From NCBI GenBank assembly GCA_964582465.1, contig CAZOQX010000002.1:7379-71378 (forward strand): a stretch of 64,000 nucleotides of DNA, read 5' to 3'. Shown one piece after another: positions 1 to 64,000 of the stretch. The position numbers and the translations under genes were made by a program. Every line of letters starts with the position of its first letter. Within the stretch, counting starts at the first letter, position 1. This DNA is from an uncultured Candidatus Saccharibacteria bacterium (GTDB taxonomy: Bacteria > Patescibacteriota > Saccharimonadia > UBA4664 > CAZOQX01). The notes under the pieces are model-generated. The model was not told the origin of the DNA. It saw only the letters and a list, made by a program, of their open reading frames with translations, and did not search any database.

Positions 1-1
1 T

Positions 2-247
2 TTAATTGAAATCAAGCAGAAGGGTTTTTTTAACCGCCGGGTGAGAGAGTTTCCGCTCGATAAGATCCAAAACGTCAACTATCACATCAAAGGCTTCCAG
101 GCGGTGATTTTTCATTATGGTGATATCACGGCTCAAACCTATGTTGGTGACGTGGTGATGGACACGATTTATAAGCCCGTAGAAATCCACCAAAAGATGA
201 TTGGCGTTATCCGTTCGGTTGAGCCCTCGACGCCAGTCGGGGATTAG
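2..247 (+). CDS. 3' end of a CDS entering from upstream of the window (hypothetical protein, C-terminal ~80 aa)
   Basis: Frame is open from window edge to TAG at 245-247; function not recognisable from fragment. Confidence 0.4.
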   Translation, partial: LIEIKQKGFFNRRVREFPLDKIQNVNYHIKGFQAVIFHYGDITAQTYVGDVVMDTIYKPVEIHQKMIGVIRSVEPSTPVGD

Positions 248-281
248 GGTAGGATTTATACAGTAATCCGAGGAGTTAATT

Positions 282-1304
282 TTGCCAGATAACAAACAGG
301 CTGCCAAACAGACGGCCAAGACTGAGCCGACCGAAAAGAAACCTGGGTCTGCCGCCAAAAATTGGTTAGCCAGTGTCGAGGAAAAAATCACTGCCGATCG
401 CGCTTCAATCTTTAAAATTCTTCTAGGTGTGGTGGCCTTAGCCATCCTTTTCTTGCTAGCTTTTGGCGCTCTAATCTACAAGTACAAAAGCTCCAGTAAC
501 ATCGTTTATGCGGTGTCAAAAGTGGTGCCTTATCCCGTGGTGACGGTAAATGGCCATTATGGTACTTATGGTGAGTATTTGTTCGAAGTACGAACCTTGG
601 AGCGTTACGCTGAGAGCCAGGCCTCGGAGCAGGGGCAGCCGCAAGTTAACTTCAGTTCCAAAGCTGGCCACGCTCAGCTGGTTACGATCGAAAACACCGC
701 CCTACAGGATATTAAAAATCGCTTAATCGTGAAGCAGCTCGCCACAACCTATAAGGTGAAGGTTACCTCTAAAGAATTAAACGACGATGTGACTAATTTG
801 AAAAACCAATCTGGTGGTGACAAGAAATTCCAGGAAGTGCTAGCAAGCGTTTACGGTTGGACAATTAACGACCTGCGCCACGAGCTGTACTACCAAATCC
901 AGCAGCAAAAAGTCTCACAGGCGATCTCCAATGACTCCAAAATTACGGCTCCGGCTAAGGCTAAGGCCGAAGAAGTACTCGCGAAAGTTAAGGCTGGCGG
1001 TGACTTTGCTCAGCTGGCCCAGCAGTACTCCCAGGATACCAGTGCCTCCAATGGTGGTGATATTGGTTTCATCCGCAAGGCCGACGTCGTGCCGGAGTTT
1101 GCCAATGCTGCCTTTGCCTTGCAGGTTGGCCAAACTTCCGATTTGGTCAAGAGCCAGTACGGCTACCACATCATCAAAGTGCTAGAGAAGAAGGACGATC
1201 AAGTCCACGCGGCTCACATCCTAATTAAGACTGTCGATCCTCAGCAATATATTCAAGATAAAGTCACTCACGCCAAGGTTCACACATTCTTTAAAGCTTC
1301 TTAA
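282..1304 (+). CDS. PpiC-type (parvulin) peptidyl-prolyl cis-trans isomerase, PrsA/SurA-like, N-terminal membrane anchor
   Basis: TTG start with AGGAG 7 nt upstream; N-terminal TM helix; C-terminal parvulin signature GGDIGFI...QYGYHIIKV. Confidence 0.85.
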   Translation: MPDNKQAAKQTAKTEPTEKKPGSAAKNWLASVEEKITADRASIFKILLGVVALAILFLLAFGALIYKYKSSSNIVYAVSKVVPYPVVTVNGHYGTYGEYLFEVRTLERYAESQASEQGQPQVNFSSKAGHAQLVTIENTALQDIKNRLIVKQLATTYKVKVTSKELNDDVTNLKNQSGGDKKFQEVLASVYGWTINDLRHELYYQIQQQKVSQAISNDSKITAPAKAKAEEVLAKVKAGGDFAQLAQQYSQDTSASNGGDIGFIRKADVVPEFANAAFALQVGQTSDLVKSQYGYHIIKVLEKKDDQVHAAHILIKTVDPQQYIQDKVTHAKVHTFFKAS

Positions 1305-1387
1305 AACGAAGACCTCCGGCTAGTAACCATTGGTCCTCGCCGGAGGCGGTTTGCGGTGCTCGTCGTCGGGGTACTGAGGATCGGGCC

Positions 1388-1774
1388 TCATTTGGTGGCT
1401 CGGATCGTGTCGCGGCCCTTGCGGTTGGGCTTCTTCGACTTGCCACCACTCTTCTGCTTGGCTTCCGCCGCTACGCGGCGGGCCTTGCGCTCACGTGAAG
1501 AAAGAGTGTTTGGCGAGTGGGGCGGCGCACCGCGGGCGGTGATGGAAGCGGCTGGCCTTGGTTCGGCGTCCGATGGGCGATCGTCATAGCGCGACGGGGC
1601 ATGCCCATAGTCGCGACCGAACTGGCGATCGTGGTCCTTCTGAAGGATCTCGCCGATCCAGGCGCCGTCTGTCGACTTTCCTTCTGACTTCTGGGTTAAT
1701 TCTGCCTGGAGTCGCTTGGTGTCGAACTGGCTGGTGCCGATTTGCCTCTTCTTGCCGGGTGAGGTTCTGCTCAC
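1388..1774 (-). CDS. small Lys/Arg-rich basic protein, GC-rich foreign-looking gene (reminiscent of actinobacterial small basic proteins)
   Basis: GTG start preceded by AAGGGGG; strongly GC3-biased codons unlike neighbours; K/R-rich N and C termini. Confidence 0.45.
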   Translation of the reverse strand: MSRTSPGKKRQIGTSQFDTKRLQAELTQKSEGKSTDGAWIGEILQKDHDRQFGRDYGHAPSRYDDRPSDAEPRPAASITARGAPPHSPNTLSSRERKARRVAAEAKQKSGGKSKKPNRKGRDTIRATK

Positions 1775-1867
1775 GGTTCCCCCTTGTCGTGTCGCTTCGG
1801 CATACTATAGCACGAACATTCCCATTCGCAAGAGTGTAGTTGACTTCTCCCGCCCCCAATGTTGCAT

Positions 1868-2353
1868 TTATGATGTTTGTAGCTTGCGATACTCACGCCA
1901 GGTGAGGGCGACAATCAAGAAGTCGAAGGCGGTCAGAAAAAGTAGACCAACTCCGTGGGTAACGCCGAAGCGATAGGATTGGTACAAGATGAAGACGAAT
2001 AAGAAAACGATCATGACCGGATAGGCCCAAGTGATCTTTCGGAGTAGGGCAATGACTAGAATTATTTTGACTAAACCGTGGGCCAACAAATAGATGGCAG
2101 CAAAGGTTGGGCTTGAGGCCAAGTGTTGGGTAGAGTGGATGAGGTGACCTGCAATGAAATCACGCGGGTCCTCCGAAAGTTCATGTTGGGTTAGGGTCAC
2201 GACCGCACGATTAATCGTTTCCGGCGCAAACCATACTAGCAGGCCGCCAATTAGTTCGAGTAATCCGTCGATGCCTTTAGCGATAATGCTGTACTCGAAG
2301 GTTTTATCGAGCCAAGTTTTGGGCTGAAACCATTTATTGAGCGTAGCTGCCAT
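1868..2353 (-). CDS. DUF2127-like integral membrane protein
   Basis: Four predicted TM helices, WFAPETI-type motif; ORF track extends to 2425 (TTG) but ATG at 2353 gives typical ~160 aa length. Confidence 0.5.
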   Translation of the reverse strand: MAATLNKWFQPKTWLDKTFEYSIIAKGIDGLLELIGGLLVWFAPETINRAVVTLTQHELSEDPRDFIAGHLIHSTQHLASSPTFAAIYLLAHGLVKIILVIALLRKITWAYPVMIVFLFVFILYQSYRFGVTHGVGLLFLTAFDFLIVALTWREYRKLQTS

Positions 2354-2510
2354 ATCTTTAGTATATATCTTAGGCGGTTGGTTAGTCAGCGGCGCCAAAA
2401 AATAGTCTATGCGCCAAAATAACAATAAAGCGCAGCAATCTAATTGGGCATTTACACGAGATTAGAAGACTGATACATGTTTATAATTACAGGGTTAGTA
2501 AGGAGATTAG

Positions 2511-2924
2511 ATGGCGACTAAGTTGAACCCATATCTCAACTTTAAGGATAATACTCGCGAGGCCATGGAGTTTTATAAAAGCATCCTTGGCGGCAAGCTA
2601 GACCTCAGTACCTACAAGGAATTTCAGGCTTCGGAAGATCCTAGTGAGGACAACAAGATTATGCACGCCGTGCTCGAGGTCGGTGATATGACCTTAATGG
2701 CAGCCGATACTCCTAACCGCATGGAGCACAAACCCGGCTCGAATTTCAGCCTGTCTCTAAGCGGCGACGATGAAGCAGAGCTGAAGGGCTATTTCGAGAA
2801 GCTGGCCGAAGGGGGGCAGATTACAATGCCGCTCGAAAAGGCTCAGTGGGGCGACACTTTTGGCATGCTAGTAGATAAGTTTGGTATTAGTTGGCTGGTG
2901 AATATCGCCGGCAAGCACGAATAA
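2511..2924 (+). CDS. PhnB/YjdN-like VOC (glyoxalase fold) family protein
   Basis: RBS GGAG before ATG; similarity pattern to 3-demethylubiquinone-9 3-methyltransferase-like/PhnB domain (MPLEKAQWGDTFGML..ISW). Confidence 0.65.
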   Translation: MATKLNPYLNFKDNTREAMEFYKSILGGKLDLSTYKEFQASEDPSEDNKIMHAVLEVGDMTLMAADTPNRMEHKPGSNFSLSLSGDDEAELKGYFEKLAEGGQITMPLEKAQWGDTFGMLVDKFGISWLVNIAGKHE

Positions 2925-3263
2925 TTGGCCTACAACGAAGATCTGGCCAAGCGGATCCGTACGCTTACAGACGGGACTCCGGGTTTGTCCGAAAAGGGGA
3001 TGTTCGGCGGCTTGGCCTTCCTCATTAACGGCAATATGGCAGTGGCGGCAAGCGGGCAGGGAGGCATCCTAGTTCGAGTTGATCCGGCACAATCGGCGCA
3101 GCTCATTTCTACTACAGCCGCCTCGCCGATGGAGATGCGCGGGCATACTATGCCGGGGTGGTTAAGGGTCGACACAAAAAATCTGGACGGGACGGAATTA
3201 GATATGTGGGTTGAACTGGGCATTACATACGCGGCTGGCTTGGCGAAGAAGAAGGGCTATTAG
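2925..3263 (+). CDS. TfoX N-terminal domain protein
   Basis: Starts immediately after previous stop (TAA-ATG); MFGGLAFLINGNM motif typical of TfoX_N. Confidence 0.6.
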   Translation: MAYNEDLAKRIRTLTDGTPGLSEKGMFGGLAFLINGNMAVAASGQGGILVRVDPAQSAQLISTTAASPMEMRGHTMPGWLRVDTKNLDGTELDMWVELGITYAAGLAKKKGY

Positions 3264-3310
3264 AAGGTAATCGCCGAGTCCTCCGCGAATACACCCGTCT
3301 CTTTATCTGA

Positions 3311-4618
3311 GTGGCAGGTGGTATAATCGTTATGGTTATGCAACTACTACGTCCGGCCATCAGTCTCAAAGGTTTTATTGCAAATGCCTGGCAGAGTATT
3401 CGTTCCCAGCCACTCAATCCGGTCAATATCAAATACTATGTTCTTGGTACAAGCTTTTTGATTTTCGGCGTTGGTCTCGGTGCTTTATTTACGGTGTCGG
3501 GGCAGGATTTTATTTCACATATTGGTCAAACTGTAGCATCTCACTTAGTTGATGCTCCCGCTGCAACTCCTAGCCCTACAGCTTCGCCAAGTCCTAAAGC
3601 AACTTCGAAGAAGGGTAGCACTTCGGGAGGGGGGAGTGGCGGCAACAGTGCTACGACCCCGTTGCCGACGATGTTCGTGGGTGGTTTCCAAATTAATACG
3701 GTCGCAAAAGCCAATAACGCCGCCGCACTCGGCATTAAGTACGCTATCAACTATGCCTTGCCTCCGGATGAGAGTAGCTCGTTGGGGCAGGCCTTTAAAT
3801 CTCTAGGCATCAGTGTCATAGATAGCGCGCCGATGGACTATTTAACACAGTACGAGTGTCATAAACTCAGGGTAACCGAGCCGCCCAGTTATTGGCAGGG
3901 CCTGTTATTTTGTGACCGCGACTATCCTTACTTGCCCACGGAGGATAGCGTACTCGCCAATTTAGAGGCCCATTTAAAGTCTACTCAGTCGAACGCTCTA
4001 ATTAAGGGTTTTTGGGTACTTGATGATTGGCCGGCCAAGGACCCGGGCACGGCTAAATCATTGCTTGAAAGAATGCATAACTTGATTGCTCGCTACCGGC
4101 CGGGGCTCCCGGCTATTTGTGGATTTGGCGGCTCCATTGGCTTAACATCTATGGATGCGAGTGGGGGCTATAAGGAGACTCTCTATGATAACTTCACAGC
4201 GACAGGCTGTGATACGGTGGCTTTCTACATCTATCCGCGTTACATCACCGACTCGGATCCCTTACCAAACTTGGATCTAATTGACTGGTCACTTGCAAAT
4301 ACTTTGCCGGGGCGTTTCGCTGCCCTAGCAGCCCGCGGTTGGGATAAACAAAAAACTCCATTGATTGGTGTTCCGCAGGGATACAGCCGGCATGACGGTC
4401 CAAATGTTTTCAGATTTCCGCCCAGGCAGCAAGACTTAACAAATCAAATTGTAGGTTATTGCCGGCAGGGCGCCATAGGCATTGCGCCTTACGCTTGGCT
4501 GGATTCGACCGACCTGAACTGGGATCCGGTGACCCTATCGCCGATGAATAGCTTGGTGATTGCCAATGGTATCAAGGTCGGTTTAAGCAGTTGTCGCACG
4601 ATTTTACATATGCAGTAA
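3311..4618 (+). CDS. membrane-anchored/secreted hypothetical protein with Ser/Pro-rich linker and TIM-barrel-like (possible glycoside hydrolase-like) C-terminal domain
   Basis: N-terminal TM helix, S/P/T-rich low-complexity linker, long globular domain; no confident family call. Confidence 0.5.
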   Translation: MAGGIIVMVMQLLRPAISLKGFIANAWQSIRSQPLNPVNIKYYVLGTSFLIFGVGLGALFTVSGQDFISHIGQTVASHLVDAPAATPSPTASPSPKATSKKGSTSGGGSGGNSATTPLPTMFVGGFQINTVAKANNAAALGIKYAINYALPPDESSSLGQAFKSLGISVIDSAPMDYLTQYECHKLRVTEPPSYWQGLLFCDRDYPYLPTEDSVLANLEAHLKSTQSNALIKGFWVLDDWPAKDPGTAKSLLERMHNLIARYRPGLPAICGFGGSIGLTSMDASGGYKETLYDNFTATGCDTVAFYIYPRYITDSDPLPNLDLIDWSLANTLPGRFAALAARGWDKQKTPLIGVPQGYSRHDGPNVFRFPPRQQDLTNQIVGYCRQGAIGIAPYAWLDSTDLNWDPVTLSPMNSLVIANGIKVGLSSCRTILHMQ

Positions 4619-4622
4619 CAAT

Positions 4623-4698
4623 TGGCGGGCCCGACCGGGATTGAACCGGCGATCTCCTCCGTGACAGGGAGGCGTGTTAACCGCTACACTACGGGCCC
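4623..4698 (-). tRNA. tRNA-Asp (GTC)
   Basis: Cloverleaf: acceptor GGGCCCG/CGGGCCC, anticodon loop CTGTCAC, T-loop GGTTCAATCC, encoded CCA. Confidence 0.85.
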
Positions 4699-4937
4699 GT
4701 ATCACCTTTAAGTTTTACAAACGCTACGCTGGTTTGCAAAACTTTCTGATTCTGGAGCCGGTCAATCGTAGCAAATCGGCTGATCGGAGGCAAGTAGAGT
4801 TGGTGCTTATGGCTAAATTATGGTGCTTGAAGCTGGCTGAGATTAGGTGTTTTTCTCTTGTGTCACCGTCAGCCGTCTTGTAAGATAGCGCTCTGTGGCC
4901 AAAGCCAAAAAAGAGTCTCGGAAAGGGGAGCTGTCGC

Positions 4938-5237
4938 ATGAAGAATGTGTATGCCGAGATCGAGGAGCTTGACTACATCGGTCGGACCGGGGGCGGGCTG
5001 GACGATCGATCGGTGTTGCTCCGCCTGCTCACGGAGCTCAAGGAGCACCCTGACAGGCGGACAGAGCTCAAGCCCGAGATCGTGCGGCGCTGCTTGGCCT
5101 TCCGACACCGCGAGTTGGGCCACCCCGGCTACTACCAGGTGGCGAAGCTCATCCGTGAGCTGCGCATTGATCTCGCCAAGGAGGCCGCAATCCGGAAGCG
5201 CCGTCGCCGCCATCTGCGTCTCGTACCGACGAGATAG
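4938..5237 (+). CDS. hypothetical protein, GC-rich foreign-looking gene
   Basis: ATG preceded by GGGGAG RBS; extreme GC3 bias; followed by imperfect hairpin 5257-5300; lies next to tRNA-Asp. Confidence 0.4.
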   Translation: MKNVYAEIEELDYIGRTGGGLDDRSVLLRLLTELKEHPDRRTELKPEIVRRCLAFRHRELGHPGYYQVAKLIRELRIDLAKEAAIRKRRRRHLRLVPTR

Positions 5238-5445
5238 CCCCCGCGCTACGCGCCCCAGTCCCGGTCTGTGCTCACGCACGGACCGGGACGTTCGCATTTT
5301 GGTGCCCGCTCAGAAGCGTTAGCATAATCATCCAAAATTAACAAAAACAACATAAGAACATTTGGACTTCCCACTAATGAGGTTGCGCGTCCCTTCAGTC
5401 ATAATGGCGTTACCATTAAGGAGAGGAATAATAAAGTGGCAAGTT

Positions 5446-5601
5446 CAAAGGGGCGGAAGCTTAAGTCACTTTCTGATGCTCGGACGAACGACCAGGTCTT
5501 CTGGATGAGCCTAGAGGAGGCGAAACGAGCTATCGCCGATAAATATGAGTTCTTGGCTGAGCGCATTGATCGACGCGCGCTTAGAAAATAACAAAACTGT
5601 T
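5446..5601 (+). CDS. possible small ORF (51 codons, GTG start), hypothetical
   Basis: Open frame ending just before a strong intrinsic terminator; RBS spacing poor, so weak. Confidence 0.2.
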
Positions 5602-5610
5602 TTTAAACTA

Positions 5611-5643
5611 GTGCCGCCCTTTTTGGGGCGGCCTTTTTGTTTA
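5611..5643 (+). terminator. rho-independent terminator
   Basis: GCCGCCC-TTTTTG-GGGCGGC hairpin followed by T-run. Confidence 0.7.
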
Positions 5644-5711
5644 GACTTGGACAAAAAATTAGTTCGCCTGAAGCGCTAGCTTTGTTAAAATGTGGGAGCG
5701 GTACTAAGCGT

Positions 5712-5787
5712 GCCGATGTAGCTCAGCTGGTAGAGCAGTGCTTTCGTAAAGCAAAGGTCGGCGGTTCGAGCCCGCCCATCGGCTCCA
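5712..5787 (+). tRNA. tRNA-Thr (CGT)
   Basis: Acceptor GCCGATG/CATCGGC, D-loop AGCTCAGCTGGTAGAGC, anticodon loop TTCGTAA, T-loop GGTTCGAGCC, CCA encoded. Confidence 0.8.
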
Positions 5788-5788
5788 T

Positions 5789-5862
5789 GCGGGTATGGTT
5801 TAGTGGTAGAATGCAACCTTCCCAAGGTTGAGATACGGGTTCGATTCCCGTTACCCGCTCCA
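5789..5862 (+). tRNA. tRNA-Gly (CCC)
   Basis: Acceptor GCGGGTA/TACCCGC, anticodon stem CAACC/GGTTG loop TTCCCAA, T-loop GGTTCGATTCC, CCA encoded; 1 nt after tRNA-Thr. Confidence 0.8.
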
Positions 5863-5996
5863 GGAATGACAATGTTTACTTGTTACGGCTATTTTGGTTG
5901 TTCAGCGACCTGGTTATATGGTTTAATTACTTCCTAAGGCGGTGAGCTAGCAGGCTCATCGTTTTCGATACCCATACGGAGAGAGGTGAGCCGGGA

Positions 5997-6248
5997 ATGA
6001 AGGTCTACATCCTGGTCGAGGTGGCAGTGGGCCTGGTGCCGCAGGTCGAGGCGGAATGCCAGATGCCCAAGAGTGCCACCCGCGGCATTAGGGGGGTCAC
6101 GAAGGTCGAGCACGTCACCGGTCCCTACGACGTGATCATCCAGGCTGAGTCGGCCAATCATGACACCGTGAACACACATCTGGAAAAGCCTATCAAAGAC
6201 ATCCCCGGTGTCCGGCGTGTGATGGTTTGCCCGGTCGCCGCAGGCTGA
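5997..6248 (+). CDS. stand-alone Lrp/AsnC C-terminal (RAM) domain-like small protein, GC-rich foreign-looking gene
   Basis: 83 aa; pattern MKVYILVEV...IPGVRRV resembles AsnC-type ligand-binding domain; GGAGAGAGG RBS; GC3-saturated codons. Confidence 0.45.
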   Translation: MKVYILVEVAVGLVPQVEAECQMPKSATRGIRGVTKVEHVTGPYDVIIQAESANHDTVNTHLEKPIKDIPGVRRVMVCPVAAG

Positions 6249-6322
6249 CTCGATTGATCGGCGCGGGCGGGAGCATTTTAGCTCCTGCCCGCCCGGTTAC
6301 CACATCTGGTATAATTCTAAGC

Positions 6323-6724
6323 ATGAAAATAATCACCCCTAAGGCTCTCCGGGGGTATTTGTCCGAAAAGATTACTAGCTTTAGTGAACAACGCTTCTGG
6401 CAGGACAAACTTTCTTTAGCCGTACTAATTGCCGCCCTCATCTTAAATGGAATCACTTTTGTAGTGCTGGCAGTTCGAGTTCATCCCGCGCAGTTCGAAG
6501 TACCAGTGCGTTATTCCAGCTTGGTCGGCTTCGATGTGCTTGGCCCGTGGTACGAAATTTACCGCATCGGACTTTTTGCCGTCGCCGTGACCGTGGTGAA
6601 CGGCTTGCTTGCTTATAAGAGCTTTGCCCGCAGCCGCATCACCAGCTTCTTTCTTCTAGTCGGCGCCTTTGTGGTGGCCTTGTTTTGTCTAATAATTGGT
6701 ACGGCGTTTACGGCCATTGTCTGA
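6323..6724 (+). CDS. small integral membrane protein (hypothetical)
   Basis: ATG at 6323 in frame with ORF 6227-6724; three to four TM helices; stop overlaps next start (ATGA). Confidence 0.45.
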   Translation: MKIITPKALRGYLSEKITSFSEQRFWQDKLSLAVLIAALILNGITFVVLAVRVHPAQFEVPVRYSSLVGFDVLGPWYEIYRIGLFAVAVTVVNGLLAYKSFARSRITSFFLLVGAFVVALFCLIIGTAFTAIV

Positions 6725-8406
6725 TGAGTGAACGCCTGAATTACTACGAGCGGCCAGGATTTAAACGCATGCTCGAAATATTCCCCGGCGCGCTAACTTG
6801 GACACTAATTATTTTGCCGATAGTTTTGAGTTTGGTGAAGCCGGTATTGGTGGCTTATTTCATCATTGCCTTTGACCTATTTTGGTTGGTGAAATCGCTC
6901 AGGCTAAGCTTTAACTTGATACGAGGTTACCGTACCATGCATCGCTATAGCCTGGTTGACTGGAATGGCCGGGTGGCTGATCTGAATGATCTGGAGCTAG
7001 CGGTCAAGCGCCGCCGCCAGGAATTAGAAAAATTGCAGCGCGAACATCCCTATGTGCAAGATTTTTGGCCGTCAAATCTGCAGAAGCGAGGGCAGCGGGT
7101 ACGCTGGCTGAATGCGCGCAAGCACCTGCAGGAGCTTGAAGAGTTGGCCGATCGGCCGCAAACAGTACTTAAGCCTGAAGACTTGTATCATGCCATTATT
7201 CTTGCCGAGTACAATGAGCCGGTGGACATCATGGATGCGACCATCGAACAAGTGCTTGCATCCGATTATGACAAGCAGAAACTGATCTTTGTGCTGGCCT
7301 ACGAGGGACGGGGAAGCGGAGAGGACAAGCAAAACGTTAAGCGCCTTATGGAGAAGCACGGTTCTAAATTTGGGCATGCTCTCTTGATTGAACATCCGGA
7401 CGGTCTTCCTGGTGAGGCCCGGGCGAAAGGCGCCAATATCACCTATGCCGCGAGAAGACTGACTGAATTTGCCAGCAAGCAGGGGATTTCTCCGGATCAT
7501 ATCATTGTAACCACACTGGACGCCGATCATCGGCCCAGTCCGCATTACTTCAGCTATGTGACTTACATGTATGCGACTGATCCCAACCGTCTGCACAAAT
7601 CCTATCAGCCTGTGCCTATGCTTTATAACAACATCTGGGATGCGGCTGCTCCGATGCGGGTGGTGGCCTCCGGTGGTTCGTTCTGGATTCTGGTGCAGTG
7701 TATGACACCGCACCTGCTGCGCAACTTTTCGGCTCACGCCCAAGGACTGCAAACCCTAATTGACACAGATTATTGGAATGTGCAGTCGATCGTGGAGGAT
7801 GGACACCAGTATTGGCGGACTTTCTTTGCCTATGATGGCGATCATCAGGTAGTGCCGATTTTTGCGCCGATTTATCAGGACGCTGTGATTGCGGCGCGGT
7901 ACGGACGCACCCTGAAGGTCCAGTATATTCAGCTGCGACGTTGGGCCTGGGGGATTTCCGATTTTGCCTATGCAACGTCTAATTCACTGAAATATCGGTC
8001 AATTTCTTGGAACAAGAAGGTGGTGGAATTGCTTCGTTTGCTGGAGGGACACATCAGCTGGGCAACGGCGCCACTACTTCTATCATTTGTGGCTTGGTTG
8101 CCGCTGCTTTTGAACCGCCGTTTTAATCAAACACTGCTTGCTCATCAGTTGCCGGTAATTGCCAGTCGGATTCTGACGCTGGCGACACTCGGGCTGGTGA
8201 CCACTGTGTTTATTAGCCTGATTTCGTTACCGCCGCGGCCACCGCGCTACCGCCGAGTGCGCTTTATTAATATGACACTCCAATGGGCTCTCTTGCCGCT
8301 AGTTACAATCGTTTTCAGTGCCTTCCCGGCTATTGATGCCCAGACGCGTCTCATGCTTGGCAAATATCTGGACTTCCGTGTGACAGAGAAGAGGCTGGTC
8401 AAGTGA
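6724..8406 (+). CDS. family 2 processive membrane glycosyltransferase (cellulose-synthase-like, QxxRW motif)
   Basis: N- and C-terminal TM segments, DAD motif (TTLDADHRP), QLRRWAWG (QxxRW) motif; start ATG 6724 overlapping upstream stop. Confidence 0.65.
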   Translation: MSERLNYYERPGFKRMLEIFPGALTWTLIILPIVLSLVKPVLVAYFIIAFDLFWLVKSLRLSFNLIRGYRTMHRYSLVDWNGRVADLNDLELAVKRRRQELEKLQREHPYVQDFWPSNLQKRGQRVRWLNARKHLQELEELADRPQTVLKPEDLYHAIILAEYNEPVDIMDATIEQVLASDYDKQKLIFVLAYEGRGSGEDKQNVKRLMEKHGSKFGHALLIEHPDGLPGEARAKGANITYAARRLTEFASKQGISPDHIIVTTLDADHRPSPHYFSYVTYMYATDPNRLHKSYQPVPMLYNNIWDAAAPMRVVASGGSFWILVQCMTPHLLRNFSAHAQGLQTLIDTDYWNVQSIVEDGHQYWRTFFAYDGDHQVVPIFAPIYQDAVIAARYGRTLKVQYIQLRRWAWGISDFAYATSNSLKYRSISWNKKVVELLRLLEGHISWATAPLLLSFVAWLPLLLNRRFNQTLLAHQLPVIASRILTLATLGLVTTVFISLISLPPRPPRYRRVRFINMTLQWALLPLVTIVFSAFPAIDAQTRLMLGKYLDFRVTEKRLVK

Positions 8407-9455
8407 ACTACTTGGCGGCGTTTGCGCTCTCAGCCCTTTTAAGCCTCGCCTTGACGCCCCTCGTGCGGCGCTGGGCGATCAAGCGCGGCATTGTGGATCT
8501 GCCCGGTCCGCGCAAGATTCATGTTAAGCCGATTGCTCGTCCGGGTGGGCTGGCAATCTTCCTGGCCTTTACCATGACGTTGCTACTATTCGTGCCGCTT
8601 AACCGCCACTTGGCTGGTTTGCTCGCCGGAGCCGTTATCTTGCTAATCGTGGGAATAATCGATGATATTAAGGGTCTCGGGCCCTGGCACAAGCTGGTGT
8701 GGCAGATTGTGGCTGCGGGAGTGGCATTGGCCGGCGGTATCGGCATCATCCATATTACAAACCCATTAGGCGGAGTTATTAATCTCGATTGGGCGCGGTT
8801 TGCTGTTCACCTCGGCTCCTGGCAGTTTCACATTACACCGATTGCCAACCTCTTTAGTATTATTTGGATCGTCGGTGTCATAAATACGATTAATTTTCTG
8901 GATGGTCTAGATGGACTGGCAGGAGGAGTATCAGCGATCTCGGCCATCATCATGTTTTTACTCGCGATTAGCCCCAGTGTGCACCAGCCCGAAACTGCTA
9001 TGATTGCAATTGTGCTCGCGGGTGCAGTGGTGGGTTTCCTGCCATCTAATTTTTTCCCTGCCAAGATCTTTATGGGGGACAGCGGGGCTTACTTTCTGGG
9101 GCTAATCTTGGCTTTACTCGCGATTTACTCAGGCGGCAAGCTGGCAACGGCCGCTCTAGTGCTTGGGTTCACGATTATCGATGGAATTTGGACCGTGCTA
9201 CGGCGTCTGTACGCCCGTCAGCCGATCTTTAAGGCCGATCGTAGGCATTTACACCATTTGCTGCTGGACGTTGGTATTTCGCACCGAGCGGCCGTTCTAC
9301 TGCTATATGTATTATCACTCTGCTTTGGTGTGGCTGCGCTCTTCATTGGCAGTTTCGCCAAATTGGTGGCTTTGATTGTTCTTGCGATCGTGATGGTATC
9401 CCTCATTGGTACGCTGCTATATTTGGCCGTTCGACGTACTCAGCAGAAGAGCTAA
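8403..9455 (+). CDS. WecA/TagO-type UDP-GlcNAc:undecaprenyl-phosphate GlcNAc-1-phosphate transferase (glycosyltransferase family 4, MraY-like)
   Basis: GTG start overlapping upstream stop; motifs ARPGGLAI, NTINFLDGLDGLAGG, 10-11 TM helices. Confidence 0.8.
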   Translation: MNYLAAFALSALLSLALTPLVRRWAIKRGIVDLPGPRKIHVKPIARPGGLAIFLAFTMTLLLFVPLNRHLAGLLAGAVILLIVGIIDDIKGLGPWHKLVWQIVAAGVALAGGIGIIHITNPLGGVINLDWARFAVHLGSWQFHITPIANLFSIIWIVGVINTINFLDGLDGLAGGVSAISAIIMFLLAISPSVHQPETAMIAIVLAGAVVGFLPSNFFPAKIFMGDSGAYFLGLILALLAIYSGGKLATAALVLGFTIIDGIWTVLRRLYARQPIFKADRRHLHHLLLDVGISHRAAVLLLYVLSLCFGVAALFIGSFAKLVALIVLAIVMVSLIGTLLYLAVRRTQQKS

Positions 9456-9501
9456 TATTGAATTTTCCAGATAAGGATGCTATACTTTGCGGCGAGGGTG
9501 T

Positions 9502-9837
9502 ATGAGCCGAAAGCAGCTACAAGAAATAATTCGTAACCTTCAAGAATTCCATCGGTGTCCTTCTTGCGGGGTGGATTACTTCTTTGATGACATTAAGGTG
9601 CTAGGCCAGATTGAACCGTATTGCTTTGTGCAGTTAACCTGTCATAATTGTTCAATGCCGGTTTTGGCGACGGTTTTGGTTGGCAATGCTGACCTTAATA
9701 AAGTCGCTACAGACCTTAGTTCAAAAGAGGAGAAAAAGTTTGCTAGGCGCGACGTCATCTCCGCCGAGGAAATTGCTGATTTTCACAAGTTCATCTCTGG
9801 CTACAAGGGCTCAGTGCACAAATTACTCGTTAAATAG
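9502..9837 (+). CDS. small Cys-rich (zinc-ribbon-like) hypothetical protein
   Basis: CPSCG...CHNC motifs; TATACT -10 at 9481-9486; ORF track gives TTG 9487 alternative start. Confidence 0.4.
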   Translation: MSRKQLQEIIRNLQEFHRCPSCGVDYFFDDIKVLGQIEPYCFVQLTCHNCSMPVLATVLVGNADLNKVATDLSSKEEKKFARRDVISAEEIADFHKFISGYKGSVHKLLVK

Positions 9838-9843
9838 GGTCAA

Positions 9844-10545
9844 ATGGAAAAGATTTTACTAGCTGTATCGGCGCGTGCAGAAACTGGCAAAAGAGTCCGG
9901 GCTCTTCGTCGTGCTGGTGATGTTCCAGCAGTGGCTTACGGCCATGGTACGGAGCCGCTTAAGATTAAAACTACCGGGAGAGAGTTGGAAAGAGCCTATC
10001 AGCAAGCGGGTACCAGCCGAATTCTAAGTTTGCAGATCGATGGAGAGCCAGCCAAGAACGTATTATTTCAAGAAGTGCAGTTTCACCCACTGACGGGCAA
10101 ACTGGTACACGCTGATTTTTACCTGGTGCGGATGGACGAGAAAATTAAGACTGAAATTCCCTTGCACTTTGTGGGGGAGTCGGTGGCAGTCTATCAAGAG
10201 GGCGGTACTTTACTGAAGAATTTGGAAGCTTTGGAAATCGAAGCCCTGCCGGGTGATCTGCCGGAGAACTTCGAAGTTGATATCGCCGTGCTTGATGATT
10301 TTGAGAAAGTTATCCACGTATCTGATCTCGTCATCCCGAGTGGAGTAGAAGTGCTAACGCCGTCTGAGGAGCTAATTGCCAAGGTTGAGCCGCCCAAGAC
10401 TGACGAGCAGCTCGAGGAAGAGTTAGCCGAAGCAGAGCAGCCGGTTGGGGAAGTGCCGAGCGACTTTGGGTCCGCCGAAGGTGAAGCCCCTACTGAAGCC
10501 GCTGAAGGCGAATCGACCGAAAAAACCGAAGCGGCTGAGTCTTAA
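9844..10545 (+). CDS. rplY: 50S ribosomal protein bL25 (general stress protein Ctc form) with acidic C-terminal tail
   Basis: N-terminal L25 signature LAVSARAETGKRVRALRRAGDVPAVAYGHG; E/A-rich extension. Confidence 0.85.
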   Translation: MEKILLAVSARAETGKRVRALRRAGDVPAVAYGHGTEPLKIKTTGRELERAYQQAGTSRILSLQIDGEPAKNVLFQEVQFHPLTGKLVHADFYLVRMDEKIKTEIPLHFVGESVAVYQEGGTLLKNLEALEIEALPGDLPENFEVDIAVLDDFEKVIHVSDLVIPSGVEVLTPSEELIAKVEPPKTDEQLEEELAEAEQPVGEVPSDFGSAEGEAPTEAAEGESTEKTEAAES

Positions 10546-10991
10546 ACCTGATACTTTTTTAGTTCTTTTTTGAGCTGGGTTTCGCTCGACAGATCGGTTT
10601 GGAAAGCTAAATAGCGCACAAAGGCGGCGGTATTAAAGTGTTTTAAGGTAGCAAGGACGATGACCGCGATTTCGGCCGAGTTGATGTCGCGTTTTTTGGT
10701 GTCTAAAATCTTTGATTCGACGGTATCAGTGACGCCATCGACCGTCGTTTCCTTCTGGGGAATGTTCAAAAAGGCGCCGTAAATACCGGAGTAGAGCTTG
10801 GCGCGGGAATAACGCTGTTTGCGGCCGTTTTTCTTCAAAACTTTGAGAAAACCGAGGTCTGGCTTCTCATAAGTGGTAAAGCTCTCACCGCAGGTGGTGC
10901 AGCGGCGACGGCGCCAGATTTGGGTGTCAAAACGCGTAGAACGGGAATTAAATACTTCAGTGGTCTCACCTCGACAGTAGGGGCATTTCAT
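10542..10991 (-). CDS. nrdR: transcriptional repressor NrdR (zinc ribbon + ATP cone)
   Basis: MKCPYCRGETTEVFNSRST...RRRRCTTCGESFTT zinc ribbon and ATP-cone; start ATG at 10991 (ORF track extends 15 codons further upstream). Confidence 0.9.
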   Translation of the reverse strand: MKCPYCRGETTEVFNSRSTRFDTQIWRRRRCTTCGESFTTYEKPDLGFLKVLKKNGRKQRYSRAKLYSGIYGAFLNIPQKETTVDGVTDTVESKILDTKKRDINSAEIAVIVLATLKHFNTAAFVRYLAFQTDLSSETQLKKELKKYQV

Positions 10992-11167
10992 GACTTTTTG
11001 AGATAATTTAGTAAAACCATAACAATATATTGGCATATAACTATCGAATCCCCAAGTGGAAAAGGTGCTTTAAATGTGGAAAACCCTAGCCAAAGGTAGC
11101 AACATATCTGGCTATGATAATTTTTTGGTTACGGTAGGCTTAGAACGTCCACGAGCGAGGAGGCACC

Positions 11168-11923
11168 ATGCAAATCAAGCCCTACATTGGCGTTACGGGT
11201 GTAACCACCCCGGAGCAGGCTCTTGAGCTGGTAGAAATAATCGGTAGCCTGGGCCTGCCGCGCAGCCGCAAGCTGATGATCGGCGCACTGATGAGCTACC
11301 GTGGTCTTTCGAGGGGTGAGTTGGCTAATCCTAGTCAGTACATCTTCCCCGACCAGATAGATGAAGTCTTTCCAGACGATAATCGAGTCTTCAATCTGGT
11401 TCACTATAACAGTCGGGCTGAGGGGCTTTACAGCCAAATTCGAGATGTGGTTTCCCGGGTGACATATGCCGATGGCGTTCAGCTGAACATCGCCTGGCCA
11501 GAGCCAAAGCAGCTTACTAGGTTGCGTAGCCGCGCCTACACGGCGGTGGTGCTGCAGATCAGCATGGCTGCCTATAGAATGGTCGCCGGTCGGCCCAGCC
11601 AACTGGTAGCAGCCTTGCAGCCCTACTATGGGCTAGTAGACTGCATCTTGGTGGATCCGAGCGGCGGTACGGGCCGGCGATTTGATCGGGCGTGGTCAGA
11701 GGACATCATCGGAGAGCTGGTGAAGGGCTATCTTCCCATGCGTCTTGGCATTGCCGGAGGGCTAGGACCAGATAATCTTGATTGTCTGGTCCCGTTGCTC
11801 CGAATTTACCCAGACCTTTCCTGGGATGCCCAAGCCAGACTGCGCAACGACAAGGATCAGCTCGACGTGGGTCGGTGCCGCGCTTATCTGGAAGCGAGCA
11901 TCGAGCTAGTGCGGTGGCCCTAA
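11168..11923 (+). CDS. TrpF-like (phosphoribosylanthranilate isomerase family) TIM-barrel protein
   Basis: Order of motifs IGVTGVT / DGVQLN / VDPSGGTGRRFD.W / IAGGLGPDNL matches PRAI architecture; function in this genome unclear. Confidence 0.45.
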   Translation: MQIKPYIGVTGVTTPEQALELVEIIGSLGLPRSRKLMIGALMSYRGLSRGELANPSQYIFPDQIDEVFPDDNRVFNLVHYNSRAEGLYSQIRDVVSRVTYADGVQLNIAWPEPKQLTRLRSRAYTAVVLQISMAAYRMVAGRPSQLVAALQPYYGLVDCILVDPSGGTGRRFDRAWSEDIIGELVKGYLPMRLGIAGGLGPDNLDCLVPLLRIYPDLSWDAQARLRNDKDQLDVGRCRAYLEASIELVRWP

Positions 11924-11958
11924 GGACACGGGGCTCTGAGCGAAAGCCTGGAGCCCCT

Positions 11959-13179
11959 TTACGTTCGGCCAAAGCCAATTCGATCCGGTACTTGCGTGGC
12001 TTCGAGCTGGCGCCCGGTAAAGATAATTCGGCCGTAGCGCCGCTCAATTTGATCAATGGCCTCGCTCAAATCTTCTAATTTGTTAGTTGGCTCAAAGAGA
12101 TTCAGGTTAACAAAGCTGCGTTCAATCAGATGGGTAGCAACTATGCTCACTAACCGCACTGGACCGGGCAGGGGGTTAGGTAGCAACTTCTCGGCTTGTC
12201 TCAGTAGGGTATTGGCATTATAGAAAGGCTCATTTTGAATATAGGAATCGCCCCACCAGCTTCGGTCGGCCAAGCGTAGTGACAAGTTAAGGTGACGCGC
12301 TGACAAGCCATAGTGGAGGAGTCGCCGGGCCACTTTGGTTGTGAGTTGGCTGATGGCAGCTAGCAACTCTTCTCGATCGGAGGTAGCGTCTGGCACAATG
12401 GTAGTTTGGTGTCCCACGCTCTGCTTGTGAGTTGGTTTCAGGTCAGTTTCATAACCACGCAGGCGCAAATACCAAGCCTCACCGTTGATGCCAAGCTGTT
12501 GCTTCAAAAAGGCGTGGTCGGTGCGGTAAAGAGCGAGCGGGCTCGTGATGCCCATCCCCAAGAAACGCTTGGTCATTCGATAAGAGATACCATAGAGGTC
12601 CTGGAGGGAGAGGGAATTATAGAAGCGCTCCAGGCTTACGTGATCGACGGGTAGAGTGATCAGCCCATCTGGCTTCAAAACATTTGAGGCCATTTTAGCG
12701 AGAAAAAAATTGCTGGATATGCCAATAGAGCATCTTAGCTCACGGCCGACCCTCCTAATCTGCTCTTTGATCTCCTGGGCGAGATTTGGTACGGACTCTC
12801 TTAGATCGGCGGGCACCACCAAAAGAGCTTCGTCGATGCTTTTAACCAGAACTTGGCAGCGGGTTTGATGTAAGAGTTTAATAATTTCGTTGTGGTAGTG
12901 GCGATAAGCATTAGGGTGGTCGGCGACTAGGATTAGCTCCGGGCAGAGGGCCTTGGCCTGGAAAACCCGGTGGCCCGTTTTTATCCCATAAGCTTTAGCT
13001 TCAATCGAGGCCGCGATGACACAGGAGGCCGAGCTGGTAGGGTAGGGGCAAACAGCAATGGGTTTGCCCCGCAGTTTGGGCTGGACCTGCTGCTCCACCG
13101 AAGCGAAATAGGAGTTCATATCCACGAGCATGGCTCGGTTCGCTAGGGGCGTTTGCTTGAGCAGGTCTTCTGTCCGCAC
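11959..13179 (-). CDS. dinB: Y-family DNA polymerase (DinB/Pol IV-like)
   Basis: VDMNSYFASVEQ opening motif, IMS/UmuC domain layout, ~400 aa. Confidence 0.85.
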   Translation of the reverse strand: MRTEDLLKQTPLANRAMLVDMNSYFASVEQQVQPKLRGKPIAVCPYPTSSASCVIAASIEAKAYGIKTGHRVFQAKALCPELILVADHPNAYRHYHNEIIKLLHQTRCQVLVKSIDEALLVVPADLRESVPNLAQEIKEQIRRVGRELRCSIGISSNFFLAKMASNVLKPDGLITLPVDHVSLERFYNSLSLQDLYGISYRMTKRFLGMGITSPLALYRTDHAFLKQQLGINGEAWYLRLRGYETDLKPTHKQSVGHQTTIVPDATSDREELLAAISQLTTKVARRLLHYGLSARHLNLSLRLADRSWWGDSYIQNEPFYNANTLLRQAEKLLPNPLPGPVRLVSIVATHLIERSFVNLNLFEPTNKLEDLSEAIDQIERRYGRIIFTGRQLEATQVPDRIGFGRT

Positions 13180-13184
13180 GGCCC

Positions 13185-13580
13185 CTACTTGGCAGTGGCC
13201 AATTGGGCAGACTGGTCTGACTTGGCCGGCTTGTTCTTGAGATATTTGATCAAGCCCCAGGTTTGTTTTACGACTCCGGTGTAGCCGTCTTGCAGTTTGG
13301 CGGTGTCGCCATACTTTTGGGCCGCAAATTGCTGCAAGAAATAGCTGGTTTCATTAGCCGTATCGATAGCTTTGTACAGTGCCTTGACCTTGTCGGTGTA
13401 GGCGAAGCTGCCATGGGCCTCGGCGATGAAGTGGGCTACGGCCGAACTCGATCGCCGCAGGTTGTCACTGAGAAGGAAGCGTTCCTCTTGCGGCAAAGCT
13501 TTAATTAAATCGTAAACTTGATCCTCTAGCTCTCTAGCGAGCTGGTACACTCTTAGATTTCCGATGGCCTTATTGGTCAT
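13185..13580 (-). CDS. four-helix-bundle protein (TIGR02436 / 23S rRNA-intervening-sequence protein family)
   Basis: LRRSSSAVAHFIAEAHG motif; ATG at 13580 preceded by AAGGGGGA; 5 nt upstream of dinB-like gene. Confidence 0.65.
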   Translation of the reverse strand: MTNKAIGNLRVYQLARELEDQVYDLIKALPQEERFLLSDNLRRSSSAVAHFIAEAHGSFAYTDKVKALYKAIDTANETSYFLQQFAAQKYGDTAKLQDGYTGVVKQTWGLIKYLKNKPAKSDQSAQLATAK

Positions 13581-13714
13581 TGAAAGATCCCCCTTACTTA
13601 TAACTCGAGTATACCGAACAAAGACCGAAACTGTCAACTAGTTTGTATGAGACCACTGGCGTATGTCTTGGTCCGGGCTTTGAGCAGGAAATTTTTGCAG
13701 GGTCGGCTTATCCA

Positions 13715-14881
13715 TTACTGATAAAACATCAACCCAAGCTTAATCTGGAGGGCGTCCTCAAAATGACGCGGGTCGAGGTGAATCAGCTTCTTGGTTTTAT
13801 TCAACCTGTAAATCAGGGTGTTGCGGTGAATGTGGAGTTTGTCGGCGGCGGTGCTTAGGTTTAGACCGGCCTCTAGAAACGTCCGCACCGTCTTATACAG
13901 CTGTGGATCATTCAAGAGTGAGTGCAGCAGTTGGTGGGCCAGCTCGGCTTTGCGTTCCTGATTAATGTTGGCGAGGCTGACGAACATGCCGACTTTGCGA
14001 ATCGGGTAAACCTTGCCGGTACCCCAGACCTTAGTCCCGACATCGAGGGCCAACCTTGCCTCCTGGTAACTTTTACGCAGACCCCCCAGGTCGGGATAAT
14101 ACTGACCGACTCCAAGGGTAGTGTTATTATCTGGTTCAATTGAGCGAAAGCGCTCGAAAAGTTCGCCGGTTTGCTTTGTTAACTGGTTCAAAATGCTTGC
14201 CGGGCTAGCGGTCTCGTTCGCGATCGGTAGCAGGAGCGCAAAGGTGTTATTGCCGATATAAGTAAAGATATGGCTGGGGATTTTGAGCTGATCTCGCACC
14301 CGTCCGGTTAATGTCTCGATATGGCTCGCGAGCATTAGGGCTTGCTCCTCGGCCTTCAGGTGGCCAATTTCCGCGTGCAAACGCTGCTCAAAGTTTTCAA
14401 TCTGTACCAGAATCGCAATCAGAGGCAAGTGGAGATTGAGCTGCAGGATGTCGGCCTGGCGGTAGGCGTTTTCCGGAGCCATGGTGGTGTCTTCGAGCAA
14501 ATTCTTAATGAAATTGCCCCTGACCACAATAGTCGGTTGCAACTTATCGATCAAAATATGCTGGTGCACAATGACTTCCGCTAGCCCCTGTAGCAGGCTA
14601 ATCATATCAGGAGTAGCACCCTCGGGACCTTCGGCGAGTCCAAAGGCACCCATGACGCGGTCCTCGTAAATGAAGGGGAACCAGAGCAGTTTTTGGCCGT
14701 CGAGCATGGAGCTGGTACTGGCCTTGCCGGCGCAAGCTTGCTTAGCTTCATCGATCACACGCCCTTGGTACTTGCGATCACCCAGCACCAGTCCTTCGGT
14801 GTCGGCGATGATCACGTTTTGCTTCAAAATCGTGCGCGTCCGGTCACGAATTTGCTGGGCGAGTGGTTGGCTAAGCTGCAT
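13715..14881 (-). CDS. CdaR/PucR-family transcriptional regulator (paralog 1)
   Basis: C-terminal PucR-type HTH (HIHRNTLIYRLNKTKKLIHLDP), GGDEF-like middle domain; overlaps upstream paralog by 11 nt. Confidence 0.7.
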   Translation of the reverse strand: MQLSQPLAQQIRDRTRTILKQNVIIADTEGLVLGDRKYQGRVIDEAKQACAGKASTSSMLDGQKLLWFPFIYEDRVMGAFGLAEGPEGATPDMISLLQGLAEVIVHQHILIDKLQPTIVVRGNFIKNLLEDTTMAPENAYRQADILQLNLHLPLIAILVQIENFEQRLHAEIGHLKAEEQALMLASHIETLTGRVRDQLKIPSHIFTYIGNNTFALLLPIANETASPASILNQLTKQTGELFERFRSIEPDNNTTLGVGQYYPDLGGLRKSYQEARLALDVGTKVWGTGKVYPIRKVGMFVSLANINQERKAELAHQLLHSLLNDPQLYKTVRTFLEAGLNLSTAADKLHIHRNTLIYRLNKTKKLIHLDPRHFEDALQIKLGLMFYQ

Positions 14882-15989
14882 TTTTTTCTACGAATTTAGG
14901 GTACAGCATGGCGAGTTTAATCTGCACGGCGTCGTCAAAATTCCGAGGGTCGAGCTCAAGAGTTTCGGCGATGCGGTCGAGCCGGTACACTAGTGTATTG
15001 CGGTGGACACCGAGTGATTCGGCTGTTTTGGTGAGTGACATGTCGAAGCCAAAGTAGGCTTCAAGCGTTTTGATAGTTTCGCCGTTTTGGTTAATGCGGT
15101 CGAGCAGTTCGCGGCTGAAATGGATGTTATTTTCATCAACCCCCGAAAGCAGCGGCGCTACCACGCCGAAGTCATCGATGTGGTAAACCCGATCGGTGTC
15201 CCACATCTGGCTACCGATTTCGATAGCGGAAATGCCCTCGCTGTAGCTTTGGCGCAGCCCGGCGATTGCCGGGGCAAAGTTGCCCACGCCCATGGTGGTG
15301 GAATACTTAATTTCACCTTTCACTATCTGGTAAAAGGATTGAATCGACTTCTTGAAATTGGCGACACTTTCTTCGATCGGGCCGCCGTTGAAGCCCTTCA
15401 AAATCACGAAATGGTTTTGGCCAAGGTAGGCGACAACGTGATCGTGGCTGGTGGTGTAAAACGACTCCAGCGATCGGTTTAGGCTGCTTTTATAGCGGGC
15501 AATTGTGACTTCGTAGTCGCTGGAAGGGTCACGGTTTGGGCCGATTAAAACCGGATCATCAATGTAGACTGCAATCGCGAGCTTCGGCTTATCGAGTTCG
15601 ATTTTAAAGAGGCGAGCTTCGGCTTTCACCACGGCTTCATCCGAGATGGGGCTATGGAGTAAGTCGTAGACGAACTTATCCAAACGCTCCTCTTGGTTGG
15701 GGATCTGCTCCATCAGGAGCGTTTGGTGCAACACCAGCTCGGCGATGGAGCGGAGTAAGGGCGCAATACGATCTTGGTCGGGCACCGGCTTTTCGAGAAT
15801 AATGAAACCAACAATTTTGTTGCCGTAGCGTACTTCGACGCCCCCGAGATCAGAAGGATTGAGCTTGGTGCCCGGCTCGTGCTCTCCACCGATCAAGACC
15901 TGTCCATCAGCGTCAGTGATAGTCAAGTCTTGATCGATCAGATCGGCCACCTTACTCCTGATGCGACTAGCTGTTTGGGGATTTAGCAT
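14871..15989 (-). CDS. CdaR/PucR-family transcriptional regulator (paralog 2)
   Basis: C-terminal HTH GVHRNTLVYRLDRIAETLELDP; same domain order as downstream paralog. Confidence 0.7.
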   Translation of the reverse strand: MLNPQTASRIRSKVADLIDQDLTITDADGQVLIGGEHEPGTKLNPSDLGGVEVRYGNKIVGFIILEKPVPDQDRIAPLLRSIAELVLHQTLLMEQIPNQEERLDKFVYDLLHSPISDEAVVKAEARLFKIELDKPKLAIAVYIDDPVLIGPNRDPSSDYEVTIARYKSSLNRSLESFYTTSHDHVVAYLGQNHFVILKGFNGGPIEESVANFKKSIQSFYQIVKGEIKYSTTMGVGNFAPAIAGLRQSYSEGISAIEIGSQMWDTDRVYHIDDFGVVAPLLSGVDENNIHFSRELLDRINQNGETIKTLEAYFGFDMSLTKTAESLGVHRNTLVYRLDRIAETLELDPRNFDDAVQIKLAMLYPKFVEKNAA

Positions 15990-16097
15990 AGTTCAAAATC
16001 CTCATTTTGTAGTAATGCACAAGTTAAGCGTAATAATTAGCCGCGTCGCCTGCAAGCATGAGGGGATTAAAAAGGACGCTCTTGCGAAGCGTCAAAA

Positions 16098-16174
16098 TGG
16101 TGGGCTCTAGAGGGTTCGAACCTCTGACCTCTTCCACGTCAAGGAAGCGCTCTAACCAACTGAGCTAAGAGCCC
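16098..16174 (-). tRNA. tRNA-Val (GAC)
   Basis: Acceptor GGGCTCT/AGAGCCC, anticodon loop TTGACGT, T-loop GGTTCGAACC, CCA encoded. Confidence 0.8.
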
Positions 16175-16242
16175 TCGCCGAATTGTTCAAAGCAGGGTTA
16201 ACTATAGCCAATTTTGGTGAGAGCGGCAATATAATAGGTACT

Positions 16243-16662
16243 ATGGACGAGCTTGAGACACTGGAGGCTACCGGGGAATATGTTTTCCACGGCTCACCTT
16301 ATGAAATAAAAGAGCTAGAGCCACGCCAGGCTACTAATGCTGGATTGCCCGACGGGGAGCCAGCTGTTTGGGCATCCGACCTACCTGTAGTTGCTATCTT
16401 CATGGCGCTGGTAGGTGGGAGGTATTCCAGCGGAGTGTCGATTACAAATGGCGAGGTAGAGCTAACAGCTGTTCGCAGCGGCCTCACCGCGCTGCGTGGT
16501 GACAAGTTGACGGGATATGTCCACGTGCTACCGAAAGAGCAATTCACCAAGGTCAAACAACACGATTACGTATCGACTAAGCCGCAGCATCCAGTGGAAG
16601 TTATTAAGGTTAAGGCCAAGGATCTGCGCCTACCGGTAGGATTAAAGGAAGAAAATCGATGA
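16243..16662 (+). CDS. hypothetical protein
   Basis: ATG at 16243 in frame with ORF 16183-16662; stop overlaps next start; no family recognised. Confidence 0.4.
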   Translation: MDELETLEATGEYVFHGSPYEIKELEPRQATNAGLPDGEPAVWASDLPVVAIFMALVGGRYSSGVSITNGEVELTAVRSGLTALRGDKLTGYVHVLPKEQFTKVKQHDYVSTKPQHPVEVIKVKAKDLRLPVGLKEENR

Positions 16663-17120
16663 AATGGAAGGAATCGCCCAAGATTAAGATTTATGAGGCG
16701 TTGACGGTGCTTGCGAACGACCGCGTTAAAGTCGACGGCAACTCCGCCAAAGTATCATCTTCGGCCGGCAAGCGTGTTTATCAGGTAGATTACGATCCTA
16801 AGGAGAAGACTATTACCTCAAACGACAATGGTTCGTACTGGCAAGGCTACATGGGTTATCCGATTATCGCTTATCTGCTTGCGACTGGCGTGGTAAAGTA
16901 CGACCCGGTGGCGGCAGAGTTAGTCAAAGATTTTAATTGGGGTTTTTTGAACGAGCAGTTTAAGCGCAAATATGACCAAGTGATTGCATACGTGCTAAGT
17001 GAAGTCGAAAAAAAGGGCGGCGATGCCACTTTGCTCAAGAAAGCGGTCGCAGACGTCAGCTTACAGCTTAGCGATTTGGAATTACAGAGAACGCAAAGTC
17101 CTCATAAGCCACCAAGTTAG
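16659..17120 (+). CDS. hypothetical protein
   Basis: ATGA overlap with upstream gene, coherent coding composition. Confidence 0.45.
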   Translation: MKWKESPKIKIYEALTVLANDRVKVDGNSAKVSSSAGKRVYQVDYDPKEKTITSNDNGSYWQGYMGYPIIAYLLATGVVKYDPVAAELVKDFNWGFLNEQFKRKYDQVIAYVLSEVEKKGGDATLLKKAVADVSLQLSDLELQRTQSPHKPPS

Positions 17121-17180
17121 TAGAAATTTACAAAGTATTTATGGTGGTTTCGGGTAAAAATAGTGCCAAGGAGGTGCGAG

Positions 17181-17480
17181 ATGAAAAAAATTCGACACTT
17201 ACCCCAGGAAGACCCGGTTAAAATTATCGCGGCTGGGCTGCGCGGTAATCCGCAGGCCGATGCATCTGATTTTACTGATACGTATATTAGCGGTCGCCAG
17301 ATGTTGCAGCTCGCGGAGAGCATGCGCGAAAATAATCACCGTAATATCGAAATATTTAATGAGCTGGTCGATGAGGTGCATTTTTTGCGCTGGGTATTAC
17401 AGCGCCAAGTTGGTGCGGCCGAGTTTGCAGAATTAGCCGAAGAGTATACGGATAAGGGAGCTCAGGTTAGCTCTTCATAG
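17181..17480 (+). CDS. hypothetical protein
   Basis: ATG 17181 with GGAGG RBS 6 nt upstream. Confidence 0.4.
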   Translation: MKKIRHLPQEDPVKIIAAGLRGNPQADASDFTDTYISGRQMLQLAESMRENNHRNIEIFNELVDEVHFLRWVLQRQVGAAEFAELAEEYTDKGAQVSSS

Positions 17481-17498
17481 TGCGAAATTATAAGGCAA

Positions 17499-17532
17499 GA
17501 CCCCCGAGTCCGCTTGAGCGGACCCGGGGGCT
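17499..17532. terminator. bidirectional hairpin between convergent genes
   Basis: 13-bp inverted repeat CCCCCGAGTCCGC/GCGGACCCGGGGG with 4-nt loop. Confidence 0.55.
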
Positions 17533-17540
17533 AGAGGCGA

Positions 17541-18074
17541 TCAGATGCGGGCCGATACGAGGGCCAATTCTCGGCCGATGTGGAGGTTCGCTATGAACTG
17601 ATCGGCGGCTGCGCGCAACGGTTCCACCGATCGGCGCATCTCGAGTTGCAGGAAGATATTCGGCACTAGGAAGTGCGGGATGGTCTGGGCGAACCTGGGC
17701 AACTTCCCGCACAGTAGCTCTTCGATCTCCGGATTACTCTGGAAGAGTAATTCCAGTACCAGGATCAGGTGGTGGTCGGCCGGGTCGTCAGTCTCTTCGG
17801 GTTTCAGGTAGAAGAGACCTGCTTCGGCCAGGTCTTCCAGAGCGTGCAATCGGGGCAGGCTGAGCTCGCGCGGATGATTCGGCCAGCGACAGGCCATCCC
17901 AGCCTGCAAACAGAATGCAGCTAGCCCCGCGCTCAGCAAATTCACCCGAATCGAATCGGGGTAGTCGAGAGGCCACGGACCGCGATAGGCCGAGTAGCGC
18001 CAAAAATGCGTTCCACGCAACGTAACTCCTTTAGGTGCTCCAGCGGGCGCTTTTATTATGATTTGACCATCCAA
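17541..18074 (-). CDS. hypothetical protein, GC-rich foreign-looking gene
   Basis: GC3-rich codons unlike flanking genes; start uncertain (several in-frame Met). Confidence 0.35.
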   Translation of the reverse strand: MDGQIIIKAPAGAPKGVTLRGTHFWRYSAYRGPWPLDYPDSIRVNLLSAGLAAFCLQAGMACRWPNHPRELSLPRLHALEDLAEAGLFYLKPEETDDPADHHLILVLELLFQSNPEIEELLCGKLPRFAQTIPHFLVPNIFLQLEMRRSVEPLRAAADQFIANLHIGRELALVSARI

Positions 18075-18119
18075 TCTTGTCCAACCAAGCGCTTTTCAGT
18101 TATTCTAGAGCTTACGCGC

Positions 18120-18196
18120 GGGCAATTAGCTCAGCTGGTTAGAGCGCTGCGTTCACATCGCAGAGGTCGCTGGTTCGAATCCAGCATTGCCCACCA
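18120..18196 (+). tRNA. tRNA-Val (CAC)
   Basis: Acceptor GGGCAAT/ATTGCCC, anticodon stem CTGCG/CGCAG loop TTCACAT, T-loop GGTTCGAATCC, CCA encoded. Confidence 0.8.
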
Positions 18197-18212
18197 ATGA
18201 TGAAAGTATGTT

Positions 18213-18719
18213 ATGACGCCAAAGCTTAAAACTAAAAATTTAGACTTGCGGCCGACTGCCCCGCGTGATTTAGACCGGGTGGTCGAGATCATGACCGAGC
18301 CCTCCGTTGCCAGGTGGTGGCACCGTGAGGATTGGGCTAAGGAGTATATTTACCATGAGGCCAAGCTGGTGTGGGCAATCGAGAAGGATGGGCGCATGAT
18401 CGGACTAATCCAGGCTTACGAAGAGAACGATCCGCAGTACCACCACGCTGGCATCGATCTGGCGCTGAGTGAAGAATTCCAAGGGCAAGGCTTCGGGCCG
18501 GAGGCTATCGTTGTGGTGGCGAAGTTGCTGTTTGACCGAGGGCACCATCGTTTGATTATTGATCCGGCCGCCAGCAACGAACGGGCTATTCAAGCTTATC
18601 AAAGGGTTGGCTTCAAGCCCGTCGGCATAATGCGGCAGTATGAGCAGAACGTTAGCGGGAAAGGCTTCCATGATGGGCTGCTTATGGATATGCTTAAAGG
18701 TGAATTGAAGGAATCATGA
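18213..18719 (+). CDS. GNAT-family N-acetyltransferase
   Basis: Acetyl-CoA binding-like segment QGQGFGPEAIVVVAKLLFD, RVGF motif. Confidence 0.75.
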   Translation: MTPKLKTKNLDLRPTAPRDLDRVVEIMTEPSVARWWHREDWAKEYIYHEAKLVWAIEKDGRMIGLIQAYEENDPQYHHAGIDLALSEEFQGQGFGPEAIVVVAKLLFDRGHHRLIIDPAASNERAIQAYQRVGFKPVGIMRQYEQNVSGKGFHDGLLMDMLKGELKES

Positions 18720-19027
18720 TGTTCGATTTCAAGAAATTTAGCGATCGAGTCTGGGCCAATAAGGTGGCCAAGGGCTTTAATACCACCGATGTGGAGCAGG
18801 AGTTTGTGTTTATTTACGGGGAGCTCGCCGAGATGTACGAAGCTTATCGTAAGAATAAATCTGATCTTGGCGGCGAATTTGCCGACGTTCTGATGTATCT
18901 CATGGGCTTGGCCCACATGCTGGGTGTCGATCTGGAAGCCGAGCTCGAAAAAAAGATGGCCAAAAATGAGCAGCGCGAGTACAAACAGATCGGCAAGGGC
19001 TTCGTCCGTACCAAGGAGGTGGAGTAG
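18716..19027 (+). CDS. MazG-like nucleotide pyrophosphohydrolase domain protein
   Basis: ELAEMYEAY...EFADVLMYLMGLAHMLGVDLE pattern typical of small MazG/HisE-like all-alpha NTP-PPases. Confidence 0.6.
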   Translation: MMFDFKKFSDRVWANKVAKGFNTTDVEQEFVFIYGELAEMYEAYRKNKSDLGGEFADVLMYLMGLAHMLGVDLEAELEKKMAKNEQREYKQIGKGFVRTKEVE

Positions 19028-19030
19028 CCC

Positions 19031-20863
19031 ATGAGTGAGCAGCACGACAACCTGGAGGTAATGCGACATTCGATGGCGCACATTATGGCTGCTGCCATGC
19101 AAAAACTTTGGCCCCAGGCTAAGTTTGGGGTAGGGCCGGTGGTGGAAGATGGATTTTATTATGACGTTGATTTGAGTCAAACCCTGTCGCTAGACGACCT
19201 CAAAAAAATTGAAACCGAAATGAGTAAGATTGTGGCTCAAGATGTCGCTTTTGAGAAAATCGAGCTACCGATCGGCGAAGCTATCAAAAAGTTTGAAGCG
19301 GGCGGTCAAACCTACAAGGTGGATTTGCTCAAGGATCTGAAGGAACGCGGCACCACCAACATGAAAGATTTGAGCGGAGAAGAGCTGGGTGTATCTGATA
19401 ATGCTGACAAAATTACAACGGTTACACTTTATCGTACGGGCGAATTCGAAGATTTGTGCCGTGGTCCGCACGTAGACTCGACCGGCCAGGTGGGCGCGTT
19501 CAAGCTGACTCGCGTATCTGGGGCCTACTGGCGGGGGAATCAGAGCAACCCCCAAATGCAACGCGTCTACGGGGTGGGTTTTGCGACTAAGAAAGAGCTC
19601 GATGAATACTTTGTGCGCCTGGCTGAGGCTGAGAAGAACGACCATCGCGTGCTTGGTCCCCAGATGGGCATTTACATGCTATCCGACGCAGTTGGAGCGG
19701 GCCTACCGCTATGGATGCCGAATGGTGAGCTGGTTTACCATCAATTACTCGAGTATATGCGTGAAAAGGAGCTGGCTCGTGGCTATAAATACGTCGCCAC
19801 CCCCATACTAGGGCATGAAGATCTCTATAAGCGTTCGGGTCACGCCAAGTTCTACGACGATGATATGTACAGTTTCAAGGACGACGAAGGTAATAAGTTC
19901 TACTTGAAGCCAATGAACTGTCCGCATCACCACATGATTTATGAAAAACTGGTGCAAAGTTACCGCGACTTGCCACTTAAGCTGGCTGAACCGGGTCACA
20001 TTTACCGCCGCGAGCTATCAGGCGTGCTATCGGGGCTAATCCGAGCGCGCAGCTTTACCCAAAACGACTCTCACATTTACGTGACCGATGATCAACTGAA
20101 GGCTGAATTTTTGGATGTACTCGCCTTATTTAAGGAGGTATACGACGAAGTCGGCATCGCTGATTATTGGTATCGTCTGAGCTTGCCCGATTTTGAGAAG
20201 GATAAGTATGAGGGCGACAAGAAGCAGTGGGAGCATGCGGCGGAGGTAATTCGCCAGGCCCTCAAAGAGTCCAAGTCTGACTTTGTGGAGGCTGAAGGTG
20301 AGGCCGCTTTTTACGGTCCGAAGCTTGATGTTCAGATTCGCAATGTGCTCGGTAAGGAGGACACTATTGCCACCATTCAGGTTGATGTACTGGTGCCGAC
20401 TCGTATGGGTCTAAAATATGTCGACTCTAGTAATGAAGAAAAGGCGCCGATTATTATTCACCGGGCAATTCTCGGTTCATACGAACGGTTCATTGCCTTT
20501 CTAATCGAAAAAACCGGTGGACACTTCCCACTCTGGTTAGCGCCGGAGCAAGTGAGGATTGCGACTCTCAACGATTCGAAAAAGGTTGTAGATTATGCCA
20601 CAAAGTTGGCTGGAGATTTAAAAGCCGCTGGGTTGCGAGTAAGCGTTGATGATTCGAGTGAGTCCGTTGGCAAAAAGGTGCGCGCCTCTGAAGTAGCGAA
20701 GGTCAACTATACGCTCGTAATTGGCGAACGCGAGGTTGATTCGGATGAACTCGCCGTGCGTGGGCGCGGCCAGGGGGGCAGCTCGAAGTTTAAAGTAGCT
20801 GACTTCATTTCTAAGTTGCAAGAAGAGGTTACGGCCAGGTCACAGAAACCCTTGATCGAATGA
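19031..20863 (+). CDS. thrS: threonine--tRNA ligase
   Basis: Class II aaRS core with ThrRS editing/catalytic motifs (HRAILGSYERFIAFLIE, PxWLAPxQV anticodon-binding). Confidence 0.92.
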   Translation: MSEQHDNLEVMRHSMAHIMAAAMQKLWPQAKFGVGPVVEDGFYYDVDLSQTLSLDDLKKIETEMSKIVAQDVAFEKIELPIGEAIKKFEAGGQTYKVDLLKDLKERGTTNMKDLSGEELGVSDNADKITTVTLYRTGEFEDLCRGPHVDSTGQVGAFKLTRVSGAYWRGNQSNPQMQRVYGVGFATKKELDEYFVRLAEAEKNDHRVLGPQMGIYMLSDAVGAGLPLWMPNGELVYHQLLEYMREKELARGYKYVATPILGHEDLYKRSGHAKFYDDDMYSFKDDEGNKFYLKPMNCPHHHMIYEKLVQSYRDLPLKLAEPGHIYRRELSGVLSGLIRARSFTQNDSHIYVTDDQLKAEFLDVLALFKEVYDEVGIADYWYRLSLPDFEKDKYEGDKKQWEHAAEVIRQALKESKSDFVEAEGEAAFYGPKLDVQIRNVLGKEDTIATIQVDVLVPTRMGLKYVDSSNEEKAPIIIHRAILGSYERFIAFLIEKTGGHFPLWLAPEQVRIATLNDSKKVVDYATKLAGDLKAAGLRVSVDDSSESVGKKVRASEVAKVNYTLVIGEREVDSDELAVRGRGQGGSSKFKVADFISKLQEEVTARSQKPLIE

Positions 20864-21456
20864 AACGCTTGTTCGATCTGGTTCTAGCTGTTGTTTTGTT
20901 GCCGTTTCTGGCCCTCTTCTTCGTGGTGATTTTGCCCATAATTTCACGGAATCTCGGCGAACGACCGCTTATGTCGCAAGTGCGCCTGGGGCGCGGCCGG
21001 CGCCCGTTCAAGATTCTTAAGTTAAAAACAATGCGTTCGTCTCGGACGGAAGCAGAGATTAACGATAAGGAGCTAGATAGGCTGCGCCTTACGCCTTTAG
21101 GCTATTGGCTGCGTAATCGCGGCCTGGACGAGTTACCGCAAATCGGGAATATCTTACTTGGGCAAATGAGTTTTACTGGTCCACGCGCCTACTTAGAGAA
21201 AAATTACGAAAAAATCCGGATCGATAACCCGAACATGATTAGGCAAGTTGATCACTGGGAGCGGGCCAGGCTTGCGGTGCGGCCTGGCCTGAGTGGTTGG
21301 CATCAGATACATTCCCTTGGTCCGGGTGTTATTAAATATGACCTCGAGTATCTGGATCATTGGAGCCTACTGAAGGAGCTAAAGATCTTCGCTGTTTCGA
21401 TTTGGATTATGATGGTGGGGAAGGATCGCTATTTTAAAACCGGGGGCAGGCGTTGA
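20860..21456 (+). CDS. small polyprenyl-phosphate sugar phosphotransferase (PglC/WbaP C-terminal domain type)
   Basis: KRLFDLVLA...PFKILKLKTM...LDELPQ motifs of bacterial sugar transferase family. Confidence 0.8.
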   Translation: MKRLFDLVLAVVLLPFLALFFVVILPIISRNLGERPLMSQVRLGRGRRPFKILKLKTMRSSRTEAEINDKELDRLRLTPLGYWLRNRGLDELPQIGNILLGQMSFTGPRAYLEKNYEKIRIDNPNMIRQVDHWERARLAVRPGLSGWHQIHSLGPGVIKYDLEYLDHWSLLKELKIFAVSIWIMMVGKDRYFKTGGRR

Positions 21457-21971
21457 ACTATTTCCAGTTTACTAGTCCGAATGTGCCGTATCATTTATCG
21501 GTTGGCGCAGTAGTTTTTAACCCGCAGGGTGAAATCGCTTGTTTCTATAGCCCGGTGGTTCAATTTGGTGATAGTCCGGAGTTCGAGGATATCTACACTT
21601 TGATGCGAGAGACAATCGAACCCGGTGAAACAGTCGAGCAGGCACTCGCACGCGGTCTTGAAGAAGAATTAGGTGTAAGTGCGGAGTTGAAAGCCTATCT
21701 GGGAGATTTGACTTCTCAAGCCTTTGCCTTCATGCAAAAAGTCGACTTTGAAAAGACTACGCTCTACTTTTTGATGGAGTTTACTGAGCAAATCGGTCCG
21801 GGCGGTCAGGAGGAAGTGCCGGGCGAGCCGAAGTGGTTGCAGCCGGATGTGCTAAAGCAGAAAATCGCCCACCAAATTGCACGTTATCCCAGCCGCCCCG
21901 ATGACGTTGATGAGCGGTTGATCATTGATCGCGCTATTAAAGTCCGCCGAGCTTTGGGGTATCAGGAGTAA
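21453..21971 (+). CDS. NUDIX hydrolase
   Basis: Nudix box GETVEQALARGLEEELGV. Confidence 0.6.
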   Translation: MNYFQFTSPNVPYHLSVGAVVFNPQGEIACFYSPVVQFGDSPEFEDIYTLMRETIEPGETVEQALARGLEEELGVSAELKAYLGDLTSQAFAFMQKVDFEKTTLYFLMEFTEQIGPGGQEEVPGEPKWLQPDVLKQKIAHQIARYPSRPDDVDERLIIDRAIKVRRALGYQE

Positions 21972-21980
21972 AATAACATC

Positions 21981-22715
21981 ATGAGCGAGCTATTTGACCG
22001 CGCGAAATGGCATGACAATTTTAGCCACCCAAATTGGCATAGGCGGGTTAATCCGGATTGGCATGCTTTGCGCGCCAGTTGGGAAGAGATCGAGGGTAAA
22101 GGTGAGCGCGAGACGGCCAAGCGCGATTTTTATCAATTCGTGGAAGCGCAGCTTGCGGCTGGGGACGTGGTGATTGGCGAACCGATCACAAGTTTCGACG
22201 AGCAACGCCAGCCTATTTCCAAAGTCATTCTCCATCATACCAAGGAGCCCGGCGGCATCGCCGCGACTCGCCTGAACGCCATGCACCTGATTAATATTTA
22301 CGCGCTGTACTTTTGCCATCCCAATCCTGACACGGTCGATCTCATCAAAGATTCGCCGGTATTTTCGGGTCACTTCATGGACGGCGAACAGGTTTTCCAG
22401 GTCTTTCACTGGTTGGTGAGAGAGGATGGTCGCGCCGAGCGGCTGCTTGATGACAAGTACACCGGTTGGCACGCGGCGAACTGGCAGGTGAATTGCCAGA
22501 GCGTGGCGATCGCTTTTGATGGTGATTTAACCAGCGCCCGACCGAGCGAGACGGCGATTAAGGGCGCCGCTAAGTTGATTAAAGATCATTATCCCCAGGT
22601 TGAGCTCGACAATATCTTGGGCGTGCTCGAGGTCAACCCAAACACTGAATCGCCCGGTCGCAAGTTTCTCGGTCCTGATGGGTGGAAGAAAGACCTACTT
22701 TCTGCGCTAAAATAA
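21981..22715 (+). CDS. N-acetylmuramoyl-L-alanine amidase-like (amidase_2/PGRP fold) protein
   Basis: ILHHT...HAANWQVNCQSVAIAFDGD pattern resembling amidase_2 zinc site. Confidence 0.45.
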   Translation: MSELFDRAKWHDNFSHPNWHRRVNPDWHALRASWEEIEGKGERETAKRDFYQFVEAQLAAGDVVIGEPITSFDEQRQPISKVILHHTKEPGGIAATRLNAMHLINIYALYFCHPNPDTVDLIKDSPVFSGHFMDGEQVFQVFHWLVREDGRAERLLDDKYTGWHAANWQVNCQSVAIAFDGDLTSARPSETAIKGAAKLIKDHYPQVELDNILGVLEVNPNTESPGRKFLGPDGWKKDLLSALK

Positions 22716-22720
22716 GTTCT

Positions 22721-23335
22721 ATGGCCAAGCTGCAACCAGTAATTGCCGTTGATATTGATGATGTGCTTGTGCCGCATTATGAGCTAATGACCGAATTTGT
22801 GAATAAGCACCATGGTTACGCGCTGAGGTCGCACGACTTTCAAAACTGGGAGAAATTGCTCCAGCTCACGGGTATTAATCGCGAAGAGTTCGTGGCCCAG
22901 GTGGAGCCTTTTATTCAATCGGAGGATTTCGTGGAGCAGTCTCCAGCGTTTGAGGTCATGGAAGCATTGAGCACGTTGTCTAAGTATTATCGTATAGTCG
23001 CGGTTACTGCCAGGCCGCGTTCGATTGAGCAGCGCACAATCAAATGGATGGCAGAGCATTTCGGAACTTCTATTCCGGAAATTGAGTTTGTTAACCCCAA
23101 CCAGGCGTGGGGTAGGGGTGGGAGCGTATCAAAACTTGAGGTGTGCCTACGCCTAGGGGCGAAATACTTGATAGATGATCATCTCAAACATGCTCAAGAC
23201 GTCGCTGCTGGCGGGATCAAGGTCATACTCTATGGCAATTATCCTTGGAACCAGCTCGATGCCTTACCCGATAATATTTTGCGGGCGCGTGACTGGGGTG
23301 AGGTATTAAAGATTTTGTTGCCCCATGCAGTCTGA
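22721..23335 (+). CDS. HAD-superfamily 5'(3')-deoxyribonucleotidase-like (NT5C family) protein
   Basis: DIDDVL (DxDxV/L) HAD motif I at N-terminus; ATG 22721. Confidence 0.6.
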   Translation: MAKLQPVIAVDIDDVLVPHYELMTEFVNKHHGYALRSHDFQNWEKLLQLTGINREEFVAQVEPFIQSEDFVEQSPAFEVMEALSTLSKYYRIVAVTARPRSIEQRTIKWMAEHFGTSIPEIEFVNPNQAWGRGGSVSKLEVCLRLGAKYLIDDHLKHAQDVAAGGIKVILYGNYPWNQLDALPDNILRARDWGEVLKILLPHAV

Positions 23336-23639
23336 CGAAACATTTCGCGAGGCGGTGTATGAGCTGGTTGCAGCCATCCCGCGGGGGCGGGTAATGACCT
23401 ATGGCCAGATTGCGGCGCTGTGCGGTAGTCCGCGGGCGGCTCGGATCGTCGGCGGCATTGCTCATTTCGGGCCAACCGGTTTGCCCTGGCAGCGCGTGGT
23501 ACATAAAGATGGGTTGCTCGCGAGTGGCTACACGTCCGGCGGCTATGCTGCTCACAGACGCGACCTTGAGGGCGACGGGGTGGAGGTAGACGTCGAATTC
23601 CGTGTCGTGAATCTGGAGAAGCGGATTTGGTGGCCGTGA
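23325..23639 (+). CDS. alkyltransferase-like (ATL) protein: MGMT DNA-binding domain lacking the acceptor cysteine
   Basis: YGQIAALCGSPRAARIVGG...PWQRVV: PCHR active-site Cys replaced by Trp as in ATL/YbaZ. Confidence 0.7.
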   Translation: MQSDETFREAVYELVAAIPRGRVMTYGQIAALCGSPRAARIVGGIAHFGPTGLPWQRVVHKDGLLASGYTSGGYAAHRRDLEGDGVEVDVEFRVVNLEKRIWWP

Positions 23640-24496
23640 ACCCTAAATTGGTTGCGATCGTTGGGCCAACTGGGAGTGGGAAGAGTGACTTGGCGCTGCA
23701 ACTGGCGCAAGAGTTTGGGGGCGAAATTATTGCCGCTGACTCACGGACGATTTACAGGGGCATGGATATCGTGACGGCCAAGCCAACCGTGGCCGACCAG
23801 CTGCTAGTGCCACATCACTTGCTCGACGTGGTGGAGCCAGGTGAGCGGTTTACCGCAGCTGACTTTAAAAAACTTACTGAGGGCGCGCTTGCAGACATTA
23901 GTCGGCGCGGCAAACTGCCCATGCTAGTGGGTGGTAGCGGTTTGTACGTGGATAGTGTTTTATACGACTACCAATTTCCCGGCCAAAGTGACGTCGATCG
24001 GGCCGAATTAGAGCGGCTAGGCATTGATGAATTGCAGGCTCGCTTGGGCCAACTGGAACGCCAAAAGCTGAACACAATCGACGTACAAAACCGCCGACGA
24101 TTGGTGCGTGCTATCGAAACTGTGGGCCGAAAACCAACGAAAATGAATCAAATTCTGTCAAATACACTCCTGTTAGGACTAAAATTGGACAAAGAAACTA
24201 CTCAAAACCGTCTCAAAAAACGGACCGATCAAATGGTGGCTGCCGGTCTCGCGCCAGAAATTGAAAAGTTAGCCCAGAAGTACGGCTGGGGTAATGAGGC
24301 TATGACTGGAATTGGCTGCCGCGCTTTCAAGGGCTATATCGAAGGCAGGAAAACCCTCGAACAAGCCAAGGCCGATTTTGTGGCGGGCGACATGAAGCTC
24401 GTGAAGAAACAACTGACATGGTTCAAGCGCAACCCGTACATCATTTGGCTGGAGCGTCCGGCTGATGCCCAGAAATTAGTCGCAGATTTTCTTTGA
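23627..24496 (+). CDS. miaA: tRNA dimethylallyltransferase
   Basis: P-loop GPTGSGKS, IAADSRTIYRGMDIVTAKPT motif. Confidence 0.88.
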   Translation: MVAVNPKLVAIVGPTGSGKSDLALQLAQEFGGEIIAADSRTIYRGMDIVTAKPTVADQLLVPHHLLDVVEPGERFTAADFKKLTEGALADISRRGKLPMLVGGSGLYVDSVLYDYQFPGQSDVDRAELERLGIDELQARLGQLERQKLNTIDVQNRRRLVRAIETVGRKPTKMNQILSNTLLLGLKLDKETTQNRLKKRTDQMVAAGLAPEIEKLAQKYGWGNEAMTGIGCRAFKGYIEGRKTLEQAKADFVAGDMKLVKKQLTWFKRNPYIIWLERPADAQKLVADFL

Positions 24497-24499
24497 GTT

Positions 24500-24760
24500 C
24501 TACCGCGTAAACGGCCAGAGCTGGAATGAGTGGTTGGCTTGGTGGGTAATGGTGATGTTAAAGAAGAAGCCAAACAAGATCACGGCCGCGATTAGGGCCA
24601 GGATGATGAGTGTGGCCAGTGTCCGGCTGCCTGTCCCGGCTCCGCTACGCTCGACCACTTCACGCTCAATCATGGCGGGCTGGTAGCGCGCTGCCATTGG
24701 AGCACTCTCGTAAAATTTACCGTCCTTACCTTGTATTGGTTGCTTGCGTCTGAGTTTCAT
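24500..24760 (-). CDS. small membrane protein (hypothetical)
   Basis: AAGGGAGGG RBS before ATG; one TM helix. Confidence 0.4.
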   Translation of the reverse strand: MKLRRKQPIQGKDGKFYESAPMAARYQPAMIEREVVERSGAGTGSRTLATLIILALIAAVILFGFFFNITITHQANHSFQLWPFTR

Positions 24761-24903
24761 AGCCTTCCCTCCCTTTGTCTAAGAGGTTACAACTTGTACG
24801 GGCTTAAAGTCTTTGGTCAAATGGTCAAATCGGTTAAAAGCGCTACGCTGCTGGTTTGCCCGCTCGCTTTAACGGCTGAGCTTGATTCCTATATAATCGA
24901 GTT

Positions 24904-26256
24904 ATGCCCTTATTACTGACGCTCCTGATTGCAAAATTGATTCAAAAGCTCAGCCGTCTGATTTACGGCGGGGGAGGAGCCTTGCCCGGCCTGGTGGCCT
25001 TGAAGCTCCAGCCCGAGCTGCTCAGTAAGCTCGCGCCCGGGTTCGATCAAATCGTGCTTGTGACCGGCACAAACGGCAAAACGACCGCAACCAAGATGAT
25101 TGCCTCAGTGCTTGCCGCCGAAGGGAAGAAAGTGGTTGTAAATAAAACTGGCTCTAACCTAGCACGGGGAATTGCTTCGGGCTTAATCGAGGCGGTGAGC
25201 TGGAGCGGCCGGCTACCTGGCGAGATTGGTCTATTTGAAGTCGACGAAGGCGCCTTCCCTCAGGTGGCCGCTCAACTTAATCCGGCCTTAGTCGTAGTTC
25301 TGAATTTATTCCGCGATCAGCTCGACCGGTATGGTGAGCTAGACACGACGGCGCGGAAAATCGGCGAGGCGTTGGCTAAGCTTGACGCCACAGTTTACCT
25401 GAATGCTGACGATCCACTAGTGACGCAGCTGTCCGACTATCTGGGTGAAGGATCAGGGCCGGTTTATTTTGGGGTCGACGATTATCCAGCTAAGCGCCTA
25501 AGCGAGGATGAGGCGGCTGATGCGCAGGCTTGCCCGGTGTGCGCACGTCCACTCGCGTACACGCTGAATTTCTACGGCCAAATTGGCCACTGGCGTTGCC
25601 CGGACGGGCACATTAAACGGCCTGAGCCCCAGGTGGCGATTAAAAAAGTCCGGTCGGGCGTAAATAGTTTCGAAGTCCGCGCCTGGGAACAGTTGGTGGA
25701 AGTTAAACTCAGCCTTCCTGGGCTCTACAACGCTTATAATGCGCTTGCCGCTCTTAGTGTGCTCGCTGGCCTCGGTATTTTGCTCACACAGGCTGCTAAG
25801 CAGTTAGGTGAGAGCCAGGCGGCTTTCGGTCGGGTGGAGCACTTCGAATTTAATGGTCGTCATTTTTATCTACTTTTGGTGAAAAACCCGGCTGGTTTTA
25901 ACCAATTGATTCAAACTTTTTTGATGAAAGAGCCGGCACCGCTTCTGATTGCGATTAATGATAATCTGGCCGATGGGCGCGATGTGTCTTGGCTGTGGGA
26001 TGTGGCTTTTGAGGAAGTGCAAGCATCTGGGCATGAGGTGCTTGCTTCTGGCGTGAGGGCGAGTGATTTGGCCTTGCGATTGAAGTATGCGGCCATTCCG
26101 GCGGCTGTTGAGGGTGACCTAGCCAAGGCCTGGCAGCGTTTCGTGCGCCAAGTTCCGGTCGCGGGTACAGGCTATATTTTACCGACTTACACAGCTATGA
26201 CGAGCTTGCGTAAGATTATCGGCAAGAAGGTTAAACTCGGAGACATTTGGCAATGA
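24904..26256 (+). CDS. murT: lipid II isoglutaminyl synthase subunit MurT (Mur-ligase domain + Cys4 zinc ribbon + DUF1727)
   Basis: VTGTNGKTT P-loop, CPVC...CPDGH zinc ribbon, DGRDVSWLWD C-terminal motif. Confidence 0.85.
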   Translation: MPLLLTLLIAKLIQKLSRLIYGGGGALPGLVALKLQPELLSKLAPGFDQIVLVTGTNGKTTATKMIASVLAAEGKKVVVNKTGSNLARGIASGLIEAVSWSGRLPGEIGLFEVDEGAFPQVAAQLNPALVVVLNLFRDQLDRYGELDTTARKIGEALAKLDATVYLNADDPLVTQLSDYLGEGSGPVYFGVDDYPAKRLSEDEAADAQACPVCARPLAYTLNFYGQIGHWRCPDGHIKRPEPQVAIKKVRSGVNSFEVRAWEQLVEVKLSLPGLYNAYNALAALSVLAGLGILLTQAAKQLGESQAAFGRVEHFEFNGRHFYLLLVKNPAGFNQLIQTFLMKEPAPLLIAINDNLADGRDVSWLWDVAFEEVQASGHEVLASGVRASDLALRLKYAAIPAAVEGDLAKAWQRFVRQVPVAGTGYILPTYTAMTSLRKIIGKKVKLGDIWQ

Positions 26257-26972
26257 AGCGACAGCTTAAAATTGCTCACCTGTATCCAGCTGAGATGAAT
26301 ATTTACGGCGACCGCGGCAACGTCATTACGCTTACAAAACGAGCTCAATGGCGGGGCATTGAAACTGAAGTAATACCAGTGCGCGTCGGCGAGAAGATGA
26401 GCCTGAAAGACGTGGATATTATTTTTTCTGGAGGCGGTCAGGATAAGGGTCAGGTAGCGGTGGGAGTGGATCTGGCGACGCGCTCGGCACTTTTGCAGCA
26501 ACTGGCGGCGGATGGTGTCGCGATGCTCACGATCTGCGGCACTTACCAGCTGTTTGGGCGCGGCTTTACCACCCTAGAAGGGCAGGAAATCCCAGGCATT
26601 TCATTATTCAAAGCTTATACGCAAGGGTCAACCAAGCGCATGATTGGTAATATTGTGACTGCGAGTCCATTTGGCCAGTTGGTGGGATTTGAAAACCACA
26701 GTGGCCAAACCTTCCTCGAGCCGGAGCAGGCGCCGCTGGGGCAAGTCGCCAAAGGGTTCGGCAATAATGGCGATGATGGTAGTGAGGGAGCAATGATGAA
26801 TAATGTCTTTGGCACCTATTTGCACGGGCCGATTTTACCTAAGAACCCGCATTTGGCCGATACGTTGCTGAGCCGAGCCCTGGCGCGCAAATATGGCGAT
26901 GGCGAACTTGAGCCCCTGGATGACGACCTGGAAAGGGCGGCCAGTCGGGTAGCCTCATCGCGTCCAGCCTAA
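26247..26972 (+). CDS. gatD: lipid II isoglutaminyl synthase glutaminase subunit GatD (CobB/CobQ-type GATase)
   Basis: Overlaps murT stop; ICGTYQ catalytic Cys, GTYLHGPILPKNP motif. Confidence 0.85.
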   Translation: MAMKRQLKIAHLYPAEMNIYGDRGNVITLTKRAQWRGIETEVIPVRVGEKMSLKDVDIIFSGGGQDKGQVAVGVDLATRSALLQQLAADGVAMLTICGTYQLFGRGFTTLEGQEIPGISLFKAYTQGSTKRMIGNIVTASPFGQLVGFENHSGQTFLEPEQAPLGQVAKGFGNNGDDGSEGAMMNNVFGTYLHGPILPKNPHLADTLLSRALARKYGDGELEPLDDDLERAASRVASSRPA

Positions 26973-27003
26973 CCAAAAAACCGCCCAGAGGGGCGGCTCT
27001 TGG
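26971..27003. terminator. bidirectional intrinsic terminator
   Basis: CCGCCC-AGAG-GGGCGG hairpin flanked by A-run (upstream) and T-rich stretch. Confidence 0.6.
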
Positions 27004-27015
27004 AAACGTTAGCCG

Positions 27016-27708
27016 TTATTTCTTAACGTTTAAACTCTTACGCATATTGTCCAAGGTGTCGCGAGCCAGGTCGCGGCCCCCAAGACCAAAGGCCAGCCCG
27101 CCGGCTAGAGCCAACATCACGACAATGGCCGTGAATAGTCGGTCCAAGAACGTGGTATTCACGCCCAGTTGAGCCAGGGCTGTGAAGATCACGACCGCCC
27201 AGATCGAATATCGAGTCAGGGCGCTCAAGAGGCTAGCGGTTCCACCGCCAAGCACTTGGGCTGCGTCTTTAACGACGCGGCTGGTGAGGTCAGCGATGAC
27301 CGCACCAACAAAAACGACCGCCGCAGCGGCCAAAACGTTAGGCACGTAGCCTAGCAGCTGGCGCACAATGTCGCTTACTTGCTGCAGATGAGCTACGCTC
27401 AGAGCCTGCAACAGGAAGACTACGACGAAGAACCATTTGACTAGGTCACCCAGCAGGGTAGCCAGATCAATGCGAGTCTCGAACACTCGCCCTAGACCAA
27501 CACGGTCGGTCCATGGCTTGAGCTTGAGACTGCTCAGCCCTCGGAAGATCCGCACTACGATGGCTTTGGCAATCGCAGCGATGATAATCCCGACGATCAA
27601 CACTAAAATGGCTTCCACAATCTGTGGAATGCCGTTGATCACTCGATGGAGGGCGTCGGTAACTCCGTGGCGGACATCGGAGACCGTGGAAGCATATCTC
27701 GCAACCAT
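27016..27708 (-). CDS. membrane protein with duplicated conserved-TM-helix repeats (MscS-associated type)
   Basis: Two internal repeats of the TM_helix-type motif (IVRxLLGYVPNVL / LLSALTRYSIWAVV). Confidence 0.5.
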   Translation of the reverse strand: MVARYASTVSDVRHGVTDALHRVINGIPQIVEAILVLIVGIIIAAIAKAIVVRIFRGLSSLKLKPWTDRVGLGRVFETRIDLATLLGDLVKWFFVVVFLLQALSVAHLQQVSDIVRQLLGYVPNVLAAAAVVFVGAVIADLTSRVVKDAAQVLGGGTASLLSALTRYSIWAVVIFTALAQLGVNTTFLDRLFTAIVVMLALAGGLAFGLGGRDLARDTLDNMRKSLNVKK

Positions 27709-27915
27709 AGTTTATCCTCCTTAATTTTCTGCCACCTCACCAAACGTGACATTACTTAATGTATTACTCTCTTCAGCATATCTTTGTCAATGCCGGCTAC
27801 GCTTATGTTTTTACACCAAAAAAGTAGTTCGGATTTCTGTCCTTTGTATAAGCACTATGGATTGAGAACAATTTTTGTTATAATTGGCTTGTTACTATCT
27901 GGGAGGCTAAGTAAG

Positions 27916-28605
27916 GTGACCGAGCAATTATTTGGCTCAAAGACGCGCGTAAAGCTGCTGAGTTTATTCCTGAATAACCCGGGCAGGCCGTTTTATGTGC
28001 GTGAAATTACTCGCAAAATCGATGAGCAAATTAACTCTGTGCGCCGTGAACTCGCGAACCTTTTGAGCGTCGGTGTTATTAAATCGGATACTGAAAAAAA
28101 CCGGCTCTACTACGAAGTAAACCAAAAGTTCAGATATTACAATGAGCTTCACAGCATTTTCGGCAGCATCACTTCTACGCCCGCGATTGAAGAAACCAGA
28201 GAAGAGGATCACATTCTAAAGCAGTTGCGTTCGACCGGCACGATTAATCTGGCCTTTCTTTGTGGTGATTTCGTGCGCGATAACCACATTGGTATCGACC
28301 TGTTCGTGGTGGGGGACATTAATCGCACTCGTATCATCAAAGCCATCGCTCAGCTGGAAAATGAGCTGAAGCGAGAGCTTAATTACACCATTATGTCGTT
28401 GGCCGACTACAATTACCGTCTTAACCTGAGCGATCGATTCCTGGCTAATTTGCTGGATGCTAAAAAAATCGTTTTGATTGACACTATGGGCGTTACAGAT
28501 GGAGCTCAGGTGCTTAGCCCCGAGCCGGCTAAACCGGTGGAGCCCCCGGCAGAGACCGAAATTAAAGAAGAGCCGGTGAGTGTACCGGTGGAGGCGAAGA
28601 AGTAA
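27916..28605 (+). CDS. winged-helix DNA-binding domain protein (hypothetical regulator)
   Basis: GTG 27916 after GGGAGG RBS; N-terminal wHTH-like KTRVKLLSLFLNNPGRPFYVREITRKI. Confidence 0.45.
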   Translation: MTEQLFGSKTRVKLLSLFLNNPGRPFYVREITRKIDEQINSVRRELANLLSVGVIKSDTEKNRLYYEVNQKFRYYNELHSIFGSITSTPAIEETREEDHILKQLRSTGTINLAFLCGDFVRDNHIGIDLFVVGDINRTRIIKAIAQLENELKRELNYTIMSLADYNYRLNLSDRFLANLLDAKKIVLIDTMGVTDGAQVLSPEPAKPVEPPAETEIKEEPVSVPVEAKK

Positions 28606-29189
28606 TGGAGATCGTCTACACGGGCGGCAATGGTCTGAAGCTCGGTGGCAAGAATTTGACTATCGCGATTGAGCCTTCCCAGCCGACCAAGTCTGATGTC
28701 ACATTGCACTATTCGCCGCAGTCTAGTGGGAGCGGCCTAGTAATCGACGGGCCCGGTGAGTATGAGGTGAAAGGTGCCAATATTGTTGGTTTAGCCGCCA
28801 AGCCATACAAGGGTGAGGAGCCGGTCGCGATCTACCTGATCCACCTTGATGACGTCAGTGTGGCGGCCATCGGCAATGTTGCACCCAAGCTAGATGAGGA
28901 GCAGTTGGATCGTTTGGGGCCGGTTGATGTGTTGGTTTTGCCGGTCGGCGGCACCGAGCAGACGCTCAGTCCGGCTCAGGCGGCCGAGATGGTGAGCCAA
29001 GTTGAGCCCAGATATGTCGTGCCCGTATATTTTGATGATGGCAAGACCAAGTACGACAAAACGCCCGAGAAAATCGATGCTTTCCTCAAAGAAATGGGCG
29101 CGACCAGTCAGCCGCAGCCCAAGCTCAAATTTGTCCAAAAAGATTTGCCGGTCGAAATGACGGTTGCAGTATTAGAAGCCAGTAACTAA
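28605..29189 (+). CDS. MBL-fold (beta-lactamase-like) family protein
   Basis: VDVLVLPVGG and fold-level pattern; no intact HxHxDH. Confidence 0.45.
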   Translation: MEIVYTGGNGLKLGGKNLTIAIEPSQPTKSDVTLHYSPQSSGSGLVIDGPGEYEVKGANIVGLAAKPYKGEEPVAIYLIHLDDVSVAAIGNVAPKLDEEQLDRLGPVDVLVLPVGGTEQTLSPAQAAEMVSQVEPRYVVPVYFDDGKTKYDKTPEKIDAFLKEMGATSQPQPKLKFVQKDLPVEMTVAVLEASN

Positions 29190-29190
29190 A

Positions 29191-29397
29191 TTATTCTTTG
29201 GCGGAAGCCGCTACCTGGCGCTTTGCCATGGTACGGAGACATTGAGAGCAGATTTTTACCTGGAGACTAGTGCCATCAACCTGGATGGTTTTGGCATGCA
29301 GATTAGGACGAAAAACCTTATTGGTCTTGCGCTGCGAAAAGCTGACGTTATGTCCGAATTGTTTACCTTTGCCACAAACGTAGCAGACGTAGGCCAT
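29191..29397 (-). CDS. rpmB: 50S ribosomal protein bL28
   Basis: MAYVCYVCGKGKQFGHNVSFSQRKTNKVFRPNLH signature. Confidence 0.85.
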   Translation of the reverse strand: MAYVCYVCGKGKQFGHNVSFSQRKTNKVFRPNLHAKTIQVDGTSLQVKICSQCLRTMAKRQVAASAKE

Positions 29398-29467
29398 GGC
29401 CTTGTCTCATAATTAATGCTGGGTCAATTTTACAGGTGTGGTTCGGATTCGTCAATTAGCCGGTATA

Positions 29468-30097
29468 ATGAATCCCATGAACTTAATTGCTTTAATCGTA
29501 GCTTTCCTGCTTGCCCTGACTTTGCACGAGTTTGCTCACGCTTGGGTGAGTAACTATCTGGGCGATGATACCGCCAGATTGCAGGGCCGTTTGAGCTTAA
29601 ATCCGCTGGCGCACATTGACCCCGTGATGACGCTAGCCCTGCCGGTGCTTCTGATCCTGGTGCATTCGCCGGTAGTATTCGGCGCCGCCCGGCCGGTGCC
29701 TTTTAACCCTTGGGCGGTCCGTTATGGCAAATGGGGAGCAGCATTGGTAGCTTTGGCTGGCCCAGCTATGAACTTTTTGCTGGCAGTCTTATTTGCGCTT
29801 TGGCTGCGGTTTGTGCCGTTGTCGCAAGGCGCTATCAGCTTCTTCATCACCATTATCTCGGTTAACGTCGCTCTGGGTGTCTTTAACTTGATTCCGATTC
29901 CGCCACTCGATGGCTCCCGGGTACTTTACGCCGCCGCTCCACCCGGCTTACGCGAGGTAATGGACCGGATTGAGCGGGCCGGCTTTGTGGCGATCTTGGT
30001 CCTATTCTTAATTGCTGGGCCTTATTTGGGCCAATTTATCGCCGTGATCGTTCGCGCCGTTCTAAGCTTGCTCATACCTGGGCTCACGGGCTTTTAA
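29468..30097 (+). CDS. site-2 protease-like M50 family zinc metalloprotease (small membrane form)
   Basis: HEFAHAW (HExxH) in first TM helix, LNPLAHID motif, GGAARP motif. Confidence 0.7.
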   Translation: MNPMNLIALIVAFLLALTLHEFAHAWVSNYLGDDTARLQGRLSLNPLAHIDPVMTLALPVLLILVHSPVVFGAARPVPFNPWAVRYGKWGAALVALAGPAMNFLLAVLFALWLRFVPLSQGAISFFITIISVNVALGVFNLIPIPPLDGSRVLYAAAPPGLREVMDRIERAGFVAILVLFLIAGPYLGQFIAVIVRAVLSLLIPGLTGF

Positions 30098-30329
30098 CCA
30101 TCTGCCGCCGCGGTTATAATGAAAGAGCCTCTGTGGCATAGGCTTGAAGCGGTAATTTTTCCTGGTTACTCAAAGCTATAGGGAATCTTAGATCAAGCGA
30201 ACCCGTGGGTTGGCTTTGCGGATACCCACCTGTCTCAAGACAGGAAAAGAGCTCGCTTCTAACCGTGAACCGGAGGCTTTTTGATTACCTAAATTGCAAA
30301 CCGTCGTTCGGTTTGCCAAACTTAGATTA

Positions 30330-30405
30330 CGGGGTGTGGCGCAGTTGGTAGCGCGTACGGCTGGGGGCCGTGAGGTCGCAGGTTCGAGCCCTGTCACCCC
30401 GACCA
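30330..30405 (+). tRNA. tRNA-Pro (GGG)
   Basis: Acceptor CGGGGTG/CACCCCG, anticodon loop CTGGGGG, T-loop GGTTCGAGCC, CCA encoded. Confidence 0.75.
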
Positions 30406-30412
30406 AAAAGCT

Positions 30413-30814
30413 ATGATTAAAAACTCTCAAAAACTCTGCGAATTTTGTGATCGGTCTCTGCTTGAAAGAGGCCAATTAATCGTCGAAAAAAACCTTGTTT
30501 ATGCGATCTGGGACAAGTATCCCGCCAGTCCGGGCCACGCGTTAATCATTCCAACTGCCCATGTAGTCTCTTTTTTCGACTTGTCAGACCCTCAAGCGCA
30601 GGCTCTCTATCAGCTTGCAAGAGAGATTAGAGATGTAATCAAGGCGAAATTCAAACCTAATGGGTTTAATATTGGCGTGAACGATGGCGTTGCCGCGGGC
30701 CGAATGGTTCATCACCTGCATGTCCACATGATCCCTCGCTATAAAGGTGACGTTAAAGATCCGAGCCAGGGAATTAAAAAAGGACTAATTATGCAATTCG
30801 AGAGCAAGGAATAG
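30413..30814 (+). CDS. HIT-family hydrolase
   Basis: Histidine triad HHLHVHMIPR. Confidence 0.8.
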   Translation: MIKNSQKLCEFCDRSLLERGQLIVEKNLVYAIWDKYPASPGHALIIPTAHVVSFFDLSDPQAQALYQLAREIRDVIKAKFKPNGFNIGVNDGVAAGRMVHHLHVHMIPRYKGDVKDPSQGIKKGLIMQFESKE

Positions 30815-30815
30815 T

Positions 30816-31235
30816 ATGCACTTCGACGAAGTAGTGGTTTATACGGATGGGGGAGCGCGGGGTAACCCGGGCCCGGCAGCTTCTGGCGTGGTGATAATGA
30901 CCCCCGACGAGCAGATTATTGATGCCTTTGGGGTCTATCTCGGGGAAACCACCAATAATCAGGCCGAATATCGGGCAATTAAATTTGGTTTAGAGAAGGC
31001 CAGGAGCCTCGGCGCGACCAAAATTCGCTTTTATATGGATAGTGAGCTTGCGATGCGGCAGCTTACCGGCCGCTACCGGGTTAAAAACCAGGATCTATTG
31101 CCGATCTTTCAGGAAATTAAGATGATGGCCGCGGCCTTGGATGTAACTTATGAGCATATTCCGCGGGCTAAAAACAAGCTGGCAGACGAGCAAGTGAATA
31201 TTGCGATTGATCGCGCTCTCGGATTGCAAAAGTAG
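30816..31235 (+). CDS. rnhA: ribonuclease HI
   Basis: VYTDGGARGNPGPAASG start motif, DSELAMRQL, catalytic D/E pattern. Confidence 0.8.
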   Translation: MHFDEVVVYTDGGARGNPGPAASGVVIMTPDEQIIDAFGVYLGETTNNQAEYRAIKFGLEKARSLGATKIRFYMDSELAMRQLTGRYRVKNQDLLPIFQEIKMMAAALDVTYEHIPRAKNKLADEQVNIAIDRALGLQK

Positions 31236-31259
31236 TGCGCAAGCGTTAGAATTGCAGTC

Positions 31260-31672
31260 GGTCCAGATTATTGGATAGCTGCTCGTGTCGAAAGGCGCGA
31301 GAGGAAAGTCCGGACAGCTTAGAGCGTGGTGGTTGCTAACGGCAACCGGGAGTAAATCCCGCGTCGTTTCTCTCGAGAAAACGGTGCCGGGAAGAAGCCT
31401 AGGGAAAGTGCCACAGAAACAATACCGCCTTCGTTTTCGAAGGTAAGGGTGAAAAGATAAGAGGTAAGAGCTCTTAAGTCCTTGTCGGTGACGGCAAGGA
31501 GCGGTAAACCCCACCTGCTGCAAGGAGTCGGCTACCCGAAAGGGCTGGTGCTCGCCAGGCCGGCGTTTGAACCCGCACGACCCTACTGGCAACGGTAGGG
31601 CAAGATAGATAGCTATCCATTTCGCCGTAAAAAGCGGAGGGACAGAATCCGGCTTACAGATAATCTGGACCA
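31260..31672 (+). ncRNA. rnpB: RNase P RNA, bacterial type A
   Basis: Conserved blocks GAGGAAAGTCCGGAC, ACAGAAAC, GGTAAACCCCACC, ACAGAATCCGGCTTAC; P1 formed by GGTCCAGATTAT / ATAATCTGGACC; ends +-5 nt. Confidence 0.85.
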
Positions 31673-31680
31673 TCAAAGAT

Positions 31681-31705
31681 CCCGCCTTTTCGGCGGGGTT
31701 TTTGA
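31681..31705 (+). terminator. rho-independent terminator after rnpB
   Basis: CCCGCC-TTTTC-GGCGGG followed by GTTTTT. Confidence 0.7.
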
Positions 31706-31738
31706 TTTGCTAACCTTAAGCTATACTTGTAACTGCCA

Positions 31739-33196
31739 ATGCGTACGCGTTTCGAGCTATTCTTTAACCTGATTTTAATCCCAGTTGACTTCCTAGCCAC
31801 CATGGCCGCCTTTGTAGTGGCCTATATTATTCGCGTCAAAATCTCCGGTCGCCCCGTGGCGCACCCCCTAAGCGCCATACTTTATCTGAAGATTTTTTTA
31901 TTGATCCTGCCGGTCTGGATCTTAATTTTCGCATTGGCCGGATTATACAACATGTCGGGGCTCAAAGGACGCTGGGAGGAGATCGGAAAAGTGTTCGTGG
32001 CCGTTTCTGGTGGTACGATGTTCGTGATTTTGGTGGACTTCTTGAGCCGGCAACCCATCTTTCCCTCAAAGGCGGTGCCAATTTATGGTTATGCGCTGAG
32101 CTTTATCTTCGTGCTCCTGGCGCGTTGGATCTTGAAGAAACTAAGACATTACCTCTATCACTTTAAGATCGGAACCAAGAAGGCTCTAATCATTGGAAGC
32201 GGCGAGATTGCGCAGCAAATCAAAGATTATCTTTTTAACACAGCAGTCTCGGGGTATCAGCTAGTCGGTGTGGTCGATAATTCTCGGGGGAGCAAGCGTC
32301 GGATGGCGCCTTTGCCGCATTATCGCACTTTTGTGCAGGCCATTGCTAAGCACGGCCGGGCGATCGATGAAATTATCCAGGCCGATTCTGCTCTGGAGCC
32401 GGACGAGATCTTGGAAATGGTGAATTACTCCCAAAATAACCATTTGGTTTACCGATTCGTACCTAATCAGTTTGGGTTGTTCGCCACTAATTCGACTGTG
32501 GGCACCATGGGTAGCATCCCCATGGTTGAATTCAAAAAAACGCCCCTCGACGGATGGGGAAGAGTGTTCAAGCGTGCCTTCGATCTATTAATTGATATTC
32601 CGGCTTTGGTTGTAGCACTACCGATTTTTGTGATTATTGGACTGGGCATTAAATTGACCGATCCGGGTCCGGTTTTCTATAAGCATAAACGACTCAGCCG
32701 GGTGGGTAAGCCGATGTACGTTTATAAGTTTCGGACGATGTACCTCAAATATTGCACTGGCGAAGCCTATGGCGGTAAGACTGATGCCGAGATTTTTACA
32801 ACGGACCTGAAACAGCCGGAGCTGGTGAGGGAGTTCGAGAAAGAGCAAAAACTAGCCGACGACCCGAGAGTAACACCATTTGGGCGCTTTTTGCGCCGGA
32901 CGAGCCTGGATGAACTACCCCAGCTAGTTAATGTTCTGCGGGGTGATCTCAGTCTGGTGGGCCCGCGCCCAATCGTGGAAGCAGAATTAAAGCATTACGG
33001 TGAAGATCAGGCCACCTTCTTGGCGCTAAAGCCAGGCGTAACGGGTTTGTGGCAAATATCCGGCCGCAGCGATTTAAGCTATAGTGAGCGGGTGAAATTA
33101 GATATTTATTATGTTGAGCGCTGGAGCATTTGGCTCGATATTAGGATTCTACTCAAATCAGCGGCGGTAATTTTAAGGCGCAAAGGAGCCTATTAG
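31739..33196 (+). CDS. polyprenyl glycosylphosphotransferase (WbaP/WcaJ-type, TM + bacterial sugar transferase domain)
   Basis: 4-5 N-terminal TM helices, C-terminal FKRAFDLL...KFRTM...LDELPQLVNVLRGDLSLVGPRP. Confidence 0.8.
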   Translation: MRTRFELFFNLILIPVDFLATMAAFVVAYIIRVKISGRPVAHPLSAILYLKIFLLILPVWILIFALAGLYNMSGLKGRWEEIGKVFVAVSGGTMFVILVDFLSRQPIFPSKAVPIYGYALSFIFVLLARWILKKLRHYLYHFKIGTKKALIIGSGEIAQQIKDYLFNTAVSGYQLVGVVDNSRGSKRRMAPLPHYRTFVQAIAKHGRAIDEIIQADSALEPDEILEMVNYSQNNHLVYRFVPNQFGLFATNSTVGTMGSIPMVEFKKTPLDGWGRVFKRAFDLLIDIPALVVALPIFVIIGLGIKLTDPGPVFYKHKRLSRVGKPMYVYKFRTMYLKYCTGEAYGGKTDAEIFTTDLKQPELVREFEKEQKLADDPRVTPFGRFLRRTSLDELPQLVNVLRGDLSLVGPRPIVEAELKHYGEDQATFLALKPGVTGLWQISGRSDLSYSERVKLDIYYVERWSIWLDIRILLKSAAVILRRKGAY

Positions 33197-34311
33197 TGGC
33201 CGAGGCGCTGCGAGTTGCCCTGGTTCACGATTGGCTGACGAATCAAGGTGGTGGCGAGCGCGTGCTTTGGGCGCTGCACCGGGCTTTCCCGGAAGCGCCG
33301 ATTTATACCTCGGTTTTTAAGCCCTCAGCCTTGCCGCAGTTTGCCAAACTTGACGTTAGAACCTCATTTTTACAGGGCTGGCCGCTTGCTAAAACCAAGC
33401 ACCAGCTCTATCCAGTACTTAGAACCTGGGCGTTTGAAAGCTTTGATTTTAGTGATTATGATGTTGTGATTTCTTCAAGCTCAGCCGAATCGAAGGGAGT
33501 AGTGACGCCTGCTGCCACCATGCAAATTGCCTACATTCATACGCCGGTGCGCTATTACTGGAGTGATTACCAAAGTTATATGCGCTCGCCAGGCTTTGGG
33601 CTGCTTAACGGCCTCGTTCGTTTAGTCGCACCTCGCCTGATTCGTAAAATGCGCGAGTGGGACTTTGCAGCGGCGCAGCGGCCCGATTACTTAATTGCTA
33701 ATTCTAAAGTGGTACAGCGGCGAATCGAAAAATATTATCGCCGGCCTTCCGAGGTAATACACCCACCGATCGATGCCAGTCGGTTTCGGGTCGGTACTGG
33801 CCAGCGTGATTATTTTTTGGTTTTGTCTCGGCTGATACCGTATAAGCGGGCAGATTTGGCGGTAGTAGCGACTAAGGAGCTCGATTTGCCCCTGGTTGTG
33901 GCCGGTTCGGGCGGCGAGCTGGGGCGCTTGAAGAGTTTAGCCGGCCCCAAGACTAAGTTCATACATGGCCCCACAGATGAGGAAGTGTCGGAATTAATGG
34001 CTGGCGCCAAGGCGTTAATTTTTGCAGCTGAGGAAGATTTTGGCCTGGTCCCCCTCGAAGCAATGGCAGCTGGGACACCAGTCATTGCCTATGGCCGTGG
34101 CGGGGCGCTCGAGACAGTTATTCCAGGTAAAACAGGTTTGTTTTTCTCAGAGCAAACGGTGGTGAGCTTGCTTTCAGCTCTACGAAAATTTGATTCTTCA
34201 AAGTACGATCCAGCCATGCTTAGATCTCATGCTGAAAAGTTTGACGAAGCCGTCTTTATTCGCCAGATGCAGCAGTTTGTAACTGATAAAAACCGAGAGT
34301 TTACTTCTTAG
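33196..34311 (+). CDS. family 4 (GT-B, group 1) glycosyltransferase
   Basis: EEDFGLVPLEAMAAGTPVIA sugar-donor binding motif. Confidence 0.8.
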   Translation: MAEALRVALVHDWLTNQGGGERVLWALHRAFPEAPIYTSVFKPSALPQFAKLDVRTSFLQGWPLAKTKHQLYPVLRTWAFESFDFSDYDVVISSSSAESKGVVTPAATMQIAYIHTPVRYYWSDYQSYMRSPGFGLLNGLVRLVAPRLIRKMREWDFAAAQRPDYLIANSKVVQRRIEKYYRRPSEVIHPPIDASRFRVGTGQRDYFLVLSRLIPYKRADLAVVATKELDLPLVVAGSGGELGRLKSLAGPKTKFIHGPTDEEVSELMAGAKALIFAAEEDFGLVPLEAMAAGTPVIAYGRGGALETVIPGKTGLFFSEQTVVSLLSALRKFDSSKYDPAMLRSHAEKFDEAVFIRQMQQFVTDKNREFTS

Positions 34312-34645
34312 CTTGTTCAACCACGGCCTTGAAGGCATCGGGATGATTAGAGGCGAGCTCGCTTAAAATTTTGCGATCAAGTTCAATGCCGGCCTTTTTG
34401 GTGCGCCCCATGAATTCACTGTAAGATAGGCCAAAAGCTTCGAGTCCAGCGTTAATGCGAGCGATCCAGAGCGAGCGGAAGTCGCGCTTCCGGCCACGCC
34501 GGTCGCGGTAACTATAGCTCAGTGATTTTAGGACGGCTTCGCGGGCGCGCCTAACACTGCGACGACGGCTTAGACCCATGCCCCTTACCTGCTCGCGCAG
34601 TTTTTTATGTCGCTGGTGTGAGGTGACTCCTCGTTTGACTCTCAT
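34301..34645 (-). CDS. rplT: 50S ribosomal protein bL20
   Basis: MRVKRGVTSHQRHKK...RDRRGRKRDFR signature. Confidence 0.9.
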   Translation of the reverse strand: MRVKRGVTSHQRHKKLREQVRGMGLSRRRSVRRAREAVLKSLSYSYRDRRGRKRDFRSLWIARINAGLEAFGLSYSEFMGRTKKAGIELDRKILSELASNHPDAFKAVVEQAKK

Positions 34646-34839
34646 TACTTCCCCAGTAGCTTCTTAATGTTGGCCATGTCGCCGGCGGAAAATTCAAATT
34701 CTTTGACATAATTGCGTTTACGGGAGGCCTGTTTGCCAGCCAGCAGGTGACTACGAAAAGCGTGCCGGTGCATTAATTTACCAGCGCCGGTCAGCTTTAT
34801 CCGCTTGGCGGTTCCTTGATGAGTTTTTAGTTTAGGCAT
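34645..34839 (-). CDS. rpmI: 50S ribosomal protein bL35
   Basis: MPKLKTHQGTAKRIKLTGAGKLMHRHA signature. Confidence 0.9.
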   Translation of the reverse strand: MPKLKTHQGTAKRIKLTGAGKLMHRHAFRSHLLAGKQASRKRNYVKEFEFSAGDMANIKKLLGK

Positions 34840-35344
34840 TCTTTTTGGCTCCCATCACCATATTTAGTTCTCGCCCAGTGAGCTGAATGGCTTGCTCGAT
34901 TTCGCCGTGCTCGGCGAGGCCCGTGGCAAACTTCTGGATAACGTTCTGCCCGAGCTCGCGGTGGGTAATCTCCCGCCCCCGCAGTAGCAAGCTAATTTTT
35001 ACCTTTGATCCTTCTTGGAGGAAGCGCTCGGCTTGCTTATGCTTCACATCTATATCATGCTCACCAATTTTGAGGCTAAGGCGAACTTGTTTGACTTCAA
35101 TGCTGCGCTGTTTCTTCCGGCTCTTTTGCTGTTGTTTGGTCTGTTCGTAACTGTATTTGCCCCAGTCCAGAATTTTGGCAACTGGAGGATTGGCTTGGGG
35201 GGCGATTTCGGCTAGATCCAGACCTTTGGCCTCAGCGCGGGCCAGTGCTTCCGTTAAAGCGACGACGCCAAGCTGCTCACCACCAACATCGATTAATCTC
35301 ACCTGAGGTGCGCGGATTTCCTGATTGAGTCGAACTCTTTTGAT
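34832..35344 (-). CDS. infC: translation initiation factor IF-3, probable ATC (AUC) start
   Basis: IF3 N- and C-domains; frame open upstream of first GTG/ATG; AAGGAG 6 nt before ATC codon at 35344-35342; non-AUG start is the known infC autoregulatory feature. Confidence 0.8.
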   Translation of the reverse strand: MKRVRLNQEIRAPQVRLIDVGGEQLGVVALTEALARAEAKGLDLAEIAPQANPPVAKILDWGKYSYEQTKQQQKSRKKQRSIEVKQVRLSLKIGEHDIDVKHKQAERFLQEGSKVKISLLLRGREITHRELGQNVIQKFATGLAEHGEIEQAIQLTGRELNMVMGAKKNA

Positions 35345-35418
35345 TAACTACTCCTTAGCTTCTCTGGTTGCCTAGTCTATCAGAAAACCGCTTGCCGGGC
35401 AATAGCCAGGAAGGCTGA

Positions 35419-36252
35419 TTATTGTACGCGGGCTGTCACGAAGCGTACCTTGCGCCCAGTTAGGCGAATGGCAATGGGGGTTTGGGCACCAAGCTTGCCG
35501 TCAATGGTAATCTCGGTAGCGGGCTTGGTCTCGATAACGGCGCGGTTGGCCGTAAAGCGGCTGCTAGTGAGTTCTTCCGTATTGCCCGTCAATTTTTGCC
35601 AGGCTAGACTGACTAAGCGTGGTGTTGGTTGACTACCCCAACTGATCACTAGCTTATCGCGCAGCAGTGGGTTTAAAAATTTCTGATTAGTGATGGTGAG
35701 AGTGGTCATTTCCGCAAATATTTCAATTGCGTCATCTAAGGTGATGTGACAGGAGAGCGGGAGAGTATCTTTAGCCTGCCTGAGTTGCTGGCGCAAACCC
35801 AAGATAGCCTGGAGCTTGCTCGCAGATGTGTCCTCCTGCTCGGTTTCACGCCCGATGGTGAGGGTAGAGAGAAAGGCGTGCTGTCCGGCCGCGATCAAAC
35901 TGTAGCTAACCAGCCGACGACTAGCCAGGGCGGCACAGGCCTGCTGCCAATCGGTGATGCCCAGTTGCTCAGCTAGACGATTACGCTCGCCCAGCGGTAT
36001 AACGCCGATTGCCACATCGGCCGTGCGGGCGCCATTTATGACCTCATTTACCGTGTCGTCTCCCCCGACAGCTACAATTGTCGTGGCACCGGCGACTACG
36101 GCTTGTTTCGCGAGTTTGGTGGCATCACCCAGTCCGGTGGTTTTGACGAATTGGCCGGAGATGCCAAGTTCGTCTAAGCGCTGCTTGAGTTTATCTTGCA
36201 GGCCAGCCAGCTTGGCGCCGCCTGCGACCGGATTCAAAATATAGTAGTACAT
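35419..36252 (-). CDS. diacylglycerol kinase catalytic-domain lipid kinase (YegS/BmrU family)
   Basis: ILNPVAGG...IVAVGGDDTVNEVING motif. Confidence 0.75.
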   Translation of the reverse strand: MYYYILNPVAGGAKLAGLQDKLKQRLDELGISGQFVKTTGLGDATKLAKQAVVAGATTIVAVGGDDTVNEVINGARTADVAIGVIPLGERNRLAEQLGITDWQQACAALASRRLVSYSLIAAGQHAFLSTLTIGRETEQEDTSASKLQAILGLRQQLRQAKDTLPLSCHITLDDAIEIFAEMTTLTITNQKFLNPLLRDKLVISWGSQPTPRLVSLAWQKLTGNTEELTSSRFTANRAVIETKPATEITIDGKLGAQTPIAIRLTGRKVRFVTARVQ

Positions 36253-36629
36253 CAGTCGGTTTTATTATCTGTTATAGCTGTTTCCGCGGCTGTCATCTTA
36301 GTTTGTCCAGAAAAAATCGCTCCAGCCGATATGGCTAAACTCGAAGTAACAATGTTGCCCTGGACCCGTCCAGTTTCCAAGATTGAGGTTTGCTCCTTCG
36401 CGTTGATGTCGCCCACCAAGTGGCCTCCGACAGTGATGTTTCTCGCCTGAACATTAGCCTTCACCTTGGCGTTGTAACCAATCGTAACGTCGCCGGTGGT
36501 TTTGATGTCGCCCTCAAGCGTGCCGTCTACCACGACATCGCTCTCGCTTACTAGATCTCCCTTAACCTTCACGCCTGGTCCAATGATGGTATCGGCTTGG
36601 ATGCCGAGGGCGTCGTGACTGCGGTTCAT
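36252..36629 (-). CDS. bactofilin
   Basis: Repetitive beta-helical G-x-V/I pattern (VKGDLVSESDVVVDGTLEGDIKT...). Confidence 0.75.
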   Translation of the reverse strand: MNRSHDALGIQADTIIGPGVKVKGDLVSESDVVVDGTLEGDIKTTGDVTIGYNAKVKANVQARNITVGGHLVGDINAKEQTSILETGRVQGNIVTSSLAISAGAIFSGQTKMTAAETAITDNKTD

Positions 36630-37111
36630 TTTGCCTCCTTTAATGTGGCCGTGCGGGCCTTCGCCTGCTTTAAGGCCAGCTTTTCTTCCGTTGAAAGGGT
36701 GTATTTGCTCTTGCCGTAGTCTACTGGCTTCACGTAGACTCTGGTACCTTGTCGGCCGTGGATACTAGTTAGGACGTAGCCCGAGTCTTGTCCGTCCAAA
36801 ACGGCGATGGCAAAGCTCTGATCGCCGCCGGTGTCGCCAAACGGGTTAAACCGCACGATCGAAACCTTTTGCGAGGCCAAGGCCAAATTAGCCTCGATAG
36901 CTTGGCGTCTAGTGTCGAGTTCGTTTAAGACTTTGGCGTTGCCTTTAAGCTCGATTTGAATATGTTTCAAAATCTGTTCTAGGTCGCTTGATTCTTCCCC
37001 GAAAAGCTGCTTTAAGCGATTCCTGATTTGATTAATTTGCCAGAGGGCCAAGGCAATTAAGACCGTAAGAACGGCCAAACCGATCGTACTCCAACTCGCC
37101 GGTAGTGTCAT
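36626..37111 (-). CDS. DUF4446-family protein with N-terminal TM helix
   Basis: RFNPFGDTGGDQSFAIAVLD motif; ATG at 37111 (ORF track alternative 37204). Confidence 0.55.
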   Translation of the reverse strand: MTLPASWSTIGLAVLTVLIALALWQINQIRNRLKQLFGEESSDLEQILKHIQIELKGNAKVLNELDTRRQAIEANLALASQKVSIVRFNPFGDTGGDQSFAIAVLDGQDSGYVLTSIHGRQGTRVYVKPVDYGKSKYTLSTEEKLALKQAKARTATLKEAK

Positions 37112-37160
37112 CTTAACCAGTATAGCAAATGCTACTCTGGTAGCGTGATAGAATACCTCT

Positions 37161-37445
37161 ATGGCAAAAACTCGCAATAAAAAGAAGCACAAGGGGCAGC
37201 ACAAACGGCGTGATCACAACCGTCCGGTTGCTGCGCCTAGCTCAGTTTCTCCGCCGGTGGCGGCAGCCGTGGCAGAGCCGCCCAGAGAAGTGCAGACACC
37301 CGAACCGGCCACAGTATCCACGAGCGATTTTTATTATGTGCGCAGCGAAGTAAGGCGGATTGGGTTGTTAGCGTTATTATTTGTTGGGCTGGAAGTCGGA
37401 TTCTGGATAGTTGCTCACTTAACTTCTCTAGGCTCTAAACTCTAG
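37161..37445 (+). CDS. small basic/membrane hypothetical protein
   Basis: Lys-rich N-terminus, one TM helix; weak RBS. Confidence 0.3.
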   Translation: MAKTRNKKKHKGQHKRRDHNRPVAAPSSVSPPVAAAVAEPPREVQTPEPATVSTSDFYYVRSEVRRIGLLALLFVGLEVGFWIVAHLTSLGSKL

Positions 37446-38934
37446 CCCGATACTGCATGGCTTCGGCCAGGTGAGCAGCCGAGATACTTTCGGCTTCCGC
37501 CAGATCCGCGATTGTCCGGGCGACTTTTAACATTCGGAGGTACAGTCTGGCTGATAGGCCCAGGCTGGAGAGGGCTTGCTCGGCCAACTGCTTTGCCGAC
37601 TGATCTAGCGCACAGTAATTTCTGATGTCGGAATTATCCATATCGGCGTTAGTCCGATCGTCGCCGAATCGAGCTTGCTGAACCAATCGAGCGTTTTGGA
37701 CTCGCGTAGCCACGGTTTCGCTGGGCTCGGTCGAGACCCCCTCAATCAGGCTTGATTGCTTCACTCGGCTGACATTTACAATCAGGTCGATGCGATCAAG
37801 TAATGGACCGGAAATTTTGCGGCGATAACGAGTGATTTGACTCAAGCTACAAGAACAATTAGTCGAGCTATCGCCAGCATATCCGCATGGACAGGGGTTT
37901 TGGGTAGCAACCAAGATAAACTTGGCCGGTAAGGTTAGTGAACCGGTCGCTCTCGCGATGGTCACTTGGCCATCTTCGAGTGGTTGGCGTAGAGCTTCGA
38001 GCACACCACGCGGGAATTCCGGTAGCTCATCAAGGAATAGGATGCCGAGATGACTTAAACTAATCTCACCGGGTTTAGGAAAGCGGCCGCCGCCAATCAG
38101 GGCGATGTCGCTGGCTGTGTGGTGAGGGCTGCGGAGGGGTCTGGTTTCAACTACACCATGGACCGCTTGGCCGGCCAGGCTGTGCAGTTTGGTAATCTCG
38201 ATCATCTCTTGGTAGGAAGGTGGGGGCAGCAGGCCAAGCAAGGCCTTAGCGAGCAGCGTCTTGCCTGCACCGGGCGGGCCCGACATCAGTAAATTATGCC
38301 CGCCGGCAGCCGCGATTTCGAGGGCACGCTTAGCCTGCTCCTGACCATAAATCCAGCTCAGATCGGCCGCTCCTGTGGCCATCTGTCCAGCCGGCTTGTG
38401 AGCGCGGCGGTAAGGTGCAAGTGGAGCCTCGCCGATCAGGTGCCGATACAACTGCCGCAAGTTTTCTAGCGGATAGACATCAATCCCCTCAACTAAAGCT
38501 GCCTCGGCCGCGTTCGCCTCGGGCAAAAAGATTTTACTAACCCCGGCGCGTCTGGCTAGCTCAGCGTAGACCAAACTGCCCCGAATCGGTCGCAGTCTTC
38601 CCTCAAGTGATAACTCTCCGACGAAGAGGGTATCGGTGGGTGTCTCTTCAATTTGCTCACTGGCTGCCAGGATGGCTACGGCCATGGCCAAATCGTAGCT
38701 GGTACCATCTTTGGGGAGATCGGCCGGTGCTAGATTTAAGGTGATGCGTTTGGGCGGCAACACGAGATTGCTATTTTTGATGGCGCCGCGAATGCGCTCT
38801 TTGGCTTCATCGACGGCTTTATCGGCCAGTCCGACTATGATTAAAGAGGGCAGACTGTTTGAGAGGTCACATTCAACCTCTACTAATGCTCCTTCGAGTC
38901 CGGCTAGGGCCGGGGCATTGACTTTTGCTAACAT
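37435..38934 (-). CDS. comM: Mg-chelatase-like AAA+ ATPase YifB/ComM
   Basis: Lon-like N domain, Walker A GPPGAGKT, ChlI-type C-terminal domain. Confidence 0.88.
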   Translation of the reverse strand: MLAKVNAPALAGLEGALVEVECDLSNSLPSLIIVGLADKAVDEAKERIRGAIKNSNLVLPPKRITLNLAPADLPKDGTSYDLAMAVAILAASEQIEETPTDTLFVGELSLEGRLRPIRGSLVYAELARRAGVSKIFLPEANAAEAALVEGIDVYPLENLRQLYRHLIGEAPLAPYRRAHKPAGQMATGAADLSWIYGQEQAKRALEIAAAGGHNLLMSGPPGAGKTLLAKALLGLLPPPSYQEMIEITKLHSLAGQAVHGVVETRPLRSPHHTASDIALIGGGRFPKPGEISLSHLGILFLDELPEFPRGVLEALRQPLEDGQVTIARATGSLTLPAKFILVATQNPCPCGYAGDSSTNCSCSLSQITRYRRKISGPLLDRIDLIVNVSRVKQSSLIEGVSTEPSETVATRVQNARLVQQARFGDDRTNADMDNSDIRNYCALDQSAKQLAEQALSSLGLSARLYLRMLKVARTIADLAEAESISAAHLAEAMQYRARV

Positions 38935-39051
38935 GGTTTTCTCCTGTTGCCGGCTATTTTAACCGAACACAAACCGTACAGTCAAGCATGAGAGTAATAT
39001 TGTTGTCAGTGATTATTTACAAACTCACAAACTCTTGGTATAGTTAACGCC

Positions 39052-39834
39052 ATGGAAGATAGTGTCGTTCAAAGCTTAGAAGAATTAGGCTTAAGCGAGA
39101 AGGAAGCCAAAGTTTATATGGCAGCTCTGGCGCTTGGGCCTTCGCCGGTACAGAAAATTGCCGATGCAGCCGGCATTAAGCGCGTCACCACTTATGTAAT
39201 TTTGGAATCGCTCACAAATTTGGGCCTCGCCAGTCAGTCCACTCGGGGGAAAAAGACTTACTTCGTGGCTGAAGATCCTATTAGCTTGCGCCGATTGGTC
39301 AAAAAGAAGGAGCAAGAACTGGATGATCAAAAGCAAAACCTGGAGAATATTCTGCCGGCCCTGACAAAACTCAAAAGTCGACCCAAGGAAGTGCCGCAAG
39401 TGCAATTTTATGATAGCGTCGAGGGTATTCGCTCCATCATGGCCTCATTTATTGAGCTCCGGAAGCAGAAAGACGTTAAGAAGCTTTACGGAATTAGTAA
39501 TTTAGATCAGCTCTACAGCTTCTTTCCCGATATGGAGGGAGGGGCAAATCCGGAGCGGATGAAGAGCGGCCTGGCCAGCGAGTTTATCTACACCTATAGC
39601 GGTGGGCCGACACTGAAGGATTCAGACAAGCAGTCGAAGCGCATTTCTAGGTTTGTGCCGCCCGACGTTTTTAGTATTAATGGGGATATTTCTATTTTGG
39701 GCGACAGTGTGGCAATCTTGGCCCTAGGCGGTCAGCGACCGGTTGGTATCACCATCAAGAGCGCCGAGATCTCCAAGGCCATGAAGGCCTTATTCGACTT
39801 GGCTTGGGAAGCCGCGGCCAAATTCAACCAGTAA
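39052..39834 (+). CDS. TrmB-family transcriptional regulator
   Basis: LGLSEKEAKVYMAALALGPSPVQKIADAAGIKRVTTYVILESL wHTH. Confidence 0.65.
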   Translation: MEDSVVQSLEELGLSEKEAKVYMAALALGPSPVQKIADAAGIKRVTTYVILESLTNLGLASQSTRGKKTYFVAEDPISLRRLVKKKEQELDDQKQNLENILPALTKLKSRPKEVPQVQFYDSVEGIRSIMASFIELRKQKDVKKLYGISNLDQLYSFFPDMEGGANPERMKSGLASEFIYTYSGGPTLKDSDKQSKRISRFVPPDVFSINGDISILGDSVAILALGGQRPVGITIKSAEISKAMKALFDLAWEAAAKFNQ

Positions 39835-39863
39835 ACCGGTTTTGCTAGTTATAATTTACACTA

Positions 39864-39893
39864 TTGACGTAAGAGGCATCGTTAGGTATACTG
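39864..39893 (+). promoter_or_regulatory. strong sigma70-like promoter (TTGACG - 17 nt - TATACT)
   Basis: Near-consensus -35 and -10 with 17-nt spacer, read directly. Confidence 0.5.
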
Positions 39894-39899
39894 AGCGCA

Positions 39900-40262
39900 C
39901 TTGTTCAGGTCACCCAGCACCTTTCTTCTGCTAGATCCCCCTGTCCACGTGCGTCTCGCGAACTTCCCCTAGAGACGATCGTTTGTATCAACCGGACTTC
40001 GCGGTGCGAATCGCGCCCCGTGCGGCCCATCGGACGCCAGGAAAGGGGGATAATGAAGAATGGTCCAGTGATCAGAACAGCGAGACCGCGTCACCGCCGG
40101 AACTGGCGATCCGGCGCATGGCGCACACGGTCTCATCGGAGTTGATGCGGGAGGGCGACCCACGGTGTTGATCGGCTACGCCGATCTGAGGGGCCGGCCG
40201 CCCCACACCACGCCCCCCGCATCTCTCCGGACCCCAACTAGCGCTTAACGGGCGCCTTTTTT
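39900..40262 (+). other. GC-rich transcribed unit of unknown nature (candidate ncRNA, or Arg-rich 30-codon micro-ORF at 40053-40145), ending in terminator
   Basis: Bounded by promoter above and GCGC-hairpin plus T6 run at 40240-40266; contains AAAGGGGGATAATG micro-ORF; composition differs sharply from flanks. Confidence 0.3.
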
Positions 40263-40270
40263 ATTTCAAA

Positions 40271-41284
40271 CTAAGCTTTACCCTGATACCACAAGGCGGC
40301 ATATTCTGGGAACACTGCGTTTATAATCATACCGGTTGAGAATTCAAAACCAGCCCGGGGTGTCTTTGGTACTGGTTCTAGCCGCAACATGAAGTGGTGG
40401 TCCAGGCCTAGCGCCGGCTCCTGTAGGTAATAGTTATAGTCGATCTGGGAGTTGTTTAACCGTGAAGTTAGATTCTTAAGTGAGGTCGCGAGGCTCGTGC
40501 GCTCCGCCAGCTGCGCATCTATCAAAGAGGCGAAGTGTCGGCGCGGGATCAGCCAGGCCTCAAAGCGTTTTTTGCTCGCAAATGGGGCAATTATTACCAA
40601 GTTTTTGTCTTCATAAATAATGCGGGCCTTATGCTGAATTTCCCAATCAATAATGTCGCAGACAGGGCAGCGGTCATGCTTCGCGTGATAATCGGCATAG
40701 GCGGCAGCTTCTTGAGCCACCGCCGGAGGAATCATCGGCAAGGCCGAAATCTGGGAGTGCAGATGCGCTCGGCTGGCCCCAGCCTTATGACCGTTGTTAC
40801 GAAAGACGCTGACGTACTTAATTCCGGGGATGGCGGCGAGTACCTTAGTCCGTTGGACGTAGCCTTCGAGTACAGCTTCGATCTGAGCTACCGGTAATTC
40901 GTTAAACTCTACATTGTGCTCCGGCGTATCTAATAAAACTTCTTGTTCACCGAAAGCGTGGGGGTTCGACAGGGTGAGAGAGGGATACTTATTCTTGACG
41001 GCGCGGACTAGCCAGCCACCCTGGCCATCAGGCAAGTCCCAAACTATCGGCTCCATCATATCCTGGCAGTCGCTCGCGTTATGGCGGTGGTCCAGGCCCG
41101 GGTCTTCTTCCTTAAAATCGCGTGGCCTTTGACCACGTTTGGCCGAAAGCAGCACGTAACGCTCTTCATAATAATCTTTGCGGATTTCGGCCTGGGCCGG
41201 TACAGGATCCGCGACGAGAGTTTCAGGCTTAAGTTTAAGCGGTTGACTGTAGGGAGACATAAACCTCACCATTAGCACTTTCAC
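40271..41284 (-). CDS. galT: galactose-1-phosphate uridylyltransferase-like (GalT, HIT superfamily)
   Basis: CPVCD zinc motif and HLHSQI (HxHxQ) active site. Confidence 0.7.
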   Translation of the reverse strand: MKVLMVRFMSPYSQPLKLKPETLVADPVPAQAEIRKDYYEERYVLLSAKRGQRPRDFKEEDPGLDHRHNASDCQDMMEPIVWDLPDGQGGWLVRAVKNKYPSLTLSNPHAFGEQEVLLDTPEHNVEFNELPVAQIEAVLEGYVQRTKVLAAIPGIKYVSVFRNNGHKAGASRAHLHSQISALPMIPPAVAQEAAAYADYHAKHDRCPVCDIIDWEIQHKARIIYEDKNLVIIAPFASKKRFEAWLIPRRHFASLIDAQLAERTSLATSLKNLTSRLNNSQIDYNYYLQEPALGLDHHFMLRLEPVPKTPRAGFEFSTGMIINAVFPEYAALWYQGKA

Positions 41285-41321
41285 TAAGCTTAACAGTTAT
41301 GGGGCAGCTTTTGAAGAGGTT

Positions 41322-42467
41322 TTAAGATTTTATAAAGGTTTCAATTAGAAACTTGGCGATGCGATCGCTCTCGTCAGCTTTAAACTCGGAGGCACGCAGG
41401 GCCTGGTTGAACGGCTCAAGAGATTGGGGCTGGGATAAAAACTGCGTCACCAGTTGAGCGGCTCGCCGCGGCGTGGTAGCGATCAGACCGAAGTGGCGGA
41501 GTTGCACTAGCTCGGCGTTGGGCTCTTCCTGGCCCGGCACGATGTCCAAAATCAGATTGGGACGCTTGGCGACGATAGCCTCGTAGACAGAAATCCAGCC
41601 GGCTTTACCCACCACAAAGTCGCTCGCGGCTAGCAGATCGGGCATGTTCGCGACATACCCAAAAACTCGAGTCGGCGTTTTAAAATCAATTTGTCGGAGT
41701 TCTGCGGCAAGCCGACGATTATACCCGGCTACAAATAGGTACTGGGCATTTAATTCCTGAGTAGCGAGCAGGCGGGCCAGCGCCAGCATCTTCGTGCTAA
41801 GGCCGAGGCCGCCACCGTTTATGAGTACGGTTGGCTGGTTGGCGAGCCCCAGTTTGGTGCGGGCTGCAGACTTAGTGGGCAGCCGGCGGAAGCGGGGATC
41901 GAGTGGAAACCCCAGATAGTGGACCCTGCGCGCGCTCAACCCCGCCTGGACCAACAGATCAGCCGTTTCCTTGGTTGGAGCAAGAATGGCGTCCTCGCCG
42001 GCGTAGAGCCAGGCGCTATGCACTTTGCCCGAATCTGTCACCATTGTTACCAGGGGCACTTTAAGGCCGGTTTTCTTTAATGATTGGGCTAAGAAGTGGT
42101 TCACGATCATATAAGTACAAATGATTAAATCGGGGTTTTTAGCCTCAAGATAAGATTCCAGGGTTGGCCGAACCGCCGGCGCCCACAATTGAATAAACTT
42201 TTTAAGCGACTCAAAACGGGTGTCCGAAAGGAAGTAGGACAAGCGAAAAGGGTAACTGCCCAACCACTTCACACTGTTTTCATAGAAGGGCACGGCCAAC
42301 TTTTCGAGCGGCACAATAAACTTTAAGTCCTTAAATACGTCCGCCACTTCCACATCAACTTCTTCCTTATATAGACGCGAAATAGTGGCGGCGAGGGCTC
42401 TAGCTGTCGCTTTGTGGCCGCCTCCAACAGAGGTGGTAACGATTAAAATCTTCTTCTTTGCAGGCAT
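41322..42467 (-). CDS. diacylglycerol glycosyltransferase (MGDG-synthase/UgtP-like, GT28)
   Basis: N-terminal MGDG_synth-like ILIVTTSVGGGHKATARAL, C-terminal GT28 domain. Confidence 0.7.
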   Translation of the reverse strand: MPAKKKILIVTTSVGGGHKATARALAATISRLYKEEVDVEVADVFKDLKFIVPLEKLAVPFYENSVKWLGSYPFRLSYFLSDTRFESLKKFIQLWAPAVRPTLESYLEAKNPDLIICTYMIVNHFLAQSLKKTGLKVPLVTMVTDSGKVHSAWLYAGEDAILAPTKETADLLVQAGLSARRVHYLGFPLDPRFRRLPTKSAARTKLGLANQPTVLINGGGLGLSTKMLALARLLATQELNAQYLFVAGYNRRLAAELRQIDFKTPTRVFGYVANMPDLLAASDFVVGKAGWISVYEAIVAKRPNLILDIVPGQEEPNAELVQLRHFGLIATTPRRAAQLVTQFLSQPQSLEPFNQALRASEFKADESDRIAKFLIETFIKS

Positions 42468-42531
42468 AATTTAGTCGCGAAGTAATTTCGCTGTATCATG
42501 ATTAGCATAAAGATAATAACCGGAAGAATCA

Positions 42532-43554
42532 ATGCGTCGAGCCCGTTTTAGGACCATAGTTCTGGCCACTTTGGTGCTGTTTGTTGTACTTTTTACCGCA
42601 ACTTGGCTTGGTTTACACAAACTAGAGACTAATAATCGCGCCAAACCGGCCACACTTGGAGTTAGTTTCTCGGATAAATATGCCCGGGAGCTGGGCCTGG
42701 ACCCTCATCAGACGTTTTTGGCCTTGCTCGGCGACTTGAAGATTAAGCATTTGCGCCTGATGAGCTACTGGGACGAGGTCGAGCCGTCCCAAGACCATTT
42801 TGACTATAAGGAGCTAGATTGGCAGCTGGCACAAGCGGCCAAATATCACGCGACCGTGACTCTCGCCATTGGTTTACGCCAGCCGCGCTACCCGGAGTGC
42901 CATTACCCCGGGTGGGCCACCAACTTAAGTTATGATAGTCAGCTTAAAGCCTTGTACACTTACCTGGCCCAAACAGTCAATCGTTATAAAGATAACCACA
43001 CTATCACTAGTTGGCAGCTCGAAAATGAAGCTTTGAACCGAGTGTTTGGTCAGTGCCATGACTTTAACTACGATCGCCTGCAAGCCGAGTACCAACTGGT
43101 AAAACAGATTGATACGGGCCGGCCGGTGATCACCAATTTAAGTAACGAGTGGGGATTGCCGCTGCGCGCGCCGCTGGGTGACCAGATTGGCTTTTCGATG
43201 TACCGGGTGGCTTACATTAAGCCCGTGTGGCACGCCTACTTTTACTACTGGGCACCGGCTTGGGGGCATACGCTGCGTGCTAGAGTGATCCAACGGCTGT
43301 GGCATAAGCCGATTATGATCCATGAGCTGCAGGCCGAGCCTTGGGGCCCGGCGCCAACGGGTCAATTATCGCTGGCGGAGCAGAATAAGAGTATGAATGC
43401 GGCCAAAATTCAGGCAGCCGTAAATTATGCCAAGTCGACTGGGCTTAGTCCGATTTACCTCTGGGGCGGGGAGTGGTGGTACTGGCGCTATACTAAGTTT
43501 CACGACGTCAAACTGTGGCAAACTGTGCAACAGATTTATAAAACTAGCTCTTAA
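42532..43554 (+). CDS. membrane-anchored glycoside hydrolase, clan GH-A TIM barrel (GH5/GH26-like)
   Basis: N-terminal TM; SWQLENEA (catalytic NE) and later E-containing strand typical of clan GH-A. Confidence 0.5.
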   Translation: MRRARFRTIVLATLVLFVVLFTATWLGLHKLETNNRAKPATLGVSFSDKYARELGLDPHQTFLALLGDLKIKHLRLMSYWDEVEPSQDHFDYKELDWQLAQAAKYHATVTLAIGLRQPRYPECHYPGWATNLSYDSQLKALYTYLAQTVNRYKDNHTITSWQLENEALNRVFGQCHDFNYDRLQAEYQLVKQIDTGRPVITNLSNEWGLPLRAPLGDQIGFSMYRVAYIKPVWHAYFYYWAPAWGHTLRARVIQRLWHKPIMIHELQAEPWGPAPTGQLSLAEQNKSMNAAKIQAAVNYAKSTGLSPIYLWGGEWWYWRYTKFHDVKLWQTVQQIYKTSS

Positions 43555-43612
43555 AATGCGAGGAGCCCTCCACGACGAATCGTGAAGGGCTCTCTCGGAC
43601 AGACTTGGTGTA

Positions 43613-44397
43613 TCAGGGCTCGTGGTGGTAGATGCCCTCGGGTGGCATGCCCGTCGGGAAGGGCTGATGCCCGCGGAAGATCTGCGGCTTCATCAGCTCC
43701 CGGTACCGCGCGATGCCGTCGGCCGTTTCCGGGATCCGAACACGACTCGGGTCCAGGTTGTACCGTTCGTCCTTCTTCCAGTCGTGAGCCGAGGCGTACC
43801 ACTGCTGGTACCACGGCCGCACGAACATGATCAGGAAGAGCATGCAGGCGATCGTCCAGCCCTGGCGGGCCAGGTTGGCTTCGACTGCCGCCACCACGGC
43901 GTGTCCGGTGACGGTGCCATGCTCGAGCCCCGTCACCAGTCCGCTCAGCGCTGCAACCACCGTGGACATGGTCCAGGCGACGTAGTAGCTGAGCGGCAAG
44001 TGGAGAAAGCTAGGCTCCTGAGCGAACCACCACACCCGGTAGGGGAAGTCGCGCAGCCGGTACGCCGGGTTCAGGACGAACCAGGCGAAGTCCCAGGCTG
44101 AGGCGAACATCAGGTAGATCGCGAGATCCTTCAGCACCTCCGACCAGCTCCAGCGCCCCGATGAAACCATGGGGTAGAGGAGCCAGACCAGGGGGGTCGC
44201 GAAGAGGAACGCGTGGTAGCCCGTGAGGGGCTTCCCCGTGAACCTGATCCACACCCTCGCTGCCACCGAGCTGCGGCGGTAGAAGGTGGGGAATCGCTCC
44301 GCCCACCCGTAGGGTCCTTCGGCCTCGATTTCGAAGCCGGCGAACAGGAACTCGAGCAGGAACAGCCACAGTGCCGCGTACAGCGGGTGCATGTCCA
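43613..44397 (-). CDS. polytopic membrane protein, GC-rich foreign-looking gene
   Basis: ATG 44397 with GGAGG RBS 8 nt upstream; 6-7 TM helices, aromatic-rich; GC3-saturated. Confidence 0.5.
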
Positions 44398-44644
44398 TTT
44401 CGTACACCTCCAAGTTGTCCGAAGGTTCAGGAATGCCGGATTGGCACTCGAAGGCGTTAATATAGCATAATTCTTCCAAAACGTCAATGCTTAACAGGTT
44501 GAAGTTTAGACATTCCTCTGCTAAGATATATTTCTTAGCGACGAACCAAACCAGGCTATAGCCGTTTGGGTCGTCGAGAGGAGAAACTGAGCGCAGGCGA
44601 CAAGTAAATTAGTTTTACTTCAGCCGGAAGCTCAGTTTGGACGA

Positions 44645-45017
44645 GGGGCTGACATAGCTTCGACGTGAGTACATTTACAGACTATTTAGCAGGTCGGCTG
44701 GGGGCGTTACCTCCAATCTCAACAACCGAGAACTTTGTAGCTAAGCTGAAGAGCCTTTTCCAGGTTCCTCAAGCCGCTTTTGCCCTAGCTTAAGTCTAGA
44801 GCCATCGGCACCTGACACCAGATAGGGGTCTGCCGGTGCCAATCATCTGGTTGCCTTGCTTCTGCTTGCTCAAGCGCTGTAAGTAAGATATAGAGCTGGA
44901 TCACCGCTTGTTTGTGAGTTTTGCGGACGGTGATTGAGAGGATCAAATCTCACTAAACCTGTAGAATGATAGTTTGTTAGCTTGCGGACCGGGGTGCGAT
45001 TCCCCGCAGCTCCACCA
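44645..45017 (+). ncRNA. ssrA: tmRNA (SsrA)
   Basis: 5' GGGGCTGA..TTCGACG and 3' GGACCGGGGTGCGATTCCCCGCAGCTCCACCA match tmRNA tRNA-like domain; candidate tag ORF ending ...AAFALA-TAA at 44791-44793. Confidence 0.85.
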
Positions 45018-45142
45018 AAAGGGAATCTGACGAAATTCAGGTTCTTTTTTGATTCAAAGAAACGATCCGCCCCATTCTACAATTGACTTTTCATTACTCT
45101 TATGCTAGAATAACTCTCAACGACCTCGGAAAGGGGGCAGAA

Positions 45143-45601
45143 ATGCCGGGTTTGTGGTTCTTCTTCAAGGCCAGGTGGGCCCTGCGCAAGCAGCTTCGCG
45201 GTCTGAAGGTTCGTCGTTTCAACGGCGAATTGACGATCCGCGGGGTCACGCTACACCAGGTGGGTTCCCCCAAGAGCGTGCATCGCGCCCTCGGCAGCTC
45301 GGACGGCTGTGTTGGTCCTCAGTACACGGGTTACCCGTCCGGCATCGTCACCAGCTACTACAGCGAGGACTACGACGGGCAGTCGGTGACGGATGCGACC
45401 TACGCCCTCGTCGTCGACCAGATCGGTCGTGCCGGGTTCATGCGGCATTACGGCGTGGCTGACACGGAGCTGGTCTCCTGCGTGTACATCGCAGCGGGCT
45501 GTGACATCCGTCGACTGGCCCTACTCCTCGGGAAGTACTCCCGGGCGGGACACATCAACTTCGACCGCTACCGGCGGCCGGCGGAGATGCTCTCCGCCTG
45601 A
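45143..45601 (+). CDS. hypothetical protein, GC-rich foreign-looking gene
   Basis: ATG 45143 after AAGGGGG; GC3-saturated codons. Confidence 0.45.
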   Translation: MPGLWFFFKARWALRKQLRGLKVRRFNGELTIRGVTLHQVGSPKSVHRALGSSDGCVGPQYTGYPSGIVTSYYSEDYDGQSVTDATYALVVDQIGRAGFMRHYGVADTELVSCVYIAAGCDIRRLALLLGKYSRAGHINFDRYRRPAEMLSA

Positions 45602-45782
45602 TCAATTGCCCGCTGAAGCATTCGTTTTCAAGAACGTCTGCCTCGGCGGGCGTTCTGTTTTTTACAACAGTTTTACCAGATATAACAAATCAAGCGTTTT
45701 AACGAAAATTGACACAATTATCACGTTTTTGTTGTAAAGGTTAACCTTTATCGCTTGTGGCAGAAAGGGGATCATAGCATGC

Positions 45783-45968
45783 ATGTGCACAGAAATTTAT
45801 GAAGAAGCATGCGAGGATTGTCAGGGCCAGCTAAGGCTTATCTTCCGCCACAAAACAGAAGATCTGGGCTGTAGCGCCATTTACGTCTGTATAAGCTGTA
45901 ATCAGAACTATTCTATTATTATTCCGCCAGTTTGCTCCGCCAGCTTGCCACATCTATCAACCGCTTAA
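45783..45968 (+). CDS. Cys-rich 61-aa peptide (CxxC...CxxC), hypothetical
   Basis: AAAGGGGA RBS 11 nt upstream; 8 Cys; native-like AT-rich composition. Confidence 0.35.
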   Translation: MCTEIYEEACEDCQGQLRLIFRHKTEDLGCSAIYVCISCNQNYSIIIPPVCSASLPHLSTA

Positions 45969-46013
45969 GACTGTTACAAATCAAAAAGAGGTGCCCTGGG
46001 CAAGGGAACCCTC

Positions 46014-46523
46014 TTACAGCAGCCCGGTCACCTTCAACCAGGCTTGGTTCTGATCGGCGAGCAACTGGGTCATGTTTCGGAAGATTGATTCCAGCACAAG
46101 CCCCATTGTCTCACCGAGGTGATCCCACTGCGCGAGGCCAACGACAGCTCGTATGGCAGCCAGCTGCTGAAGGGCGAAGTGGGACGAAGCCGGGACCAGT
46201 GTGCCGCGACGGGTAATGACCACCTCTGATCGATTTGACAGCCAGTGTGGGCGAGTCGACCAGCGCTTGATAACTGATTCGAAGAATGCCTGGCGATGCT
46301 CATCATCGAAGCCAATTAAGTCGAGGCTCGAGAGAGTACAGCCCAATTTCGTGCTGCCGTCAGCGAACACGAAGTAGGCAGCCTCGGGCTCGGCCCGGTG
46401 CAATGATGCCAGGATCTCGTACCCGTATTCCAGAGGCGACTTGGCGTCACCCCGGATCACCAGCCGGCCAGCTTCGAGTAAGGCAGCTAGCCGGCCTGGA
46501 TTCATCGGAGAACCTCTTGCCAT
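46014..46523 (-). CDS. hypothetical protein, GC-rich foreign-looking gene
   Basis: ATG 46523 with GGAGG RBS; GC3-rich. Confidence 0.45.
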   Translation of the reverse strand: MARGSPMNPGRLAALLEAGRLVIRGDAKSPLEYGYEILASLHRAEPEAAYFVFADGSTKLGCTLSSLDLIGFDDEHRQAFFESVIKRWSTRPHWLSNRSEVVITRRGTLVPASSHFALQQLAAIRAVVGLAQWDHLGETMGLVLESIFRNMTQLLADQNQAWLKVTGLL

Positions 46524-46720
46524 TTCAATCCTCCAATCGTCTAAGGCCCCACTTACACTTCGGCCATTGACTATGGACCACTTGCATCCCTTGCCCAGGG
46601 TGATTTGATGATACGCCCTCCAGGAAGGGGCAGCAAGCATTTATTGACCGTAAGCGGTTTTTATGGTATAAACAGCAAGACGTTTGCCAACCCGGCAAAC
46701 CCGGACCCTGAGGAGGGTTC

Positions 46721-47407
46721 ATGCTGGAGTACAAGGTCCGTCTGTACCTCAACCCGTGGGGCGAGACAATCACCAAGGACGAGCTCCCGCGGATCCTGAA
46801 GCACGTCGCGGAGACGCGGGCCATGCACGTCGGCAGGCAGTTCGATCTCGGGCACTACAAGCGCAACAGCCTCGGACTCGCCATCCTGGACCCGACGGCC
46901 CCGATCTGGCGCCCAAGCACGCACACCCTGCTTGCGACCATCGCCATCGGCCCCGAAGGTGAGCGCTTTCTGCCGAACGCCGTGGCGAAGGCCGTGGAGC
47001 ACCGGGACAAGGGCCAGCTCGCCGGCTACGGTGCCTACGTGGACTTGACGCAGACGGCCGACGGGGACTTCACCTATGGCTTCTCCTGCCGGGTCGACGA
47101 CACCATCGGCGGGGCCAGCGGCCAGACCGAGATCCAGGATGCCTGCGAGGCGGGCCATGCCCTGGTGACGTTCAACTACCTGGTGCGGCAGGCGCGTGGC
47201 CTGTGGCTGGCGAGTCGCCAGGGACACCCTCGATGGTTCAGCGACGCCGATCAGCCCGCTGCGAAGTACGTCTCGATGACGCAGGCCGGCGCGCTCACGA
47301 TCGTGACCTCCGACTCGTCGCAGGACAAGTCTGACGACGAGGACATCGAGCCGACGCGCAGCTCCACCGACGCCTACGACATCGGGCAAGGCACTGCCGG
47401 GCCCTAG
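46721..47407 (+). CDS. hypothetical protein, GC-rich foreign-looking gene
   Basis: GGAGGG RBS; GC3-saturated; followed by hairpin terminator ~47420-47460. Confidence 0.5.
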   Translation: MLEYKVRLYLNPWGETITKDELPRILKHVAETRAMHVGRQFDLGHYKRNSLGLAILDPTAPIWRPSTHTLLATIAIGPEGERFLPNAVAKAVEHRDKGQLAGYGAYVDLTQTADGDFTYGFSCRVDDTIGGASGQTEIQDACEAGHALVTFNYLVRQARGLWLASRQGHPRWFSDADQPAAKYVSMTQAGALTIVTSDSSQDKSDDEDIEPTRSSTDAYDIGQGTAGP

Positions 47408-47526
47408 CGGCTCGGGCAACACATCACAGGGCGGGTGGCTTCTCATCGGAGAGGCTGCCCGCCCTGGCTCTTTTCAAGGATAATTTAGTTGACAAAATAA
47501 TGCTTATGTATTACGGTATTAAAGCT

Positions 47527-47625
47527 ATGACTAACGTAGTTACAACTAAATTCGTTACGGTAGGCCGAGTGCAGTATCTGCGCGCGGGTTCTTTCCGTAA
47601 CCAGGAGGCCCTAGTGCCGAGTTAA
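47527..47625 (+). CDS. candidate 32-codon leader peptide upstream of ABC exporter
   Basis: Short ORF between TTGACA-containing promoter region and intrinsic terminator; internal AGGAGG-N5-GTG mini-ORF. Confidence 0.3.
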   Translation: MTNVVTTKFVTVGRVQYLRAGSFRNQEALVPS

Positions 47626-47656
47626 CAAAAAGAGTTTGTTGGGGAACTTTTTATAG

Positions 47657-47682
47657 CTCGGCGCGAAACGCCGGCTTTTTTG
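47657..47682 (+). terminator. intrinsic terminator / candidate attenuator in exporter leader
   Basis: CGGCG-CGAAA-CGCCGG hairpin plus T6. Confidence 0.55.
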
Positions 47683-47739
47683 TTGTAAAAAGTTCTTTGA
47701 CAATCTCTCTATTCGCCATCTAGCAGAAAGGGGAAGGCA

Positions 47740-49527
47740 GTGAAGTTCGCAACTGTCAGACGGATGTGGCAGCTTTTGCGGGACGACCCCCTCAACGTAG
47801 AGCAGGTAACACGCCTGAAGCGAGTGGCACTTCGCACGCTTGGTTGGCTAATGCTAACCGAGCTAATGATCGTGCTTGCGATCTACCCGCTCAAGTACTT
47901 CTTCGATGCCATCGCCAAGCCCAACCAACGCTTCTTCGGCCTGAGCCAGGTGCCGTTCATGCTGGTAATCGGCGCCATGTCGCTTGCTACCTACCTGGCC
48001 ACGTCGCTCGCTAACTTCAAAAACGAGATCGGCCGCAATGAAGGGTCCTGGCTGTTCTACGTCATGGTGAACGATTTCGGCAACCGTAAACAGTTGTCGC
48101 TCGGAGCCGATTGGCACACCGAAAACTCCACGGGCGATAAGGAGTCGGTGTTGTCGAAGAACCACAAGAAAGTCGACAACATGGTGGACTGGCTCATCTA
48201 CTTCATCGCGCCCTTAAGCTTCAAACTGGTCTTTGTGACTGTGGCACTCGCGGTCATTAACTGGCAATTTGGTCTGCTCACCTTGGTGACAGAGCTCGCC
48301 TTCTTCGCGGTAATTCGCCGCAACGAGCGGGTGATTTCGCCTTTGCGCAAGGAGCATCGGCGTTTCACTAAGCAAATTGAGCGGGAGGATTCGGAGCTTG
48401 CCGGGTCTGCTACCACTATTAAGGAGCAGGGTATTGAAGACAAGCTGGCTGACGACCATCGCTCGCTGGGCCGACTATTCCTGGAAACAGAGGGCGGTCG
48501 CTACAAGCGTTTCCGTACGCTCATCTGGTATCAGGATCAAATCCTGGACCTTTCACGCCTGGCCATCCTGGCGCTGTCGTACTTGAACTTTCGGCAGGGG
48601 CTATCGATTGGCAGTGTTGTGCTCGCGAACTCCTGGCTAGCTTGGTTGTTCAGCGATCTGTGGCGCTTCTCGGAGTTTCAGAACATTCTAAATCAGGGGG
48701 TCGAAGCACTAGGCGAACTAGTGGAGCTATTTGAAACCGAGCCGACCATTCAGACGCCGGCTCGCCCGCAGTGGCCGCCGGCTGTGCAGGGTCGGATTGA
48801 GCTGCGGCAGGTTTCGTTCGAGTACCCGCGTGGTCAGATCGCCCTCACAGACATTGACCTCACCGTCGATCCGGGAATGACGGTGGCTCTGGTCGGCCCG
48901 TCGGGTGGCGGCAAGACGACCTTGGCGCGGCTGGTGATGCACCAGTACGACCCCTCGGCTGGTGAAATCTTAGTGGACGGCGTGAATCTGCGCGACATCG
49001 ACGACAAGCGCTACCGCTCGGAATTACTCGGTGTGGTGGCGCAAGATCCAGGTCTTTTTAACCGCTCAGTGCGGGAAAATATCCGGATCGCAAAGCCCGG
49101 TGCGAGCGACGATGAGGTCTTGGGGGCCGCTCGTCAAGCGGCGGCGGAGGTCTTCATTCAATCCTTGCCTCAGGGCTTTGACACTCTGGTGGGCGAGGGT
49201 GGCGTGAAGCTTTCCGGTGGGCAGCGTCAGCGCATTGCCATGGCCCGGGCCTTTTTGCGTCGGCCGGCTATCCTGATCCTGGATGAGCCCACCAGCTCAC
49301 TGGATGCAGTGAATCAGCTGCTGATTAAGCAAACGATTACGCGGCTGGCCGCCAGTCGGAGCTCGACTATCCTGATCATCGCGCATCGTTTCAGCACCAT
49401 CGAGATGGCTGATCTGGTAGTGGTGCTGGAAGATGGACGCATTTCCGAGATGGGCACCCATGCTGAACTGGCGCGTCGGAATGGACTGTACATGAGACTG
49501 CGGCAGCTGGAGGGGCTGCTGGATTAA
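47740..49527 (+). CDS. ABC exporter, fused permease + ATPase (type I exporter fold)
   Basis: GTG start after AAAGGGGAAGG; 5-6 TM helices; Walker A GPSGGGKTT, signature LSGGQRQRIAMARA, Walker B ILILDEPTSSLD. Confidence 0.85.
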   Translation: MKFATVRRMWQLLRDDPLNVEQVTRLKRVALRTLGWLMLTELMIVLAIYPLKYFFDAIAKPNQRFFGLSQVPFMLVIGAMSLATYLATSLANFKNEIGRNEGSWLFYVMVNDFGNRKQLSLGADWHTENSTGDKESVLSKNHKKVDNMVDWLIYFIAPLSFKLVFVTVALAVINWQFGLLTLVTELAFFAVIRRNERVISPLRKEHRRFTKQIEREDSELAGSATTIKEQGIEDKLADDHRSLGRLFLETEGGRYKRFRTLIWYQDQILDLSRLAILALSYLNFRQGLSIGSVVLANSWLAWLFSDLWRFSEFQNILNQGVEALGELVELFETEPTIQTPARPQWPPAVQGRIELRQVSFEYPRGQIALTDIDLTVDPGMTVALVGPSGGGKTTLARLVMHQYDPSAGEILVDGVNLRDIDDKRYRSELLGVVAQDPGLFNRSVRENIRIAKPGASDDEVLGAARQAAAEVFIQSLPQGFDTLVGEGGVKLSGGQRQRIAMARAFLRRPAILILDEPTSSLDAVNQLLIKQTITRLAASRSSTILIIAHRFSTIEMADLVVVLEDGRISEMGTHAELARRNGLYMRLRQLEGLLD

Positions 49528-49652
49528 ATCCTGTGGTAATAAACTACGGGAGAGAGCCCTGCGTTTTAAGCGCGGGGCTCTTTTCTATTGACTAGGCTGA
49601 CTCAAAACACTATATTTTGGTCACTCGTTGACATCTGTTAGGGGGTGGGGAA

Positions 49653-50015
49653 TTGGTTCCGCGAATTGCCGCCGCTGCCTTAGCCGTCGCAGTAGCATGG
49701 GCCATGATTCTCCTGGTGGCCCAGGTCAATCAAGGTGAGGCAGAGCTGGCTGCTCTAGTCTTCTTCTCGCTGCCGTGCGGCCTGTGGGGATATTTCGTGC
49801 CGGCGGATTTGGAAAGCGCCTTCCTTTCCGGCGCCCTGACGCTGTCAGGGATTATCCTGCTGGTTGTGGCTATCTCGGGCGAAGTGAGCTGGCGAGGGAT
49901 GCGACTGGCAGGGCAGATGTTCATGGTGGGTGGCATTTCCGTGGGCCTGGCCTGTATTACCAAGCACCGTCTCCTGCGTGCACAGCAACTTTGGAGGGAG
50001 TCGAAAACACGATGA
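49653..50015 (+). CDS. small membrane protein (3-4 TM), GC-rich
   Basis: TTG 49653 (or ATG 49704); stop overlaps next start (ATGA). Confidence 0.4.
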   Translation: MVPRIAAAALAVAVAWAMILLVAQVNQGEAELAALVFFSLPCGLWGYFVPADLESAFLSGALTLSGIILLVVAISGEVSWRGMRLAGQMFMVGGISVGLACITKHRLLRAQQLWRESKTR

Positions 50016-50419
50016 ACGCCTACCGGTTGTGGTTGTTCTTGGCAGCACTTGGCCTGATCGGCGCCGTGATCCTGGTGTTCCACCCCTGGAGCAAGAGTCA
50101 GCACAAGTTCGCGCTGTCATTCCAGGAAGTGGTTCGGGAACACCTGGAGAAACGTGGGCTTTCCGACGACAGCATCGAGCGCTGGCTGGATTATCCGAAT
50201 GCGCAACTGCAAGGTCGGACACCCCGCCAGGTGCTTCAAGACGGGGACGGTCCACTTGTGCTGGATCTGGCCGACAACTGTCCGGAGGGTGTGCGCTTTC
50301 CTCACTTCGGCCACTCTCATCACATCCGGCTGGACACGGTGGGAAACCTGCTTCCTCTTAGCTCTCCGGACTGCAATCTCTCCGGCTGGGAGCTGCTGCG
50401 ATCGAGCAGAGGCAGGTGA
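50012..50419 (+). CDS. signal-anchored protein with DUF2384-like (Xre/MbcA/ParS antitoxin C-terminal) domain
   Basis: N-terminal TM; SIERWLDYPNAQLQGRTPRQVLQDGDGPLVLDL resembles DUF2384 consensus. Confidence 0.4.
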   Translation: MNAYRLWLFLAALGLIGAVILVFHPWSKSQHKFALSFQEVVREHLEKRGLSDDSIERWLDYPNAQLQGRTPRQVLQDGDGPLVLDLADNCPEGVRFPHFGHSHHIRLDTVGNLLPLSSPDCNLSGWELLRSSRGR

Positions 50420-50519
50420 GCGAAATTAGACTGGGCGGGGCAAAAGAAGCTCCGCCCAGGAGGGCCTCGAGGTAACTCGGGGCCGCCGCTGTTTTAAAAG
50501 GATTAATTGATTATAATCT

Positions 50520-51860
50520 TTGGAAGAGGTGCGCTCTTTGCAAAGAGAGGTAATTGTGAACACGCCCCTGGAAGAGCTAGTTGCACTGATCAGCAAGGGT
50601 TTGTTTGGCACGGAGCAATTTCTCCCGGTCGCTTTTGCGGTAAGCGATCGTCGTAGCGATGGCCAGCCATTTTCTCCTCGTGACCTTAACGCTCGGGCTA
50701 CGTCTGTGCCCAACATGCTGCGTCGTCTGGAAAAACTGGAGTTGATAGAGCCATATGATCAGCCCGGTGCACGCAAGCAGTACACTGTTTTCGATGGTCC
50801 GCTTTGGCGAGTTATTGAGGTCACTCAGGGGGCTCTGAAGGATATCAGTCTAGATCGGGGCTGGGAGCCGCCGGAGCAGCCGGGCTTTGGTCCGGCCAAC
50901 TGGAAGGATCTTGAGGAGTACTACCATTTCTGGGGCCGTTACACCACGGGCTCGTTGTTGCGTCTGGCCTACTTGATCTGGATCAGCCATTTGCCGGAAG
51001 CGGAGTTTTGGCCGACGGATCTGATGAGGTTAGTACCTCGGATGCACAACCCGATGAGCCAGCTCGAGGCGCTGGCGCGGCTGGAGATGGCGAGCGGCTT
51101 TAACGTCGATCAGCAGTGGGTACGTTTGCCTAATCCCCTCTGGGAGATCGGGGTGACATTGGGCGAAGTTTTGCCCGAGCTACTGGAGGAGAGGCGCGCC
51201 ATTTCCTCGCCCAGGCGATTCAAGCTGCCACCATTGCCCGAGATAAAGGATATTCCGATTGATCTGGAGCAGAAGATGGCTGGTCGCGGCGGGTTGGTCC
51301 CAGTTTTAGGGGACGACCCTCTAGTCCACATTGCTCCGATCGAAAAACGTGATATCGAGAACTGGAAGGTCCAAAAAGGGGTGTTCGTGAGAGGCGGCCC
51401 GACCAAGAGCAACGTGGTGGCCGCGAGCTCGCAAACACTGTGCAGGAAGCATACCTCTGAGCGCTTGAGTGCCGAGATCGAACCCGACTGCGAGAAGTGC
51501 TTAGCCGTAGCGCGATCCACTTACAACTATCGAAGTGCGACCGAGGTGATCGAAGTCCGCCGTGCCTACAAGGCTGCCATGGTCGAGGCCTACAACAACG
51601 TCGAGGTAGTCTATACTTACCGCGAGGTTATGAAACTAAGTTCGCTTGATCTACTGGTCGGTCATTGGGCCATCGTAACTGATGGAAACCTAATCGTCGC
51701 ACTCAGGCGAGTCGATCCCACCTACTACGATCTTGTGGCAGCTCCGCCTCTATTCTGGTTTTTTAGTAACAGCTGGGGGCGGATAGGCTGGAGCCTGAGT
51801 GATGCCTTCGACCCTGGTTGGCGAAAAAGAATTGGCCAGAGCCGAGAATCAGCCCGCTGA
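50520..51860 (+). CDS. hypothetical protein (446 aa)
   Basis: TTG start; followed by hairpin terminator 51866-51905. Confidence 0.5.
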   Translation: MEEVRSLQREVIVNTPLEELVALISKGLFGTEQFLPVAFAVSDRRSDGQPFSPRDLNARATSVPNMLRRLEKLELIEPYDQPGARKQYTVFDGPLWRVIEVTQGALKDISLDRGWEPPEQPGFGPANWKDLEEYYHFWGRYTTGSLLRLAYLIWISHLPEAEFWPTDLMRLVPRMHNPMSQLEALARLEMASGFNVDQQWVRLPNPLWEIGVTLGEVLPELLEERRAISSPRRFKLPPLPEIKDIPIDLEQKMAGRGGLVPVLGDDPLVHIAPIEKRDIENWKVQKGVFVRGGPTKSNVVAASSQTLCRKHTSERLSAEIEPDCEKCLAVARSTYNYRSATEVIEVRRAYKAAMVEAYNNVEVVYTYREVMKLSSLDLLVGHWAIVTDGNLIVALRRVDPTYYDLVAAPPLFWFFSNSWGRIGWSLSDAFDPGWRKRIGQSRESAR

Positions 51861-52034
51861 AGTGTGCATGAGGCACTGCTTCGGCGGGCCTCATGTTTTA
51901 ATAATCACTTTGTAGTTAAAGCTACAACTATCCGCAACAGATCGAACAAGTTATTTCTGAAGCTTTTTGGTCCTATCTTATCGAGAAGTAGTAAAATTAG
52001 TGTTCAGATATACTGCTTATGCTAAAATAGCAGC

Positions 52035-53447
52035 ATGGAAAGTGCACAGGCACCGTTAAGGTGGAGTCGTGTCCGCAAGGTTCTGCATTATGGGCAGATC
52101 ACTCTTTCTGTCCTCATCCTTATTGCTGGCATCGGCGATATTGTATTTAAGCAGTATTATGCCCACCGCATTTACCCGGGCGTAAAGGTGCTGGGTTATA
52201 ACATCGGTGGTAAAACTCCGGCTCAGGCCGAGCAATATTTGAACCAAAAAGTGTCAGCGTACAGTCCGCAGCTGGTGATTGGAGAGCAAATCTACCCTCT
52301 CGATCCAACTAAATCGGGCGTCAGCTATAATATCTCTGCCATGGTGGCTGTGGCAGATCAGTATGGTAAGCACGAGCTGTTCGCGCCGTCGGCCTTAATC
52401 AATCCGCCTGATAGTCTAGGGACAGCCTACAACGTTGACCAGGCCAAGCTTAAAGCCTTCAGTGCTCAAATTATTACTACCACCAGGGTTGACCCAAAAA
52501 ACGCTACAGTGAAGCTCCAAGATAATCAACCGGTGGTGGTGCCTGAGTGCGATGGCGCCGCCATTTCCCAAAATGACCTGCTCGTAGCGATGGAGATTGG
52601 CTTGTCTAAGCATTACCAGTCAGTCGACGTCGCCCTGAAAAGCGTGCCGGCCCAGATCAAATCGACCGACTTAACGGCTACAGTCGTTGCCACCAAGCAG
52701 CTCCTGGCTGCGCCGCTGACCCTGACTTATCAAGACAGGGCGTTTAAACCAACTAGTAGCGAAATTGCAAGCTGGGTGGTATTTGCGAACGACCCACAGC
52801 TCAAGGACCAGGCCACGGTTGACCAGGGCAAGGTGGCGGAGTATATCAAACAGATAGCAAAACAGATTGACATCGCGCCGGTCAATAAAAACATCTCCTT
52901 ACAAAACGGGGTGAAGCAAGGGGAGAGTGGTGGGGTTAACGGTTTGGCTGTCGACCAAGATAGTATGAAGACGGCGGTGGTGGATAGCCTAATGAACCAG
53001 CATAACTTCACTCTGGCAGTCGCAACCAAGCCAGTAGCCTATAAGACGGTCACAAATAATACGCTAAGCTTAGACGGCAAATACATTGAGGTGAACTTGA
53101 GTAGCCAGCACCTGTGGGCTTATCAGGATCACGAAGTACTGTACAATTCGCCGCTAACGTCCGGCGCCGCCAAAGTCGGCTTGGGCACAGTCACAGGTCT
53201 CTTCAGTATTTACTACAAGACGACTAATACTCACTTGGTGGGGCCGGGCTATGATGTGGCTGTACAGTACTGGATGCCCTTTTACAAAGGCTACGGCCTG
53301 CATGACGCTGCCTGGCGTAATGGTATTTTCGGCGGACCCGATTACTTCTGGAACGGATCGCATGGCTGCGTGAATTTGCCGCTGGCCACAGCCGCCTGGC
53401 TTTACGGCTGGGCTCCTGTCGGTACGCCTGTCTGGGTGCATAACTAG
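52035..53447 (+). CDS. L,D-transpeptidase (YkuD domain) with N-terminal TM and long extracytoplasmic region
   Basis: C-terminal YGLHDAAWRNG...SHGCVNLP catalytic His/Cys motif. Confidence 0.75.
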   Translation: MESAQAPLRWSRVRKVLHYGQITLSVLILIAGIGDIVFKQYYAHRIYPGVKVLGYNIGGKTPAQAEQYLNQKVSAYSPQLVIGEQIYPLDPTKSGVSYNISAMVAVADQYGKHELFAPSALINPPDSLGTAYNVDQAKLKAFSAQIITTTRVDPKNATVKLQDNQPVVVPECDGAAISQNDLLVAMEIGLSKHYQSVDVALKSVPAQIKSTDLTATVVATKQLLAAPLTLTYQDRAFKPTSSEIASWVVFANDPQLKDQATVDQGKVAEYIKQIAKQIDIAPVNKNISLQNGVKQGESGGVNGLAVDQDSMKTAVVDSLMNQHNFTLAVATKPVAYKTVTNNTLSLDGKYIEVNLSSQHLWAYQDHEVLYNSPLTSGAAKVGLGTVTGLFSIYYKTTNTHLVGPGYDVAVQYWMPFYKGYGLHDAAWRNGIFGGPDYFWNGSHGCVNLPLATAAWLYGWAPVGTPVWVHN

Positions 53448-53512
53448 TCGCCGTATAAATTACAACACTAGTTATTTCATATCTGTTAAGTTGGGCCTGA
53501 TATAATTGGCTT

Positions 53513-54499
53513 ATGCCTAAAGAGCAGTTTTCCGAAGAGTCTAATTACACCGCGGACAGTGATTTTGATCAGCCTAGGCGGCACATTCTGCGCAACGTCT
53601 TATTGGTGCTATTTGCAGTCTTGTTCTTGGCGCTTGGTGTCGTCATTTATAATCTCTCAAAAATTTCGGTTAATCCGCTTGGTTTCGGCCCCCTGGCCGG
53701 CTCCAGCGAAGGTCGGATTAATATCTTGGTCCTTGGCATTGGTGACCCCGGCCACGCCGGTCAAAACCTATCTGATACCACCATGGTGGTAAGTTTAGAT
53801 ACCAAGGACCATAAAGCCGCCATCTTTAGTCTGCCCCGAGATCTTCGGGTAAAAATTCCTGGTTACGGTTACGCCAAGGTTAATCAGGCTAATTCAATCG
53901 GGGGACCGGAGCTGGCTGAGCAAACTGTGGCAAATACCCTCGGTATACCCATCCATTACTACATGGTGACGGACTTTACCGGGTTGCGCGATCTGGTGAA
54001 CGCAGTGGGCGGCATCGATATTACCGTGAGAAAAGAGCTGTATGATCCGGAGTATCCCTGCGACAGTAATCAATATCTTGCCTGCGGCATTGATATCCAA
54101 CCTGGACAGTATCACATGGATGGGGGCTTGGCCCTCCAGTACGCCCGCTGCCGTAAGGGGACCTGCGGCAATGATTTCGGTCGCGCCGAACGCCAACAAG
54201 AAGTGCTGCAACAGATTAGGGAGCGTGCTTTTCGCTGGCAGACCTATATCGATCCAGCCAAGCTCACTGCCATTTCGGTAGCCTTAAGTCGCAGCTTAAA
54301 GACTGATCTAACTGTAGACGATATGATCGAAGTTGGCGCCCTGTGGCACCGGATTCCTCCCGGGAACTCTAAGAGTATTGTTTTTAGCGACGCTCCGGGG
54401 CATTTTCTAATGGGTGTACATGGCAGTAGCGATCTGGTCCCGGCCGATGGCAATTTTAGTCAGATTCAAAACTATGTTTCTAATATTTTTAGCCAGTAG
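53513..54499 (+). CDS. LytR-CpsA-Psr (LCP) family cell-wall polymer transferase
   Basis: N-terminal TM; RINILVLGIGDPG...SDTTMVVSLD...SLPRDL LCP core. Confidence 0.8.
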   Translation: MPKEQFSEESNYTADSDFDQPRRHILRNVLLVLFAVLFLALGVVIYNLSKISVNPLGFGPLAGSSEGRINILVLGIGDPGHAGQNLSDTTMVVSLDTKDHKAAIFSLPRDLRVKIPGYGYAKVNQANSIGGPELAEQTVANTLGIPIHYYMVTDFTGLRDLVNAVGGIDITVRKELYDPEYPCDSNQYLACGIDIQPGQYHMDGGLALQYARCRKGTCGNDFGRAERQQEVLQQIRERAFRWQTYIDPAKLTAISVALSRSLKTDLTVDDMIEVGALWHRIPPGNSKSIVFSDAPGHFLMGVHGSSDLVPADGNFSQIQNYVSNIFSQ

Positions 54500-54517
54500 C
54501 GAGCAGAAAGGGCAGCA

Positions 54518-54841
54518 ATGAAATACATTATGGCGCAGTACAAAGTTAAGTCGGGCAGGCAGGCCGAAGTTTGGCCATTGGTACGTGACTTTGTGGCGGC
54601 GGTTACGGCCAATGAGCCCGGCACTTTGTATTACGACGCCTACGTCCAAAAAGACAATGTGACGTTCGTTCACGCGATGGCTTTTCGCGACGCAGCGGCC
54701 GAAAAAATTCACACGTCGAGTGGCTACGTTAAAACATTTGTGGGCGCACTTTATCCACTTTGTGTGACGCCGCCGGAATTTTATGACATGAAATTGGTAG
54801 CCTCCAAAACGGCGCCGACCAAGTCTAAGCTAAAAGGCTAG
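54518..54841 (+). CDS. antibiotic-biosynthesis-monooxygenase (ABM/Dabb) domain protein
   Basis: Ferredoxin-like ~100 aa, YgiN-like pattern. Confidence 0.55.
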   Translation: MKYIMAQYKVKSGRQAEVWPLVRDFVAAVTANEPGTLYYDAYVQKDNVTFVHAMAFRDAAAEKIHTSSGYVKTFVGALYPLCVTPPEFYDMKLVASKTAPTKSKLKG

Positions 54842-54844
54842 TAC

Positions 54845-54890
54845 GAAAAAACGGCTCTTTCAAGCCGTTCTTTCGTGATTTTTTGTTTTG
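54845..54890 (+). terminator. rho-independent terminator
   Basis: AACGGCT-CTTTCA-AGCCGTT hairpin followed by T-rich tract. Confidence 0.6.
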
Positions 54891-55100
54891 AGTACTTTTT
54901 TTGTACAAGTACCTATAGCTAATGTAATACAGGTGAAATCACACTGTCAATACTTTTTATGTTAAAAAGTCCAACTTTTTTTGTTGCATTGTGCGAACGC
55001 CAAATTTTGAAAGTCGCCCGCACGCAATGTTTGGCATTTTGGTGGCTAGCGTTTTTGCGGTGCGGTCTTTACAATCGCTAAGTTATGTGAGGAAAAAGTT

Positions 55101-55718
55101 ATGCGCGTAACGAAGTATCCGCAGTCATGTTTGGTAGTTGAAAAAGGCCCGACGAGGGTGCTGATAGATCCCGGCTCAATCGCCATGGGTAAACATAAAT
55201 TGGCCGATTTCGGCAAACTCGATGCAGTGTTGTACACCCACGAACACCAGGATCATTTCGACCAATCGATCTTGGATGATCTAAAGGAGCAGGGCATTAA
55301 AATTTACGCCAATGCTTCGACAGCCAAGCTGATTGGCGAGGGCGCGGAGGTGGTGCAAAGTGGTCAGAAATTCAAGGTTGGGGAGTTTGAAATCGAGCCT
55401 TTCGATCTGGCGCACTGCCCGATGGGTGAGATGGGCGGCGAGCCGCCGCAAAACACTGGCTACTTCATTGACGGCTACTTTTTTGACGCTGGTGATGGCT
55501 ATGAAGCCAGTGGCCGCACCGCCAAAGTTGCAGCCTTGGCAATAGCTGGCCCAACAATTACGCTCGACGGGGCCGTTAAGATGGCGACTGATCTGGGCGC
55601 AGATAAAGTAATCCCGATTCACTATGATTATTTCAAAAACGACCCACACGAATTTGCGGCCCGCTACGGCCCCGACAAGGTGATTGTGCTCGGTGACGGG
55701 GAAGAGACGGAGGTTTAG
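55101..55718 (+). CDS. MBL-fold metallo-hydrolase
   Basis: HEHQDH (HxHxDH) motif. Confidence 0.7.
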   Translation: MRVTKYPQSCLVVEKGPTRVLIDPGSIAMGKHKLADFGKLDAVLYTHEHQDHFDQSILDDLKEQGIKIYANASTAKLIGEGAEVVQSGQKFKVGEFEIEPFDLAHCPMGEMGGEPPQNTGYFIDGYFFDAGDGYEASGRTAKVAALAIAGPTITLDGAVKMATDLGADKVIPIHYDYFKNDPHEFAARYGPDKVIVLGDGEETEV

Positions 55719-56281
55719 CCTAGTAAGTAGTCCCTTAATTCCGGAAATTGATCTGTTTTCATGTCGCCTAAGGTAAAGTGACCACGATCCGCAAATTTTT
55801 CGAATTGGGCCTTTGGTAATTTGGCTTGGAGCAACTTTACTGTGGTCAAAATATCTGCATCGTCATCTGATGAGTAGAATACTTTTAGGCTTTTAATGCG
55901 ATTTAGTAGATCTGGATCAATTGCAAATTCGAAGAAGTTATTGGCAATTGTCCTTTCTGGGTCCATCCAGGGGGCCACAAGAGCGACTTTGCCAACCTTG
56001 ACGGAATTTTCGCTGAGCCATCGTACCAAAAAACCCGCCCCACAGCTGTGGCCAACCAGAACCGTACTAGCGTTAATAGTATTTCCCTCAAATAACTTCT
56101 TCCAGTTGCTGTAATTAGGACTGTAAGGCTTTGGCATCTCGGGGGTTTGTGTTTCCAGCCCAGTTTTTGTTAATTGTTTTTGCAGCCAGGGGAACCAATG
56201 GCTATTGGATAGGGAGGGATACTTGTCGCTAAAGAACTCCTCTTTATCGCAGCACCCGTGGACGAGAATAGCGTTTTTCAT
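55715..56281 (-). CDS. alpha/beta hydrolase (YdeN/RBBP9-like serine hydrolase)
   Basis: GHSCG nucleophile elbow, ~190 aa. Confidence 0.7.
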   Translation of the reverse strand: MKNAILVHGCCDKEEFFSDKYPSLSNSHWFPWLQKQLTKTGLETQTPEMPKPYSPNYSNWKKLFEGNTINASTVLVGHSCGAGFLVRWLSENSVKVGKVALVAPWMDPERTIANNFFEFAIDPDLLNRIKSLKVFYSSDDDADILTTVKLLQAKLPKAQFEKFADRGHFTLGDMKTDQFPELRDYLLG

Positions 56282-56283
56282 TG

Positions 56284-56736
56284 TTAACCCTTCAACTTTC
56301 GGCCGAGTTCGCGCTCGGTATCGCGCTTTTTAATACTTTCACGCTTGTCGTATTTCTTCTTGCCTTGGCCCAGGCCAATTTCCACTTTAATAAGGTTGTG
56401 GTCAAGCACGATGGCGGTTGGAATTGCTACCAGCCCGGCCTTTTTTTGTCCAATAATGCGCTCTAGTTCGCGTCGATGGAGGAGCAGTTTGCGGCTGCGC
56501 GTCGGTTCGGCGTTATTTTCGGCAGCTGGGGCGTAGGGATTAATTTGGGCATTGAGAAGGTAGGCCTCACGGGACTTTACGGTCACATAACTGCCGGCGA
56601 GGGAGGCATGGCCGCCGCGTAGACTCTTCACCTCCGGACCTGATAGGACAATTCCTGCAAGCAGGGTCTCGGTGATGGCGTAGTCGAACTTGGCGCGTTT
56701 GTTTTTAACCAAAACCTTCATAGCTTGATTATACAA
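56284..56736 (-). CDS. smpB: SsrA-binding protein SmpB
   Basis: NKRAKFDY...GPEVKSLRGG...LLLHRRELE...KKYDKRE signature. Confidence 0.88.
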   Translation of the reverse strand: MYNQAMKVLVKNKRAKFDYAITETLLAGIVLSGPEVKSLRGGHASLAGSYVTVKSREAYLLNAQINPYAPAAENNAEPTRSRKLLLHRRELERIIGQKKAGLVAIPTAIVLDHNLIKVEIGLGQGKKKYDKRESIKKRDTERELGRKLKG

Positions 56737-56759
56737 GCATAAGTATTGGCTGATATAAT

Positions 56760-58337
56760 TTGTCCATGACTGCCGAAGTGAACCAGATTATTGAATCCGC
56801 TTGCCGTCAGGCTTTTAACCTGAGTGACGTAGAGGCTCTGTGTGAGCCGGTGGAGGCTAAATATGGGGATTATGCCACCAACGTGGCACTGCGGCTCGCC
56901 AGAGGGCTAAAAATGACCCCAACCGAGGTTGCCACTAAAATCGTGGCGGCCATTAATCACCAGGCGGTGGCGAAAGCCGAAGTGGCTGGGCCCGGGTTTA
57001 TCAATTTAACCATGCAGGCCTCCTGGTGGGGCGAGCGTTTGCATGAAATTACTGACCAGTATGGAGCGGCGGATTTGGGCAAGCATAAAAAGGTTCAGGT
57101 GGAGTTTATTTCTGCTAATCCGACTGGGCCGGCCACAGTTGGCAATGCTCGCGGCGGTTACATCGGCGATGTGATTGCACGCGTGCTCGAGCTTACTAAG
57201 CACCAGGTTACGAGGGAATATTACTTTAACGACGGCGGTACCCAGATTAAGAAACTGGGCGGATCGATTAAGGCGGCGGCTGGCCTGCCCAGCGATGAGG
57301 AGCAATATCAGGGTGAATATGTGACCGAATTGGTGAAAAAACTGAAACCTACGGCTAAAGATAGTGATGAAGATGTGGGCGCCAGGGCGACCGAGCTGGT
57401 TTTTGCCGATTACATTAAACCGGCAGTGGCTAAGATGGGAATTAAGTTTGATGTGTGGTTTAACGAGAAGAGCCTGATGACATCAGGGCAGCTGGCCTCA
57501 AGCATTGAGCGCCTGAAGGAGGCTGGTTTAGTTTACGAAAAAGACGGGGCTGTTTGGGTGGGCACCGAGAAGCTAGGGGATAATCAGGATCGCGTACTGA
57601 TGAAATCGAACGGCGATCCCACTTATCTGGGAAACGACATCCCTTATCACATTAATATCTTCGACCAGCGCGGCTTTGATGTGGCTATTAAGGTTTGGGG
57701 AGCCGATCATGCCGCTAATATGCGCTCGCTGGGGCTAGTGATGCAAAAATTATTTCCGAAGAAGAGTCTGGTATTTGTAATTAACCAGTTTGTTCGCCTG
57801 GTCAAAGATGGCAAAGAGTATCGGGTGAGCAAGCGGGCTGGTAATTTTGTCACTATTGAGGAGTTAATTGATCTGGTGGGAGCTGATGTGACGCGATTCT
57901 TTTTCTTGATGCACTCGGCGGATAGTCACATGGACTTTGATCTGAACTTAGCTCGCGAGCAGTCCCAGAAAAACCCGTTTTGGTACGTTATGTATTCCTT
58001 CGCGCGGGCTAACTCGATCCTAAAGCAGGCCGACAAGCGTAGGTACAAGCCGGGAGCTGCACTCTCGGAGCCAAACGCGGTGGAGCGAGCGCTGATCAAG
58101 CAAATGGTGCAGTGGCCAGAGCTCATCGCCCAGATGGCTCAGGATTATGGTGTGCACCGTTTGACCTTCTTCGGCATGGAGATCGCGCGGCGTTTTCATG
58201 ATTATTACGAATCCGAAAGAATCATTGACCTCGGTGAAGCCGAAGCTAGCGCTAAGCTCTATCTGGTAGAGCAGTACATCACTTTCATGCGGGTATATTT
58301 CCGGACGCTGGGGATCGAGCCACGCTCCGAGATGTAG
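56760..58337 (+). CDS. argS: arginine--tRNA ligase
   Basis: Class I core with ANPTGPATVGNARGG (HIGH-region equivalent) and DALR anticodon-binding C-terminus. Confidence 0.9.
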   Translation: MSMTAEVNQIIESACRQAFNLSDVEALCEPVEAKYGDYATNVALRLARGLKMTPTEVATKIVAAINHQAVAKAEVAGPGFINLTMQASWWGERLHEITDQYGAADLGKHKKVQVEFISANPTGPATVGNARGGYIGDVIARVLELTKHQVTREYYFNDGGTQIKKLGGSIKAAAGLPSDEEQYQGEYVTELVKKLKPTAKDSDEDVGARATELVFADYIKPAVAKMGIKFDVWFNEKSLMTSGQLASSIERLKEAGLVYEKDGAVWVGTEKLGDNQDRVLMKSNGDPTYLGNDIPYHINIFDQRGFDVAIKVWGADHAANMRSLGLVMQKLFPKKSLVFVINQFVRLVKDGKEYRVSKRAGNFVTIEELIDLVGADVTRFFFLMHSADSHMDFDLNLAREQSQKNPFWYVMYSFARANSILKQADKRRYKPGAALSEPNAVERALIKQMVQWPELIAQMAQDYGVHRLTFFGMEIARRFHDYYESERIIDLGEAEASAKLYLVEQYITFMRVYFRTLGIEPRSEM

Positions 58338-60419
58338 CTAGGGGGCGAGCGTAAACTCGGCTAGCCTGGTATCCATGAGAACCGCTACGGTACCGGATTG
58401 TTTAGGCACAAAGCGGGCTCCGTATAAAGTTCCGAAACCATTTAGGATAAATTGGCTATCTAAGGTCAGGCTCTTATCTGTTACCTTCACCAAGCCAATC
58501 GTCTTGGTCGTCGGGTCGGTTAGGATTAGGCTATTGCCGTCGCTTGCGATATCAAGTGAACTAGCGTGGCTCAGGCTGCTGGGCACGTTCATCTGAGCAC
58601 TCAGAGTGGTGCCGGCATAGTGTTTTAGGTTGCCTGGTGTAATCACGTAGATGGTGCCATCAACAGCCAGAACTTTGGCACTCCCGAGCGGATCTGTAAA
58701 GTAGGAGACCGGACCGGTGAAGGAACCGCCTCCTAGGGGAGTCTGCTTAAGCATTTGATTGCCATCTGTTGAAAGCAGGTATAAGTTACCGGCGTAGGTG
58801 GTAATAAAGCTAGATTGGGGCCAGCCGTTACCGCCGGAGTTTTGCTTTACGAGGGTGCCACTAGCCGGGCTGTACGCCCAGACCGCTGGCTCCTTGGTAA
58901 GTAAGTAGATCGATCCGGCGTCACTACTAAAACTGCTCGAAACAATTTCTCCGAGGCTAGGGTTGACGGCATTACCAGAGCCTAATCGGTGGTTTGCGAG
59001 GTCAACGGGCGATACCTGGCCGTCACGACTCGCCAGGTAAATAGTATCTACTGAAGCGTTAATAAACTGGAAGTGCTTAGATGAAAGCGTCAGCAGACCC
59101 TTAGGAGTCACATGTACCAAACCGTTGGCTCGACTGATCAGATCGGCGGCTGCTTGTTCCACGGAGGCCAGTGATTGGTACTTACCGCCGACTTTTTTCA
59201 GGCGGGCATCAATTTTTTTGCGGCCGGTCTTCGCTAAATCGGCAGCGTCGGCCTGGGTCGCTAGTGCTACTCCTTGAGCAGTTGCTTTATCGCCGGCGGC
59301 GAGTGCACTGCTGGCTTGGTCGAGCTGAGCTACATCCTGATTGAATCGGTTGAGTTCCACCGCCGTAACCTTCGAGCCGGCGCCCTTAGCTAAAACTAGT
59401 GCGGTAATAATTACAACAGCTACCAACATCCCTCCTGATATGGCAAGCGTACGGCGAGAAGATTGGCTGAATTGCTTCCGCACAGACCGATAAGTTCCTC
59501 TGGTTGCGTCCTTAATCTGGGGCCAGAGCTTGGTCTTGGTAAATGTGACAGCATTTAAGCTTTGGGTTTTGGCTCCCTGAGCCAGTTTATGGCCAGTGGT
59601 TTTGGCGGCTTTGAGCGTGGTTTCTAGAGCGGGCTGAACGATGGTCTTTGCATCATCGAGTAGCTTGGCGGCTTCCACTTCCTGGGTAGCGGGCTGGCTG
59701 GGCAAGGGGTTGGCGGCGGCCAGTTCGGGAGTGAGGACATCGGCGACTACCGCCGCCACGCGATCGGTCTGGCGCTGCGAATTAATAGCGTCGGCGATCT
59801 GGGTAATGGCGGCTGGCGGCGTGTGCTCGGTCACTAGCTTTAGCAGCTCAGCTTTGGCTATCTGGTGCAAAAGTGCTGGCGTGGTGATGAGCACATGATC
59901 TTGGTTCTCGAGTGGACCACTTATGATATTCTCGAAAGTTCTAGCTGCCTGGTACAGGCGTTGATTCTTTTCAGCCGCGAAGGGGTGGGCGCGCCCCTCT
60001 CGATATAAGTAGGCTTCGGCTGATCCGGTGAGGCTAAGCAGTAGTTCGGTTTCAGCCAGCGCAAAAATGACGCCGCTAATCTTCCCAACCCAGCCGCTGT
60101 TACCAGCTGCAGCGTAATCCTTCAGGGCTTCATTGACGGCCCTAATTGTCTCTTCGAATTGCTTTTCAGGTTTGGAGCTGGCGGCGTCTCGCTCCGGTAG
60201 GGCATAATAGTGATCAAGGGCGGTATTAATTATCAGATCAACTAGGCGCTCGGCCTGCCGCGCGTCACCCAAAACTTCCACTACCACGCCAAGTTGACCG
60301 AGGTGTTCCTCAGTATAAATGTCTGGTTCGTGGACGTAAGCCGTGGCGAAGCTCGCCGAAAAGCGGGGATTACGGAAGTGAGGAACCAGCGCGGCTGCCC
60401 TTGCAATCAGTTTTGCCAT
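58338..60419 (-). CDS. large membrane-anchored protein: cytoplasmic N-terminal domain, one TM helix, extracytoplasmic beta-propeller-like repeats
   Basis: TM at ~aa 325-345; repeated ...IYLLT / LYLLSTDG / IYVIT blades; stop abuts argS stop. Confidence 0.5.
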   Translation of the reverse strand: MAKLIARAAALVPHFRNPRFSASFATAYVHEPDIYTEEHLGQLGVVVEVLGDARQAERLVDLIINTALDHYYALPERDAASSKPEKQFEETIRAVNEALKDYAAAGNSGWVGKISGVIFALAETELLLSLTGSAEAYLYREGRAHPFAAEKNQRLYQAARTFENIISGPLENQDHVLITTPALLHQIAKAELLKLVTEHTPPAAITQIADAINSQRQTDRVAAVVADVLTPELAAANPLPSQPATQEVEAAKLLDDAKTIVQPALETTLKAAKTTGHKLAQGAKTQSLNAVTFTKTKLWPQIKDATRGTYRSVRKQFSQSSRRTLAISGGMLVAVVIITALVLAKGAGSKVTAVELNRFNQDVAQLDQASSALAAGDKATAQGVALATQADAADLAKTGRKKIDARLKKVGGKYQSLASVEQAAADLISRANGLVHVTPKGLLTLSSKHFQFINASVDTIYLASRDGQVSPVDLANHRLGSGNAVNPSLGEIVSSSFSSDAGSIYLLTKEPAVWAYSPASGTLVKQNSGGNGWPQSSFITTYAGNLYLLSTDGNQMLKQTPLGGGSFTGPVSYFTDPLGSAKVLAVDGTIYVITPGNLKHYAGTTLSAQMNVPSSLSHASSLDIASDGNSLILTDPTTKTIGLVKVTDKSLTLDSQFILNGFGTLYGARFVPKQSGTVAVLMDTRLAEFTLAP

Positions 60420-60487
60420 CGCTTGCTAATATATCATCCGGATCCAATCACCTACAACTCTTACGCTTCCTGGTATACTTAAGTTTA

Positions 60488-63337
60488 GTGGATTTAAGCG
60501 ATCTAAATGCCGAGCAAAAGCAGGCCGTGGAGCATGATCAGGGGCCAATTTTAGTTGTGGCCGGGGCTGGTACCGGTAAAACTGAAGTCATCGTGCGCCG
60601 TATGGCTCACTTGATCAGGGCTGGCAAGGCCAAACCCAGCGAAATCTTGGCGGTGACGTTCACCGAAAAGGCGGCTCGCGAGATGGAGAACCGTTTGGTG
60701 GATATGGTTGGCTATCTATACGACGGGCGGATTATGACCTTTAACGCCTACGGCGAGGATTTGCTGAGCCGCTACGGCCTCGAGGTTGGCTACGGCCGGC
60801 TGCAGTTGATTAACCAGGCCCAGCAGCGGATTTTGATTACTGAGAACATTGATCAATTTGATCTGGATTACTTTGCGCCAATTTCCTCTCCTGAGCGCTA
60901 TGTGGCCGAGCTAGCGCGCTATTTCTCCAAACTCAAGAACGAGCTAATTGATCCGGTTATCTACGAGAAGTATGCAAGCAAACTTAATCAGGCCGCCAAA
61001 GAGCGAGAGGAGAAGTTCGAGGCGAAGCGGCAGCTCGAATTAGCCCGCGCTTATAGCGTTTATACCCGGATATGTCGCGAGCGGGATTTGATCGACTTCG
61101 ATGATCAAATTCTCCTGAGCCTGGAGCTACTCGAGCAGCGGCCAAATCTGTTAAAGCAGGAGCAGGCCAAACTCAAATACATTTTGGTCGACGAATTTCA
61201 GGATACTAATTTGGCCCAAAGCCGTCTGCTTTATACTCTGGCGGCGCCCCCGCACAACCTGATGGTGGTGGGCGATGATGATCAGAGTATCTACAAATTC
61301 CGAGGGGCAGCGATTTCCAATATCCTGGCGTTTCGTGAGCGTTATCCAGATTCACAGCTAGTGGTTTTAACTAAGAACTACCGCTCAGCTCAGCCAATTT
61401 TGGACATGGCCTACCAGTTAATTCAGCATAACAACCCCGATCGCTTGGAACAGAGGGAGTCAATTTCCAAACATTTGACTGGTAGCGTCAAGGGAGAGAA
61501 GCCACAGTTGATGAGATTTGATACCACAGAGCTCGAAGCCGATTATCTGGCGACGGAGCTCGCTACGCGCGGCAAGAAAGGCCAACCCGACGGGACAGTC
61601 GCGATTCTACTGCGCAAAAATAACCAAGCCGGGCCGGTGTTGCATGCCTTGGAGCGGCGCGGAGTGGCCTATGAACTGGTGGGGCAATCGCAGAACCTGT
61701 ACCAGCAGAAAGAAATACAATATCTGTTGTATTTTTTACAATTCTGCGTCGACCCGACGGATTCAACTAGTCTGTACCATCTACTTGCCGGAGATGTATT
61801 TAAAGTGCCAGTGGCATTGCTAAGGGAATTGGCCGCTCAGGCTAAGCGCCAAACTATTAGTCTGTGGCAGTTACTGAAACTCGATCAGCCACTTGGTCTC
61901 GCAGATACGCTAGAGCGCCTCAATCGCTTGAGTGGTCAACTACCGCATAAGTCCGTCGGTGAGCTCGCCTATAATTTCTTGGAGGAGACTGGCTATATTA
62001 AACAGCTGGTGGAGCAAGCCGAAAATGATCCCAGATATGATTATGCGATCGTGAGCCTCAATCAGTATTTTAAAACCTTAGGTGATTATGAAAGGGTGGC
62101 GAAAGATCGGTCAGCCGTGGGCTATGTCGGGCAGCTACCCGGTCTAATCGAGGCTGGTGAGACGTTTGAAACCGGGGAAGCTGATCTAGCCTCGGCCGCG
62201 GTTCAGGTGATGACGGTCCACCGTGCCAAGGGCTTGGAGTTCGACTCGGTCTATATCTATGACGTGTCGGCTGGAGCTTTTCCGACGCGCAACCTGGCCC
62301 AACCCTTGGTGATCCCGGATGAAATGGTGTGGCATGAAGTGTTGCCCGGAGGCGATTGGCATCTTGCTGAGGAGCGGCGCCTGATGTATGTGGCGATGAC
62401 GCGGGCCAAGAAGCGCTTAATTTTAACGTATTCGCCTGATCACGGCGGAAAATTATTGAAACAACCTTCACCCTTCTTGGCCGAAGCTGGCCTAGTTACT
62501 GCGCCGCTTGCAAGTAGCCGCCGGCCCCTGAAGCAATTGGAGCAAATTGAGCTGTTTGGTCAACGTGAAATCGAACCGGTCGCCCAATTACCGCGCTTTT
62601 ATGATGGCGACCGGCTGTCTTTGAGTGTCCGCCAGGTCATTGACTACCTGGAGTGTCCCGCCGAATTCCGCTGGGTGCATATTCTTCAGGTGCCCGAGCG
62701 GCCCAGTCCTGCCCTGATGTACGGCAACATCATTCATCATGTGATTCAACGCTACCATCAGGCCAGCCGGTGGGAAGGTGTGAAGGTGGAGGATCTAGTG
62801 CAGATTCTGAAGGATGAATGGAAAAATGAAGGCTTTTTGTCGCGCGGGCTCCAGGAGCGTAGCTTAGCTCAAGCCGAGCAGACCATTCGTAACTTCTACG
62901 CTCGGGAGAGTGCCACAAAGCGCCAGCCAACTGAATTTGAGCGCTCATTTAGCGTGGAGTTTCCGGAATTAAAACTGATTGTAAACGGTCGATTTGACGC
63001 CGTTTACAAGGAGGAGGAGACGGAAGTGCGCGATTATAAAACTGGGGCACCACGGATTACCGATCAGGAAAAAGCCGACAAAGCCGCCCGCACCAACCTG
63101 CAGCTCGCAATTTACGCCCTGGCTTGGCAGCGCCTGACGGGTCAGCTGCCAGATAGATTGACGTTAGATTTTGTCGACGTGGGATTAATCGGCGCAACCA
63201 GTAAGTCCCCAAAACAGATCCAAACCCTCGAAGACAAGCTGCGCGAAGCCGTAACTGGAATCAGGCGGGGAGACTTCTCTCCGAGCGGCAACTGCACCAG
63301 GCACCGTCACAGCCAAATTTATGAGGAGATCACATGA
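60488..63337 (+). CDS. UvrD/PcrA-family helicase fused to C-terminal PD-(D/E)xK (RecB-type) nuclease, AddA-like
   Basis: GAGTGKT Walker A, DEFQDT, helicase motifs; C-terminal QLAIYALAW nuclease motif; GTG 60488 likely start (track TTG 60401 would overlap divergent gene). Confidence 0.8.
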   Translation: MDLSDLNAEQKQAVEHDQGPILVVAGAGTGKTEVIVRRMAHLIRAGKAKPSEILAVTFTEKAAREMENRLVDMVGYLYDGRIMTFNAYGEDLLSRYGLEVGYGRLQLINQAQQRILITENIDQFDLDYFAPISSPERYVAELARYFSKLKNELIDPVIYEKYASKLNQAAKEREEKFEAKRQLELARAYSVYTRICRERDLIDFDDQILLSLELLEQRPNLLKQEQAKLKYILVDEFQDTNLAQSRLLYTLAAPPHNLMVVGDDDQSIYKFRGAAISNILAFRERYPDSQLVVLTKNYRSAQPILDMAYQLIQHNNPDRLEQRESISKHLTGSVKGEKPQLMRFDTTELEADYLATELATRGKKGQPDGTVAILLRKNNQAGPVLHALERRGVAYELVGQSQNLYQQKEIQYLLYFLQFCVDPTDSTSLYHLLAGDVFKVPVALLRELAAQAKRQTISLWQLLKLDQPLGLADTLERLNRLSGQLPHKSVGELAYNFLEETGYIKQLVEQAENDPRYDYAIVSLNQYFKTLGDYERVAKDRSAVGYVGQLPGLIEAGETFETGEADLASAAVQVMTVHRAKGLEFDSVYIYDVSAGAFPTRNLAQPLVIPDEMVWHEVLPGGDWHLAEERRLMYVAMTRAKKRLILTYSPDHGGKLLKQPSPFLAEAGLVTAPLASSRRPLKQLEQIELFGQREIEPVAQLPRFYDGDRLSLSVRQVIDYLECPAEFRWVHILQVPERPSPALMYGNIIHHVIQRYHQASRWEGVKVEDLVQILKDEWKNEGFLSRGLQERSLAQAEQTIRNFYARESATKRQPTEFERSFSVEFPELKLIVNGRFDAVYKEEETEVRDYKTGAPRITDQEKADKAARTNLQLAIYALAWQRLTGQLPDRLTLDFVDVGLIGATSKSPKQIQTLEDKLREAVTGIRRGDFSPSGNCTRHRHSQIYEEIT

Positions 63338-63786
63338 GAGACCAAGCTTGGCTCGAAAATTTGTTCAATTCTATCTGGGACGACTACTTTAATGACGTAC
63401 CTTACGACCATAAATTAGTTGTTCAGTTTGGGCGCAAAGCTAAAACCCGATTAGGGTCAATCCGATTGGGCGCTAAAGGAGAAAGCATCATTACTGTTAA
63501 CGGTTTATTTAAAGATTCCCAGATACCAGAGATAGTTGTAAAAGCTACAATAGTACACGAACTTTCACACTATGCCCATGGCTTCAACTCCCCTTTGAGC
63601 CAAAAATTTCGCTATCCGCACGCTGGCGGAGTGATGCGAGCCGAGTTCCGAGAGCGAGGGCTAGAGGAGCTCTACGTCCAGCAAAAACGTTGGCTGAAAG
63701 ATAATTGGCGCCAGATAGTCGAGACTAATTTCGTACCCAGACGTCGGTCGAGTCGGAGCAAAGTGCCAAAACCGTTTTGGTTTTAA
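63334..63786 (+). CDS. YgjP/DUF45-like metal-dependent hydrolase (HExxH)
   Basis: VHELSHYAHG with preceding RLGS..ITVN pattern; overlaps helicase stop. Confidence 0.5.
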   Translation: MRDQAWLENLFNSIWDDYFNDVPYDHKLVVQFGRKAKTRLGSIRLGAKGESIITVNGLFKDSQIPEIVVKATIVHELSHYAHGFNSPLSQKFRYPHAGGVMRAEFRERGLEELYVQQKRWLKDNWRQIVETNFVPRRRSSRSKVPKPFWF

Positions 63787-63814
63787 GCTTGCTCCCAAGT
63801 AAAATAGGTAATCA

Positions 63815-63890
63815 CGGGGTGTGGCGCAGCTGGTAGCGCGCAGCGTTCGGGTCGCTGAGGCCGCCGGTTCGAGTCCGGCCACCCCGACCA
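63815..63890 (+). tRNA. tRNA-Pro (CGG)
   Basis: Acceptor CGGGGTG/CACCCCG, anticodon stem CAGCG/CGCTG loop TTCGGGT, T-loop GGTTCGAGTCC, CCA encoded. Confidence 0.8.
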
Positions 63891-64000
63891 TAGTATTTAC
63901 GGTAATTGTTCGGTTTTGTGATATAATCAGATAATGAAGCGCGGGATTGCAACATTCACGCTAGATCATGGCCATTGTCCGCCCTGGCTGTTTGCCCGGA

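Follow-up and report, generated by a model that had tools for sequence, protein, structure and literature searches.

Moron-like, GC3-rich gene cassettes between housekeeping operons of a Saccharibacteria-type genome, possibly with an old and maintained codon bias

The 64,000-nt window (the whole stretch of DNA analysed here) carries about ten GC-rich islets, each of which is a self-contained expression cassette lying between housekeeping operons. We favour, with middling confidence, a reading of these islets as accessory 'moron-like' cassettes whose ancestry is ultimately high-GC and which now circulate within a Saccharibacteria gene pool, their GC richness at third codon positions (GC3) being maintained rather than the mark of a recent transfer. 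This reading is drawn largely from a single family, that of islet i9, and its application to the orphans i2, i3 and i7 is an extrapolation. Judged by sequence, the window is part of a Saccharibacteria-type genome: six of its genes share their order with a Candidatus Saccharimonadales metagenome-assembled genome (MAG), at 34-58% protein identity, and the sole named relatives of islet genes are Saccharibacteria MAGs, in agreement with the lineage guessed in the original prediction.

GC content is 52.2% over the whole window, and background GC3, calculated per ORF, is 0.574±0.050 (range 0.46-0.68, n=60 background ORFs). Nearly all segments listed in the original prediction carry a 300-bp peak in which GC reaches 0.60 or more; further peaks, at 23325-23639 and 38100-38600, lie inside native genes. 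The claim that ten islets have codons almost uniformly ending in G or C is partly confirmed, the phenomenon being real but overstated. Five ORFs (i2, i3, i6, i7 and i9) are strong outliers, with GC3 of 0.79-0.90 and z-scores of 4.4-6.5, but half of the listed islets are unsaturated and one is probably an RNA. Five or six other ORFs are only mildly raised; at about 0.66-0.72, the GC3 of i1, i4, i8, i10 and an ABC transporter is too low for 'almost uniformly G/C-ending' to apply. Among the strong outliers ATC, AAG, CAG, TAC and TTC are used at 95%, 97%, 96%, 95% and 94%, respectively, and TTA is absent. The G-ending codons AAG, CAG and GAG make up 80-97% in islet genes, and the three codon positions, ordered GC3 > GC1 > GC2, are all shifted up. 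This pattern looks like that of GC mutation pressure, and the donor-like codon usage of the strong islets would fit any high-GC donor. Compared with their synonymous shuffles, islet coding sequences show no gain in folding stability (z -0.5 to +1.0).

The typical cassette starts from a promoter of sigma-70 type and a short leader that holds a strong ribosome binding site (RBS), followed by one small ORF of unknown function (in one case a probable structured RNA) and an intrinsic terminator. Promoters matching at 10 of 12 positions lie exactly upstream of islet 5, i6, i7 and i10, terminators follow islet 5, i7 and i9 on the 3' side, and the good local RBSs that had been noted (GGAGG, AAGGGGG) are present. 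Outside the units GC drops to 0.27-0.46 within ∼60 nt, into AT-rich flanks. In line with the original description, the islets also adjoin RNA genes, here tRNA-Asp, tRNA-Thr/Gly, tRNA-Val(CAC) and tmRNA. Of the five strong ORFs, four are immediate neighbours of such a gene (hypergeometric p=0.0045).

The first islet, i1 (1388-1774, reverse strand), is a weak one (GC3 0.72, GC2 0.57) encoding a 128-amino acid basic, low-complexity ORF that is served by a promoter-like site, an AAGGGGG RBS and a terminator of its own, and has no match in Pfam, PHROG, NCBIfam or PADLOC. The strong islet i2 (4938-5237, forward strand; 99 amino acids, GC3 0.82, z 4.8), for which no protein family match was found, lies between tRNA-Asp(GTC) (4623-4698, reverse strand), which it directly adjoins, and a tRNA-Thr(CGT)/tRNA-Gly(CCC) pair (5712-5862, forward strand); beyond this pair is the strong islet i3 (5997-6248, forward strand; 83 amino acids, GC3 0.79, z 4.4), a stand-alone Lrp/AsnC ligand-binding domain protein (PF01037, E 4.5e-7). 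The weak islet i4 (17541-18020, reverse strand; 159 amino acids, GC3 0.72) adjoins tRNA-Val(CAC) (18120-18196). Strong islets stand on both sides of the tmRNA gene (44645-45017, forward strand; Rfam RF00023, 105.6 bits), which was found by Rfam and missed by ARAGORN. On one side i6 (43613-44398, reverse strand; GC3 0.89, z 6.3) encodes a 261-amino acid multi-pass membrane protein behind a promoter at 44487-44459 (TTGACG-17-TATATT), and its 5' UTR is complementary to its own 3' UTR (p=0.013). On the other side the i7 unit (45083-45656, forward strand) consists of a promoter at 45083-45111 (TTGACT-17-TAGAAT), an AAGGGGG RBS, an orphan ORF at 45143-45601 (152 amino acids, GC3 0.83) and a terminator at 45631-45656. 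The weak islet i8 (46014-46523, reverse strand; 169 amino acids, GC3 0.69) is divergent from the i9 unit (46644-47466, forward strand), in which a promoter at 46644-46672 (TTGACC-17-TATAAA) and a GAGGAGG RBS precede an ORF at 46721-47407 (228 amino acids, GC3 0.90, z 6.5) and a terminator at 47427-47466. Further along the forward strand are a fused ABC exporter (permease plus ATPase; 47740-49527) with mildly raised GC3 (0.71), whose nearest relative is just 51% identical, and i10 (49653-50419; promoter 49588-49616), an unsaturated islet (GC3 about 0.66) with two ORFs: a 120-amino acid membrane ORF (49653-50015) and a 135-amino acid ORF (50012-50419) that gave a weak match of the Xre/ParS antitoxin C-terminal type.

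Islet 5 (39864-40262, forward strand) is probably a structured non-coding RNA rather than a protein gene. Between its promoter (39864-39892, 10 of 12 matches) and its terminator (40241-40255) lies a body of ∼365 nt and 63% GC in which no ORF exceeds 62 amino acids and codon periodicity is absent, so that its GC richness is not a GC3 effect. This candidate RNA has a fold z-score of -5.57, none of 100 shuffles being as stable, and has no Rfam match.

That the islets are accessory, horizontally mobile DNA is suggested by their orphan or rare genes, their position beside tRNA and tmRNA genes, and their variable neighbourhoods in relatives. The means by which cassettes would move left no trace in the form of a transposase, an integrase, an att repeat or a target duplication: integrase and recombinase Pfam domains are absent from the islet ORFs and the flanking ORFs scanned, the tmRNA and tRNA ends have no nearby copy at up to 3-4 mismatches and no flanking direct repeats, and the window holds no second copy of the tmRNA 3' end.

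Close actinobacterial, plasmid or phage homologs were found for none of the islet proteins searched, a set from which i2 and i3 were left out for the large databases. Outside self-matches and Saccharibacteria, the closest match to an islet protein is 32-42% identical, and the best actinobacterial matches reach 32-37.5%. Among 5.8 billion proteins i7 matches only itself, and the islet proteins hit no PHROG family and none of 50,697 phage records. Only the family of i9 and, weakly, that of i6 could be traced. At 32-40% identity, relatives of i9 have the native composition of the contigs that carry them (57-64% GC) and also occur in Streptomycetaceae megaplasmids; relatives of i6 at 37-42% identity lie in glycosyltransferase/deacetylase operons of 68-72% GC genomes, and one copy, in a genome that gene content alone marks as likely CPR (candidate phyla radiation), has a GC3 of 0.77 against ∼0.55. 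Since these distant homologs are native in high-GC bacteria (57-72% GC, Streptomycetaceae included), an ultimate high-GC ancestry of the islets is plausible.

All close relatives of i9 lie on mid-GC contigs that either bear the name Saccharibacteria or resemble this group. A search of 5.8 billion proteins gave 39 clusters for the family, with no name attached other than Candidatus Saccharibacteria; a scan of 185,579 species genomes returned two Saccharibacteria MAGs only, and viral contigs, against which i9 was the one family scanned, gave no match. Best matches confined to the same lineage are the outcome that the original prediction had named as refuting it. A genomic neighbourhood could be placed for about 11 of the 31 close clusters. 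In all 11 loci the contig is 50-56% GC and the i9 homolog has a GC3 of 0.79-0.90, with neighbouring genes typically (roughly as medians) at 0.40-0.69. The copies occupy at least eight different neighbourhoods, adjoining tmRNA, TsaD, S20, DprA or NrdR depending on the locus; one type of neighbourhood is an element with a serine recombinase, a relaxase and a coupling protein. Between copies, identity at four-fold sites is 0.33-0.59, where independent sequences would be expected to give 0.32-0.45, yet four-fold-site GC (GC4) stays at 0.73-0.95 in each copy. The promoter/leader sequence TTGAC..CGTAAG..TAT is common to the window and loci L027 and L002, and one subclade has kept the motifs TCGATCCTTCCC and GGAAGGATCGAA, as well as two 3' hairpins, although its members lie in different neighbourhoods; these shared promoter, leader and UTR sequences indicate that the copies go back to a single cassette whose regulatory ends were AT-rich. 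A GC-rich donor flank is absent at every locus, the GC-rich tract ending at the edges of the transcription unit. In the syntenic pair L009/L018 divergence is greater for the i9 copy than for the genes around it; with a background GC3 of ∼0.68, this pair is a weak test of amelioration. The GC3 bias of i9 is old and kept in every related genome, which argues against a fresh import from a high-GC host.

In its predicted fold (mean pLDDT 85.6) the i9 protein may resemble DUF336/GlcG/HbpS. The top six Foldseek matches all belong to DUF336, GlcG, the PduO C-terminal domain or HbpS (probability 0.98-1.0, E 0.007-0.04, query TM 0.34-0.37, target TM 0.50-0.56), and a G-x-S-G...D motif region is common to i9 and these haem-binding proteins. 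At a sequence identity of 13-19%, i9 also differs from them in being ∼60 residues longer: it has a disordered tail and, at the N-terminus, an additional strand and helix. It does not match the PF03928 profile (no Pfam or NCBIfam family was hit), and a profile search against PDB sequences gave chance-level matches only.

A GC3 of 0.79-0.90 at every i9 locus, despite randomised four-fold sites and with conserved AT-rich promoters and UTRs, implies that GC3 saturation is a maintained trait. We envisage that cassettes relocate as whole units within Saccharibacteria, plausibly by natural transformation with conserved tRNA and tmRNA genes as homology anchors, and that a force on the coding sequence would hold GC3 high; this force could be selection on properties of the mRNA or the codons, or else GC-biased repair at recombination-prone cassettes. 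Natural competence of Saccharibacteria has been reported (PMC10633639, PMC10187176).

The original prediction had instead proposed repeated acquisition from a high-GC donor, with an actinobacterial host as the obvious candidate; read as one recent import per islet, with too little time for GC3 to have decayed towards the composition of the recipient, we consider this possible but rather unlikely. The mobile, accessory look of the islets, a codon usage typical of high-GC bacteria with GC1 and GC2 also raised, the orphan or rare genes adjoining tRNA and tmRNA genes, and distant homologs native in high-GC genomes including Streptomycetaceae all agree with it, as does the description of Saccharibacteria as naturally competent epibionts of Actinobacteria (PMC10633639). 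The host as source, however, finds no support wherever it could be tested: despite heavy sampling of Actinobacteria there is no close actinobacterial, plasmid or phage homolog (32-42% identity at best beyond Saccharibacteria-like contigs), nor one of i9 in viral contigs, and all 11 i9 neighbourhoods are mid-GC. The AT-rich promoter and UTR sequences that i9 copies share would be unexpected from a high-GC donor, and, with four-fold sites randomised, at least eight independent imports would be needed from an unseen, equally diverse donor clade. For i2, i3 and i7, recent import from unsampled high-GC donors may have occurred.

Translational selection, under which very highly expressed islet genes would use the organism's optimal C-ending codons, would fit the near-consensus promoters, the strong RBSs and the preference for C in two-fold pyrimidine boxes (ATC, TAC and TTC at 94-95%), but we regard it as very improbable. 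The preference for AAG, CAG and GAG, together with raised GC1 and GC2, points to compositional (GC mutation) pressure and away from tRNA matching; islet genes are accessory orphans; and highly expressed genes in related loci are not GC3-rich (S20 0.43, S15 0.55, L21 0.51, GroES 0.63). No ribosomal-protein gene was identified inside the window. Chimeras of assembly or binning, joining high-GC reads onto a mid-GC genome, might be suspected from the metagenome-assembled source contig and the abrupt changes in composition, but this reading is close to refuted. A separate public Logan assembly (SRR9179560) is 100% identical over 44999-48713 of the window and contiguous across four junctions, through tmRNA, i7, i8, i9 and the ABC exporter; islets of this kind recur in many unrelated samples, inside long contigs of up to 338 kb, and islet boundaries coincide with promoters and terminators rather than with arbitrary points.

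In the amelioration model, foreign genes drift towards the composition of the recipient. The islets match the donor-like starting signature of this model (GC3 > GC1 > GC2, all raised), but in i9 the signature is undecayed although four-fold sites are randomised between copies whose genomes have a background GC3 of 0.40-0.69, which contradicts the neutral expectation if the divergence occurred inside Saccharibacteria. Integron gene cassettes, too, are mobile units of one ORF with a conserved imperfect inverted repeat behind it, to which the two 3' hairpins of the i9 subclade would correspond. Integron cassettes are promoterless and stand in tandem arrays, however, whereas the islet units have their own promoters and are dispersed in both orientations. 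Nor was an integron integrase found or, by eye, any GTTRRRY/RYYYAAC core site at the i9-subclade hairpins; G-U pairs in these hairpins suggest structure at the level of RNA rather than DNA.

Genomic islands at tRNA and tmRNA genes share with the islets an atypical composition, accessory genes, an RNA-gene location, and variable presence and neighbourhood. In contrast to such multi-gene islands, the islet units are single genes of 0.4-0.9 kb without integrase or att direct repeats, and several are placed 5' of the RNA gene. In the lambdoid-phage literature, morons are independent transcription units inserted between phage genes. Like an islet, each is one gene equipped with a promoter and a factor-independent terminator of its own, placed between unrelated genes, sharply unlike its neighbours in composition and accessory or unknown in function; unlike morons, the islets sit outside any prophage, among the housekeeping genes of a bacterial chromosome, and their shift in composition is towards GC and conserved across homologs.

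With an overall GC content of 52.2%, the window has 300-bp segments at 0.60-0.69 GC on nearly all of the coordinates where the original prediction placed ten codon-saturated islets (numbered here in order, with their ORFs as i1-i10). Genes were taken from ORF lists, with frames corrected where the longest ORF was an antisense shadow of a GC-rich gene, and with ORFs over RNA genes excluded. Against a background of 60 ORFs (GC1 0.580, GC2 0.391, GC3 0.574±0.050, GC3 range 0.46-0.68), five ORFs reach z = 4.4-6.5: i2 (4938-5237, +; GC3 0.82), i3 (5997-6248, +; 0.79), i6 (43613-44398, -; 0.89), i7 (45143-45601, +; 0.83) and i9 (46721-47407, +; 0.90). Pooled, these strong ORFs favor ATC (95%), AAG (97%), CAG (96%), TAC (95%) and TTC (94%), with TTA at 0, versus near-even usage in the background. 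GC3 is only mildly raised in i1 (1388-1774, -; 0.72), i4 (17541-18020, -; 0.72), i8 (46014-46523, -; 0.69) and the i10 segment (49653-50419; ~0.66), as well as in an ABC exporter gene absent from the predicted set (47740-49527; 0.71), while 39900-40260 (islet 5) has no ORF longer than 62 aa. Half of the predicted islets are truly GC3-saturated, and the window is a real compositional mosaic, smaller than first described.

Every islet forms a complete transcription unit of its own. The four best promoter matches in our scan (10/12 each) fall exactly upstream of islet 5 (39864-39892), i6 (44487-44459), i7 (45083-45111) and i10 (49588-49616), the i9 promoter (TTGACC-17-TATAAA) lies at 46644-46672, and terminators were placed just 3' of islet 5, i7 and i9. 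Good local ribosome-binding sites, GGAGG- or AAGGGGG-type, were found in all units as predicted, and GC falls to 0.27-0.46 within ~60 nt beyond them, which equates the GC-rich tract with the transcribed unit, above all its coding sequence. The predicted proximity to RNA genes was likewise borne out: i6 and i7 flank tmRNA (44645-45017, +; detected by Rfam over the full model length at 105.6 bits, missed by ARAGORN), i2 and i3 flank tRNA-Asp and tRNA-Thr/Gly, and i4 adjoins tRNA-Val(CAC); Rfam also places RNase P RNA at 31263-31672. An RNA gene lies directly next to four of the five strong ORFs, versus 14 of 71 genes overall (p=0.0045). Searches around the islets found no copies of tmRNA or tRNA ends (att-type repeats) and no flanking direct repeats, and the ORFs scanned included no integrase or transposase. 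Over 44999-48713, the window is matched at 100% identity by a Logan assembly (run SRR9179560), so that the tmRNA/i7/i8/i9/ABC junctions are reproduced by another assembler. Two small units lie in this same stretch: a 61-aa ORF between i7 and i8 (45783-45968, +) with four cysteines in zinc-ribbon-like spacing, native GC3 (0.46) and no Pfam match, and a short unit, rich in AT, in the gap that separates i9 from the ABC gene (47470-47680, +). The latter unit has both a promoter-like site of the TTGACA type and a terminator (47658-47674), holds only a ~30-codon ORF and may encode a small RNA or micro-protein.

Islet 5, with a TrmB-type regulator on one side and a GalT-like gene on the other, is a ~365-nt unit (39864-40262, +) bounded by its promoter and terminator. 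Three-base periodicity is absent from 39900-40260, and the predicted fold is far more stable than those of shuffled sequences (z -5.57; 0 of 100 shuffles as stable). Rfam returned no family for 39800-40350, nor for 1200-1950. Islet 5 is a candidate new structured RNA.

None of the ten islet proteins matched PHROGs or PADLOC, and NCBIfam gave only two weak sub-threshold matches; Pfam identified a stand-alone Lrp/AsnC ligand-binding domain in i3, a weak Xre/ParS antitoxin C-terminal match at 50012-50419, and ABC domains at 47740-49527. No relative of i7 was found among 5.8 billion proteins. The predicted fold of i9 is confident (mean pLDDT 85.6), and Foldseek ranks six haem-binding proteins of the DUF336/GlcG/PduO-C/HbpS type at the top, with modest scores (probability 0.98-1.0, E 0.007-0.04, target TM 0.50-0.56); no sequence profile matches i9, and we treat the similarity of the model as a fold resemblance, not family membership. 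The GC3-rich genes of the window and of related loci show no homology to one another and thus represent unrelated families. Several candidate sources and one tracer were discarded: phage, with no PHROG match, no match in phage records and no viral contig for the i9 family; defence systems, with no PADLOC match; plasmids, where matches reached only 32-37.5% (Streptomycetaceae, Nonomuraea and Burkholderiaceae replicons, without annotation at the match); and the ABC transporter as a tracer of the donor, its best representative being 51% identical and the next ~40%.

The predicted Saccharibacteria lineage appears reasonable, as judged from gene order and names: six window genes (ThrRS 19031-20863, 22682-23335, 23325-23639, 23627-24496, 27784-28605 and 28605-29189) are colinear with a Candidatus Saccharimonadales MAG contig at 34-58% protein identity, and the only names on relatives of islet genes are Candidatus Saccharibacteria. 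A 543-573-aa protein without a Pfam match (window 6685-8406, +; L009 10367-11998; L018 3913-5544, the L numbers denoting loci in other contigs) is 98% identical between two Saccharimonadales MAGs, where it directly adjoins an i9 homolog, and 43% identical to the window copy; it is, by these comparisons, a highly conserved protein of the lineage. The TfoX family is linked to competence regulation, and a protein with a TfoX N-terminal domain is encoded at 2925-3263 (+), which fits the competence reported for Saccharibacteria.

The one family that could be traced widely is i9, for which searches returned 39 clusters. A scan of 185,579 species, each represented by one genome, yielded only two i9 loci, both in Saccharibacteria MAGs, a metagenome scan added six more, and viral and phage collections contained none. 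We compared eleven neighborhoods (the window, L027, L002/L003, L004/L008, L006/L013, L014, L015, L016, L017, L018 and L009). All eleven contigs have 50-56% GC, with candidate-phyla-radiation (CPR)-style housekeeping genes wherever the flank is long enough to judge, and in all eleven the i9 homolog has a GC3 of 0.79-0.90, versus typical (roughly median) values of 0.40-0.69 for its neighbors. The surroundings vary (tmRNA, TsaD, ribosomal protein S20, DprA, NrdR, or an element with a serine recombinase, relaxase and type IV coupling protein). Genes of that element have ordinary GC3 (0.44-0.54); inside it, at L006 10001-12586 (= L013 6001-8583), lie four consecutive small genes with GC3 0.76-0.82, a GC3-rich cargo on a mobile backbone of ordinary composition. 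Three loci (L002 10717-11124, L003 2026-2412, L006 15612-15977) encode small stand-alone proteins of 121-135 aa that bear the C-terminal domain of RNA polymerase alpha, adjoining the i9 homolog or within 5 kb of it; no counterpart was found in the window.

One near-identical pair aside, i9 copies share 43-74% protein identity. Where codons are conserved, the copies agree at a fraction of 0.33-0.59 of their four-fold sites, compared with 0.32-0.45 expected for unrelated sequences of equal composition, and the GC4 of every copy lies at 0.73-0.95. The synonymous sites have therefore turned over essentially completely, with the bias retained. In the syntenic pair L009/L018, a weak test of vertical inheritance, the i9 copy is more diverged and nearer saturation than its neighbors, and the non-syntenic L017 copy is closer.

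Non-coding ends travel with the gene. Despite different neighborhoods, the i9 copies of the window, L027 and L002 have a common promoter region, TTGAC..(A)CGTAAG..TTTTAT..TAT. A subclade with shared ends (L004, L006/L014, L015, L017, L018 and partly L009; flanks of the homolog at L004 9960-10715 and L006 9960-10760) has in common an extended -10 element, TGTATTAT, a leader motif, TCGATCCTTCCC, and, directly past the stop codon, the reverse complement of that motif, GGAAGGATCGAA, followed by two conserved hairpins; these end motifs are again conserved across different genomic neighborhoods. Compensatory changes occur in 7 of 27 hairpin pairs, several of which are G-U, functional only on the mRNA strand, and pairing between the 5' and 3' UTRs exceeds that of shuffles (L006 z -3.0, L018 z -3.7). 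The motif pair and hairpins suggest either that the mRNA pairs its two ends or that the cassette recombines at this site. A similar end-pairing was seen in the i6 unit (43540-44460, -), whose 5' and 3' UTRs complement each other more than expected by chance (duplex -32.9 kcal/mol, z -2.3, p=0.013). We rejected UTR pairing as a general islet feature, as it is significant only in i6 and in the i9 subclade of other genomes, and not in other window islets; a TCGATCC motif is not enriched in the window.

These ends bear on the predicted origin of the islets by repeated acquisition from a high-GC donor, with an actinobacterial host as the candidate. AT-rich ends inherited with the coding sequence indicate that the i9 copies descend from one cassette with Saccharibacteria-style control regions, rather than from separate imports out of high-GC genomes, where flanks of this kind would not be expected. 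The alternative, in which an unseen donor clade that matches the recipients in diversity and bears the same AT-rich promoters supplied at least eight imports independently, is less parsimonious because Actinobacteria are heavily sampled. An ultimately high-GC ancestry of the cassette families is plausible, through ancient and not recent links. Distant i9 relatives in non-CPR contigs are 33-42% identical to Saccharibacteria copies (40% to the window copy); one, on a contig of 64% GC (L020), has a GC3 of 0.80 versus 0.75-0.78 in neighboring sugar-metabolism genes, another lies on a contig of 57% GC (L019), and tblastn against plasmids gave 32-34% matches in Streptantibioticus cattleyicolor and Streptomyces megaplasmids. 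For i6, whose best non-self match is 42% identical, homologs (37-42%) from genomes of 68-72% GC belong to operons for glycosyltransferases and polysaccharide deacetylases, with GC3 equal to their neighbors'; a copy on a CPR-like contig (L010) has a GC3 of 0.77 versus ~0.55. The distant homologs are thus compositionally native to high-GC genomes, as expected from such an origin, but recent import from a host fails for i9, whose close relatives are found in the same lineage only, an outcome that the original prediction had itself named as refuting. This argument concerns one family; i6, a second, supports it more weakly.

Under neutral amelioration, composition relaxes roughly as fast as synonymous sites turn over, so that, with four-fold sites randomized, the GC3 excess should have largely vanished if the divergence occurred inside mid-GC genomes. 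Translational selection is an unlikely cause of the bias, given that G-ending AAG, CAG and GAG dominate, that GC1 and GC2 are raised too, and that ribosomal-protein and chaperone genes of related loci have ordinary GC3. We also rejected selection for mRNA structure within the coding sequences, as these fold no better than synonymous-codon shuffles (z -0.5 to +1.0); per nucleotide they are more stable than background genes (-0.37 to -0.43 versus -0.27 to -0.31 kcal/mol/nt). High GC3 might instead be kept by selection on mRNA stability, by dependence on particular tRNAs, or by GC-biased repair at often-recombining cassettes, for which the L009/L018 divergence may be cited. Whole cassettes could move by natural transformation, with conserved tRNA and tmRNA genes as one-sided homology anchors, a route that would fit the association with RNA genes, the absence of recombinases and the natural competence reported in Saccharibacteria (PMC10633639).

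A bolder reading, which we consider a long shot, is that GC3-saturated cassettes form a class of epibiont genes defined by their codons, in which the unusual coding composition itself has a function. Their mRNAs might be made for stability, being GC-rich, with 5' and 3' ends that pair in i6 and one i9 subclade; translation might be gated by tRNAs for G-ending codons, with Thr-CGT, Gly-CCC and Val-CAC genes beside three islets; or the genes might be matched to a high-GC host where they act or are expressed, one copy being carried by the element that encodes a relaxase and type IV coupling protein. Each of the three would account for a GC3 of 0.8-0.9 through complete synonymous turnover at a background of 0.4-0.7.

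Compositional islands are normally taken as recent imports that fade with time. In i9, near-saturated GC3 recurs in many Saccharibacteria genomes of ordinary composition, despite full synonymous turnover and hopping as a promoter-to-terminator cassette. If this is correct, GC3 outliers in CPR genomes would be unreliable evidence of host-to-epibiont transfer, and the finding would expose a force that shapes the composition of coding sequences in ultra-small epibionts (e.g., mRNA selection or biased repair at mobile cassettes), testable in genetically tractable Saccharibacteria. Worthwhile targets for further work include one candidate structured RNA and a group of dark-matter genes that look well expressed. 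Our literature searches turned up no account of islands defined by GC3 or codon usage in either Saccharibacteria or Patescibacteria. Among known concepts, phage morons and tRNA-associated islets come closest; the islets described here differ from them in that GC3 saturation is conserved in lineage-resident cassettes.

Follow-up and report, generated by a model that had tools for sequence, protein, structure and literature searches.

Until now, a strong Shine-Dalgarno (SD) sequence combined with a frame of only three codons has been described in small RNA toxins and in antibiotic-sensing leaders. The lambda bar minigenes consist of an SD sequence and an AUG followed by one or two codons and a stop, and cause peptidyl-tRNA drop-off when highly expressed, an effect that requires the rare AUA codon and a Pth-deficient host. 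Dual-function small RNAs that are encoded next to a regulator include SgrS/SgrT with SgrR, SR1/SR1P and RNAIII/hld. The aprE leader and the cryIIIA STAB-SD act as ribosome-dependent 5' stabilisers, and we know of no need for a short ORF of fixed length in such elements. In the hbs mRNA of B. subtilis also, ribosomes at a strong SD block decay by RNase J1 (PMC5737220). CreT RNAs are the toxins of CreTA (CRISPR-regulated toxin-antitoxin) modules. The CreT RNA of H. hispanica carries AUG AGA AGA UGA and a stem-loop, and in CreT of P. aeruginosa the structure of the hairpin matters, not its sequence, and serves the stability of the RNA (PMC8501985; bioRxiv 10.64898/2026.06.02.729485). In the vmlR leader of Bacillus an SD and a three-codon uORF (MIN) in a stem-loop sense ribosomes that are arrested at initiation; the tripeptide varies between species (MIN, MDN, MDK, MRK) and the uORF acts via ribosome occupancy (PMC9226507).

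Here we describe a locus in a 64-kb window, by which we mean the whole stretch of DNA that was analysed. Judged by its proteins, this DNA belongs to a sparsely sampled member of Saccharimonadia (Patescibacteria/CPR). It is very probably a real and conserved RNA gene of a kind that we did not find described in the literature on Saccharibacteria and Patescibacteria. Small RNAs of such candidate phyla radiation (CPR) bacteria are to our knowledge almost uncharted. The most constrained feature of this gene is a frame of three codons, the translation of which we infer.

The RNA gene between a TrmB-family regulator gene and galT

The unit of about 365 nt lies between the gene for a TrmB-family regulator, the size of which is near that of TrmBL2, and a convergent galT. 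It has the following features and neighbours.

39052-39834, plus strand: upstream neighbour, TrmB-family winged-helix regulator of 260 aa (PF01978)
39864-39892, plus strand: sigma-70-type promoter found by sequence scan, TTGACG (39864-39869), 17 nt, TATACT (39887-39892)
39901-40080, plus strand: 5' domain, in which a long hairpin of irregular shape surrounds the RBS and the mini-ORF (minimum free energy (MFE) and centroid prediction, without covariation support in this lineage)
39926-39946, plus strand: C/U-rich anti-SD arm TTCTGCTAGATCCCCCTGTCC, predicted to pair with the SD region and the first ATG
40042-40050, plus strand: SD sequence AAAGGGGGA
40053-40145, plus strand: 30-codon Arg-rich ORF (MKNG...SHRS), MKNGPVIRTARPRHRRNWRSGAWRTRSHRS, in a frame different from that of the mini-ORF, with its stop at 40143-40145
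40060-40071, plus strand: mini-ORF ATG GTC CAG TGA (MVQ and stop), the family-typical reading
40082-40134, plus strand: G+C-rich hairpin D2 (MFE and centroid), which begins 10 nt past the mini-ORF stop
40137-40229, plus strand: branched G+C-rich domain D3 with an outer stem CGGAG/CUCCG and two apical hairpins (MFE and centroid)
40241-40262, plus strand: intrinsic terminator, a 6-bp G+C-rich hairpin and T6
40271-41284, minus strand: convergent downstream neighbour galT, galactose-1-phosphate uridylyltransferase-like (GalT/HIT; PF01087/PF02744)

The first-pass annotation of this DNA had reported a near-consensus promoter that fires into a G+C-rich segment closed by a GCGC hairpin and T6, placed between the TrmB regulator gene and galT on the opposite strand, and had recognised neither SRP RNA nor 6S RNA motifs in it. 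Each of these observations held up. The promoter matches 10 of the 12 consensus positions, and transcription of the RNA gene would start at about 39899. The terminator hairpin (40241-40255) reads GCGCTTAACGGGCGC and its T6 occupies 40257-40262, so that the stop codon of galT lies 9 nt beyond the 3' end of the terminator. By sequence scan we detected neither a terminator between the TrmB stop and the RNA promoter nor a minus-strand promoter-like site within 39835-40270. In a scan of 2.5 kb there were five promoter-like sites against 2.1 ± 1.3 expected and three terminator-like sites against 2.9 expected, and viewed singly the promoter and terminator matches of the window are thus not beyond chance. 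The promoter match is significant because it recurs at the same position in all 22 non-redundant homologous gaps.

The G+C content was 0.60-0.665 across 39900-40300 (measured in 200-nt windows) as compared to 0.52 for the whole 64 kb, and the flanks of the segment were at the window average. Another G+C-rich 'intergenic' island, at 23336-23626, corresponds to an ORF of 104 aa that was judged by eye to be coding. A search of 39700-40400 against Rfam 15 gave no family at the gathering thresholds, including SRP RNA, 6S RNA, tmRNA, RNase P, riboswitches and OLE/ROOL/GOLLD/HEARO/raiA; at E<=10 there were three noise matches on the minus strand, with E values of 1.1-5.1 and scores of 14.6-18 bits where the thresholds are 45-70. 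Nor was there an Rfam match in the gaps from 20 related loci. Elsewhere in the window the same database identified RNase P RNA (31263-31672) and tmRNA (44645-45017).

Conservation in Saccharimonadia and the three-codon frame

With a single GalT sequence as query of genome contigs no relatives were obtained. An alignment of GalT homologues was then used as the query, and 113 further loci were gathered in this way. An exact copy of the locus was present on one Logan contig, and the closest relative (L002) encodes GalT and TrmB proteins that are 56% and 66% identical to those of the window. The order TrmB-gap-galT was found in about 25 divergent Saccharimonadia relatives, and the wider order of ComM, TrmB, the gap, convergent GalT and MGDG synthase is widely retained in Saccharimonadia. 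All family counts given below refer to 22 non-redundant TrmB-GalT gaps, which measure 166-652 nt, usually have a G+C content above that of their surroundings, and are flanked by proteins that are only 40-65% identical across the 22 lineages. In one monophyletic group TrmB and galT abut (0-20 nt) without the element, or TrmB is missing too, which looks like a single loss. Since the locus is syntenic across Saccharimonadia, its DNA is not foreign; the foreign look that had been ascribed to it is also at odds with the average G+C content of the flanks, and no similarity of this DNA to phage or plasmid records was found.

The sequence of the RNA itself did not connect the clades. Comparison of the window RNA with the other gaps by blastn and nhmmer gave no sequence homology; the window and its sister L002 link by sequence to no other clade, and among the other gaps only four small clusters are linked by these programs. 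As there is no detectable sequence similarity, the homology of the window and L002 with other clades rests on position and architecture. The best reading of these data is that of an independent gene for a non-coding or minimally coding RNA, vertically inherited and specific to Saccharimonadia.

The architecture was found to be regular. In all 22 gaps a promoter of the form TTGAC(N)-17-TAnnnT lies 30-60 nt past the TrmB stop on the same strand, often followed by GUGCG as the initially transcribed sequence. The leader is 25-160 nt long, often with a 5' hairpin, and in several clades other than that of the window this hairpin is a local one (UCGG-loop-CCGA); the counting of its base pairs was dropped, as MAFFT had misregistered three of the seven sequences. 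A purine-rich GGAGG-like block stands 3-10 nt before the start codon in 22 of 22 loci, and the start codon after it is ATG in all but L035, which has GTG. It was followed by a very short frame of 2-8 codons in 16 of the 22 loci, and by a frame of 34-48 codons at the same place in the other six. All units appear to end with a G+C-rich hairpin and a T-containing tract adjoining galT (read by eye). Two minimal loci, L020 (166-nt gap) and L056 (202 nt), are reduced to a promoter, an SD, a mini-ORF and the hairpin of the terminator.

In half of the loci (11/22) the frame is exactly ATG, two codons and a stop. These three-codon frames read MNG, MAL, MVS, MAL, MSQ, MVH, MGN, MGG, MNT and MHR, with TAA, TAG and TGA as stops, and an additional locus (L046) has MAY. 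The length is thus kept while the letters turn over, with codons and stops both varying from lineage to lineage. The gaps of the family contain 90 ATGs, of which only 11 open a three-codon frame, and all of these are linked to the SD; the excess has a binomial P of 1.7e-5, which is conservative since the background rate includes those 11. The pattern of promoter, SD, ATG, six nucleotides and stop gave 15 matches in 1.3 Mb (the fetched sequence on both strands, with the whole window included), and 15 of 15 fell into a TrmB-galT gap on the strand of the RNA. The codons of the mini-ORF in the window are ordinary and not rare, GTC ranking 33 and CAG 53 out of 61. Across the 12 loci that were scored the ranks ran from 8 to 59 of 61, and a repeated codon occurred only in L023 (GGC GGC, a common codon).

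In the window the SD is followed by two ATGs. The first-pass annotation had pointed to the 30-codon Arg-rich ORF with a perfect RBS and had suggested a basic micro-protein as one of two possibilities. The ORF and a strong SD are indeed there, but ATG 40053 stands only 2-3 nt past the SD core. The second ATG (40060) lies about 10 nt past the GGGGG core, a more usual spacing, and 7 nt further on than the first; it opens the family-typical three-codon frame, and the sister L002 has MNG and a stop at the corresponding place. The three-codon frame of the window depends on taking this second ATG, and the sequence does not separate the two. No counterpart of the 30-codon ORF was found in L002, and the peptide of 30 residues matched neither Pfam (seven peptides tested, E<=10) nor a profile built on small ORFs of other clades, which in turn matched none of the frames of the mini-ORF loci. 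The 30-codon ORF is therefore probably not a conserved gene, and the micro-protein was not borne out.

For the longer small ORFs a coding role is probable in at least one clade, judging from L024 and L086, which share an MxTSMSDAxFA start with synonymous changes that include a TCC/AGC serine. Conservation at the amino-acid level was confined to the L024/L052/L086 clade. Homology of the small proteins across clades was not significant (E 0.05-0.65) and can be called suggestive at most, and open frames that are rich in Arg are found in all frames of this G+C-rich DNA. The TFQP and RQVLARR of some relatives' small ORFs recall ribosomal protein L34 (rpmH); Pfam Ribosomal_L34 was unmatched by the seven peptides at E<=10. 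The peptide may matter in some lineages, as six of them have frames of 34-48 codons and at least one of these is probably under coding constraint.

Predicted folding of the RNA and variation between strains

The 5' end of the window RNA is predicted to pair with the mini-ORF region in a long-range helix. The anti-SD arm forms a 21-nt inverted repeat that is 76% complementary to 40040-40060, and the same pairing appears in the MFE structure. The predicted probability of being paired was 0.73 for the SD and 0.62 for the AUG, so that the SD and start region would be partly sequestered by the C/U-rich arm and access to them may be conditional. In the family as a whole the SD is sequestered partly and inconsistently (mean pairing probability about 0.6), and the anti-SD partners vary, with none that is consistent across the family. 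The inner stem of D3 is GCGGGAGGGCG/CGCCCCCCGC, and L002 has at the same relative place a domain that by eye resembles D3 in its topology.

The segment of the window folded more stably than shuffled sequences, with z-scores of -5.5 on the plus strand and -4.9 on the minus strand. Compared with dinucleotide shuffles the 22 loci had z-scores of -2.4 to -12.9, with a mean of -7.2 on the RNA strand and -4.4 on the opposite strand, and the RNA strand was the more negative one in 20 of the 22 loci. These values support both selection for structure and the strand that was assigned. Behind the mini-ORF 20 of the 22 loci carry a tail, the length of which across the family runs from 0 to about 460 nt; its sequence evolves fast and is not conserved between clades, and no conserved long ORF was found in it on either strand. 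The G+C-rich tail was shown to be selected for very stable folding, not for sequence. The proposal of a novel small RNA, the other possibility that had been raised for this locus, is accordingly supported by the lack of an Rfam family, by the conserved position with a promoter and terminator of its own and by the strand-biased folding.

Covariation across homologous loci, which had been put forward as a check, was detected in one helix that lies just 3' of the mini-ORF in eight main-clade loci (CCUGCCAG/CUGGCAGG). There, 84% of the cells were paired as compared to 37-49% in slid controls, double changes were seen in 8 of 13 pairs, and 1 of 500 shuffles reached the observed value. This helix is absent from the window and L002, however. 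RNAalifold on three sequences each (L024/L052/L086 and L009/L035/L040) was noisy with a covariation term near zero, and the alignments within clusters, including the two-sequence alignment of the window with L002, were too shallow for covariation in general. A clade-specific conserved block, GCCCAAGAUCGGGAC, is present in the tails of L009, L035 and L040. Repeated loop motifs such as GGA were not enriched in the tails, with only TGATCG and GTAGCT being weakly so.

Differences between strains that are nearly identical are concentrated in TrmB and the 5' portion of the RNA gene. L052 and L053 are 99.8% identical, and the promoter of the RNA together with the small ORF accounts for five of their seven mismatches (three of the five being non-synonymous) while the 420-nt tail is unchanged. 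All six differences between L011 and L012 are within the gap or TrmB. L044 and L045 have flanks that are 97-99% identical, and between them the 5' half of the RNA gene together with the adjoining 3' part of TrmB has been replaced by a divergent allele. The adjacency and this joint variation make the TrmB-family regulator a candidate for controlling the RNA. In the TrmB promoter the palindrome TGTTGTCA-N5-6-TTATTGACA is conserved, with ACCGAACA repeats upstream of it. When this promoter was compared with the RNA promoter for a shared operator, only the extended -35 (ATTGACT) was in common, the TGTTGTCA...TTGACA palindrome being specific to the TrmB promoter, and control by TrmB is for this reason proposed here as a hypothesis.

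Possible functions and comparison with known systems

Tentatively, we favour the reading that the translated minigene is the working part of the RNA and that the hairpins would serve its stability. Ribosomes would load at the SD, synthesise a tripeptide whose sequence is arbitrary and finish translation about 10 nt ahead of the stable hairpin block. The output would then be ribosome occupancy, or futile cycles of initiation and termination on an abundant and nuclease-resistant RNA, instead of the peptide, and the RNA might report on translation capacity or damp it. CPR bacteria presumably have few ribosomes and single-copy tRNA genes. A more specific version, in which a strongly expressed and CRISPR-independent chromosomal minigene RNA, stabilised by its hairpins and under the control of TrmB, would in such cells throttle or sense global translation and be bacteriostatic in the manner of CreT, we regard as unlikely; under such a TrmB-controlled switch, co-evolution of the repressor with its RNA could underlie the strain differences and the recombination seen in TrmB and the 5' portion of the RNA gene. 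Should the minigene be what does the work, it would offer a testable handle on the control of translation or dormancy in such cells. A conservative reading is that of a new structured RNA family with a signature of promoter, SD, ATG-N6-stop and G+C-rich hairpins flanked by TrmB and galT, and this signature can be used for the annotation of Saccharimonadia genomes.

As the main alternative, the tail could be the effector, as a trans-acting or protein-sponging small RNA, with the 5' hairpin, SD and mini-ORF stabilising it against 5'-3' decay. We consider this rather unlikely, even though the tail is found in 20 of 22 loci with exceptional folding, covaries in one helix, contains clade-specific conserved blocks and remained without a change over 420 nt in L052/L053 as compared to five changes in the promoter and ORF region. 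A stabilising role of the 5' part would also agree with the block of RNase J1 by ribosomes at a strong SD (PMC5737220), but it would not account for the length of three codons being maintained despite codon turnover. Moreover, the tail sequence is not conserved between clades and no GGA-like loop motif is enriched in it, and L020 and L056 retain the 5' module without a tail. It is these two tail-less minimal loci and the maintained three-codon length that tip the balance from the tail to the minigene. Counted against the minigene reading was the length of the tail, which at 250-460 nt exceeds what stability would seem to need.

The remaining explanations appear weaker. We think it improbable that the locus codes for a small basic protein (the peptide of 30 residues) on a message whose 3' UTR is long and structured, in the manner of SgrS/SgrT or SR1/SR1P: the frame of 30 codons does stand behind a strong SD, and six related loci have frames of 34-48 codons at the same place with synonymous changes between L024 and L086, yet the sister locus reads MNG-stop, the profile and Pfam searches gave no match, no more than 2-3 nt separate the ATG and the SD core, the homology across clades was not significant and this DNA is full of Arg-rich frames. 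We are equally doubtful about a translation-sensing attenuator, in which a stall at the three-codon uORF would lead to read-through of the terminator and to antisense RNA to galT and MGDG synthase, or in which the convergent promoter would interfere with read-through from galT. The unit and galT do converge, with 9 nt between the terminator and the stop of galT, galT has no good minus-strand terminator of its own as read from the sequence, and vmlR has the same design of a stem-loop with a three-codon uORF that varies in sequence (PMC9226507). Against this, the mini-ORF and the terminator are 170-450 nt apart in most loci, strong hairpins with T-tracts terminate nearly all units, no antiterminator pairing was identified, and one clade has TrmB and galT abutting without the element. 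Finally, the very fast divergence, the highly variable length and the full loss in one clade would suit a non-functional spacer or the remnant of a decayed gene that is G+C-rich by accident. This we hold to be very improbable, because all 22 lineages, with flanking proteins of only 40-65% identity, have kept promoter, SD, start codon and terminator, the fold z-scores are extreme and strand-biased, and the position of the stop is maintained through codon change. The genomes of the few full-length relatives are taken to be small and streamlined, which also speaks against a spacer.

Among the known systems, the SgrS/SgrT type resembles the RNA described here as a stand-alone RNA gene beside a sugar-related transcription factor, with a 5' small ORF that is patchy among lineages and an RNA of variable length. 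The RNA in our locus is in tandem with the regulator gene and not divergent from it, its ORF has mostly three codons, and there is far more structure in its tail than base-pairing small RNAs usually have. Membership of the dual-function small-protein genes was rejected, as the peptide of the window is without a counterpart in L002, in the profile of other clades and in Pfam. A type I toxin-antitoxin system was rejected as well, the peptides being hydrophilic or basic, or of three residues, and the minus strand having no promoter-like site in 39835-40270. With the lambda bar minigenes the RNA shares the SD, the AUG and a very short frame, and nothing comparable to the dependence on AUA and Pth is shown here.

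Like hbs, the RNA combines a strong SD with a 3' end that is guarded by a terminator hairpin (PMC5737220), and it may share the 5'-proximal structure, which in the window would consist only of the predicted long-range helix. Elements of the hbs type protect a downstream protein-coding message, whereas the RNA is without one. The leaders of the vmlR type, which include ribosome-stalling leaders of ABC-F resistance genes, are similar in having an SD and a three-codon frame of variable sequence in a stem-loop, which again is predicted here, and a terminator downstream. They regulate a downstream gene on the same strand, whereas our unit faces a convergent galT in the window and in all related loci. 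The distance from the uORF to the terminator, at 170-450 nt, is filled with stable hairpins, and no antiterminator alternative was found. As no regulated same-strand ORF follows the terminator, the unit was not assigned to the vmlR-type attenuators.

With CreT the RNA has in common a strong promoter, a strong SD, an efficient AUG and a mini-ORF, which in H. hispanica has the geometry seen here, AUG and two codons before the stop. Next in both comes a stable G+C-rich hairpin, predicted in our case, in which structure prevails over sequence. The peptide of CreT is irrelevant, and we read that of the present RNA likewise. The known toxic mechanisms of CreT, which has an identical rare codon pair (AGA AGA or AUA AUA) or Pro-Pro, are not predicted here because the codons are ordinary and not Pro-Pro. 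No CRISPR-like array was found in the 64-kb window and no creA-like repeat next to the RNA promoter. The RNA was therefore not placed in the CreT family in spite of its SD, mini-ORF and stem-loop, since it has ordinary codons, no Pro-Pro and no CRISPR array. CreT measures about 80 nt as compared to about 365 nt here, and it is located beside CRISPR-Cas and creA, a degenerate CRISPR repeat with a spacer that matches the creT promoter, whereas the RNA occupies one vertically inherited chromosomal site beside a TrmB regulator. If the minigene is indeed the working part, the principle of CreT and the minigenes, in which an RNA acts through occupancy of the translation machinery, would hold not just at CRISPR loci but also on the core chromosome of ultra-small cells.

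Short reading frames within the RNA gene

The mini-ORF, the very short frame behind the SD, is replaced in three of the related loci (L-numbers, each with its own coordinates) by a small ORF of 34-48 codons:

L024 1157-1750, minus strand, locus with a 34-48-codon small ORF in place of the mini-ORF
L052 2818-3350, minus strand, locus with a 34-48-codon small ORF in place of the mini-ORF
L086 773-1345, minus strand, locus with a 34-48-codon small ORF in place of the mini-ORF

L010, L044 and L045 also have a frame of this length at the mini-ORF position. The encoded peptide is small and basic; it begins with M-x-T-S, has an R-x-V-L-x-R helix and matches nothing in Pfam. As the changes between the L024 and L086 small ORFs are synonymous, the frame is probably a real micro-protein there.

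A further ATG, overlapping the mini-ORF stop or 0-6 nt past it, was found in 6 of the 16 mini-ORF loci (L002, L005, L014, L019, L022 and L023), with junctions of the forms TGATG, TAAATG and TAGCATG. By a rough hand calculation this exceeds chance expectation. The arrangement may be a sign that ribosomes terminate and reinitiate on a second short frame; in L014 and L019 this second frame ends at a conserved AUGUAG within a hairpin loop.

Variation and conservation around TrmB

The strain pairs L052/L053, L011/L012 and L044/L045 are 99-99.9% identical, and their differences concentrate in the RNA promoter, the small ORF and TrmB. In L044/L045 a divergent allele with 66% identity has taken the place of the RNA gene's 5' half and of the adjoining 3' part of TrmB. 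Such a pattern suggests that recombination or diversifying selection acts on the RNA gene/TrmB locus.

Comparison across Saccharimonadia loci identified two strongly conserved blocks on the other side of TrmB:

window about 38960-39025, ComM-TrmB divergent intergenic region

The blocks are a tandem ACCGAACA-NN-ACCGAACAGTCAAGC and a palindrome TGTTGTCA-N5-6-TTATTGACA; the palindrome overlaps the TrmB promoter (39016-39044) at its -35 box. Together the two blocks look like a candidate operator pair, for TrmB autoregulation or ComM control.

Other ORFs in the window

37161-37445, plus strand, 94-aa ORF
23325-23639, plus strand, 104-aa ORF in a G+C-rich (0.63) stretch

The 94-aa ORF is Lys/Arg-rich at its N-terminus and hydrophobic at its C-terminus. 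It overlaps the ComM end by 11 nt and has no match in Pfam or NCBIfam; gene calls in related loci place a gene of 72-97 aa at the matching position. On a crude gene map, 23325-23639 is the sole other G+C-rich 'intergenic' stretch. It was dropped as a second RNA island because it holds the 104-aa ORF, which by eye resembles a methyltransferase-like DNA-binding domain.

An atypical gap and minimal versions of the element

L016 3916-4799, TrmB-galT gap (878 nt, G+C 0.44)

The insert in this gap is of another kind, richer in A+T, and holds a 190-aa ORF on the galT strand; close to TrmB there may be a degenerate promoter, an SD and a 9-codon frame. L020, with a gap of 166 nt, and L056, with one of 202 nt, have a minimal element of roughly 80-110 nt, consisting of promoter, SD, ATG with 1-2 codons and a stop, and terminator hairpin, without the structured tail. 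CreT, the small RNA toxin of CreTA modules, is of similar size.

Follow-up and report, generated by a model that had tools for sequence, protein, structure and literature searches.

The region 3′ of ssrA in a Saccharibacteria (TM7) genome: a synteny boundary, lineage-restricted genes, and a predicted attenuator ahead of an ABC exporter gene

We found that the 7.3-kb stretch downstream from ssrA in a 64,000-nt piece of TM7 DNA (the whole stretch analyzed, hereafter the window) is better read, with modest confidence, neither as one insert nor as one module but as the start of a lineage-specific flexible TM7 segment whose ABC cassette is attenuator-controlled. This reading draws on the gene content, synteny boundary, phyletic patterns, and fold assignments established here. 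The start of such a fast-turnover segment would coincide exactly with the 3′ end of the ssrA terminator (about 45,050), and the segment would be a string of one- or two-gene units, most with their own promoter-like or terminator-like signals: a 152-aa orphan, a 61-aa zinc-ribbon-like protein, a 163/169-aa minus-strand orphan, a 228-aa DUF336/GlcG-like protein, the ABC cassette, a membrane pair, and a putative winged-helix protein. Frequent rearrangements and gene turnover, which are typical of the lineage, would have assembled the units; an ancient site-specific integration event at ssrA may have played a part, its signature no longer readable. The ABC cassette is the sole unit with a readable mechanism.

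Synteny around ssrA and candidate integration signals

The ssrA gene named in an earlier note on this DNA is a genuine tmRNA gene (44,645-45,017, plus strand; full-length match to Rfam RF00023, 105.6 bits, E 3e-40), although ARAGORN does not detect it. Its T-loop is unusual (GGGTGCGATTCCC), and its tag frame, as read from the sequence, has the C-terminal end ...AKLKSLFQVPQAAFALA* with the stop at 44,791-44,793; the tag frame in two relatives (L130/L131) has a similar end. The gene is followed by an apparent intrinsic terminator (45,023-45,050, plus strand; 8-bp stem, 6-nt loop, T6). Eight aligned ssrA 3′ flanks are conserved as far as the terminator T-run, with nothing conserved beyond. In seven relatives (L040, L053, L055, L087, L100, L130, and L131), similarity to the window comprises the upstream side, ssrA, and the terminator, and stops at ~45,050: The terminator is the final stretch with homology to any relative, and the variable region begins past it. 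In all the TM7 relatives compared, synteny with the window breaks off at ssrA, and the genes 3′ of ssrA differ from relative to relative. ssrA is thus a sharp synteny boundary with respect to these TM7 relatives, none of which is closer to the window than about 50-65% protein identity.

Gene order also varies upstream (ComM|ssrA, ComM-GalT|ssrA, and ComM-TrmB-GalT-340aa|ssrA among relatives); in the window, the 340-aa gene precedes ssrA. Core genes downstream (smpB, an L,D-transpeptidase gene, and an LCP gene) are non-syntenic as well. SmpB is the protein partner of tmRNA. The window's smpB (56,284-56,736, minus strand; Pfam SmpB E 1.4e-48) lies 11.3 kb downstream from ssrA and convergent with it. 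It is 12.7 kb from the 340-aa gene and inverted, whereas the usual TM7 position is beside that gene: In 39 of 80 TM7 loci, an smpB homolog lies downstream from the 340-aa gene on the same strand, mostly directly adjacent. None of the seven Rfam-checked loci with this arrangement has ssrA within 10 kb. Scrambled gene order is a general feature of the lineage.

The earlier note suggested an old or decayed island at ssrA. We consider it unlikely that the stretch is a decayed ssrA-integrated island that has lost its integrase, whether in a short version ending at a 12-nt repeat (45,051-47,368) or in a long one reaching to about 51,900. The idea has a precedent in the ssrA-GIs of Dehalococcoides, which are hypervariable, strain-specific islands 3′ of single-copy ssrA with many hypothetical genes, a 20-bp direct repeat of the 3′ end of ssrA as their defining mark, and a DsiB-like recombinase; some ssrA islands there, including tandem ones, have no integration module (McMurdie et al. 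2011, PMC3146451). The window is likewise from a streamlined genome and has a variable, hypothetical-rich region placed directly 3′ of ssrA, with an exact synteny break and mostly orphan genes, one of which (the 152-aa orphan) shows the codon usage usual in a high-GC donor. The DsiB arrangement itself recurs in the relative L024, whose ssrA is identical to the window's in its last 35 nt: A 522-aa Resolvase-domain serine recombinase on the reverse strand overlaps the ssrA 3′ end (the Dehalococcoides hallmark is a recombinase of ~520-540 aa abutting ssrA), and an HTH_Tnp_1_2 protein is also encoded.

In the window, the ssrA 3′ end recurs over at most 12 nt, as the 12-mer CGCAGCTCCACC (47,357-47,368), which repeats ssrA nt 361-372 exactly and on the same (plus) strand, at the end of the GC-rich block and inside the tail of the 228-aa gene. 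Across the stretch corresponding to the 20-nt Dehalococcoides repeat, identity is 14/20 in register. A match of at least 12 nt to the last 45 nt of ssrA arises in 15-17 of 300 shuffles (about 5%) and a 3′-anchored 12-mer in only 1-2 of 300 (<1%), the latter counting against the flexible-segment reading. However, the flank of the 12-mer agrees with the ssrA 3′ context at 6 of 45 positions in register, unlike the ssrA flank and terminator expected of a displaced attR, which is a further difference from the Dehalococcoides islands; the same 71-nt probe is matched equally well at 10,562, a site irrelevant to ssrA; and the tail that holds the 12-mer is not conserved among homologs of the 228-aa protein, a TM7-native family found elsewhere in housekeeping contexts. 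The 12-mer is probably a chance match, and since its flanks show no similarity, it gives no supported attR. No other direct repeat bounding the longer version was found in the window. The earlier note had reported no integrase, and we likewise found no integrase, recombinase (DsiB-like or other), excisionase, or transposase in the region, not even as a remnant, and no phage or plasmid similarity. GC3 is atypical on both sides of ssrA (see below). The island reading is partly supported, but a bounded inserted island is not demonstrable.

The ABC exporter and its leader

The 595-aa ABC exporter (47,740-49,527, plus strand) is a fused TMD-NBD half-transporter (Walker A at 386, LSGGQ at 491, Walker B at 511), its gene followed by a terminator-like hairpin at about 49,552-49,586. 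Seventeen orthologs share 47-55% identity with it, after which identity drops to 39% or less. The closest relatives form a clade of their own in similar genomes, as single genes amid housekeeping genes.

The leader ORF and terminator described in the earlier note are real, and their layout is conserved in five genomes (the window, L209, L210, L211/L212, and L213): −35 and −10 elements, an ATG ~10 nt on, an ORF of 32-39 codons, a terminator, and the ABC gene. In the window, the leader spans 47,489-47,681 (plus strand), with TTGACA at 47,489-47,494, TACGGT at 47,512-47,517, a probably leaderless ORF of 32 codons at 47,527-47,625 (MTNVVTTKFVTVGRVQYLRAGSFRNQEALVPS), and the terminator at 47,656-47,675, then T6. 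ORF starts and stops align in all five genomes, the stops being TAA, TGA, TAA, TAG, and TAG. The leader has no Rfam match, and in the 1.8 Mb of DNA scanned an nhmmer profile of it matches solely before this ABC clade. Beyond the terminator, some 40 nt ahead of the ABC start codon, lies a conserved box, AAAGTTCTTTGA(C/A)A (47,689-47,702, plus strand), which in L213 stays with the ABC gene despite a ~170-nt insertion after the terminator and might belong to a separate promoter of the ABC gene.

Nascent-RNA folds of all five genomes pair the terminator 5′ arm with the region of the stop codon. The predicted anti-terminator (47,614-47,664 in the window, plus strand), whose 5′ arm is formed by the last leader codons and the stop codon, has energies of −17.6 to −24.0 kcal/mol, compared with −9.8 to −23.4 for the terminator. 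The case for an attenuator rests on these five sequences: Taken one sequence at a time, the shuffle controls are weak (2, 30, 77, 46, and 13 of 200), RNAalifold on a MAFFT alignment of the leaders recovers the terminator and not the anti-terminator, and the full-length minimum-energy fold favors the terminator in L209 and L210.

A conserved leader with a predicted anti-terminator over its stop codon is new here and is as in ribosome-mediated attenuation. In Bacillus subtilis, bmrB-bmrCD places a multidrug ABC exporter under ribosome-mediated transcriptional attenuation (Reilman et al. 2014, PMC4191407). In both systems, a small ORF sits directly before, and in the same orientation as, the gene for a type-IV-like ABC exporter; an intrinsic terminator lies between the two or overlaps them; and there are alternative stem-loops (predicted in the window) whose formation would depend on where the ribosome is. 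The window leader has no sequence similarity to bmrB, however, and differs in being apparently leaderless, with its terminator beyond the ORF instead of within it; one half-transporter gene encodes the pump, presumably a homodimer, whereas BmrCD is a heterodimer. In the OFF state, a ribosome at the leader stop codon would mask the anti-terminator 5′ arm, and the terminator would form. In the ON state, with the ribosome stalled upstream or absent, the ORF's last codons and stop would pair with the terminator 5′ arm in the alternative hairpin, expected to be the stronger of the two, and transcription would read through into the exporter gene. The inducing signal would probably be impaired translation, such as that caused by ribosome-targeting antibiotics. 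The layout is observed; translation of the leader, this regulatory logic, and the exporter's substrate we infer.

The small ORF could instead encode a secreted, bacteriocin-like peptide with the pump as its dedicated exporter, the terminator setting a high peptide-to-pump transcript ratio. ORF, terminator, and exporter gene are indeed kept together in all five genomes, and the peptides evolve fast, as bacteriocins do (24%-46% identity, vs. 50%-75% for the pump). Arg14 is kept in four of the five through codons CGA, AGG, CGA, and CGC, and synonymous change of this kind suggests function at the peptide level. We nevertheless regard this reading as improbable, more so than a decayed island: A C39 peptidase domain is missing from the exporter, the neighborhood holds no conserved accessory or immunity genes, and the peptides lack a double-glycine leader, a Cys pattern, and a hydrophobic core. 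Moreover, the stop codon sits in a hairpin arm competing with the terminator in 5/5 genomes, which is expected for attenuation and needless for a structural peptide gene.

Base composition and the units of the segment

Mean GC3 in the window is 0.589 ± 0.068. Of the three downstream genes that the earlier note had called GC-rich, those for the 152-aa (GC3 0.78) and 228-aa (about 0.86) proteins are so, whereas the gene at 46,014-46,523 is ordinary; the ABC gene reaches 0.71, and the remaining genes of the region are also ordinary (0.63-0.65). The spacers, described as AT-rich, are so in part (GC 0.39-0.52). The window maximum (0.86) belongs to a 288-aa hydrophobic membrane-protein gene of no family lying upstream of ssrA, outside the proposed island (43,613-44,479, minus strand), which is as GC3-rich and unrecognized as the downstream genes and is missing from the same position in L053, L130, and L131. 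Because GC3-rich genes occur on both sides of ssrA, composition gives no support for a bounded downstream island. The window's top three genes by GC3 all lie within 4 kb around ssrA, a clustering that would also fit a local import history.

That clustering, GC3 values of 0.71-0.86, and the order GC3 > GC1 > GC2 in all four genes (288-aa, 152-aa, 228-aa, and ABC), which is the order found in high-GC genomes, would be consistent with recent acquisition from a donor of high GC, for which the actinobacteria that host Saccharibacteria are candidates. Yet in three other TM7 genomes the ORF with the highest GC3 is a member of the 228-aa family (z 2.9-4.3), and since these TM7-type homologs are outliers in each genome at only 50%-68% identity, the bias appears maintained, not freshly imported. 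Within their own loci, the ABC orthologs have the highest or second-highest GC3, their nearest members forming the separate clade noted above, and for the 152-aa protein no phylum has yielded a homolog. Across TM7 genomes, the 228-aa and ABC families are characteristically high in GC3, native rather than imported, and a recent high-GC donor is very unlikely.

The 228-aa gene (46,721-47,407, plus strand; strong terminator at 47,427-47,466) belongs to a TM7-restricted family with 38 homologs of about 198 aa, the named one labeled Saccharibacteria, which occur in TM7-type contexts as single genes amid housekeeping genes. The protein is assigned a DUF336/GlcG/HbpS-like, small-ligand-binding fold with a variable C-terminal tail. 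It has no sequence-level match in Pfam or the PDB: Identity to DUF336/GlcG/HbpS/PduO-C/EfgA (Pfam PF03928) is 10%-18%, and in contrast to PF03928, members of the family carry an additional N-terminal strand/helix, an insertion at ~residues 100-120 that is disordered, and the variable tail.

The 152-aa orphan is a stand-alone unit (45,083-45,666; CDS 45,143-45,601, plus strand) with a promoter-like TTGACT-17-TAGAAT with TG, a Shine-Dalgarno sequence, and a terminator (45,631-45,656); among 5.8 billion proteins it has no homolog, its sole database match being itself. The 61-aa Cys-rich protein (45,783-45,968, plus strand; preceded by a Shine-Dalgarno sequence) looks zinc-ribbon-like in its two CxxC pairs (CxxC...CxxC), with weak C1_4/TFIIH-like matches under cut-off; its exact sequence is absent from the protein collection. 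The 163/169-aa soluble protein (46,014-46,523) is a singleton cluster with no known relative and no tblastn match in any TM7 locus compared. A two-gene unit (49,588-50,419, plus strand; promoter-like site at 49,588-49,616) encodes two further singletons, a four-TM protein of 120 aa (49,653-50,015) and a 135-aa protein with one N-terminal TM helix (50,012-50,419), their genes overlapping via ATGA. The "DUF2384-like" label given to the latter holds as a weak motif, WLDYPNAQLQGRTPRQVL, resembling the toxin-binding C-terminal domain of Xre/MbcA/ParS antitoxins, but the score is under the family cut-off (Xre_MbcA_ParS_C, E 3.6e-4; 20.9 bits, cut-off 24.5); unlike those antitoxins, the protein has a TM helix in place of the Xre HTH and no RES/MbcT toxin neighbor.

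The last unit encodes 434 aa (50,556-51,860, plus strand), or 446 aa if TTG at 50,520 is the start. It has four distant homologs among 1.84 billion representatives and no plasmid or phage match. Its structure model covers residues 1-100 only (pLDDT 72-89), the C-terminal half having yielded none, and matches MarR/MepR, ROQ, and RPC62-type structures; the N-terminus is probably a tandem winged-helix unit of nucleic-acid-binding type. The earlier note could name a family for none of the seven proteins; Pfam, NCBIfam, PHROGs, and PADLOC recognize one, the ABC exporter.

That the seven genes make up a single novel secretion or immunity module, a possibility raised in the earlier note, is the least credible reading and is disfavored. 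In its favor, the genes are adjacent and mostly share a strand, and the region has an exporter and small membrane proteins. However, no two of them co-occur in another examined genome (homologs of the 228-aa, ABC, and 446-aa proteins lie in unrelated neighborhoods without one another), and most have their own signals (promoter-like sites ahead of the 152-aa gene and membrane pair; terminator-like hairpins after the 152-aa gene, 228-aa gene, and leader), so that a module is unsupported, while PADLOC and PHROGs see only a generic ABC ATPase, the antitoxin match is sub-threshold with no toxin partner, and the folds assigned to the 228-aa and 446-aa proteins are of a small-ligand-binding and a nucleic-acid-binding type. 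The genes themselves are well supported: All ORFs listed in the earlier note are present, the one at 46,014-46,523 being on the minus strand, and the 152-aa, 163-aa (minus strand), and 228-aa genes are called independently in the Logan assembly of run SRR9179560.

The tmRNA gene as a border in gene order

A full-length tmRNA gene lies at 44,645-45,017 on the forward strand (Rfam, 105.6 bits, E = 3e-40). It was missed by ARAGORN, as were the ssrA genes of two related loci (L130 and L131) that BLASTN found, and we let the Rfam call overrule. The T-loop of this tmRNA carries a G where U is usual (GGGUGCGAUUCCC), and its tag is long, ending in ...AKLKSLFQVPQAAFALA. The gene is followed by a terminator (45,023-45,050) consisting of an 8-bp hairpin and T6. 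All of the ORFs that an earlier note had listed around ssrA are present in the window, and those of 152, 163 (minus strand), and 228 amino acids are also called in an independent Logan assembly of the same organism (run SRR9179560). The Logan contig breaks at ∼44,999; we rejected strain heterogeneity as a reading of this break, which is uninformative because breaks are expected where co-occurring genomes conserve a sequence. The window also encodes a bacterial class A RNase P RNA (31,263-31,672, forward strand; 235.9 bits), with a 44-nt insertion relative to the model.

We obtained relatives by scanning species-representative genomes for the unusual T-arm pattern of this ssrA. Caulobacterales matches predominated, and among the matches listed were at least seven or so usable TM7/Patescibacteria loci, with several Candidatus Saccharibacteria/Saccharimonadales MAGs. 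Their proteins are 40%-65% identical to those of the window. A ComM-like gene abuts ssrA in three loci (L040, L087, and L100); the order is ComM-GalT before ssrA in L055 and ComM-TrmB-GalT-340 aa in L053, and the metagenomic contig L130 retains the gene order of the window up to ssrA. In all of these relatives, similarity to the window ends at ssrA: Eight aligned 3′ flanks are conserved to the end of the terminator T-run (∼45,050), with nothing conserved beyond. The genes that follow differ from relative to relative: L055 has a trehalase and PilB, L053 has a glucosaminidase together with a C39-like peptidase, L040 and L087 have two small unknowns, and L131 has a GC-rich membrane ORF. Permissive tblastn found no counterparts of the ssrA-flanking genes in L130 or L131. 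On the 3′ side of ssrA, none of these relatives matches the window, yet all are distant (at most 50%-65% amino acid identity), and core genes downstream are non-syntenic as well. The sequence of the closest, L130, stops 118 nt past ssrA, and searching metagenomes with the 340-aa protein gave no close strain, only distant relatives (36%-53% identity). In this Saccharibacteria lineage, the tmRNA gene marks a sharp change from conserved to fast-changing DNA.

The position of smpB (150 aa; 56,284-56,736, minus strand; Pfam E = 1.4e-48) bears on how that border is read. It converges on ssrA from a position 11.3 kb downstream. Among 80 TM7 metagenomic loci, 39 have an smpB homolog 3′ of, and co-oriented with, a homolog of the 340-aa gene, mostly directly adjacent; in seven of these loci that we checked, ssrA does not occur within 10 kb. 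In the window, the 340-aa gene (42,532-43,554) and smpB are 12.7 kb apart, with smpB inverted. Since the 340-aa gene here precedes ssrA, the two trans-translation genes are linked in this genome by rearrangement. Synteny is thus lost beyond the unrecognized genes too: Genes around ssrA have changed order repeatedly, and a non-syntenic flank cannot be read as an inserted island. We considered a single inversion between ssrA and the 340-aa/smpB junction; it is unsupported, because the window lacks homologs of the genes that follow smpB in the relatives.

Two observations concern the 5′ side. When 37,435-44,644 is compared with L040, L087, L100, L055, L053, and L130, a stepwise gain of genes is apparent between the ComM-like gene and ssrA: from ComM directly abutting ssrA, to the addition of GalT, then of TrmB and the 340-aa gene, then of glycosyltransferases or a 288-aa gene. 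This makes the 5′ side of ssrA a growth zone too. The 340-aa gene, which is glycoside-hydrolase-like, is present once in the window; many TM7 genomes have two tandem paralogs before smpB (L132, L137, L158, L159, L161, and about 20 further loci).

Possible integration at ssrA

The earlier note had proposed that the genes 3′ of ssrA form an inserted island, perhaps old or decayed. One part of this stands: The stretch begins at the 3′ end of an intact ssrA, with homology to relatives ending at ∼45,050. Composition, a flanking repeat, and an integrase all fail to support it.

Against a mean GC3 of 0.589 ± 0.068 in the window, the 288-aa gene has 0.86, the 152-aa gene 0.78, the 228-aa gene ∼0.86, and the ABC exporter gene 0.71; the other genes of the region are at 0.63-0.65. 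Composition is therefore not distinct across the whole proposed island: The outliers are three or four genes only, they straddle ssrA, and the bias is a family trait elsewhere. The upstream outlier (43,613-44,479, minus strand) has the highest GC3 in the window and encodes the 288-aa hydrophobic protein, which belongs to no family; this gene separates the 340-aa gene from ssrA, a place where L053, L130, and L131 lack it. Members of the DUF336-like family, to which we assign the 228-aa protein (46,721-47,407), are the top GC3 ORF of their locus in every genome examined (L123:10001-10621, L125:10001-10594, and L127:10001-10597 beside the window gene), with values of 0.72-0.85 in genomes of 46%-56% GC. 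This codon bias is maintained although the members share only 50%-68% protein identity. The orthologs of the ABC gene likewise rank first or second in GC3 within each locus. High GC and a lack of recognizable families do not alone indicate import in Saccharibacteria genomes.

The far boundary repeat of islands at tRNA or tmRNA genes is typically at least 15 bp. A duplication of the last 15-45 nt of ssrA, which the island proposal would place downstream as attR, was sought and yielded only 12 nt: Downstream, the ssrA 3′ end recurs at most as the 12-mer CGCAGCTCCACC at 47,357-47,368. No direct repeat of the Dehalococcoides kind (∼20 bp) is present at this site, where identity in register is 14/20. 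A match of at least 12 nt to the last 45 nt of ssrA arises in ∼5% of dinucleotide shuffles, and a 12-nt match anchored at the ssrA 3′ end in <1%. We nevertheless discount the 12-mer as probably a chance match, because it falls where the 228-aa gene encodes its C-terminal tail, which differs in length and sequence across the family; because the 45 nt that follow share only six of 45 positions with the ssrA flank; and because a 71-nt probe (ssrA 3′ end plus terminator) finds an equal 12-mer match at 10,562.

The region has no mobility genes. No ORF has a tyrosine or serine recombinase domain that could mark an integrase next to attL, as the earlier note had also observed, and tblastn with the recombinase of a related genome (L024; contig JAYUCF010000057.1) matched solely the overlap with ssrA itself, revealing no remnant. 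Neither the region nor the ABC clade shows similarity to phages, plasmids, or IMG/VR entries.

It is L024 that brings integration at this gene into view. The last 35 nt of its ssrA are identical to those of the window, and a 522-aa recombinase with a Resolvase domain (3990-5558 of that locus, minus strand) overlaps the ssrA 3′ end and terminator with its own 3′ end; the next gene encodes an HTH_Tnp_1_2 protein (6039-6422, plus strand). Our data cover 8 kb of this locus, and attR lies outside those 8 kb. The ssrA islands of Dehalococcoides extend from ssrA to a 20-bp repeat, with a ∼540-aa serine recombinase, DsiB, beside attL; integrase-less tandem ssrA islands are among those known (PMC3146451). 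L024 resembles them in its serine recombinase abutting ssrA, whereas the window has neither a recombinase nor a 20-bp repeat. By this analogy, the L024 locus is probably an integrated element of the same type in a TM7-like MAG and, its layout matching that of the Dehalococcoides islands, ssrA is probably an integration target in the Saccharibacteria lineage; a related genome bears a serine-recombinase element on the same ssrA sequence as the window. The window itself shares only its position with such islands. An ancient integration at this ssrA is possible, and the integrase-less islands offer a precedent, yet it cannot be demonstrated and we consider it improbable.

Leader and terminator before the ABC exporter gene

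Searches of the region with Pfam, NCBIfam, PHROGs, and PADLOC recognize the ABC exporter and no other gene, in agreement with the earlier note that the genes beside ssrA are unrecognized. The nucleotide-binding domain (NBD) is C-terminal (Pfam ABC_tran, E = 1.2e-32), and its Walker A (GPSGGGKT at 386), ABC signature (LSGGQ at 491), Walker B (ILILDE at 511), and H-loop (IAHR at 547) motifs are those expected of an MsbA/Sav1866-like half-transporter. The membrane part is less clear: The ABC_membrane match (E = 5.4e-5, 23.5 bits) is under the cut-off of 28, NCBIfam alignments to MsbA/ChvA-type models begin at about residue 117, and a simple hydrophobicity scan gives only three to four clear hydrophobic segments. 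The pump lacks the N-terminal peptidase domain of bacteriocin-processing C39-type exporters: There is no Peptidase_C39 match, and a length of 595 aa leaves no room for that domain. There are 17 full-length orthologs at 47%-55% identity, followed by a steep drop; on long contigs these stand alone in unrelated neighborhoods, with no other window genes nearby.

The same layout precedes the ABC gene in five distinct genomes (the window, L209, L210, L211/L212, and L213). A promoter-like site (TTGACA, 17 nt, TAnnnT-like −10 box) is followed after ∼10 nt by an ATG, which implies a nearly leaderless mRNA. The leader ORF has 32-39 codons, with aligned start and stop (TAA, TGA, TAA, TAG, and TAG) in all five genomes. 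Between it and the ABC gene is an intrinsic terminator, conserved as AGCTCGGC...GCCGAG plus a T-run with compensatory pairs. A conserved box (described below), a Shine-Dalgarno sequence, and the start codon of the ABC gene complete the layout. Within the 1.8 Mb of DNA searched, a profile of the leader matches only before the ABC clade, and Rfam finds nothing in it at a permissive threshold. The leader peptides are 24%-46% identical, compared with 50%-75% for the pumps; codon 14 is Arg in four of the five (CGA, AGG, CGA, and CGC).

The window leader folds more stably than its shuffles (z = −2.8). The minimum-energy folds of the window, L211, and L213 leaders pair the last codons and the stop codon with the 5′ arm of the terminator in a long hairpin. 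This pairing is present in all five nascent-RNA folds, at −17.6 to −24.0 kcal/mol versus −9.8 to −23.4 for the terminator, a comparison that covers five sequences, with weak per-sequence shuffle controls for the anti-terminator. RNAalifold on a MAFFT alignment of the leaders recovered the terminator and not the anti-terminator. A conserved box, AAAGTTCTTTGA(C/A)A, at 47,689-47,702 (∼40 nt before the ABC start; also in L211, L213, and L209) is complementary to GAACTTT in the 3′ arm of the anti-terminator apical stem; it might be part of a separate ABC promoter. The leader ORF also contains an SD-like AAGGAGG/CAGGAGG in its 3′ part.

Ribosome-mediated attenuation of an ABC multidrug exporter has a characterized precedent in bmrB-bmrCD (PMC4191407). 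As there, a short ORF and an intrinsic terminator precede the exporter. The leader ORF, being short, co-oriented, and conserved with the ABC gene, has the features of such an attenuator, and the predicted folds have the corresponding geometry. A terminating ribosome would mask the anti-terminator arm and turn expression off; a stalled or absent ribosome would allow read-through. The main rival reading is that the leader ORF encodes a peptide exported by the pump. This reading is disfavored: The pump has no C39 domain, conserved accessory genes are lacking, and the stop codon is embedded in the competing hairpin. We therefore favor attenuation: a conserved, previously undescribed candidate leader-terminator switch for a TM7-specific ABC clade, of a regulatory kind already known. 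Inducible efflux in an uncultured phylum thereby becomes a hypothesis that can be tested, and annotators gain a cis-regulatory element absent from Rfam.

The genes of the region, together and singly

The suggestion that these genes form a secretion or immunity module is unlikely to hold, as no two of them co-occur in any other genome examined. Promoter-like or terminator-like signals part several units of the region. Nor do the predicted folds (a small-ligand-binding DUF336 fold, a winged helix, and a zinc ribbon) point to secretion or immunity machinery, and the DUF2384-like motif has no toxin partner. The description that fits the stretch best is of a flexible Saccharibacteria chromosome region, prone to rearrangement and here seen at its ssrA-proximal end, that is filled with orphan and TM7-restricted single-gene units.

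With genomes of ∼1 Mb, Saccharibacteria are dependent on bacterial hosts, and their gene gain and loss are poorly understood. A wider and highly speculative reading, to which we give little credence, is that the ssrA flank is an accretion site for promoter-to-terminator single-gene cassettes from a TM7-wide mobile pool. Cassettes such as the DUF336-like gene and the leader-ABC unit may keep their GC3-rich signature in any genome, and recombinases in trans, such as that of L024, would move them, as an analogy with the integrase-less tandem ssrA islands of Dehalococcoides suggests. If true, this would be a cassette-exchange mechanism not yet described for ultra-small epibionts, and the pump with its leader would provide efflux that is induced by translation stress and suited to life on antibiotic-producing hosts. 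The lasting value of the region lies in the sharp ssrA boundary with the L024 recombinase element, the DUF336-like assignment of the 228-aa family, and the candidate leader-terminator switch.

That assignment comes from structure: The predicted model of the 228-aa protein has the characteristic alpha/beta fold of DUF336/GlcG/HbpS (PF03928). No Pfam profile, PF03928 included, matches the protein at E ≤ 0.1, and a profile search against PDB sequences returned no DUF336 member. The assignment takes this family out of the unknown category.

Most of the other genes are orphans. The 152-aa protein matches only itself among 5.8 billion proteins, and its gene is preceded by a good promoter-like site and a Shine-Dalgarno sequence and followed by a terminator; the 163-, 120-, and 135-aa proteins are singleton clusters by exact-cluster look-up. 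The 120- and 135-aa genes overlap by ATGA and are the sole coupled pair in the region. The DUF2384-type match of the 135-aa protein (20.9 bits) is below the cut-off of 24.5, and Pfam and NCBIfam find no adjacent RES/MbcT toxin gene; the locus does not fit an Xre/MbcA/ParS type II toxin-antitoxin system. The 61-aa gene (45,783-45,968, plus strand) has a good Shine-Dalgarno sequence and ordinary composition between two GC-rich genes; its product has seven Cys in a zinc-ribbon-like CxxC...CxxC arrangement, and its exact sequence is absent from the protein collection.

A search of 1.84 billion representatives gave four distant homologs of the 446-aa protein, and its database copy begins 12 residues downstream of the TTG start. 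One homolog lies in a typical TM7 neighborhood (TrmB, glycosyltransferases, C39-like peptidase, PilB, and LytR) with no ABC exporter. The first ∼100 residues are modeled as a winged helix, probably repeated; beyond about residue 100 the model is too poor for a fold. The best local structure matches are to MarR/MepR, ROQ, and RPC62-type domains.
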